Positions 1 through 20,000 of a stretch of DNA of 20,000 bases are shown piece after piece. The position numbers and the translations under genes were made by a program. Source of the stretch: Welwitschia mirabilis. Taxonomy: Eukaryota. The DNA is taken from positions 46,988,346 to 47,008,345 of the forward strand of contig JBOZIK010000001.1 in the NCBI GenBank assembly GCA_051453625.1. Direction: 5' to 3'. Below the pieces are notes generated by a model, which was not told the DNA's origin, did no database searches, and saw only the letters and a list, made by a program, of their open reading frames with translations. Positions within the stretch are counted from its first letter, which is position 1. The number at the start of each line of letters is the position of its first letter.

Positions 1-492
1 AAAATAGACTCTAAAAATAGCAAACACTAATAAATGTGGTAAACCCTAACAACCATATAAGACAGATGGAAAATGCTTGGTAAAGTTGAAGGAAGTGTTT
101 TTCTAGGTGTCATCCTACTAGTTATCTAGACGTCATAGGGGATAATGCCACATCATACATGTTCCACATCAACTGCCAAATTAGTCCAGTAAGTATCTTT
201 ATTGGTATGAATACTTTTATCATTAGTATAGTCATCCGGATGATGAGGTGGGTGATGGGCTTCATAAAGATGTTTTTTGTATCATATTAGCCTCTTTAAT
301 TACAGGATTGATGCTTCAGATAGGAAGTATTATAATTTGCTTTAAATGCTGTCAAATGTAATGGAGATTGCATGTTTTTATGATACTTATCTTAGCTCTC
401 CATTATCTTTGAAACTAAGCAAAAACCTATCTAATGTCCTACAAAAATAATTAAAATACCCTATCAAATATGTACAATTTGGTAGTGCAACA
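1..492 (-). repeat. 3' LTR of the outer element (partial; continues left of the window)
   Basis: Aligns by eye with ~19317-19822 (e.g. GAGATTGCATGTTTTT, AAAATACCCTATCA, TCCTACAAAA). Similarity stops at GTAGTGCAACA (492) / GTAGCACAACA (19822). Confidence 0.85.
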
Positions 493-1061
493 TAGTCATC
501 CACTTAGCCTTATCAGTCCTTAACAAAATTAGGTAAACAACCATAATTGTGAGCCAAATTAGCTAAAGATAAATCAATTAAGAAACTATGAAATCAACTC
601 AAAAATAATCTTAGGAATCTCAGAATGCACAAAACAAATGTTAAAAATAGATAATAAACATTGTACCTATGTAGTGTAAGTGGTCGTACTATCATCCTGG
701 TGGTCATTCGGATGATCGAGAGGATGACAGACTTAAAAATTAATCTTAAAAAGCATAATCTTATGAAAAACTTTTTCAAATAAATAAATATTAAAATGCA
801 TTGGTATTAACAACCCCTCCTCAAATGTACAGCATTTACTAAAAAAATAATCATGTATAACATAAGAAAAATCCTTACTGTAAAGTGCTAAAAGTGATAG
901 GTAAAATATATGCATAATATCCCAGCAATAAGAATGTACACCATGATGATACTCAGTAAATGATATGTCTATATAAATCATGAGTTTTCATACAATCCAC
1001 AAAGGAAAGATACATAACATAATATAATAGATCACTCCCCTCATCATGTTATAATGAACTC

Positions 1062-2284
1062 CTAATGCACAGCAGGCTCAGGTGCAGGTGGAGAAGAAGG
1101 AGGGTGCTTAAGATCTGTAGGGAAATGATGGTCAAATTATGTCATAATGGAGTGTACTATCTTATCTTCTTGTACTCTAATTACCTCTAAGAAGTTCACT
1201 GTCACATTGTGCTTGATACATGATATGTGCTAACACACATGAATCAACAGCTCCTCAGTGTGCTATCCTCTCCTCTTAACCGTGAAGATCCTTTACTCAA
1301 GTATGGTGATACATCAATCTATTGTCGCTCTAATGCTTTATGTCATCTCTAATAGAAGAGCCTAAATCTACTCAAAAATGATGTCAACCACAGATCTCTA
1401 TACCTAAACTCTCTCTACCTCTCCTAACATCTGAATTCTTATGTCCTATAGGTAACGAGTTAAAGTTTAAATATGTGTAAGTCTCTGCTCACCCATAGGC
1501 TTAGGTATATTGAAGCATCTAAACATGGATAAGAGGAGACAAGGACATCCTAGAGTCTATAGCTATCGTGCCTCGATCATACTCCTGAATCTCCTTCAAA
1601 TAAAGGTCAGTAGATCCATCTGCTCCTCTGCTTGAATAATGCTAACATTTGGAGGTGTACTATCATAACATGACTATCATGAAATAATAGACTGATGTTA
1701 CAAATTAGTTCTCTATGAATAATCCAATAGCCAGACAATAACTGTGTCACCAAAACTCCCTGCCTATCAATAGTCAAGTTAGCTGGAATATCTAAAACTG
1801 CACTATAACTACAGCTCTCCTTTATAATACTATCTAAATGGGTATGTGTACTCTTGATACCATTTAGATTAGTAATAGCATTAATATGATTTAGGAGAAT
1901 CATTATCTCATGGCCAGAAATGATAGCTACAATCATATCAACAACTTGGTTATGAACATCAAAACACCTTTCTATGTATATGGTATTGTAAAACTCTCTA
2001 GACTAAGAGATGTAATAAGCCTCCTTTACATCTATGATCTACTAGAGTTATAGATCTATCAACCTTTGATACACCTCTGCCTTTAGATGACTCATGAAGT
2101 CCTAAAAATGTCTCTCTACATGAATAGTAGCTATCTGAATCGAGAGAGACCTAGCCTCACGAGGTGAAGGGTGGACTGACTCTATCCACTAAACCTCCAG
2201 TGGTGTCAATGGTCTCATTTCTTGCTCTACTACCTTATCTTCTACCTTAGCCTAATTTGCTATATGTGTATGTGGCCTAATCAT
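1062..2284 (-). pseudogene. Athila env-like extra ORF (plant transposon protein, 'LVREFY' type), decayed
   Basis: From ATG at 2284 one frame reads MIRPH...IHVERHF*DFM...EAYYIS*SREFYNTIY...MIVAIISGHEIMILLNHINAITNL (includes the 1607-1936 ORF). It ends in a Pro-rich tail FPTDLKHPPSSPPAPEPAVH* at 1062, with at least one frameshift. The position between INT and the 3' LTR is as in Athila. Confidence 0.7.
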
Positions 2285-3149
2285 TTATAAATATGAAATG
2301 CATCATGCAAGGTTAAGTGGAGATAGCTAAAATGTGTCCCATGGAAGCTCGAAATGATCCCATAAATTGGTTTTTAATGTGTAAAAATCATAAAAATATG
2401 TCTTCCCCTCTTAAAAGTATCAATACATCCTGTATTACCTACTCATGTGAAGAAAAATGCAAAACATGAGAAAAAGTTGAAATGCATAAAAGTGGTGGAC
2501 CCCACATAACGTCAAAAATGAAAGTTCTTAAATCAAAAATCTAATTTAGTAGAATTATAGAGATTGTCATATTGATCAATTTACCCTAAAGGACCACTAC
2601 ATTGTGACTTATTATTTTTGAGAAAATAAGATTTAAAATTAAAAACCTAATTCCACCTTATAAAACATACAATTCAAGATATCTCACAAAATACATAGTG
2701 AAAATCAGATTCATAAGTACCAAATTGAAGATTATGAAAAATTGAATGGTATAGACAAGAACTACATGCTAAAAGCTCAAAAATAGAAGAAAAAAGTCAA
2801 AAATAATGAGGGAAAGAAAAATATTCCTCATTTTTCAAAATTCATTAAAAGTTTGTAATCTGAAATACTAATCTAGTGGGGGAAACTTTCAAGACATTAG
2901 TAAGTATAAAAGTAACTATTCTCTCTTAGAGGAAAAGATGAAAATAATAGAGAAATGAAAAAAATGAAGGAAAAAAATAGCCTATTTTTATCACATTATC
3001 ATCTAGTTGCATCGTCTAGACAATAGCCCTAGTATGACTCTCAGAAAAATCTTAGCTATTGTCCTCCATGTTGTTTAGACAACCATGTGGATGATAAGAC
3101 TTTGAAAAGTTTTAGAATAATGAAAATATTAGTTGAACAAGTTAGGCTC

Positions 3150-4080
3150 AGATATCAGCGTGACAAGATTAAGTTAATGAGAAGTACAATAAGAGTTATA
3201 ACACACATCAATAAGTAAAACACAAATTTTTCCGTACATAATTTTATAAGGTAAAAAACCAAGAGAATTATGCCAAGTAGTATGGTAAGTCTAAAGAACA
3301 TCGTTAAGCTCAGAAGCACAAGATTTCTTATTAACAAAAATAAGTTTTTGCAACATTTTCTTAATTTCGCTGTTTGCATTTTCAGCTTATCCATTAGTCT
3401 AAGGATGATAAGCATAAGCTACTCTATGTTCTATTCCAATGGACAAAAGAAGTTTTCTAAAAAGTTGACTAATAAAATAAGTTTTTTTAGTCACTAATAA
3501 TAATCTTAGGAAAATCAAATATCTAAAAAATATGAGTTTTAAGAAAATGAGGCATCATTCAAAGAAATAGGAATAGCTTTAGCCCATTTAATAATATAAT
3601 CTATAGCCACTAAAAATGTAATGTTTATCATGAAAAGGTGGGTCAACAATGCCTATAAAATTAATACCCTAACAATCAAAAGGTTCACATTTAATAATAG
3701 ATCTAAGAATCATCTCCTAAGCATGAATAAAGCTATCATAACACTGACAATAATAACACCTTCTGACAAAATCAAAAGAATCCTAAAAAAGGGTAGATCA
3801 ATAATAACCAGAATGAAGAATTTTCATAGCTATTTTTATCCATTAAAATGACCTCCACAAATACCACCATGATAAAGATGAAAGATTTTAAATTTTTCTC
3901 AATCAGGCATACATTTTCGCATAACTTGGTCTTTACATTTACAATATAAATGAGGCTCTATTCACTCATAGTCACCTATTCTATGTAGAAAATATTTGCA
4001 TTGATTATAATTCTAATGTTATGATGTTTTTGTTATAACAAGGTAATTAACAATATCCACATACCAAGGAGGATGATGAG
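3150..4080 (-). pseudogene. pol: Integrase of the outer element (decayed)
   Basis: Manual translation: PPWYVDIVNYL, CKDQVMRKC..LYHGGICGGHF (HHCC region), KWAKAI, AYHP*TNG*AENANSEIKKML, LGFLPYKIMYGKIC. Many stops and frameshifts. Confidence 0.85.
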
Positions 4081-4199
4081 TAGAAGATATAACAAAAAGT
4101 TACTCATCCGAAAAAGAATTATTAATGAAAGAATCATTAAGAGGAGAAGAAAGACAAGACAAATAATCAGCAACATAATTATGCTTCCTTGCTTTATTG

Positions 4200-5480
4200 A
4201 TGATGGTCGAACTAAATTCTTACATGAGGAGGATCAATCTAATCAATCTAGAACTAGAATCTTTTTTAGTCATAAGGTAACAAATAGCAACATGATTAGT
4301 ATAAACATTTGTATGACATTTGTATGAAAGCTTTAAAGATAATCTCTAAATGTATCAAGGCAAAAGATGATTGCTAACATTTCCTTCTCTGTAGTAGTGT
4401 AATTTATTTAAGTTCTAGACAGAGTTTTGCTATGGAAAGATATAACTTTAAAATCATTTTCATATTTTTGATAAAGTACCTGATCCATGACAAAATTACT
4501 AGCATCACATATCAATTCAAAATCTTTCTCTCAATCAGGTCACATTACAATAGAAGCATAAGAAAGTTTATGTTTAAGTCTATCAAAAGAAAGCTGACAA
4601 GATTCATTCTATTTAAATTTAGATTTTTTTTATAGTAACAAGTGAAGGGGTTTACAAATGTTTGCATAATTATGAATAAATCAATGATAAAAACCATAAT
4701 AACCAAGAAAAAATCTAACCTATTTTACATTAGTTGGAGAATTTAGGTTTTGAATAATATCAACCTTTTTAGGGCCCATCCTAATCCCATTTTTGAAATA
4801 TGATGAACTAAAACAATTTCACTTTCAACTAAAAATAATTTTTTTAAACTCAAATGTAGGCCACTAGAAATGCATCTATCAAGGAATTTCTCTAATATTT
4901 CTAAGATTTATTCAAAAGTTTCAGCATAAATAGATAAGTGATCCATAAAAATTTCTATCAAATCCTCTAATATATTAGAAAAAATATCCATCATAGGATG
5001 CTGAAAAGTACCAGAAGCATTACAAAGTCCAAAAGACATGCATCTAAAAGCAAAACTACCAAAAGGTAAAGTAAAAATAGTTTTAGCTTGGTCTTCACTA
5101 GCAATACAAACCTAATTGTAACCACTATATATGTCAAGAAAACAATAAAATGTATATCCCTAAATCCTATTAAGTATCTGATCAAGAAAAGTCAAGGATA
5201 GTGATCTTTTTTGGTTTCTTTATTTAATTTTCTAAAATCTATACACACCCTCCATTTCCCACCTCTCTTAGATGCTAATTTCAAAGGAATAACCCACTCA
5301 CTATTAGCTATGACATAAATGATTTCAACATCCATTAATTTTATGATTTCATCTTTAACAACTTGCTTAAGCACTAGATTAAGTCTATCTTGGGGTTGCC
5401 TAATAGGTTTTGCATTATCCTCAAGGTAGATTTTATGTTGAATAATTGAGGTAGGAATGACTGTCAAATCTTTATGGGAC
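4200..5480 (-). pseudogene. pol: Reverse transcriptase and RNase H of the outer element (decayed)
   Basis: ORF 5192-5467 (QHKIYLEDNAKPIRQPQDRLN...KWRVCIDFRKLNKETKKDHYP). Downstream remnants of MxFGLCNA, and the RNase H motifs CDASNF and NYTTTEKEMLAI. Confidence 0.92.
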
Positions 5481-6039
5481 TAAGAAAATGCATTTACCTT
5501 AGATTGAAAAAGAGAGATTAAGCTCGATTCTTGTTAAGGGAAAAGATTTTCATTAATGATCAAAGGTTTGTTTAGATCATTGTATAGAAAGATGTATTTC
5601 AGTTCACTAAGTAAAGATTTCATATTTAGATTTTTATTTTTTGTTAAATTTTTAGGAAAATCCATTATTGTCTCAAGTTGTCGTCTGGATGTTAATAGTG
5701 GACGACCACTCTTAAAATAAGAAATCTCAATTTTGCTTAGATCTCGGACTTCTACATAGTTCACAGACTCAGTTTTTTTACTCTACAGATCAAAATAATC
5801 AAATTCTAAATAGTCAAAATCAAGTTGATCTACATTGAAAATGTTTAAGTTGTCTACTTATAGTTGATCATCAAACAAAGTTGGTTTGTGAAGGATTGAC
5901 CATCTTTTTTCAAGTGGATGGTGCTGTAAAAATAAAGTTGGTTTCATTTCTTCTTTCACACTCAAATCATTACCTAAATATTTTTTAGCCGTATCAAACA
6001 CCCTTATTAAAGACTTCTTATTTCCTAAATAACACTCCA

Positions 6040-6343
6040 TAAAACCTGTTATTGTATCTATAATACACTAGGTTATTACATTAAAATCTCTACTTATAAG
6101 TAAAAGATAACCACCGTTATGTTCAACTACTATCATAACTACATCAATAGGGTAAAATTCTTCCTCAATATGAATGAATAAATCCTTAATTATGCCTTAG
6201 GATTTCTTAATAGATGTATCTGCCAATTCTACGACAATCCTTGTAGGCTCTATTCTATTTTCCAATCTAAGTAATTGAAAAATGTGCAAGGGCATAATGT
6301 TGATACTAGTTCAAATATTAATTAAGGATTTCTTAATCTGTCT
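6040..6343 (-). pseudogene. pol: C-terminal part of the outer element's aspartic protease
   Basis: Reads RQIKKSLINI*TSINIMPLHIFQLLRLENRIEPTRIVVELADTSIKKS*GIIKD, the decayed form of Athila ALxDLGASINxMP...LADRS. Confidence 0.85.
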
Positions 6344-6348
6344 ATCTT
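6344..6348. repeat. Left target-site duplication of the inner element (ATCTT; right copy ATTTC at 16276-16280)
   Basis: 5-mers directly abutting both LTR ends, 3/5 identical, both differences C/T. Removing the insert plus one copy restores the protease frame. Confidence 0.7.
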
Positions 6349-6764
6349 TGTAATGTTCCATTTTACTATTTTTCAATTACTTTGTATAAAATAGAAAATT
6401 TAAAATAATATGCCAAGATCCATATGAATAACAAGGAACAATTTAAAGAGAATAAGTATTTAATTATTAATAGCAGCAGATTACATTCTACATCATTAGC
6501 AAATAGCCTTGGACTAGTGGTTATGGGTAAAGACATGAATTATGATCTTACTCCCCCTCCAGGTATCCTTGGGGATCAGTCAAGATTGTCATTGGTTATA
6601 TCCACCTAGTATATCCACCCCACCTAATGCTATAGGCTTAAATTACATAATGAAGGAACACATCTTTTCATATTTAGGTCACATCCATTCACATATGTTG
6701 TTAATTATGCTTAATTAGCACTTAACACACTTAATTATATAATTAATGATTTTGGAACATTACA
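6349..6764 (-). repeat. 3' LTR of the inner chromovirus (416 bp)
   Basis: Starts TGTAATGTTCCA and ends TGGAACATTACA (perfect 12-bp terminal inverted repeat). About 80% identical to 15857-16275 by hand count. Confidence 0.95.
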
Positions 6765-6777
6765 TTCCCTCTTTTCT
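6765..6777 (-). other. Polypurine tract of the inner element
   Basis: Minus strand AGAAAAGAGGGAA immediately precedes the LTR start TGTAATG. Confidence 0.85.
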
Positions 6778-6949
6778 AGAAATCATGTTCATCCTTGAGA
6801 ACAGTCTCTCCTCAACTTACATCATTTCTGAATCCATGCTCCTCAGAGTTATTTTCTGTATCATCTACAAAACATAATAGAAAAGAACATATATCATTTA
6901 TTTAATAGTTACATTGATAATGCAACAAAAAATGGTAGATCAGGCTTAA

Positions 6950-7100
6950 TTAAAAAGTTTGGAAAAGGTCTCTTACGTGTACTCCCTGTTTTCTTATGTT
7001 TTTTAATCATAATGGATCCATTAAATAAGTACTTCTTTTATACTCTTATTTCTTAGTTGCCTGGATCTGGTACTTAGGATGTTTTCTAGCTAGAGGGCAA
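6950..7100 (-). pseudogene. Integrase C-terminal chromodomain (decayed)
   Basis: Reads ENILSTRSRQLRNKSIKEVLI*WIHYD*KT*ENRSTRKRPFPNFL, matching the ILD..LRNK.I..V.VQW..ATWE..P.LF pattern of Tekay-type chromodomains. Confidence 0.75.
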
Positions 7101-10100
7101 AAGTCAAATTGGATTTGAGCATGATATGTTACCAGTTCAAGATGTAGTCCTAGTTTCTATCTTAATGGTATGGTTTCATTATGCGCACATAAAAAACTGG
7201 ATGTATTTGGGACATTTGTGGAGGAAGCTCTAGTTTGTATGCTAGATTCCCAATCTTTTCAATAATCTTAAATGGACTATAGAACTGTGGTACTAATTTC
7301 TGTACTTTCCCATTTTCAAGGAGTTTCTTTTTGGCTTGATTCTTAGTAGTACTTGTTCACCTATTTGGAATATGCAGGACTGGTGCTTCTAATCGTAATA
7401 TTTCTTATATCTATGTTTTGCTACCTGTAGCTATCTTTTTATTTTATTTATTACTTCCTCCATCATCTTTAATTCTAAAGGCGCTATATTTTCTGATCTT
7501 TGTGAAGGATCTAACCATGTGATAGGGGTAGAATAGTTTTTACCATACATTGCTTTGAAGGGTAAATAGCAAATGGAAGTCTAAAGCGTTTGGTTATAAG
7601 TACAATTTGCCAAATATAGGTAGTTATCCCATTGTTTGGGCCTTCCTGCCACATGATACCTTAGAGTTTCTTCTAGTATATGATTTATTCTTTCTATTTG
7701 ATCATTTATTTCTGGGTGATATATAGTACTAAAACTGAGTTTGGTACCTAAGTGGTGGAAGAAGCTTTACCAAAACTCAGAGAAGAACTTTCGATTTCGA
7801 TCAAGTACTATAACCTATAGTGCATAATGTAATCTAAAGACTTCCTGTATAAAATGAAGGGCTAGCTCTTCTACTATATTAGTACTTTAAACTATGATAA
7901 AATGAACGATCTTGATTAACATGTCTACATAAATGAAAATTGCATCATGTTGTTTGTTAGTAAGGGGTAAATCGGTGATGAAGTCCATAGAAATCTCTTT
8001 CCATTTCCATTGTGGTATTCCCAATGGCTGAAGGAGACCAATGGGTCTTCCTTAATCGATCTTCATCTACTAACATATAGAATAATTACAGATGTATTAC
8101 TTTAAATCTACTTTCATTCTAGGCAAAAAGTAGGATTTCTATAATTGGTGGTAGTCTCTGACAAATTCTGGATGTCTTGCATATGTAACTTGATGTAGTT
8201 TAGACATTAGCTTTCTTCTCCATGGACCTAATGGAATGTATAGTCATCTTCTTTTTAGAAGGAATCCATTCTATGAGATCAGGTATATCTCTATTTCTTT
8301 TTCTTCTTGGACCTATTGATATATGTCTTTGAAGTGTGGATCATCAATCAAGGATGTTTTGAGAAAGGTGGATAAGTCAGATGTAACTATGATAGCTAAC
8401 ATACATTACATCTTGTTCAAAGCATTTTCTACTTTGTTTTCTTTACCAAGGTGTGTTATAACTTGAAGTCGTATTCTACTAGTAACTTACTCCATCTTCT
8501 CTGCCGCATATTTAAAATGGGTTAATTCTAGAAATCCTATCTAAGCTTTTATGATCTATTTTAAAAAGGAATTTGCTTCCCACAAGATAGTGCCTCTAAA
8601 CTTTCAAGGCATGCACTATGACTAACAATTTCAAATCATGTACGAGATAGTTTTCTCATGTTAGTTCAATTTCTGTCATTCATATGCAATCACCTAATCA
8701 TCTTAGCTAAGTATGACCCCTATTCCTCAAGTGGAAGCATCTATGGTGACTGTAAATGATTTGTTTATATCTATAATATTAAGGTCCTGTGATGTTATAA
8801 GTAGCAACTTTAATCTAAGAAATGCCTCCTTGCATTTGTCATCTAATTGAAATATATTTGTTGCTTTGGTTAAGTTTTTTAATAGTGCTGCAAGTTGAGA
8901 AAATCCTAAAACAAATTTTTAATAGAAGCTAGTCAATCCTAAGAAAATTTGTACTTGAGTGACATCCTTTAATTTTAGCCATTTCCTTATGACTTCTACT
9001 TTAGTCAGATCTATTGTTATTCCTCTACTAGAGATGATATGTCCTAAATAAGTGATTTCTATTTAAAAGAATTCACATTTGCTTAATTTTAGTTTAAATT
9101 TATACCTGGACAAGACCTGTAGAACTTTCTTCAAATGTGTCACATGATCATCATGGTTTTTAGAATATATTAGAATATCATCTAAAAATACAACCACAAA
9201 TTTATCCAAGTAAGGTCGAAAAACAGCATTCATTAAAATCATAAAAATGGCTGTAGTATTTGTTAAACGAAAAGGCATTACTATAAACTTGTAATGTCCA
9301 TATCTTGTTTTGAAAGCAGTCTTATAGACATATTCATCCTTGATGTGATTTGATGGTAGCTAGATTTTAAATTGATCTTTGAAAAGTACTTGGATCCTTG
9401 TAGTTGATCCAATAGATCATCGATTCATGGTAGTGAGTATCTATTCTTGATGTTTACTTTGTTGAGTTATCTGTAGTTAATTTAAAGCTACAAGGTATCA
9501 TCCTTCTTTTTAATAAAAAATATTTGTGCCCCCATGATAATACACTAGGGTACATCTTTCCTTCCAACAATAGCTATTCGATTTATAACTTTAGTTCTCT
9601 TAGTTCTACTACTGAGAAATGATAGGATGCTCTGGCTATTGACTGTGCTCTAGGGATTAAATCAATTGCATGCTATACTTTTTTCTTGGGCGGTGGTATT
9701 TTTGAATCTTCAAATACATCTGAGAATTCTTTTAGTTCTTCTAGTATAGAGTAATCTTCCTTATGATCTTCTGTCAGTACTAGAGCAATAAACACTTGTT
9801 TATTTTTGACAATTTTTGTGATTTGTTTAGGTGATGTTAAATATATCTTCTTACTCTTTCCCTCCCCTTTAAAGATTCATTTTCTGAATGAAGGAGATAG
9901 TTTCAAGGTTCTTTAGTGAAAGTTAATCTAAACATTATATTTAATTAAGAAAGGGATTCCTAAAATGACATGGTATTCTCTAATTTGAAAGACATAAAAC
10001 TTATCTCTAAGGTGTAAATCATGAATGGTAAAGTGATAAGGGCAGCAATCCCGTCTTATGTAAGAATACTATCCCCCTACAACTCCTATGGTAAACTCTT

Positions 10101-10250
10101 GTTCTTGAAACAGGTGATATTTAATTTGTAAAATAAAGATGTTGAAATGAAATTCTGTGATGCACTACTATTAACGAGGAATAAAATAGAAAAATATAAA
10201 ATATAACTACATAATTCTAAGATGGAGTGTTGATTATGAATTGTACCTAT
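7100..10250 (-). pseudogene. pol: pol (PR-RT-RH-INT) of the inner chromovirus, decayed
   Basis: PR LFLVNSSASQNFIS (~10140-10190). [41 protein letters not shown] (9063-9278). RH TIDAST..GVIL. INT GLLQPLGIPQWKWKEISMDFITDLP, FSTIYHPEINDQIERINHILEETLR, IGNLAYKLELPPQMSQIHPVF. Confidence 0.93.
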
Positions 10251-10299
10251 TTGAATGATAGCATAGACTCTTTTGAATGGCATGGACTGACTTTAAAGA

Positions 10300-11350
10300 G
10301 CTTGAGGCTGATTGTGCTGAGGAACATTTGGTGGTTGTGCTTTGGATGGACAGTTCCTGGTAATTGGACCTCTCATGTGGCACTCATGGCAAGTAAGATT
10401 AGTTCTATATGGCTTTCTTGCTGGTGGTGTGATTGAAGGAGGGTGCCTATCTCCTTAGTATAGTTGATCTATCCATCTATTTTCTTATCCTTGGAGATAG
10501 TGCCTTATTTTTTAATATGCATCTTCTATGGACTTGATTTCCAAAGTGCATAGAATGCTTTAAAGTTTGAGTGACAATGTTTCAATAAAACTGTTAATAA
10601 GCTACTTCTCTATAAAATTCTTTTGGTACTCCATGAGGCACTGGAATTTATATCAATGTTCATCTAATGGGTGTTTACCCCAGCGTGGGCACTAAAACTC
10701 CACCATTTAATCTTCAATAAAATCTTCTAAAATGAACTTCTTTTAAATTCTTCAGTGAAGGTATCCCATGATATCCTACATGAGTGTTTCTATTGATATC
10801 TGAACCACCATTCCTGTGTGTTTATGATACCATATACATCTATCTTTTTAGAGGTATATTTTGAAGTTCGAAATAATTCTCCAATTTTTGGATCTAAGAT
10901 ATGGCTTCCTCACTTATTCTAGCCTTGCCTTCAAAGGTCTTTAAGTGTATCATCTTTGCAATTTCCTCTCTTTCACATTGTTTAATATTGGGATGGTTAG
11001 ATCTATTTGTCAGGAAAACTTAAAGGTTGGCCTATGTATTTAATAATCTTATTTGAATGTTTTGGATGTCAATATCAGCTGTAAGAATATGCTATCCTGA
11101 TGTAGATGATGGTTCTTGAGATGCCCTCGGATTGTGTTCTATAGGTCTTTTTTCTAGGCGAGAAAGAAGGCTATTAGTCCTACTAGTTAGATGTTCATTT
11201 TGAGAGTGGATATGATTAATTTGGCCTTCTAGTGACTCAATTTGCTCATTGACCCTATGTTTCATGATGTGCTAGTGGGTTCAATGTCCTCTTGAACTCA
11301 TACACCTCTGCCTTATTCTATAAGTATTCTCTCTCTGCCTTTTCTCCTTT
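10300..11350 (-). pseudogene. gag: gag of the inner chromovirus, decayed (start approximate)
   Basis: TFEGKARISEEAIS*IQKLENYFELQ, TQEWW...ISWDTFTEEFKKKF, and a zinc-knuckle remnant CHECHMRGPITRNC (~10351-10392). Confidence 0.8.
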
Positions 11351-11509
11351 AGTGGTAATGTGTTTTTTTAGTATTGTTGGTGGTAGTTAGGGACTTGTAA
11401 CCACCTAGTAGTTAAGAAAATAGTTAGAGAAAACAATTTCTAGCAGTTATCATAAGAACCTTGCTAACATGAATAACAACTACCAAAGAGAATCTATGCG
11501 TTGCTAGGC

Positions 11510-12180
11510 ATCCAAGGATGGCATCATAAATCCAAGTGTGACATTGGACACCTGTGTGTACTAAGTGCGACATCAGACATCCAAGTGCAACGTCAGAGGT
11601 TTTAGAAGGATTTTGGGTCTTATGGAGTAACACTGAGGAGTGACAATGCATCTAGGATATGAGTGTGACATTGGACATCCAAGTACAATGTTGGGCTCCT
11701 AAGTGTGATGTTAGGCCATCAAGTGTGATGTCAAAGCCTATTGTACCGATGAACGAACAAAAGAGATGATGGTAGATTTTAGGTCTACGAGTGGTAAGTG
11801 CAATCTCATGCATCCAAGTACAATGTGGAACACCCAAGTGAGACATCGGGGTTCTTTAAGTAGGTGAGTAGAATAGGTGATGTTTGTGAAAAAATGGTAA
11901 AATCTAGGCCTATGAAGAATAAGTGCGATGTCTGTCACCCAAGTGCGACATCAAGCTTTAAAGGGCTTCGAAATATGATGTTGAATTTGGCAAGACCAAG
12001 TATGACATTGGCCTTCAAAGTGTGACATTGACCATTAAAGTGCGACATCGATATTCTAGGAGTACGACATCGGCATTCTAAAAGTACAATGTTGGCTCTG
12101 AAGTATGACATTAACCATCTGAGAATGTGACATCAACCTCTAAAGTGAGACATTGACCATCTAGAAGTATGATGTTGGGT
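11510..12180. repeat. Degenerate tandem array, ~20-22-bp unit, core AAGTRYRAYRTYRR, at least 22 copies
   Basis: Copies start at about 11534, 11563, 11583, 11661, 11681, 11701, 11721, 11796, 11816, 11836, 11921, 11941, 11971, 11998, 12018, 12038, 12060, 12082, 12101, 12123, 12143, 12165. Confidence 0.9.
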
Positions 12181-12305
12181 TTCAGTCCACTATAATTCAG
12201 GGCCTTAATCTATTCATGGTTAACTAGAGTTTTTTGCATTTAACTAAGATTTAGTTAACTATAGTTAACTCTTATTTTAGGTTAGGTTAAACCTTGGTCC
12301 ACCAC

Positions 12306-12313
12306 TATAAATA
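12306..12313 (+). promoter_or_regulatory. Candidate TATA box (CTATAAATAG context)
   Basis: Matches the plant TATA consensus and lies upstream of the plus-strand gene model. Function inferred. Confidence 0.4.
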
Positions 12314-12496
12314 GCTCCATGATCCCCTTATTTTTTACTTCTTTTATTACATGCCTCTATAATCAAATTGGTAGCTCTTTCATTTATTATTTCAATTATC
12401 TATTTCTTTGATACTTTTATTTTCTTCTTTTCTTTTATTTTAATATTTTCCTTTTTCTTGTTTCTTATATAGGCCCTTCCACAACCTTCTTTTGCC

Positions 12497-12504
12497 TATA
12501 AATA
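12497..12504 (+). promoter_or_regulatory. Candidate TATA box (CCTATAAATAC context)
   Basis: Matches the plant TATA consensus, ~260 bp upstream of ATG 12761, followed by a pyrimidine-rich leader. Confidence 0.5.
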
Positions 12505-12760
12505 CGAGTTCCCTCTAGCATTTGTAGATGTACTTCTTCCTCTGGATTCTAGACTTTGCCTTACCATTTCTTAAAATTATACTAGTGTCAGATCTACAGA
12601 GTTAGAAATACAGCAATGCACTTAGGAACAAGGATTCTCTTGGATCTTTTCCTCTAATATATTAGATCTATATGGCTTTCCATCTTTCTATCTTTGTCAT
12701 CATACTATTCTTTTCATCCTGGATTTCTTTTACTCTTCTTTTAATCTACACACTACTACC

Positions 12761-15672
12761 ATGATCCATTCTCATCATCATCTAATTCAGATTTTGGAAG
12801 AGAGCATTCAACTAGTCTTTGAGATGAGTAAAGGTAATCATGTTCCTCCTAAAGTTTTTCATTGTGATGAGGACTTTTATTATTTCTTAGTTAATCACTT
12901 GGATGATTTTGTATGTGTGTAGGAGATGAATACCCACTGCCATGAGATCTCTATTGCTAATTTTACCACTCCATATTTTGCAGCTTCTGGGGAGCTAATT
13001 GCTGGTAGAGCCTTTCTTCATGATCAGGTGAATGAGATTCCTACTTATATAATTTACTTATTCCCCTTTATAACTAGTGGAGTTTTTTGAGATTGGGCCT
13101 CCGTTGTCTATTCTTCCAGCCTTTCCAAGTTAACCCACTTGAAGAGGAATGGAGATAGGAAGAAGTGTTTATATGGCCATGTCTTAATAGGTTTATATTT
13201 TACTTCTATGGATCGAAGGGATCTACAGCAATTTAGGGCTATTTATAAAGATTCCTCCTTTGTTTTGTCTCTTCATAAGATCCTTGCTTGATCTTTATTA
13301 CATTCTCGTTCTTTCTTATCTATGTAGGTAAAGGTTCTGGGAGTTATGAATTTGGAGAAACATCTCAGGGTACTTTTCCTATTCTATCTGAGATATGAGT
13401 TTTACTGAGGAATCTTGCTATTAAGTATATTTATGATAACTCTGACTTTTTCATTATTTGATATTTGTAGATAAGGAAGAATTCAAGATCTGGTGCCTCT
13501 TCCTGCCAGAAACATGATAAAGCTCCAATAAATTACCTTATGCCTATGGAACTAGAAAAGGAAGAGGATGCACCCCTTAGCTTTTCTCGGTGACACTGGC
13601 CCTGTGGGGTATTACCTATTACCATCTCTTCTTTTTNNNNNNNNNNNNNNNNNNNNNNNNNNNNNNNNNNNNNNNNNNNNNNNNNNNNNNNNNNNNNNNN
13701 NNNNNNNNNNNNNNNNNNNNNNNNNNNNNNNNNNNNNNNNNNNNNNNNNNNNNNNNNNNNNNNNNNNNNNNNNNNNNNNNNNNNNNNNNNNNNNNNNNNN
13801 NNNNNNNNNNNNNNNNNNNNNNNNNNNNNNNNNNNNNNNNNNNNNNNNNNNNNNNNNNNNNNNNNNNNNNNNNNNNNNNNNNNNNNNNNNNNNNNNNNNN
13901 NNNNNNNNNNNNNNNNNNNNNNNNNNNNNNNNNNNNNNNNNNNNNNNNNNNNNNNNNNNNNNNNNNNNNNNNNNNNNNNNNNNNNNNNNNNNNNNNNNNN
14001 NNNNNNNNNNNNNNNNNNNNNNNNNNNNNNNNNNNNNNNNNNNNNNNNNNNNNNNNNNNNNNNNNNNNNNNNNNNNNNNNNNNNNNNNNNNNNNNNNNNN
14101 NNNNNNNNNNNNNNNNNNNNNNNNNNNNNNNNNNNNNNNNNNNNNNNNNNNNNNNNNNNNNNNNNNNNNNNNNNNNNNNNNNNNNNNNNNNNNNNNNNNN
14201 NNNNNNNNNNNNNNNNNNNNNNNNNNNNNNNNNNNNNNNNNNNNNNNNNNNNNNNNNNNNNNNNNNNNNNNNNNNNNNNNNNNNNNNNNNNNNNNNNNNN
14301 NNNNNNNNNNNNNNNNNNNNNNNNNNNNNNNNNNNNNNNNNNNNNNNNNNNNNNNNNNNNNNNNNNNNNNNNNNNNNNNNNNNNNNNNNNNNNNNNNNNN
14401 NNNNNNNNNNNNNNNNNNNNNNNTCGGTGACACTGGCCCTGTGGGGTATTACCTATTACCATCTCTTCTTTTCCTTTATTTTCTCCTCTTTTTTTTTGAC
14501 ATAGGTTTTTTCTTGTTTTATTATAGGTTCTTCGCATAGAGACTTTGGTCAAGGAGGATATGGACTTTACTACCTCTGGAGAAGACTTTCCTTTGACAGC
14601 TAAGGAAGGAGTGCATTACTGTAAGTGAAACTTTTCCTTCTGTTCCTTCGACTAGCCTCTTCATGGATTTATTATTCCCTTTTAATTCTCAAGTGGAAGA
14701 GGTACTTAATAATTTTAATACCTTAATGTATTAGGAGGATATTTCCTATTCCACCTCCTATTTTCAGCCTCCAGGTCAAAGTCCTCTTGTTGCTTACCCT
14801 TCTCTAGAGCCTTTTCGCCACTTGCCTGTAGCTCCACAATCCATTGTAAATGAATAGGACCAAGTATCTTATTGCACCAATCAACTTCTGTCAGTGGTGG
14901 AGATCTTGTACCCTAAGGTTAAGGAGTTGATGGATCCGTTAGAGGATTATCAGTCCTTTTTCAGCCTTTTTCATACATAAGTCCTGCATCCTTCACACCT
15001 AGATGATGTCTACATCCATCATTGATCCAAGCCAGCAAATGTATCATAGCACTTTAAGTACAACCATTTTACTCATTTCACTTCCCATTATTCTTTATAG
15101 CATAAATGAACTACTTCATCTAAGATTTCTACAACATGGTTTATATGATGGAGTCATTTTACTGCATGGCTCATCATAGAATTGAAGCGCGGAAGTCCAT
15201 GAGTAGTTAGCTCCAGATGTTGAAGAATGAGGTGGAAAACATTCGTTTATCAGAGAAGAGATCATGGGTAGATGCTTTACATATAGCTACTATAGAAGAA
15301 ATTTAGGCTACCTTATCTACTCAGCTGATAGAGAGTGAAAGGATAATTCAAGCTTATGAGGATTGTTTGGCCATTACTATTGACGACATCAATGTGTTAT
15401 ATCATGGCAAAGAGCTCTTGAAGGAACATCTGTTAGGGACTTTAGTTAATTATAGTAAGCTTTATATGAAGCTCTATAAGTGGTCATATTCCATTACTAG
15501 GGTAGATTCTATACCGACTTCTTCTTCAGTTGAAATCAATACTACAGCAGTTCCTACATAGCCTACTGAGATGAAAGTAGTTTCAGGAGACATGAAGCCT
15601 CTTATCCCAGGCGTGAAGGGTCACAACCCTGTTACCTTCTCTATGGAGGATCTCCTTCCTCCTCAGCAGTGA
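12761..15672 (+). pseudogene. Antisense, intron-containing extra gene of unknown function inside the chromovirus leader (decayed, ~590 codons)
   Basis: Exon model 12761-13250, 13328-13392, 13471-13608, 14527-14620, 14694-15672 joins in phase. One frameshift near 14960-15000. Internal stops are TAG/TAA/TGA, consistent with C>T/G>A decay. Contains the 15367-15561 ORF. Confidence 0.65.
13637..14423. other. Assembly gap (787 N)
   Basis: Run of N flanked by an identical 49-mer at 13587-13635 and 14424-14472. Confidence 1.
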
Positions 15673-15840
15673 TGATTGGTTTTTCTTGTCAAGGTATCAT
15701 GCACCTTATTTTCACTAACACCTTATTTTCTTTAATCATCATGTTATTATTCTTTGATGCATTGTTTGGACTTTGGCTATTTAATTTATAAACTGAGTTC
15801 TTTCCTTGTTTTTCTCAAGTAGTGGATTACTACTTGTTAT

Positions 15841-15854
15841 TGGCTTTGATACCA
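15841..15854 (-). other. Primer-binding site of the inner element (tRNA-iMet)
   Basis: Minus strand TGGTATCAAAGCCA, one G>A from canonical TGGTATCAGAGCCA, 2 nt from the LTR end. Confidence 0.92.
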
Positions 15855-15856
15855 AA

Positions 15857-16275
15857 TGTAATGTTCCATTTTACTAATTTTAGATTACTTTACATAAAAA
15901 GGAACATTTAAAATAATATAATAAGATTCATAGGAATAACAAGGAATAATTTAAAGAAAATAAGGCTTTTACTATTTATAGCAGTAGATTACATTCCACA
16001 TCATTAGCAAGCAGCTTTGGACCAGTAGTTATAGGTAAATATGTGGACTACGACTTTAGTCCCTCTCCTAGGCTCTTTTGAAGATTAACCAAGGTTATCA
16101 TCGATTACATCCACCTAGTCTATCCAAATCCACCTAATACCGTAGGCTTATATTATATAATGAAGAGACACATCTTTCCATATTTGGGTCACACCCATTT
16201 ATATCTCTTGTTAACCATGCTCAGTTAGCGCTTAACACACTTGATTATACAATTATAAAATTTTGGAATATTATA
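15857..16275 (-). repeat. 5' LTR of the inner chromovirus
   Basis: Starts TGTAATGTTCCA and ends TGGAATATTATA (decayed TGGAACATTACA). Colinear with 6349-6764. Confidence 0.95.
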
Positions 16276-16280
16276 ATTTC

Positions 16281-18154
16281 CTTCTAAATTGACACTAACA
16301 ATTATTGCCCCCGGATCTTTAAACTTTAGACATTTCTGTAAAACTAAGTTATTAATGGATTGAACTACGAACACTTTATTAGGGATGGTTCATTTTTGTT
16401 TCCTCCTAATCAAGTCTTTCCACAACTTAGAATACTTAGAGTTCTCTTGTAAAAGTTTCTAAAATTATAAATAGATACTCACATTTTACATTAAGGTTTT
16501 TAAATGTTCATCAAAGGTAGGATTTGTGTTTAATTTATTAAGCCAAGGGGTAGCAGATTTCTTATAAGAAGAACTTTTCTTTTTTTTGCTTAAAGGATAA
16601 GGAAAAGAATGATTTTTCAAAATTTCTATATCCTCTTATTCATTATTTTTATCACTTTGAGATGTTGAAGCCTTTAGGTTGGGTAAAGATTGAGTGGTAA
16701 GTGACCCTTATGGTATTTGATTAGTAAGCATGGGTTGTTACAAAATACTCACAATATTTTCAATGTTGAATTTTGTTCTTTCTTGTGTTTTTTTCAATTC
16801 ATCAATGGAACTTCTAAGTGGATCAACTTGGTTTTGTGAGTTGGATGCTTACTTGATTATTTAAGTTGTTTGATTGAAAATTTATGTTTTAAAATCTCTT
16901 TTTAAATGGTTGAAAATTAGGATGATTTATTTGAAAATTTTTGAAGTTGGATTATCTATTCATCCTAAGTTGAAAATTATTGTAATTTTAAATTTGATTT
17001 TGGTTTTGGTTTTCATTAAAGTTTGAAGATCTTTGATTGAAAGAACACACTTCTTCATAAATTATTTCTTTATATTTTGACAATAAAGGACACTCTTTCA
17101 TAACATGATAGGTGTCTTAATGTAAATCACAAGTTAGAGCTACAACTACACTCTTCTCTATTGTTACCTTTGCATCTAAAATCATCTAAGTGTATTTTTA
17201 TAAAGTTGAGGTGAGATTCTTAATGACATTTTTTGTTTCATTTACAGTTATTATTTCTTTATTTTTGGCTTAACCTCTTTAAGATCTTTAATGATTTAAC
17301 CTATAGTTTAATCTTCTCTAAATGAGGTAACTCACTTTCAGTAACTCTTTCAACACTTTTTAAGCATTTTATAAAGTAAGATTCAATAAATTTCCTTTAC
17401 ACGAAAAATCAACTAGCTGCTTAGTTTGATTGTTGAGTCCACTATAAAAGTAGTCTACCAATTCTTTTTGAGAAAAATCATCTACAAGGTTCAAATGTAA
17501 AGCAACAAAAAATCTCTCATAGATAAAGGCATAATCTTCATTAATCTATTGTTGGAAGTTGGTTATTTCTTTCTTACATTTTCTAATGTTAGTTTCACTT
17601 ATGAATATCTTAATAAAATCTTTTTAAACTAACTCCATGATTTTAAACTCTTATAAGGAACCATTCTTAACCAAATTTTATCTTTACATTTTAAAGTGAT
17701 GGGAAAAATAACTATGTAAGTTAGATCACTTATGCTTTTCTTACCATTTTTTAGAGTAAGCACTAACTGTTTGATGCCGACAATTGTTGTAAAGGGTCTT
17801 TATCATGTTCACCACTATAAATGGAATAAACATTTAGGTTTATAAGTTCGATACCATTAACAGGAGGTAAATCAAAAGGAGTTTGAATTTCACATTTTTT
17901 TTATTAGCAACTAGTTCTCTAAGAGTGATATTTGCGTTAGGGTTTATAGGTGTAGTCATAGGAGTTCCAATAACAATGAAGGGATTAGGCAAAGTGACTT
18001 GATTTTACTTTTGCAATGAGCTAGACGTATTTAAAAATTGAAAAATATCATTGAAATAATCTTCTAAAAAGTTTTCTTTCACAAAATTAGATTTTAAAGA
18101 TATAAATGTAGAAACTTCTGGAATTTTTAAAACTTACATATATTTGGTGTGCAT
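16281..18154 (-). pseudogene. gag: gag and protease N-terminus of the outer element, decayed (start approximate)
   Basis: KEITNFQQ..ERF..ELVDYFYSGLNNQTKQLVDFSCKG (Athila-type gag core, ~17340-17580), Cys/His remnant CDLH*DTYHVMKECP (~17085-17132), and LKFKDPGAIIVSVNLE directly before the insertion. Confidence 0.82.
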
Positions 18155-18701
18155 TCCTTAGTTAAATTTGAAGTTAATTAAACCTTCTTAGATGTTTTCC
18201 TCTATGAACAGCTACTCTCTAATATTTTTCTTTCTTACTATATTTTATCATGTCCCAGCATACTCAGTTTTGATGCTTAATGTATCATCCCTATAGTTAT
18301 TTGAATGATAGTCTGGATGATAGAAACATAGAAAATACCAAAAACAAATTTTAAAAAACATAGAAAACAGAAATGTAAAATGATAGATATAAGAAATACA
18401 GAAAGTAGAAGATCGTCCATCTGTTTCATCTAAATGAAAGAGGAGATGATAAAAAAACCCTAAAAATTTTAAGAAAGTGATAAACTAAAAAAACTCAAGG
18501 CATAAAGCCCATCAACATTGCACGTCATCTAGATGATGAAGCAGATGATAAAGTATTTATTTTGAAATGTAAAGACAGAAACTATGAAAAGAAAAACCTA
18601 TGCCATTGTAACTAAAAATATAGCATTGCTACAAGTAAATATCTAAACTGGAATCCAAACACTTACCTGAATAATAACAACTCTCAAGCTTCAAGCAGCA
18701 T

Positions 18702-18719
18702 TCCCCAATAACGATGTCA
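18702..18719 (-). other. Degenerate primer-binding site of the outer element (tRNA-Asp type)
   Basis: Plus strand TCCCCAATAACGATGTCA versus the tRNA-Asp 3' end TCCCCGGCAACGGCGCCA: 12/18 match, all six differences C>T or G>A. Lies 5 nt from the LTR terminus TGATG. Confidence 0.8.
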
Positions 18720-18724
18720 AGATA

Positions 18725-19822
18725 TGATGTATATTTGTGCAAATAATTATGCTTGAGAAGATCCTGTCATTCACAAATAAAATAGATATTCTACACAACA
18801 TAATACACTAATATAGATGGGAGTGAACTTGAATGTTGTAATCCATTGAAGGCCGAGGCTAGAAGAAAGAGAATTAATTTTAACAAGAAACACTTACATA
18901 TTCTAGCAATAAAAATAAATTGCAATATATAAAATCATAATGCAATACAATTATGCAAAGTTAATCTAGGAAAGAAAAGAAATAATGCACCTAAACTAAA
19001 AATGCTCAACCTTAATAAAAGTTGCCCTCATAACCTATATCTCTTAAGAAACTGTCAGTAAATTGGAAGCAATATAAACTATGACAGATAAGTAACAAAA
19101 AGCAAAAAAAATGAAAAAGAGTTCATTGTATTGATCCCAAACCAAATTCATGTTACAAAGTAGCCATACCTCAATGGAGAAAGCACAACCCAAAATTAAA
19201 TAAGAATTCTCTCTGCAGCTACTAAGGATGGATCTTCGACACTTTGATCTCCTGTCACGAGAATTTTTCATGCAAGTGAAGAAGATGGAGTTGAAGATGG
19301 AATCAATACTTATTGATAATAGACACACAAATAATAAAATAGATAAACAGGTATAGGAACAACCCTAATGACCATGCAAGAGACATACAGACAAATGGAA
19401 AAAGTTAGGTGAATGTTTAGTGGAGTGTTATAATAGATGTCATTCTGCTAGGCATCTAGATGATATAGGAGACGATGCCACCTCATAAGTATTCCATGTC
19501 AATTGTCAGATTAATCACAGTTAGCATCCTCATTAGCTTCAACTGGTCTATCATCCGTATAGTCATTCGAATAATGAGGTGAATGATAGGCTTTTATAAA
19601 GGTTAATCTGATTCATCAGTCTTAATGTTTGCAAGAAGTTTACTTCAAAATAGAAAGTATTATGAACTACTCTAAATACTACAAAACTTCATAGAGATTG
19701 CATGTTTTTGTATCTTTCATATTATCTCTCCACTATCATGGAAATCTAGTGTAAATCTATTTAATATCCTACAAAACTACTCAAAATACCCTATCATATA
19801 TATACAAGTTCGTAGCACAACA
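18725..19822 (-). repeat. 5' LTR of the outer element (~1.1 kb)
   Basis: TG at 18725 next to the PBS and CA at 19822 where homology with 1-492 ends. Imperfect terminal repeat TGATGTAT / GCACAACA. Confidence 0.82.
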
Positions 19823-20000
19823 ATCACCAAGGTGGGTTACATTGCATTTTTTTATAATACCTTTCTAGAAATGGATTTAATCATTACTCTCTTGTCCAAC
19901 CCATGTATAACTTTACTATGACTTAATATCTCAAGTCCTTGGCATCGGTGGATTATGTTTCACCATTTGGAAATGTTTTAAGGAAAAGGGGGTTGTTTTT

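Follow-up and report, generated by a model that had tools for sequence, protein, structure and literature searches.

A four-part palindromic box repeated through a decayed ATHILA-like Ty3/gypsy element, a candidate protein-recognition module

Results

An old, decayed plant retrotransposon on the minus strand of the window (the whole 20,000-nt stretch of DNA analysed here) carries eleven copies of a composite box, 38–41 nt long and built of four half-sites, heptamers that mostly read (A/G)TCATCC. Two direct half-site copies 12 bp apart are followed by two inverted copies, and the middle pair abuts to give a 14-bp near-palindrome. We tentatively interpret this box as a family-specific cis-acting recognition module, putatively read by a sequence-specific protein on double-stranded DNA.

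The outer element belongs to an abundant ATHILA-like, non-chromovirus Ty3/gypsy family and has the Ty3/gypsy order RT, RNase H, integrase. Its RT/RNase H region carries stop codons and frame shifts. The stretch at 3213–3860 is putatively integrase, judged by eye from its motifs, and stayed without a Pfam match at thresholds up to E ≤ 1. LTR homology links 1–~620 with 19316–~19933. The inner bound of the 5′ LTR was set by the PBS-like site, and its outer bound by the end of LTR–LTR similarity (492 against 19822) together with the divergence of family contigs after 492. The PBS-like TGACATCGTTATT differs from the ATHILA PBS TGGCGCCGTTGCC (ATHILAfinder preprint) by six transitions and no transversions, and lies behind a 5-nt AT-rich gap after ...CA; the degenerate PBS pattern by itself is not significant (2 matches, 1.05 expected). 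The LTRs of the nested element (6349–6745 and 15857–16255) are 82% alike. The layout proposed in the original prediction was borne out: the analysis shows a minus-strand Ty3/gypsy element with RVT_1 and RNase H, LTR homology, an ATHILA-type PBS-like site and a nested second Ty3/gypsy element. The element features are:

1–490, minus strand, outer-element 3′ LTR, truncated where the window begins
3213–3860, minus strand, integrase-like residues (words GGHF.., ..CYYCQ, ..HPxTNGxAE.. and YGKxC, by eye)
4311–5198, minus strand, outer-element RT and RNase H (RVT_1 ~4826–5198, E = 1.7e-12; RT_RNaseH_2 ~4311–4602, E = 4e-24)
~6301–16299, minus strand, nested Ty3/gypsy element (RT, RNase H, integrase zinc finger, SH3_Tf2-1)
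18707–18719, minus strand, PBS-like TGACATCGTTATT, ATHILA type
18725–19822, minus strand, outer-element 5′ LTR with inferred bounds at either end

The entire window was scanned with the transition-tolerant pattern RTYRTYY-N4-7-RTYRTYYRRAYRAY-N4-7-RRAYRAY (28 specified positions), which matched 4, 8, 11 and 11 times at limits of 0, 1, 2 and 3 mismatches, respectively. Mean counts in 200 first-order Markov simulations of the window were 0, 0, 0.01 and 0.255. The eleven four-part boxes originally claimed were all present, and their density at ≤2 mismatches (11 versus 0.01) sets them apart from random sequence. Allowing 4 mismatches added matches at 6848, 18296, 18638 and 19538; those at 18296 and 19538 are shadows of true boxes, shifted by 12 nt, and the other two correspond to background level (2.2 expected). 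All eleven boxes (≤2 mismatches) fall inside the outer element. The nested element, which is of similar composition and served as an internal control, gave zero matches at ≤3 mismatches across 6301–16299, a span that includes a 787-nt N run (13637–14423), in agreement with the original prediction, which noted none in the nested chromovirus. Only nine boxes are independent, because the pairs 109/19439 and 219/19550 represent the same two boxes, once per LTR.

Single half-sites (RTCRTCY or RGAYGAY) were counted inside and outside boxes. The whole window holds 45, 21 of them within boxes, versus 15.3 ± 3.9 expected; outside boxes there are 10 per 10,001 nt in the outer element versus 14 per 9,212 nt in the nested one. 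Neither these single half-sites outside boxes nor generic palindromes were clearly enriched, with 14-nt palindromes of any sequence (≤1 mismatch) numbering 50 versus 45.7 expected. It is therefore the composite box that is enriched, not palindromes in general. The boxes, to which no strand is assigned, are:

109–146, left (3′) LTR, spacers 5/5, 1 of 28 positions mismatched, LTR partner 19439–19476
219–256, left (3′) LTR, spacers 5/5, 2 mismatches, LTR partner 19550–19587
691–728, 3′ untranslated region, ~200 nt upstream (sense) of where the 3′ LTR is inferred to begin, spacers 5/5, 0 mismatches
2998–3038, past the integrase core, spacers 6 and 7, 1 mismatch
3058–3095, past the integrase core, spacers 5/5, 0 mismatches
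5667–5706, variable linker between protease-like and RT stretches, within the pol reading frame, spacers 6/6, 1 mismatch
18284–18321, leader, downstream (sense) of the PBS-like site, spacers 5/5, 0 mismatches
18412–18450, leader, spacers 6/5, 2 mismatches
18511–18549, leader, ~160 nt past the PBS-like site in the sense direction, spacers 6/5, 2 mismatches
19439–19476, right (5′) LTR, spacers 5/5, 1 mismatch
19550–19587, right (5′) LTR, spacers 5/5, 0 mismatches

For the fifth copy, previously placed at 3061–3095 and credited with a shortened left spacer, 3058–3095 is the better reading (ATTGTCC-tccat-GTTGTTTAGACAAC-catgt-GGATGAT). The predicted spacers of 5–6 nt hold for seven boxes at 5/5, for 5667 at 6/6 and for 18412 and 18511 at 6/5, but not for 2998–3038. 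The places that boxes occupy in the element are under weak constraint. Each LTR contains two boxes and the leader behind the PBS three; the pol linker holds one, two lie past the integrase core and one stands ahead of the 3′ LTR. The linker box translates as SGRPLLTSRRQLETIM in the frame common to the protease-like and RT stretches. The mismatching G at 252 in the 219–256 box is private to this copy; at this single position ~96% of family depth (summed over two DNA runs) reads A, which restores a GGATGAT half-site in the family. A AAACCCTAA word at 18455–18463 adjoins the 18412–18450 box, and a TATA-like TTTATAAAAG (sense strand, 19590–19599) lies just upstream of the 19550–19587 box.

Conservation differed sharply between the parts of the box. 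Over the nine independent boxes, identity was 681/1008 (68%) for half-sites versus 30/100 (30%) for spacers and 205/720 (28%) for 10-nt flanks, which argues for selection on half-sites and spacing only. Spacer length is nevertheless kept, at 5 nt in 16 of 22 spacers, and most spacer positions are unable to pair (Watson–Crick 9/47, G–T 10/47); on both points the original prediction was right. Neither conserved flanks nor a tandem unit was found around the boxes. The arms are mutually complementary (91 Watson–Crick and 21 G–T of 126), and the centre tetranucleotide is self-complementary in 6/11 boxes (CTAG four times, CCGG, TCGA). The CTAG centre is common to both LTR partners and so predates insertion. 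All boxes share one orientation and a common asymmetry, the first base of the second half-site being G in 7 of 9 independent boxes versus 6 of 27 other half-sites, where A prevails (Fisher p = 0.005); the box is therefore oriented rather than a perfect fourfold repeat.

Within this copy, half-site identity between LTR partners (19/28 and 21/28, versus ~75% for the LTRs overall) indicates that the boxes have decayed since insertion no more slowly than the sequence around them, and thus there is no sign of continued constraint here. Four to five RNA reads of run X14 match 689–733 only, with unrelated sequence on both sides, so that a box look-alike exists in another context.

The proposed collapse of the variants by C>T/G>A to a fourfold GTCGTCC was not supported. 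Positions 3–4 of the 44 half-sites read CA in 29, CG in 6, TG in 5 and TA in 4, and the CA:TG ratio of 29:5 (binomial p = 4e-5 versus equal) conflicts with symmetric CpG decay, which predicts CA ~ TG. Strand bias does not rescue GTCGTCC, because the CA type needs G>A in two forward and C>T in two reverse half-sites.

Discussion

As judged from sequence, the boxes would fit a multimeric-protein site on double-stranded DNA better than a plain hairpin, because spacer length is kept, spacer sequence is free and the spacers are unpaired. The preference expressed in the original prediction agrees with these observations, as the better fit and not as proof.

A possible though less likely reading is that the box acts as a structure in element RNA or cDNA, a hairpin whose two stems are separated by a 5x5 internal loop and closed by a self-complementary apical loop, serving dimerisation/packaging of genomic RNA or forming a small-RNA hotspot that draws host silencing. 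The complementary arms make such a hairpin possible, and the symmetric centres in 6/11 boxes, the three leader boxes just past the PBS-like site and the nested two-stem folds of several copies (e.g. 691 on both strands, -10.6 and -15.6 kcal/mol) are in its favour. However, folds are weak on the sense strand (-3.9 to -11.8 kcal/mol; z ≤ -2 in only 2/11) and on the plus strand (-5.3 to -15.6 kcal/mol; z ≤ -2 in 3/11), although low stability is weak evidence because the copies are decayed. Neither strand is clearly favoured, the spacers never pair and are free in sequence, and boxes in pol and ahead of the 3′ LTR are unexpected for a packaging signal. The stems comprise only 5–7 AU-rich pairs, and known Dicer substrates are far longer. 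In a hairpin the centre bases form the loop, so symmetry there is not needed. A self-complementary centre could equally serve RNA loop–loop pairing, and a fixed internal-loop size would likewise keep spacer length. HIV-1 SL1, present once per genome in the leader after the PBS, combines a stable stem with a conserved internal loop. The boxes resemble it in the succession of stem, internal loop, stem and self-complementary apical loop and in the leader position after the PBS, but they occupy nine places, vary freely in spacer sequence and are predicted to form weak stems.

Among known systems, the palindromic repeated-motif (RM) boxes found in Sirevirus (Ty1/copia) retrotransposons come closest, and relatives elsewhere did not come to light. 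Sirevirus boxes number 8–32 per element, are family-specific with dyad symmetry, and were first noticed in maize as proximal pairs (Bousios et al. 2010, PMC2829016; Bousios et al. 2016, PMC4728375). They have been proposed as cis-regulatory sites and hairpin/siRNA hotspots (PMC2829016, PMC4728375), and the hairpin-forming, siRNA-rich palindrome region (PMC4728375) would also suit the structural reading. Sirevirus boxes share with ours the many short dyad motifs per element (here 9 distinct places, 11 boxes) and the placement in LTRs and again internally, between pol and the env-like gene; the Usier box GTCGGACGTCCGAC, likewise a palindrome of 14 nt, has a similar make-up. Unlike them, our boxes reside in a Ty3/gypsy element and combine four half-sites with two unpaired fixed-length spacers instead of a single palindrome. 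The CGG-CCG core is missing from most copies (centre CTAG in 4/11, CG-containing in 3/11), a CpG island is absent from this decayed copy, and our boxes are scattered, reaching into the leader, the pol linker and the 3′ untranslated region, whereas Sirevirus boxes cluster in the upstream LTR half before the TATA box.

It is improbable that the boxes are targets of the element's own protein (the post-integrase product or the gag-side ATHILA domain), either in VANC/VANDAL-type anti-silencing self-recognition or as a tether. The original prediction had speculated along these lines, with the env-like ORF product as candidate reader and a VANC-like anti-silencing role. Their confinement to the outer element speaks for it, but the read-through of 1031–2290 has no homologue at E ≤ 0.001, the longest post-integrase stop-free stretch is 131 codons, and Pfam families in all minus-strand frames of the outer element are RT and RNase H only, with PF03078 undetected and no Pfam family found in the post-integrase region. 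VANC motifs are short and simple and come as tandem arrays, unlike the four-part palindromes here. Our boxes, most of which occupy non-coding or weakly constrained sequence, nonetheless recall the protein-read VANC targets, with effects on silencing, that accumulate as short motifs in noncoding regions of one Arabidopsis VANDAL family (PMC5735166, PMC10398659); VANDALs, however, are DNA transposons encoding VANC, and such a protein was undetectable here. Compact coiled-coil pentamers, reported from structure predictions for both VANC and the poorly characterised Athila domain in a 2026 atlas (PMC13547354), lend this reading some further support.

Functionless spread of a short palindromic segment by template switching in reverse transcription, with later persistence, is similarly hard to credit: reverse transcriptases do switch templates at repeats, and uniform orientation and asymmetry point to common descent by copying, but duplicates should retain their spacers, which are as unlike as flanks while spacer length is held at 5 and half-sites still agree at 68% despite later decay, so that selection on half-sites is needed in the active lineage.

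For the preferred reading, recognition on double-stranded DNA, we infer the protein, its multimeric state and the consequences of binding. A host factor seems more likely as the candidate reader than an element-encoded protein. Against the preferred reading, no candidate protein came to light, and to our knowledge the half-site matches no nameable plant transcription-factor site. Drosophila gypsy offers a parallel, a cluster of Su(Hw) sites with AT-rich separators in the 5′ untranslated region just after the PBS, read by a host protein. There, too, a Ty3/gypsy-type element repeats one motif between unrelated sequence, protein-binding in gypsy and putatively so here, with copies in the leader; unlike our boxes, of which 3/9 places are in the leader, those sites are non-palindromic and form a single cluster in an insect element. 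The candidate sequence-specific protein would bind the box as a dimer of dimers, with half-site sequence and spacing, not spacer letters, under selection. By analogy with the palindromic boxes of Sireviruses, the boxes would most likely act on transcription or chromatin state of the element.

Identification of composite boxes in the outer element

Scanning the whole window with the degenerate pattern RTYRTYY-N4-7-RTYRTYYRRAYRAY-N4-7-RRAYRAY (28 specified positions) recovered 11 boxes at ≤2 mismatches and added none at 3 mismatches. Each box is a 38-41-nt unit in which two direct heptamer half-sites are followed by two inverted ones, with two spacers and a 14-bp central near-palindrome. Markov-1 simulations (n = 200) gave a mean of 0.01 at ≤2 mismatches and 0.255 at ≤3. 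The boxes are real, far above chance and confined to the outer of two nested LTR elements; the same scan found none in the nested element. The original prediction had listed 11 boxes and a box-free nested element, and both statements held, as did its condition that the motif should not reach a similar density in shuffled sequence. Its map of the boxes (LTRs, leader, PR-RT linker, post-integrase region and 3' untranslated region) was also correct in outline. Its fifth box, described as 3061-3095 with a shortened left spacer, had to be redrawn as 3058-3095 with regular 5/5 spacers.

Features of the outer element; the bounds of both LTRs are inferred.
109, 219, 691, 2998, 3058, 5667, 18284, 18412, 18511, 19439 and 19550: box starts, from the pattern scan
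Before window start to 490, minus strand: 3' LTR
3213-3860, minus strand: integrase-like words, recognised by eye
~4311-4602, minus strand: RT_RNaseH_2 (E 4e-24)
~4826-5198, minus strand: RVT_1 (E 1.7e-12)
~5980-6310, minus strand: protease-like words, recognised by eye
18725-19822, minus strand: 5' LTR

These 11 copies occupy nine distinct places, part of the LTR sequence lying outside the window. The pairs 109/19439 and 219/19550 are LTR partners, leaving nine independent boxes. Single half-sites numbered 45 across the whole window (21 inside boxes) against 15.3 ± 3.9 expected. Outside boxes they occurred at roughly the background rate, the outer element holding 10 and the nested one 14. Palindromes of 14 nt of any sequence were not enriched (50 versus 45.7 expected).

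Architecture of the window and its two elements

The 20-kb window has a G+C content of 31% and a CpG observed/expected ratio of 0.22, which points only to prolonged methylation of this copy. Both LTR elements are delimited by direct repeats. The outer LTR pair is ~75% alike (320-492 versus 19650-19822; start-to-start distance 19,330), with similarity in local alignment running from 1-~620 versus 19316-~19933 and convincing to ~492, and the inner pair is 82% alike (6349-6745 versus 15857-16255). Domains were sought in translations that ran through stop codons, each written as X. The gag, integrase and protease stretches of the outer element gave no credible Pfam match even at E ≤ 1. The order of RT, RNase H and integrase-like words on the minus strand identifies the outer element as Ty3/gypsy, not a Ty1/copia Sirevirus. 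Among named proteins, the one closest to its RT start was a hypothetical protein from a Vitis species (53% identity, covering 30% of the query), which makes this a plant-type element; another near protein was a 313-aa fragment (37% identity).

The nested element likewise belongs to Ty3/gypsy and runs on the minus strand. Its domains are RVT_1, RNase H, Integrase_H2C2 and SH3_Tf2-1, and a chromodomain-like word was seen by eye only. Decayed tandem repeats lie within it at 11998-12166 (20-22 nt, ~2-3 copies per row, 73-83% matches). Positions 13637-14423 are all N (787 nt). Identical 49-nt stretches flank them (13587-13635 and 14424-14472), which looks like an assembly gap with overlapping edges rather than a biological repeat.

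In the ATHILAfinder preprint (10.64898/2026.03.20.713144), the 5' junction of Brassicaceae ATHILA elements comprises the LTR terminus, an AT-rich gap of 3-6 bp and a PBS (primer-binding site), TGGCGCCGTTGCC (tRNA-Asn/Asp). The minus strand of the outer element reads ...TACATCA-TATCT-TGACATCGTTATT at 18731-18707, and its 13-mer differs from TGGCGCCGTTGCC at six positions, all transitions. A transition-degenerate PBS pattern matched twice in the window against 1.05 expected, which is not significant alone, and the PBS-like site at 18707-18719 is suggested solely by its place. The other outer LTR end was placed at 490/19822: similarity stops at 492/19822, and ...AACA occurs there in both copies. 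Many family contigs also part from the window just past 492, with 236 and 180 loose ends and heterogeneous continuations. Between 3000 and 490, downstream of the integrase, lie ~2.5 kb whose longest stop-free stretch is 131 codons. The region from the integrase core to the 3' LTR matched no Pfam family, and read-through of 1031-2290 found no homologue.

Position of the boxes within the element

Measured from the inferred LTR start, the two LTR boxes fall at 236-384 nt, with a TATA-like word just upstream of the first, and two boxes follow the integrase core. Box 5667-5706 falls in a reading frame that runs from the protease-like stretch into the RT start, where it is read as SGRPLLTSRRQLETIM. 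The 313-aa relative aligns on both sides of this box (EISYF before, LK.L..ELKY.FL after) and has a different, longer peptide where the box stands, so the box lies in a variable pol linker. The same difference contradicts an origin of this box as a by-product of a conserved peptide. Searching with peptides across the pol-linker box returned only two distant proteins near the query length and none among shorter ones.

Other short words were noted near the boxes and LTR ends. Each LTR copy has a telomere-repeat-like word ~60 nt from one of its boxes, AAACCCTAA at 41-49 and AACCCTAA at 19361-19368, and another lies at 18455-18463, 5 nt from the leader box 18412-18450. A lone half-site, GTCATCC, is found at 495-501, 5 nt from the inferred junction of the internal region and the 3' LTR. 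It sits within a stretch moderately purine-rich on the sense strand, the expected location of the polypurine tract.

Conservation and geometry of the four half-sites

Across the nine independent boxes, half-site identity was 68% (681/1008), compared with 30% for the spacers (30/100; 5/5 boxes only) and 28% for the 10-nt flanks (205/720). Spacers were 5/5 in seven boxes and 6/7, 6/6, 6/5 and 6/5 in the rest. The arms paired at 91 Watson-Crick and 21 G-T of 126 positions, whereas the spacers paired at 9 Watson-Crick and 10 G-T of 47. The earlier proposal that spacer length is conserved while spacer sequence is free and unpaired was therefore borne out by the 30% identity and the 9/47 Watson-Crick pairs. 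The boxes show past selection on the four half-sites and their spacing. They were not spared after insertion: in the half-sites, the two pairs of LTR partners match at 19/28 and 21/28 positions, close to the LTR average of 75%.

The ancestral half-site proposed originally, GTCGTCC, did not fit the data. Half-site positions 3-4 (n = 44) were CA in 29 cases, CG in 6, TG in 5 and TA in 4, whereas symmetric CpG decay predicts CA and TG in similar numbers (P = 4e-5). Strand bias does not rescue this ancestor, because forward and reverse half-sites would have to change in opposite ways to give the CA type. The excess of CA (29) over TG (5) thus indicates that the half-site at insertion was mostly (A/G)TCATCC, with the CG variant a minority.

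The first base was G in the second half-site of 7/9 boxes versus 6/27 of the other half-sites (P = 0.005), meaning that all boxes are co-oriented relative to the element. They are presumably of one origin. The centre tetranucleotides of the 11 boxes were CTAG (four times), CCGG, TCGG, TCGA, TTAG, CTGG, TTGA and CTAA. Six of the 11 centres (CTAG ×4, CCGG and TCGA) were self-complementary, and the CTAG centre is older than the insertion since both LTR partners 109 and 19439 carry it. The outer two half-site centres are 31 bp apart, about three turns. By simple geometry, all four half-sites would sit inside about a third of the helix's circumference.

A box-bearing family in sequencing reads

Two DNA and two RNA runs were matched to 1-6300 at ≥80% likeness. 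Look-alike contigs had summed word depths from hundreds to tens of thousands, compared with a depth of 7-9 for window-identical contigs; the family is therefore very abundant, although depth is not a copy number. At position 252, A replaced G in 2994/3127 of the depth in DNA run X1 and 5140/5396 in DNA run X5, turning GGGTGAT into GGATGAT. This was the sole box position among the 40 listed of 2265 differing places. The mismatch of this copy is therefore private, and the half-site has been kept by the family. The RNA runs contributed 102 and 47 reads over 1-6300, none ≥95% alike. In one of them, X14, the match of 5 and 4 reads broke off just ahead of 689 and just past 733, and beyond these points the reads carried unrelated but consistent sequence, so a transcribed look-alike of box 691-728 exists in another context in this organism. 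Coverage was otherwise negligible.

The bin 421-630 had the highest summed depth of the LTR, and many contigs and RNA reads matched only from 433 and diverged after 492. The LTR-terminal piece 433-492 seems to be common to an even more abundant repeat.

Relatives of the RT stretch were sought in viral contigs and none was found. We also searched with the motif pattern CATCC-N5/6-RTCRTCYRGAYGAY-N5/6-GGATG, which itself matches no decayed copy in the window. There were no matches in viral contigs, five loci in metagenome contigs and five in genome contigs, the latter all from records with bacterial titles. Eight of the ten loci had 51-72% GC; L007 had 46%, and L002, on a 22%-GC contig, matched inside a repeat-coding ORF. 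All ten were single sites, and none counts as a relative. The unrelated metagenome contig L002 was noted for its stretches 5790-5920 and 6098-6159: it carries a tandem array of AAAAAGGAC-like units, and within its ORF 5953-6873 the DNA that codes for repeats imitates the box, holding GTCATCC half-sites in three direct and three inverted copies.

Protein recognition versus nucleic acid structure

As judged from sequence, the box is most likely a repeated, putative protein-recognition box of an abundant ATHILA-like family. Recognition of duplex DNA by a symmetric multimer fits best, because the half-sites are conserved, the spacers are fixed but unpaired and the centre is symmetric. Such a multimer would recognise the four half-sites on duplex DNA. 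We know of no convincing match between the half-site and a known plant transcription-factor site.

A serious rival is a hairpin in which the internal loop has a fixed 5x5 size and the apical loop is self-complementary and could engage in loop-loop pairing. RNA folding was predicted for every box on either strand; sense-strand energies ranged from -3.9 to -11.8 kcal/mol, with z from -0.19 to -2.68 (z ≤ -2 in 2/11). The plus strand gave -5.3 to -15.6 kcal/mol, with z from 0.00 to -2.38 (z ≤ -2 in 3/11). These low predicted stabilities, in copies that are decayed, make the hairpin reading somewhat less likely.

Recognition by a protein could also be tied to the element itself. The ATHILA-like elements here might carry a self-recognition code, with a box at every module boundary read by an element-encoded multimer that marks 'self' copies for anti-silencing, integration tethering or targeting, or co-packaging; we regard this as very improbable. 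If true, it would be the first sequence-specific self-recognition system to be described for an LTR retrotransposon of plants, and VANC/VANDAL would gain a counterpart among retroelements. Pfam and homologue searches found no candidate element-encoded reader in the outer element, where all ORFs are decayed. The original prediction's candidate reader, an env-like protein, was not confirmed in this copy by those searches, and its analogy to VANC is speculation. A 2026 atlas paper (PMC13547354) notes that VANC and the gag-side Athila domain are both predicted to form coiled-coil pentamers of similar structure; Pfam searches did not detect this domain in the outer element.

Other readings were rejected. 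A plain hairpin or cruciform with self-complementary spacers does not fit the 9 Watson-Crick and 10 G-T pairs among 47 spacer positions, a MITE-like insertion lacks target-site duplications or shared flanks, and a larger tandem unit fails since there is no such array and the flanks do not align.

Comparison with Sirevirus boxes and significance

The closest parallel to the putative recognition box is found in Sireviruses. According to Bousios et al. 2010 (PMC2829016), Sirevirus-specific repeated motifs are all palindromic with dyad symmetry, number 8-32 copies per element, cluster ahead of the conserved TATA box within the LTR's upstream half, and mostly have a CGG-CCG core. In env-containing Sireviruses they lie additionally upstream of the env-like gene, and the Usier motif is a 14-nt palindrome similar in composition to the present boxes. 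Bousios et al. 2016 (PMC4728375) show these palindromes to be siRNA hotspots that are hairpin-capable and have stayed conserved among the oldest elements.

The boxes described here have in common with them dyad symmetry (seen in the pairing of the arms), copy number (at least 8 per element there, 9 places here), family specificity and, apparently, placement in the LTR plus the post-pol region. In contrast, the CGG-CCG core is missing, the half-sites being without CGG, and the host is Ty3/gypsy rather than Ty1/copia. The boxes here form instead a four-part composite with free spacers and also spread through the leader, pol linker and 3' untranslated region. They would be a new variant of the box type first described in Sireviruses. 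Our literature searches, which covered titles, abstract starts and main-text passages, brought up no account of such boxes for ATHILA or for any further plant element of Ty3/gypsy type, and neither 'palindrom' nor 'hairpin' occurs in the excerpted text of the ATHILAfinder preprint (10.64898/2026.03.20.713144).

Palindromic repeated boxes count as a hallmark of Sireviruses, a Ty1/copia lineage, where they probably form the element's regulatory region as well as the chief target of the small-RNA response of the host. A different, composite box in a Ty3/gypsy family of ATHILA type would point to more than one origin of such boxes, which would make them a general solution for plant retroelements with an extra post-pol region. 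The box-bearing family appears to be a large share of this genome. According to the same preprint, ATHILA elements matter for Arabidopsis centromere evolution, and a family-specific recognition site in them would therefore be of wider interest. The fixed geometry, with half-site centres 12, 7 and 12 bp apart, provides a concrete probe for a reader protein and for whether the boxes drive expression, silencing or escape from silencing.

Follow-up and report, generated by a model that had tools for sequence, protein, structure and literature searches.

[quoted passage not shown] The element lies in a window of 20,000 nt (GenBank assembly GCA_051453625.1, contig JBOZIK010000001.1, positions 46,988,346 to 47,008,345 of the forward strand), to whose first base all positions refer. 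An earlier note, made from the letters alone, had proposed a spliced antisense gene at 12761-15672 on the plus strand, that is, between the PBS at 15842-15854 and gag, which begins at about 11270 on the minus strand. Stop counts and codon-position periodicity support the view that the plus strand of this leader (about 3.7 kb of known sequence from PBS to gag) preserves what is left of a real protein-coding gene, running antisense to gag-pol.

The host element is read on the minus strand and is a Ty3/gypsy retrotransposon, old and dead, with a chromodomain relic. It is bounded by long terminal repeats (LTRs) in direct orientation at 6349-6764 and 15857-16275, which share 80.5% identity over 416 aligned nt (K2P 0.235; BLAST and MAFFT) and have inverted ends of the TG..CA type, the outer TG being mutated in the 5' LTR. 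We take the PBS to resemble the 3' end of initiator tRNA-Met. The gag-pol relic is full of stops and frameshifts. Pfam searches of the minus strand identified RVT_1 (1.1e-19), RT_RNaseH_2, Integrase_H2C2 and SH3_Tf2-1 (1.2e-16), in that order, with a CCHC knuckle upstream of these pol domains in the translation. The order gag, (protease), reverse transcriptase, RNase H and integrase was found, with tblastn HSPs collinear with seven homologs, the protease being represented by weak tblastn HSPs alone. The chromodomain relic at about 7128-6952 aligned to residues 1143-1203 of the protein P0035 (E 1e-6, 31% identity), an aligned part that includes the Pfam Chromo domain of P0035 (residues 1155-1202); a Pfam Chromo search on the broken pol frame itself gave no match even at E up to 5. 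A second, older outer element is also present in the window.

Table 1. Features of the element and of the antisense relic in its leader (positions in the window).
Feature	Position	Strand	Remarks
3' LTR	6349-6764	-	preceded (element sense) by a purine tract at about 6765-6777
gag-pol relic	6952-11270	-	CCHC knuckle, RT, RNase H, integrase, SH3_Tf2-1, chromodomain relic
AGTGYGACATYG-like motif array	11535-12155	+	12 copies; between gag and candidate promoter
Two CTATAAATA boxes, candidate promoter	12305-12313, 12496-12504	+	in T-rich stretch upstream of exon 1
Exon 1	12761-13250	+	163 codons from ATG; stops at 12920 and 13088
Putative intron 1	13251-13327	+	77 nt; AT...AG in this copy
Exon 2	13328-13392	+	22 codons, stop-free; frame switches here from f2 to f1
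Putative intron 2	13393-13470	+	78 nt; AT...AG in this copy
Exon 3	13471-13608	+	46 codons, one stop at 13591
Intron 3	13609-14526	+	GT...AG; 81 nt after collapsing the assembly gap
Exon 4	14527-14620	+	31 codons, stop-free
Putative intron 4	14621-14693	+	73 nt; GTAAGT...AG
Exon 5, first part (Pro/Ser-rich)	14694-14977	+	frame = 2 mod 3
Exon 5, middle stretch	14978-15210	+	frameshifted coding or further intron
Exon 5, last coding segment (helical part)	15211-15672	+	frame = 1 mod 3; 2 internal stops, ends TGA TGA
Primer-binding site	15842-15854	-	two bases past the LTR end; read from the sequence
5' LTR	15857-16275	-	about 419 nt; BLAST and MAFFT alignment to 6349-6764

The leader has an exon-intron-like architecture (Table 1). 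All peptides and coordinates quoted in the earlier note were found in the sequence, and the measured intron lengths agree with the 73-81 nt it had given, the third after collapsing an assembly gap (an N run at 13637-14423 whose 49-nt flanks, 13587-13635 and 14424-14472, are identical). Its description of the introns as T-rich and AG-ended, with GT at donors 3 and 4 and AT at donors 1 and 2, was borne out by composition and site reading: introns contain 51% T and 11% G, against 33% T and 20% G in exons; each of the four acceptors reads AG behind a T-rich tract; and the fourth donor is a perfect GTAAGT, the two AT donors being those of this copy. The earlier description of the sequence was largely right, but its claim of a chain in phase to its end did not hold: of the 588 codons of the literal reading, 28 are stops, and exon 5 accounts for 25 of these. 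Because the two halves of exon 5 lie in different frames, and the stretch 14978-15210 between them has 7 stops in 77 codons of the incoming frame, no periodicity and a best frame that drifts from f2 to f0 to f1, exon 5 requires at least one frameshift or an extra intron. For the first part, 14694-14977, a positional model trained on the other segments selected the frame equal to 2 mod 3. Putative intron 4 can also be read through in the frame of the exon that comes next, and could instead be coding sequence after a frameshift.

Three plus-strand segments, 12761-13249, 14696-14977 and 15211-15669, were found to be both stop-poor and codon-periodic, exons 2-4 being too short for statistics of their own. 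Exon 1 has the 2 stops in 163 codons that had been counted before, compared with 10-17 in the other five frames and a shuffle mean of 11.5, and none of 1000 dinucleotide shuffles was as low. Likewise, of the 153 codons of 15211-15669 2 are stops, the other frames having 10-18 (0/1000 shuffles match), and 14696-14977 contains 2 in 94 codons (P=0.055). Codon-position periodicity gave chi2 values of 27.4, 24.8 and 33.4 for the three segments in the order named, unmatched in 2000 shuffles each, with the same pattern throughout: position 1 is rich and position 2 poor in G, and position 3 is rich in T. Periodicity was absent from three control segments. The preferred frame switches at the intron positions of the earlier note, also on segments outside the training of the positional model. 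The longest uninterrupted plus-strand ORF in the leader region is 98 codons, short of the at least 250 uninterrupted codons of the criterion of Neumann et al., the reading being split by putative introns and decay. A sense-strand 5' ORF in the style of Ogre or Tekay was rejected, as stop-poor minus-strand windows occur only in the low-complexity motif array. Elsewhere in the window, the older outer element included, no homolog of the leader gene was found.

These data bear on whether the leader was ever a gene at all. It could have been non-coding and perhaps have given rise to an antisense RNA that does not code, its frames then being chance products of composition on a strand rich in T; some T-rich stretches, 12323-12760 among them, do have few stops without periodicity, two donors are not GT, and the searches described below found no homolog or fold. 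However, dinucleotide shuffles failed in both tests of the long segments to reproduce the stop depletion, the same periodicity recurs in three separate segments, and a homolog is spliced at a predicted intron (see below). We disfavour the non-coding reading and consider it very improbable.

Evidence for splicing came from RNA. Three reads of the RNA run X14 match 13574-13609 in exon 3. For the left overhang of these reads, the best match anywhere in the window lies just upstream, at 13541-13566, with a score that 0/200 shuffles reach, and for the right overhang it lies at 14533-14560, at the start of exon 4 and collinear from 14527; the alignment score of the right overhang was reached somewhere in the window by 42/200 shuffles, so that its weight rests on position. 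Since the flanks match the end of exon 3 and the start of exon 4, the reads come from a homolog spliced at predicted intron 3, and the intron proposed there is skipped by a transcript that joins the two exons. The homolog is diverged, being less than 85% alike to the window outside a 36-nt core. Both flanks differ from the window by a 3-nt indel, the length of one codon (the left one judged by eye), and three of the differences in exon 4 are third-position changes in the frame of the earlier note (counted by eye). Run X17 also has depth in the bin 13434-13614, where the X14 reads lie. At 95% likeness or more, neither of two RNA runs contained reads of this copy (29 and 15 reads matched), and 28/29 and 14/15 of the reads lay only partly on the stretch. 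The spliced reads might derive from a live copy of the element, in which case the chromovirus family would keep a working spliced antisense leader gene with its own promoter beside the motif array, whose protein or transcript would control expression or silencing of the element; this we put forward tentatively, as a possibility that is rather doubtful.

This particular copy is dead, and its stops are consistent with the age of the element. Under neutral decay with K/2 = 0.117, a frame initially open is expected to contain 1.35, 1.47 and 0.90 stops in the three segments, in which 2, 2 and 2 were observed, while a frame that was never open is expected to have about 11.5 stops in each long segment and 5.6 in 14696-14977. 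The counts fit neutral decay of frames that were probably still open at the insertion of this copy and decayed afterwards with the rest of the element; the reading frame may have been under selection. Of the two stops in exon 1, the one at 13088 occupies a position that the contig comparison lists as private to this copy.

The leader is repeated well beyond this locus. At 85% likeness or more, 15,263 contigs of X1 and 14,672 of X4, which carries a second species label, fall on 10900-16300. In X1 the summed word depth, which is not a copy number, was 238-1877 in leader bins, 442-771 in gag bins and 8-10 in exact single-copy pieces, and along the leader it is uneven (116-1877); contigs per site, among the rows listed, were 5-109 in the leader and 23-83 in gag. 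In the DNA contigs of two species labels the leader thus has about the same density of coverage as gag, and therefore is not a private insertion of this copy, a case that the earlier note had named as refuting its reading. From these contigs, it seems common to the repeat family at large.

High depth could also belong to an unrelated repeat, another transposon or cargo inserted into the leader, whose copy number would be its own and not that of the gypsy family. The unevenness of leader depth would suit such an insertion, as would the shortness of the contigs, which do not join the leader to the LTR or gag. Set against this, a search for the terminal repeats of a nested element, direct or inverted, found none that bound the leader or lie inside it, and its six frames yielded no transposase, reverse transcriptase or other transposable-element domain. 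In addition, the well-supported loose-end boundaries, among those listed, fall on the edge of the LTR (15857) and in its interior (16083 and 16126), with none inside the leader, and leader coverage is continuous outside the N gap. An inserted repeat appears very unlikely.

The predicted protein is an orphan in the searches made. Pfam searches of the six frames of the leader found no family and no transposase, reverse transcriptase or other transposable-element domain (plus frames at E up to 1). A HMMER search with exon 1 against 1.84 billion representatives gave no credible homolog; one match at E 4.5e-5, to a 755-aa protein of near-identical repeats (seven stretches, 24% identity), was judged spurious. 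Word-index searches with the C-terminal segment found nothing among near or longer proteins, the PDB sequence search gave nothing below E 0.29, and a scan of metagenome and viral contigs with two protein pieces and an LTR-end/PBS pattern produced no match. For the uninterrupted ORF 15307-15558 the best score in the Protein Atlas was 0.76, which offered no lead. As a control, pol was searched: among the matches listed (465 at E up to 1e-10), the best were mostly 42-52% identical, and the element family is therefore absent from the protein database and the homology blanks say little about the family, while the same matches show that the database includes plant proteomes. AlphaFold2 without alignment gave an unusable model of exon 1 (mean pLDDT 33.5). 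For the C-terminus, single-sequence prediction placed helices at residues 2-30, 34-53 and 57-96, followed by disorder (mean pLDDT 63 in one of five models).

Capture of the gene from the host was considered as well. In an old transduction, a master copy would have picked up a piece of a host gene as DNA, in antisense and with its introns kept, the piece would be a passenger, and the RNA reads would stem from the host parent gene. The expressed spliced homolog is indeed less like this copy than the DNA contigs of the family are, the frames have no element-related domain by Pfam, and plant LTR retrotransposons are documented to capture genes (PMC7264820). However, genes acquired by transduction usually lie in sense and occur in one or a few copies (PMC7264820), whereas here thousands of contigs fall on the stretch and leader density is close to that of gag in two species labels; Vicient and Casacuberta use presence in all or most copies of a family as their criterion against transduction. 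A conserved host parent should also have shown among the representatives searched with exon 1, plant proteomes included. Frames that were open at insertion are unexpected for an unselected passenger carried for long, although a recent capture would fit them too. We regard transduction as unlikely.

On balance, we favour the interpretation that the leader contains the pseudogene remains of a gene with introns and some 590 codons, which runs antisense to gag-pol in a Ty3/gypsy family that bears a chromodomain, with a family-wide leader and with frames that were probably open at insertion and have decayed since. This gene would be transcribed by Pol II from its own TATA promoter beside the motif array, towards the 5' LTR. 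The two TATA boxes that had been reported upstream are present as CTATAAATA on the plus strand at 12305 and 12496; a third CTATAAATA, at 15973-15981 on the minus strand, is that of the 5' LTR itself, and with 12/200 shuffles giving at least the 3 matches of the window the motif is weak on its own. With up to 2 mismatches allowed, the AGTGYGACATYG-like motif occurs 15 times in the window, a total that 0/200 shuffles reach, and 12 of these occurrences fall in 11535-12155. The introns would be passed to new copies because they are antisense in the genomic RNA of the element and so would remain unspliced before reverse transcription. The spliced mRNA would encode an orphan protein whose N-terminal part has about 160 residues, followed by a Pro/Ser-rich middle, a helical C-terminal region of about 95 residues and a disordered tail. 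The searches gave no family, homolog or fold in support of the regulator or anti-silencing module suggested in the earlier note; the product would most likely be an accessory or regulatory protein of the element, by analogy with Grande gene23, the antisense ORFs of RIRE2 and Retand, and HTLV-1 HBZ. The antisense transcript could also pair with the genomic RNA over the leader and might feed small-RNA silencing.

Several known systems share parts of this arrangement. In their survey of extra ORFs in plant LTR retrotransposons, Neumann et al. (2019; PMC6317226) defined a class eORF-5'R, which, in the available text, is likewise placed in reverse in the interval from the 5' LTR to gag and, like most eORFs, encodes orphan proteins without known domain. 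It differs in that the survey demanded at least 250 uninterrupted codons, so that an intron-split gene would go unscored, and in that the text at hand stresses eORFs in non-chromoviruses (OTA superclade). Extra 5' genes (aORFs) of Tekay chromoviruses have been described in sunflower Tekay group 2 and in rice RIRE3, RIRE8 and Retrosat-2 (PMC11728184); according to the sections available, these are family-conserved (500/523 sunflower elements), and their products are proline-rich and largely disordered with C-terminal helices and without similarity between species. We liken the leader gene to them by description only, and it is antisense and split, whereas for those ORFs no introns are described (PMC11728184), and, as the paper nowhere uses the term 'antisense', we assume that they are in sense.

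Antisense accessory genes of Ty3/gypsy elements are represented by aORF-3R (Grande gene23, RIRE2, Retand, PvRetro13), which occur in most copies, encode orphan proteins and have an internal promoter of their own, demonstrated for Grande (PMC7264820), where the leader gene has a candidate promoter. Unlike it, they lie between pol and the 3' LTR of non-chromoviruses (Tat/Retand) and are described as continuous ORFs (PMC7264820). The Retand aORF carries Transposase_28 (PF04195), whereas the leader gene lies 5' of gag and gave no Pfam match at E up to 1. In Drosophila TART, introns on the antisense strand are removed from antisense RNA and kept in genomic RNA (PMC1636488). TART, however, is an insect non-LTR element without sequence relation to the leader gene, and the available part of that source does not state coding by the antisense RNAs (PMC1636488).

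Among retroviruses, HTLV-1 HBZ is a spliced antisense gene that starts in the 3' LTR; it has no sequence relation to the leader gene. Antisense promoters in HTLV are mentioned in PMC7264820. The suggestion that such a module had not been described is too broad: 5' extra ORFs are known in Tekay chromoviruses (PMC11728184) and as the class eORF-5'R (PMC6317226), whereas the combination of antisense and spliced in a chromovirus leader was not found in the literature searched; the supplementary lists of both papers may contain chromovirus cases of eORF-5'R.

Extra genes of plant LTR retrotransposons are common and unexplained, and surveys that require long uninterrupted ORFs are blind to intron-bearing genes. 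An antisense gene that is shared by a whole family and still has its introns after retrotransposition would suggest inheritance as a unit with its own transcription. Such a gene, if the interpretation is true, would be a concrete case for service to the element (expression control, nuclear steps or escape from silencing) as against a passenger, and a live spliced antisense gene would give plants an equivalent of the antisense genes with introns that complex retroviruses carry. Intron-aware searches of long chromovirus leaders may yield more cases.

The relic antisense gene on the plus strand, within the PBS-to-gag leader of a minus-strand Ty3/gypsy element, is real, probably borne by the element family and, in this copy, dead. 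The window is AT-rich (G+C 23-39%) and contains no long ORF. Pfam domains on the minus strand followed the order RVT_1, RT_RNaseH_2, Integrase_H2C2 and SH3_Tf2-1, and a C-terminal stretch of pol aligned with a homologue's Chromo domain (E 1e-6); the Pfam Chromo family itself gave no match on the broken frame of the element, every gene of which is disrupted. The PBS presumably resembles initiator tRNA-Met. With gag starting at about 11270, the leader extends from 15841 to about 11270, or about 3.7 kb after removal of an N run (13637-14423) together with one 49-nt flank that is duplicated. An exact duplication (13587-13635 = 14424-14472) borders this run, which resembles a scaffold join whose overlapping ends were left unmerged; the gap is thus probably of zero true length. 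A perfect CTATAAATA in the 5' LTR (15973-15981, minus strand, element sense) is presumably the element's own promoter; at the corresponding place of the 3' LTR it is mutated away. An older LTR-like repeat pair (57-492 and 19385-19822, 72% identical) surrounds the whole region and, at 5455-3222 of the minus strand, there is a second RT/integrase relic of Ty3/gypsy type; the element therefore seems to be nested within an older gypsy element, in which no homologue of the leader gene was found.

Features of the element and of the predicted antisense gene
Feature	Position	Strand	Observations
3' and 5' LTRs	6349-6764 and 15857-16275	minus	80.5% identity over 416 aligned bases; K2P 0.235
PBS	15842-15854		two bases past 5' LTR
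Purine tract	directly before 3' LTR (element sense)		
12 AGTGYGACATYG-like motifs	11535-12155	plus	array; spacing 20-175 nt
Two CTATAAATA boxes	12305 and 12496	plus	candidate start region of antisense gene
Exon 1	12761-13249	plus	2 stops in 163 codons (other five frames 10-17); shuffles: mean 11.5 stops, 0/1000 as low; codon periodicity chi2 27.4, 0/2000 shuffles
Exon 2	13328-13392	plus	
Exon 3	13471-13608	plus	
Exon 4	14527-14620	plus	
Exon 5, Pro/Ser-rich half	14696-14977	plus	2 stops in 94 codons (other five frames 4-11); shuffle P = 0.055; codon periodicity chi2 24.8, 0/2000 shuffles
Exon 5, C-terminal half	15211-15669	plus	2 stops in 153 codons (other five frames 10-18); 0/1000 shuffles as low; codon periodicity chi2 33.4, 0/2000 shuffles

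Exon 1 and the two halves of exon 5 exceed chance as coding sequence. Their periodicity had the typical coding shape (position 1 high in G; position 2 low in G and high in A; position 3 high in T) and was absent from three controls, namely a T-rich upstream stretch, 14978-15208 and the motif array. A positional model fitted to exon 1 and to the C-terminal half of exon 5 chose, on segments outside its training, the frames proposed in the earlier note, and its frame changes coincided with the proposed introns; the shortness of exons 2-4 precludes separate statistics for them. All peptides and coordinates quoted in that note are present in the sequence, and its description of the introns held: introns 1-4 measured 77, 78, 81 (with the gap collapsed) and 73 nt against a claimed range of 73-81 nt, every acceptor is an AG behind a T-rich tract, and the donor is GT in introns 3 and 4 and AT in introns 1 and 2. 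Introns contain 51% T and 11% G, exons 33% and 20%. The claimed phase consistency of the chain breaks down before its end, a literal reading giving 28 stops in 588 codons (3 in exons 1-4 and 25 in exon 5); the exon 5 stops arise because its two halves use different frames. Between these halves, 14978-15210 contains 7 stops, is devoid of coding signal and may be a frameshifted part or an additional intron.

From the LTR divergence, a given site has a probability of about 0.117 of having changed since the copy inserted. In a simulation of neutral change starting from stop-free frames, the three segments gained 1.35, 1.47 and 0.90 stops, against 2, 2 and 2 observed, and a never-open frame would be expected to hold about 11.5 stops in each long segment and 5.6 in 14696-14977. 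The observed stops being near the neutral prediction and below the never-open figure, the antisense gene was probably still intact at the time of insertion. Of the two exon 1 stops, one falls on a site that the contig comparison lists as peculiar to this copy. The pol relic (7305-9532, minus strand) carries 3-6 times the stops predicted from neutral decay since insertion: 7 versus 2.0 in RT, 14 versus 4.2 in integrase and 4 versus 0.7 in a further stretch. Frame slips within the alignments are a possible cause, or pol may have been defective already at insertion, the copy then being non-autonomous. Homologue-aligned stretches of pol hold 2.9-3.6 stops per 100 codons, the two long antisense segments 1.2-1.3, and the antisense gene may have been constrained for longer.

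Logan contigs of two DNA runs with different species labels (X1 and X4) were compared with 10900-16300 at 85% likeness, yielding 15,263 and 14,672 contigs, respectively, mostly 85-95% alike. Depth was found in 27 of 30 bins, the three empty bins lying in the N run. In X1, summed word depth, which is not copy number, was 238-1877 in leader bins, 116-250 in the motif array, 442-771 in gag and 2659-8188 in the LTR, with pieces matching this copy exactly at a depth of 8-10; among the sites listed, 5-109 distinct contigs per site covered the leader and 23-83 gag. With the caution that the contigs are too short to join the leader with LTR or gag, the leader belongs to the repeated sequence of the family under both species labels, and is not private to this copy, the alternative raised in the earlier note. 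No terminal repeats of a nested element bounding the leader region were found.

In the same comparison, two RNA runs of the X1 organism contributed 29 matching records out of 12.5 million and 15 out of 11.1 million, 28 and 14 of them only partly on the region. No read in either run was at least 95% like this copy, which is silent in both, and none of the 15 joints listed had RNA support. Three reads of one run (X14) matched 13574-13609 and diverged from the window on both sides. When their overhangs were aligned to the entire window on both strands, the left one matched best immediately upstream (13541-13566; score reached by 0/200 shuffles) and the right one at 14533-14560, in an alignment collinear from 14527, where exon 4 begins; 42/200 shuffles reached the latter score somewhere, so that its weight lies in its position. 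The right flank differs from the window by a 3-nt indel, one codon length, and a 3-nt indel in the left flank was inferred by eye from positions, the printed local alignment being ungapped. Three differences in exon 4 are, by eye, third-position changes in the frame of the earlier note. These placements indicate that a diverged homologue, either element-borne or a host gene, is expressed and joined exactly across intron 3 as predicted. Only a core of 36 nt (13574-13609), where exon 3 ends, is at least 85% like this homologue; its flanks being only about 75-80% alike (by eye), the core is better conserved than the sequence around it.

The predicted protein is an orphan by sequence comparison. 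Its frames matched no Pfam family, exon 1 had no relative among 1.84 billion representatives except one repeat protein, rejected as spurious, the C-terminal segment had none by word search, no PDB relative was found and the Protein Atlas gave no lead. A control search with pol revealed that the protein database lacks this element family, so that the missing hits speak only against a host parent that is widely conserved. A single-sequence model of exon 1 was poor (pLDDT 33.5); for the C-terminus, one of five models, of poor quality, contained three long helices over residues 2-96 followed by disorder.

The AGTGYGACATYG-like array sits between gag and the candidate antisense promoter and could represent binding sites or a packaging signal; because of the repeat, all three minus-strand frames are stop-poor there. 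A Pol II gene on the antisense strand would start near the CTATAAATA boxes, its transcription adjoining the array and heading towards the 5' LTR. Antisense introns survive retrotransposition, the basis of antisense-intron retrotransposition reporters, and those of this gene would persist because they are antisense within the genomic RNA.

Extra ORFs are frequent in plant Ty3/gypsy elements; Neumann et al. (2019) name a class eORF-5'R, but their survey required 250 uninterrupted codons (PMC6317226). In Tekay chromoviruses 5' aORFs are typical, being kept in 500 of 523 sunflower elements, and the words 'antisense' and 'intron' are both absent from that account (PMC11728184). Antisense transcripts with several introns are reported for the non-LTR element TART (PMC1636488). 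Literature searches, supplements and subscription papers aside, turned up no antisense gene with splicing in the leader of a chromovirus. Regulation of the element is the most likely role of the gene, by analogy with antisense accessory genes in Tat/Retand elements and with Grande gene23, for which a nuclear location and a promoter of its own are described (PMC7264820). The antisense transcript could also pair with the genomic RNA to give a double strand, as suggested for transcripts of other antisense aORFs (PMC7264820).
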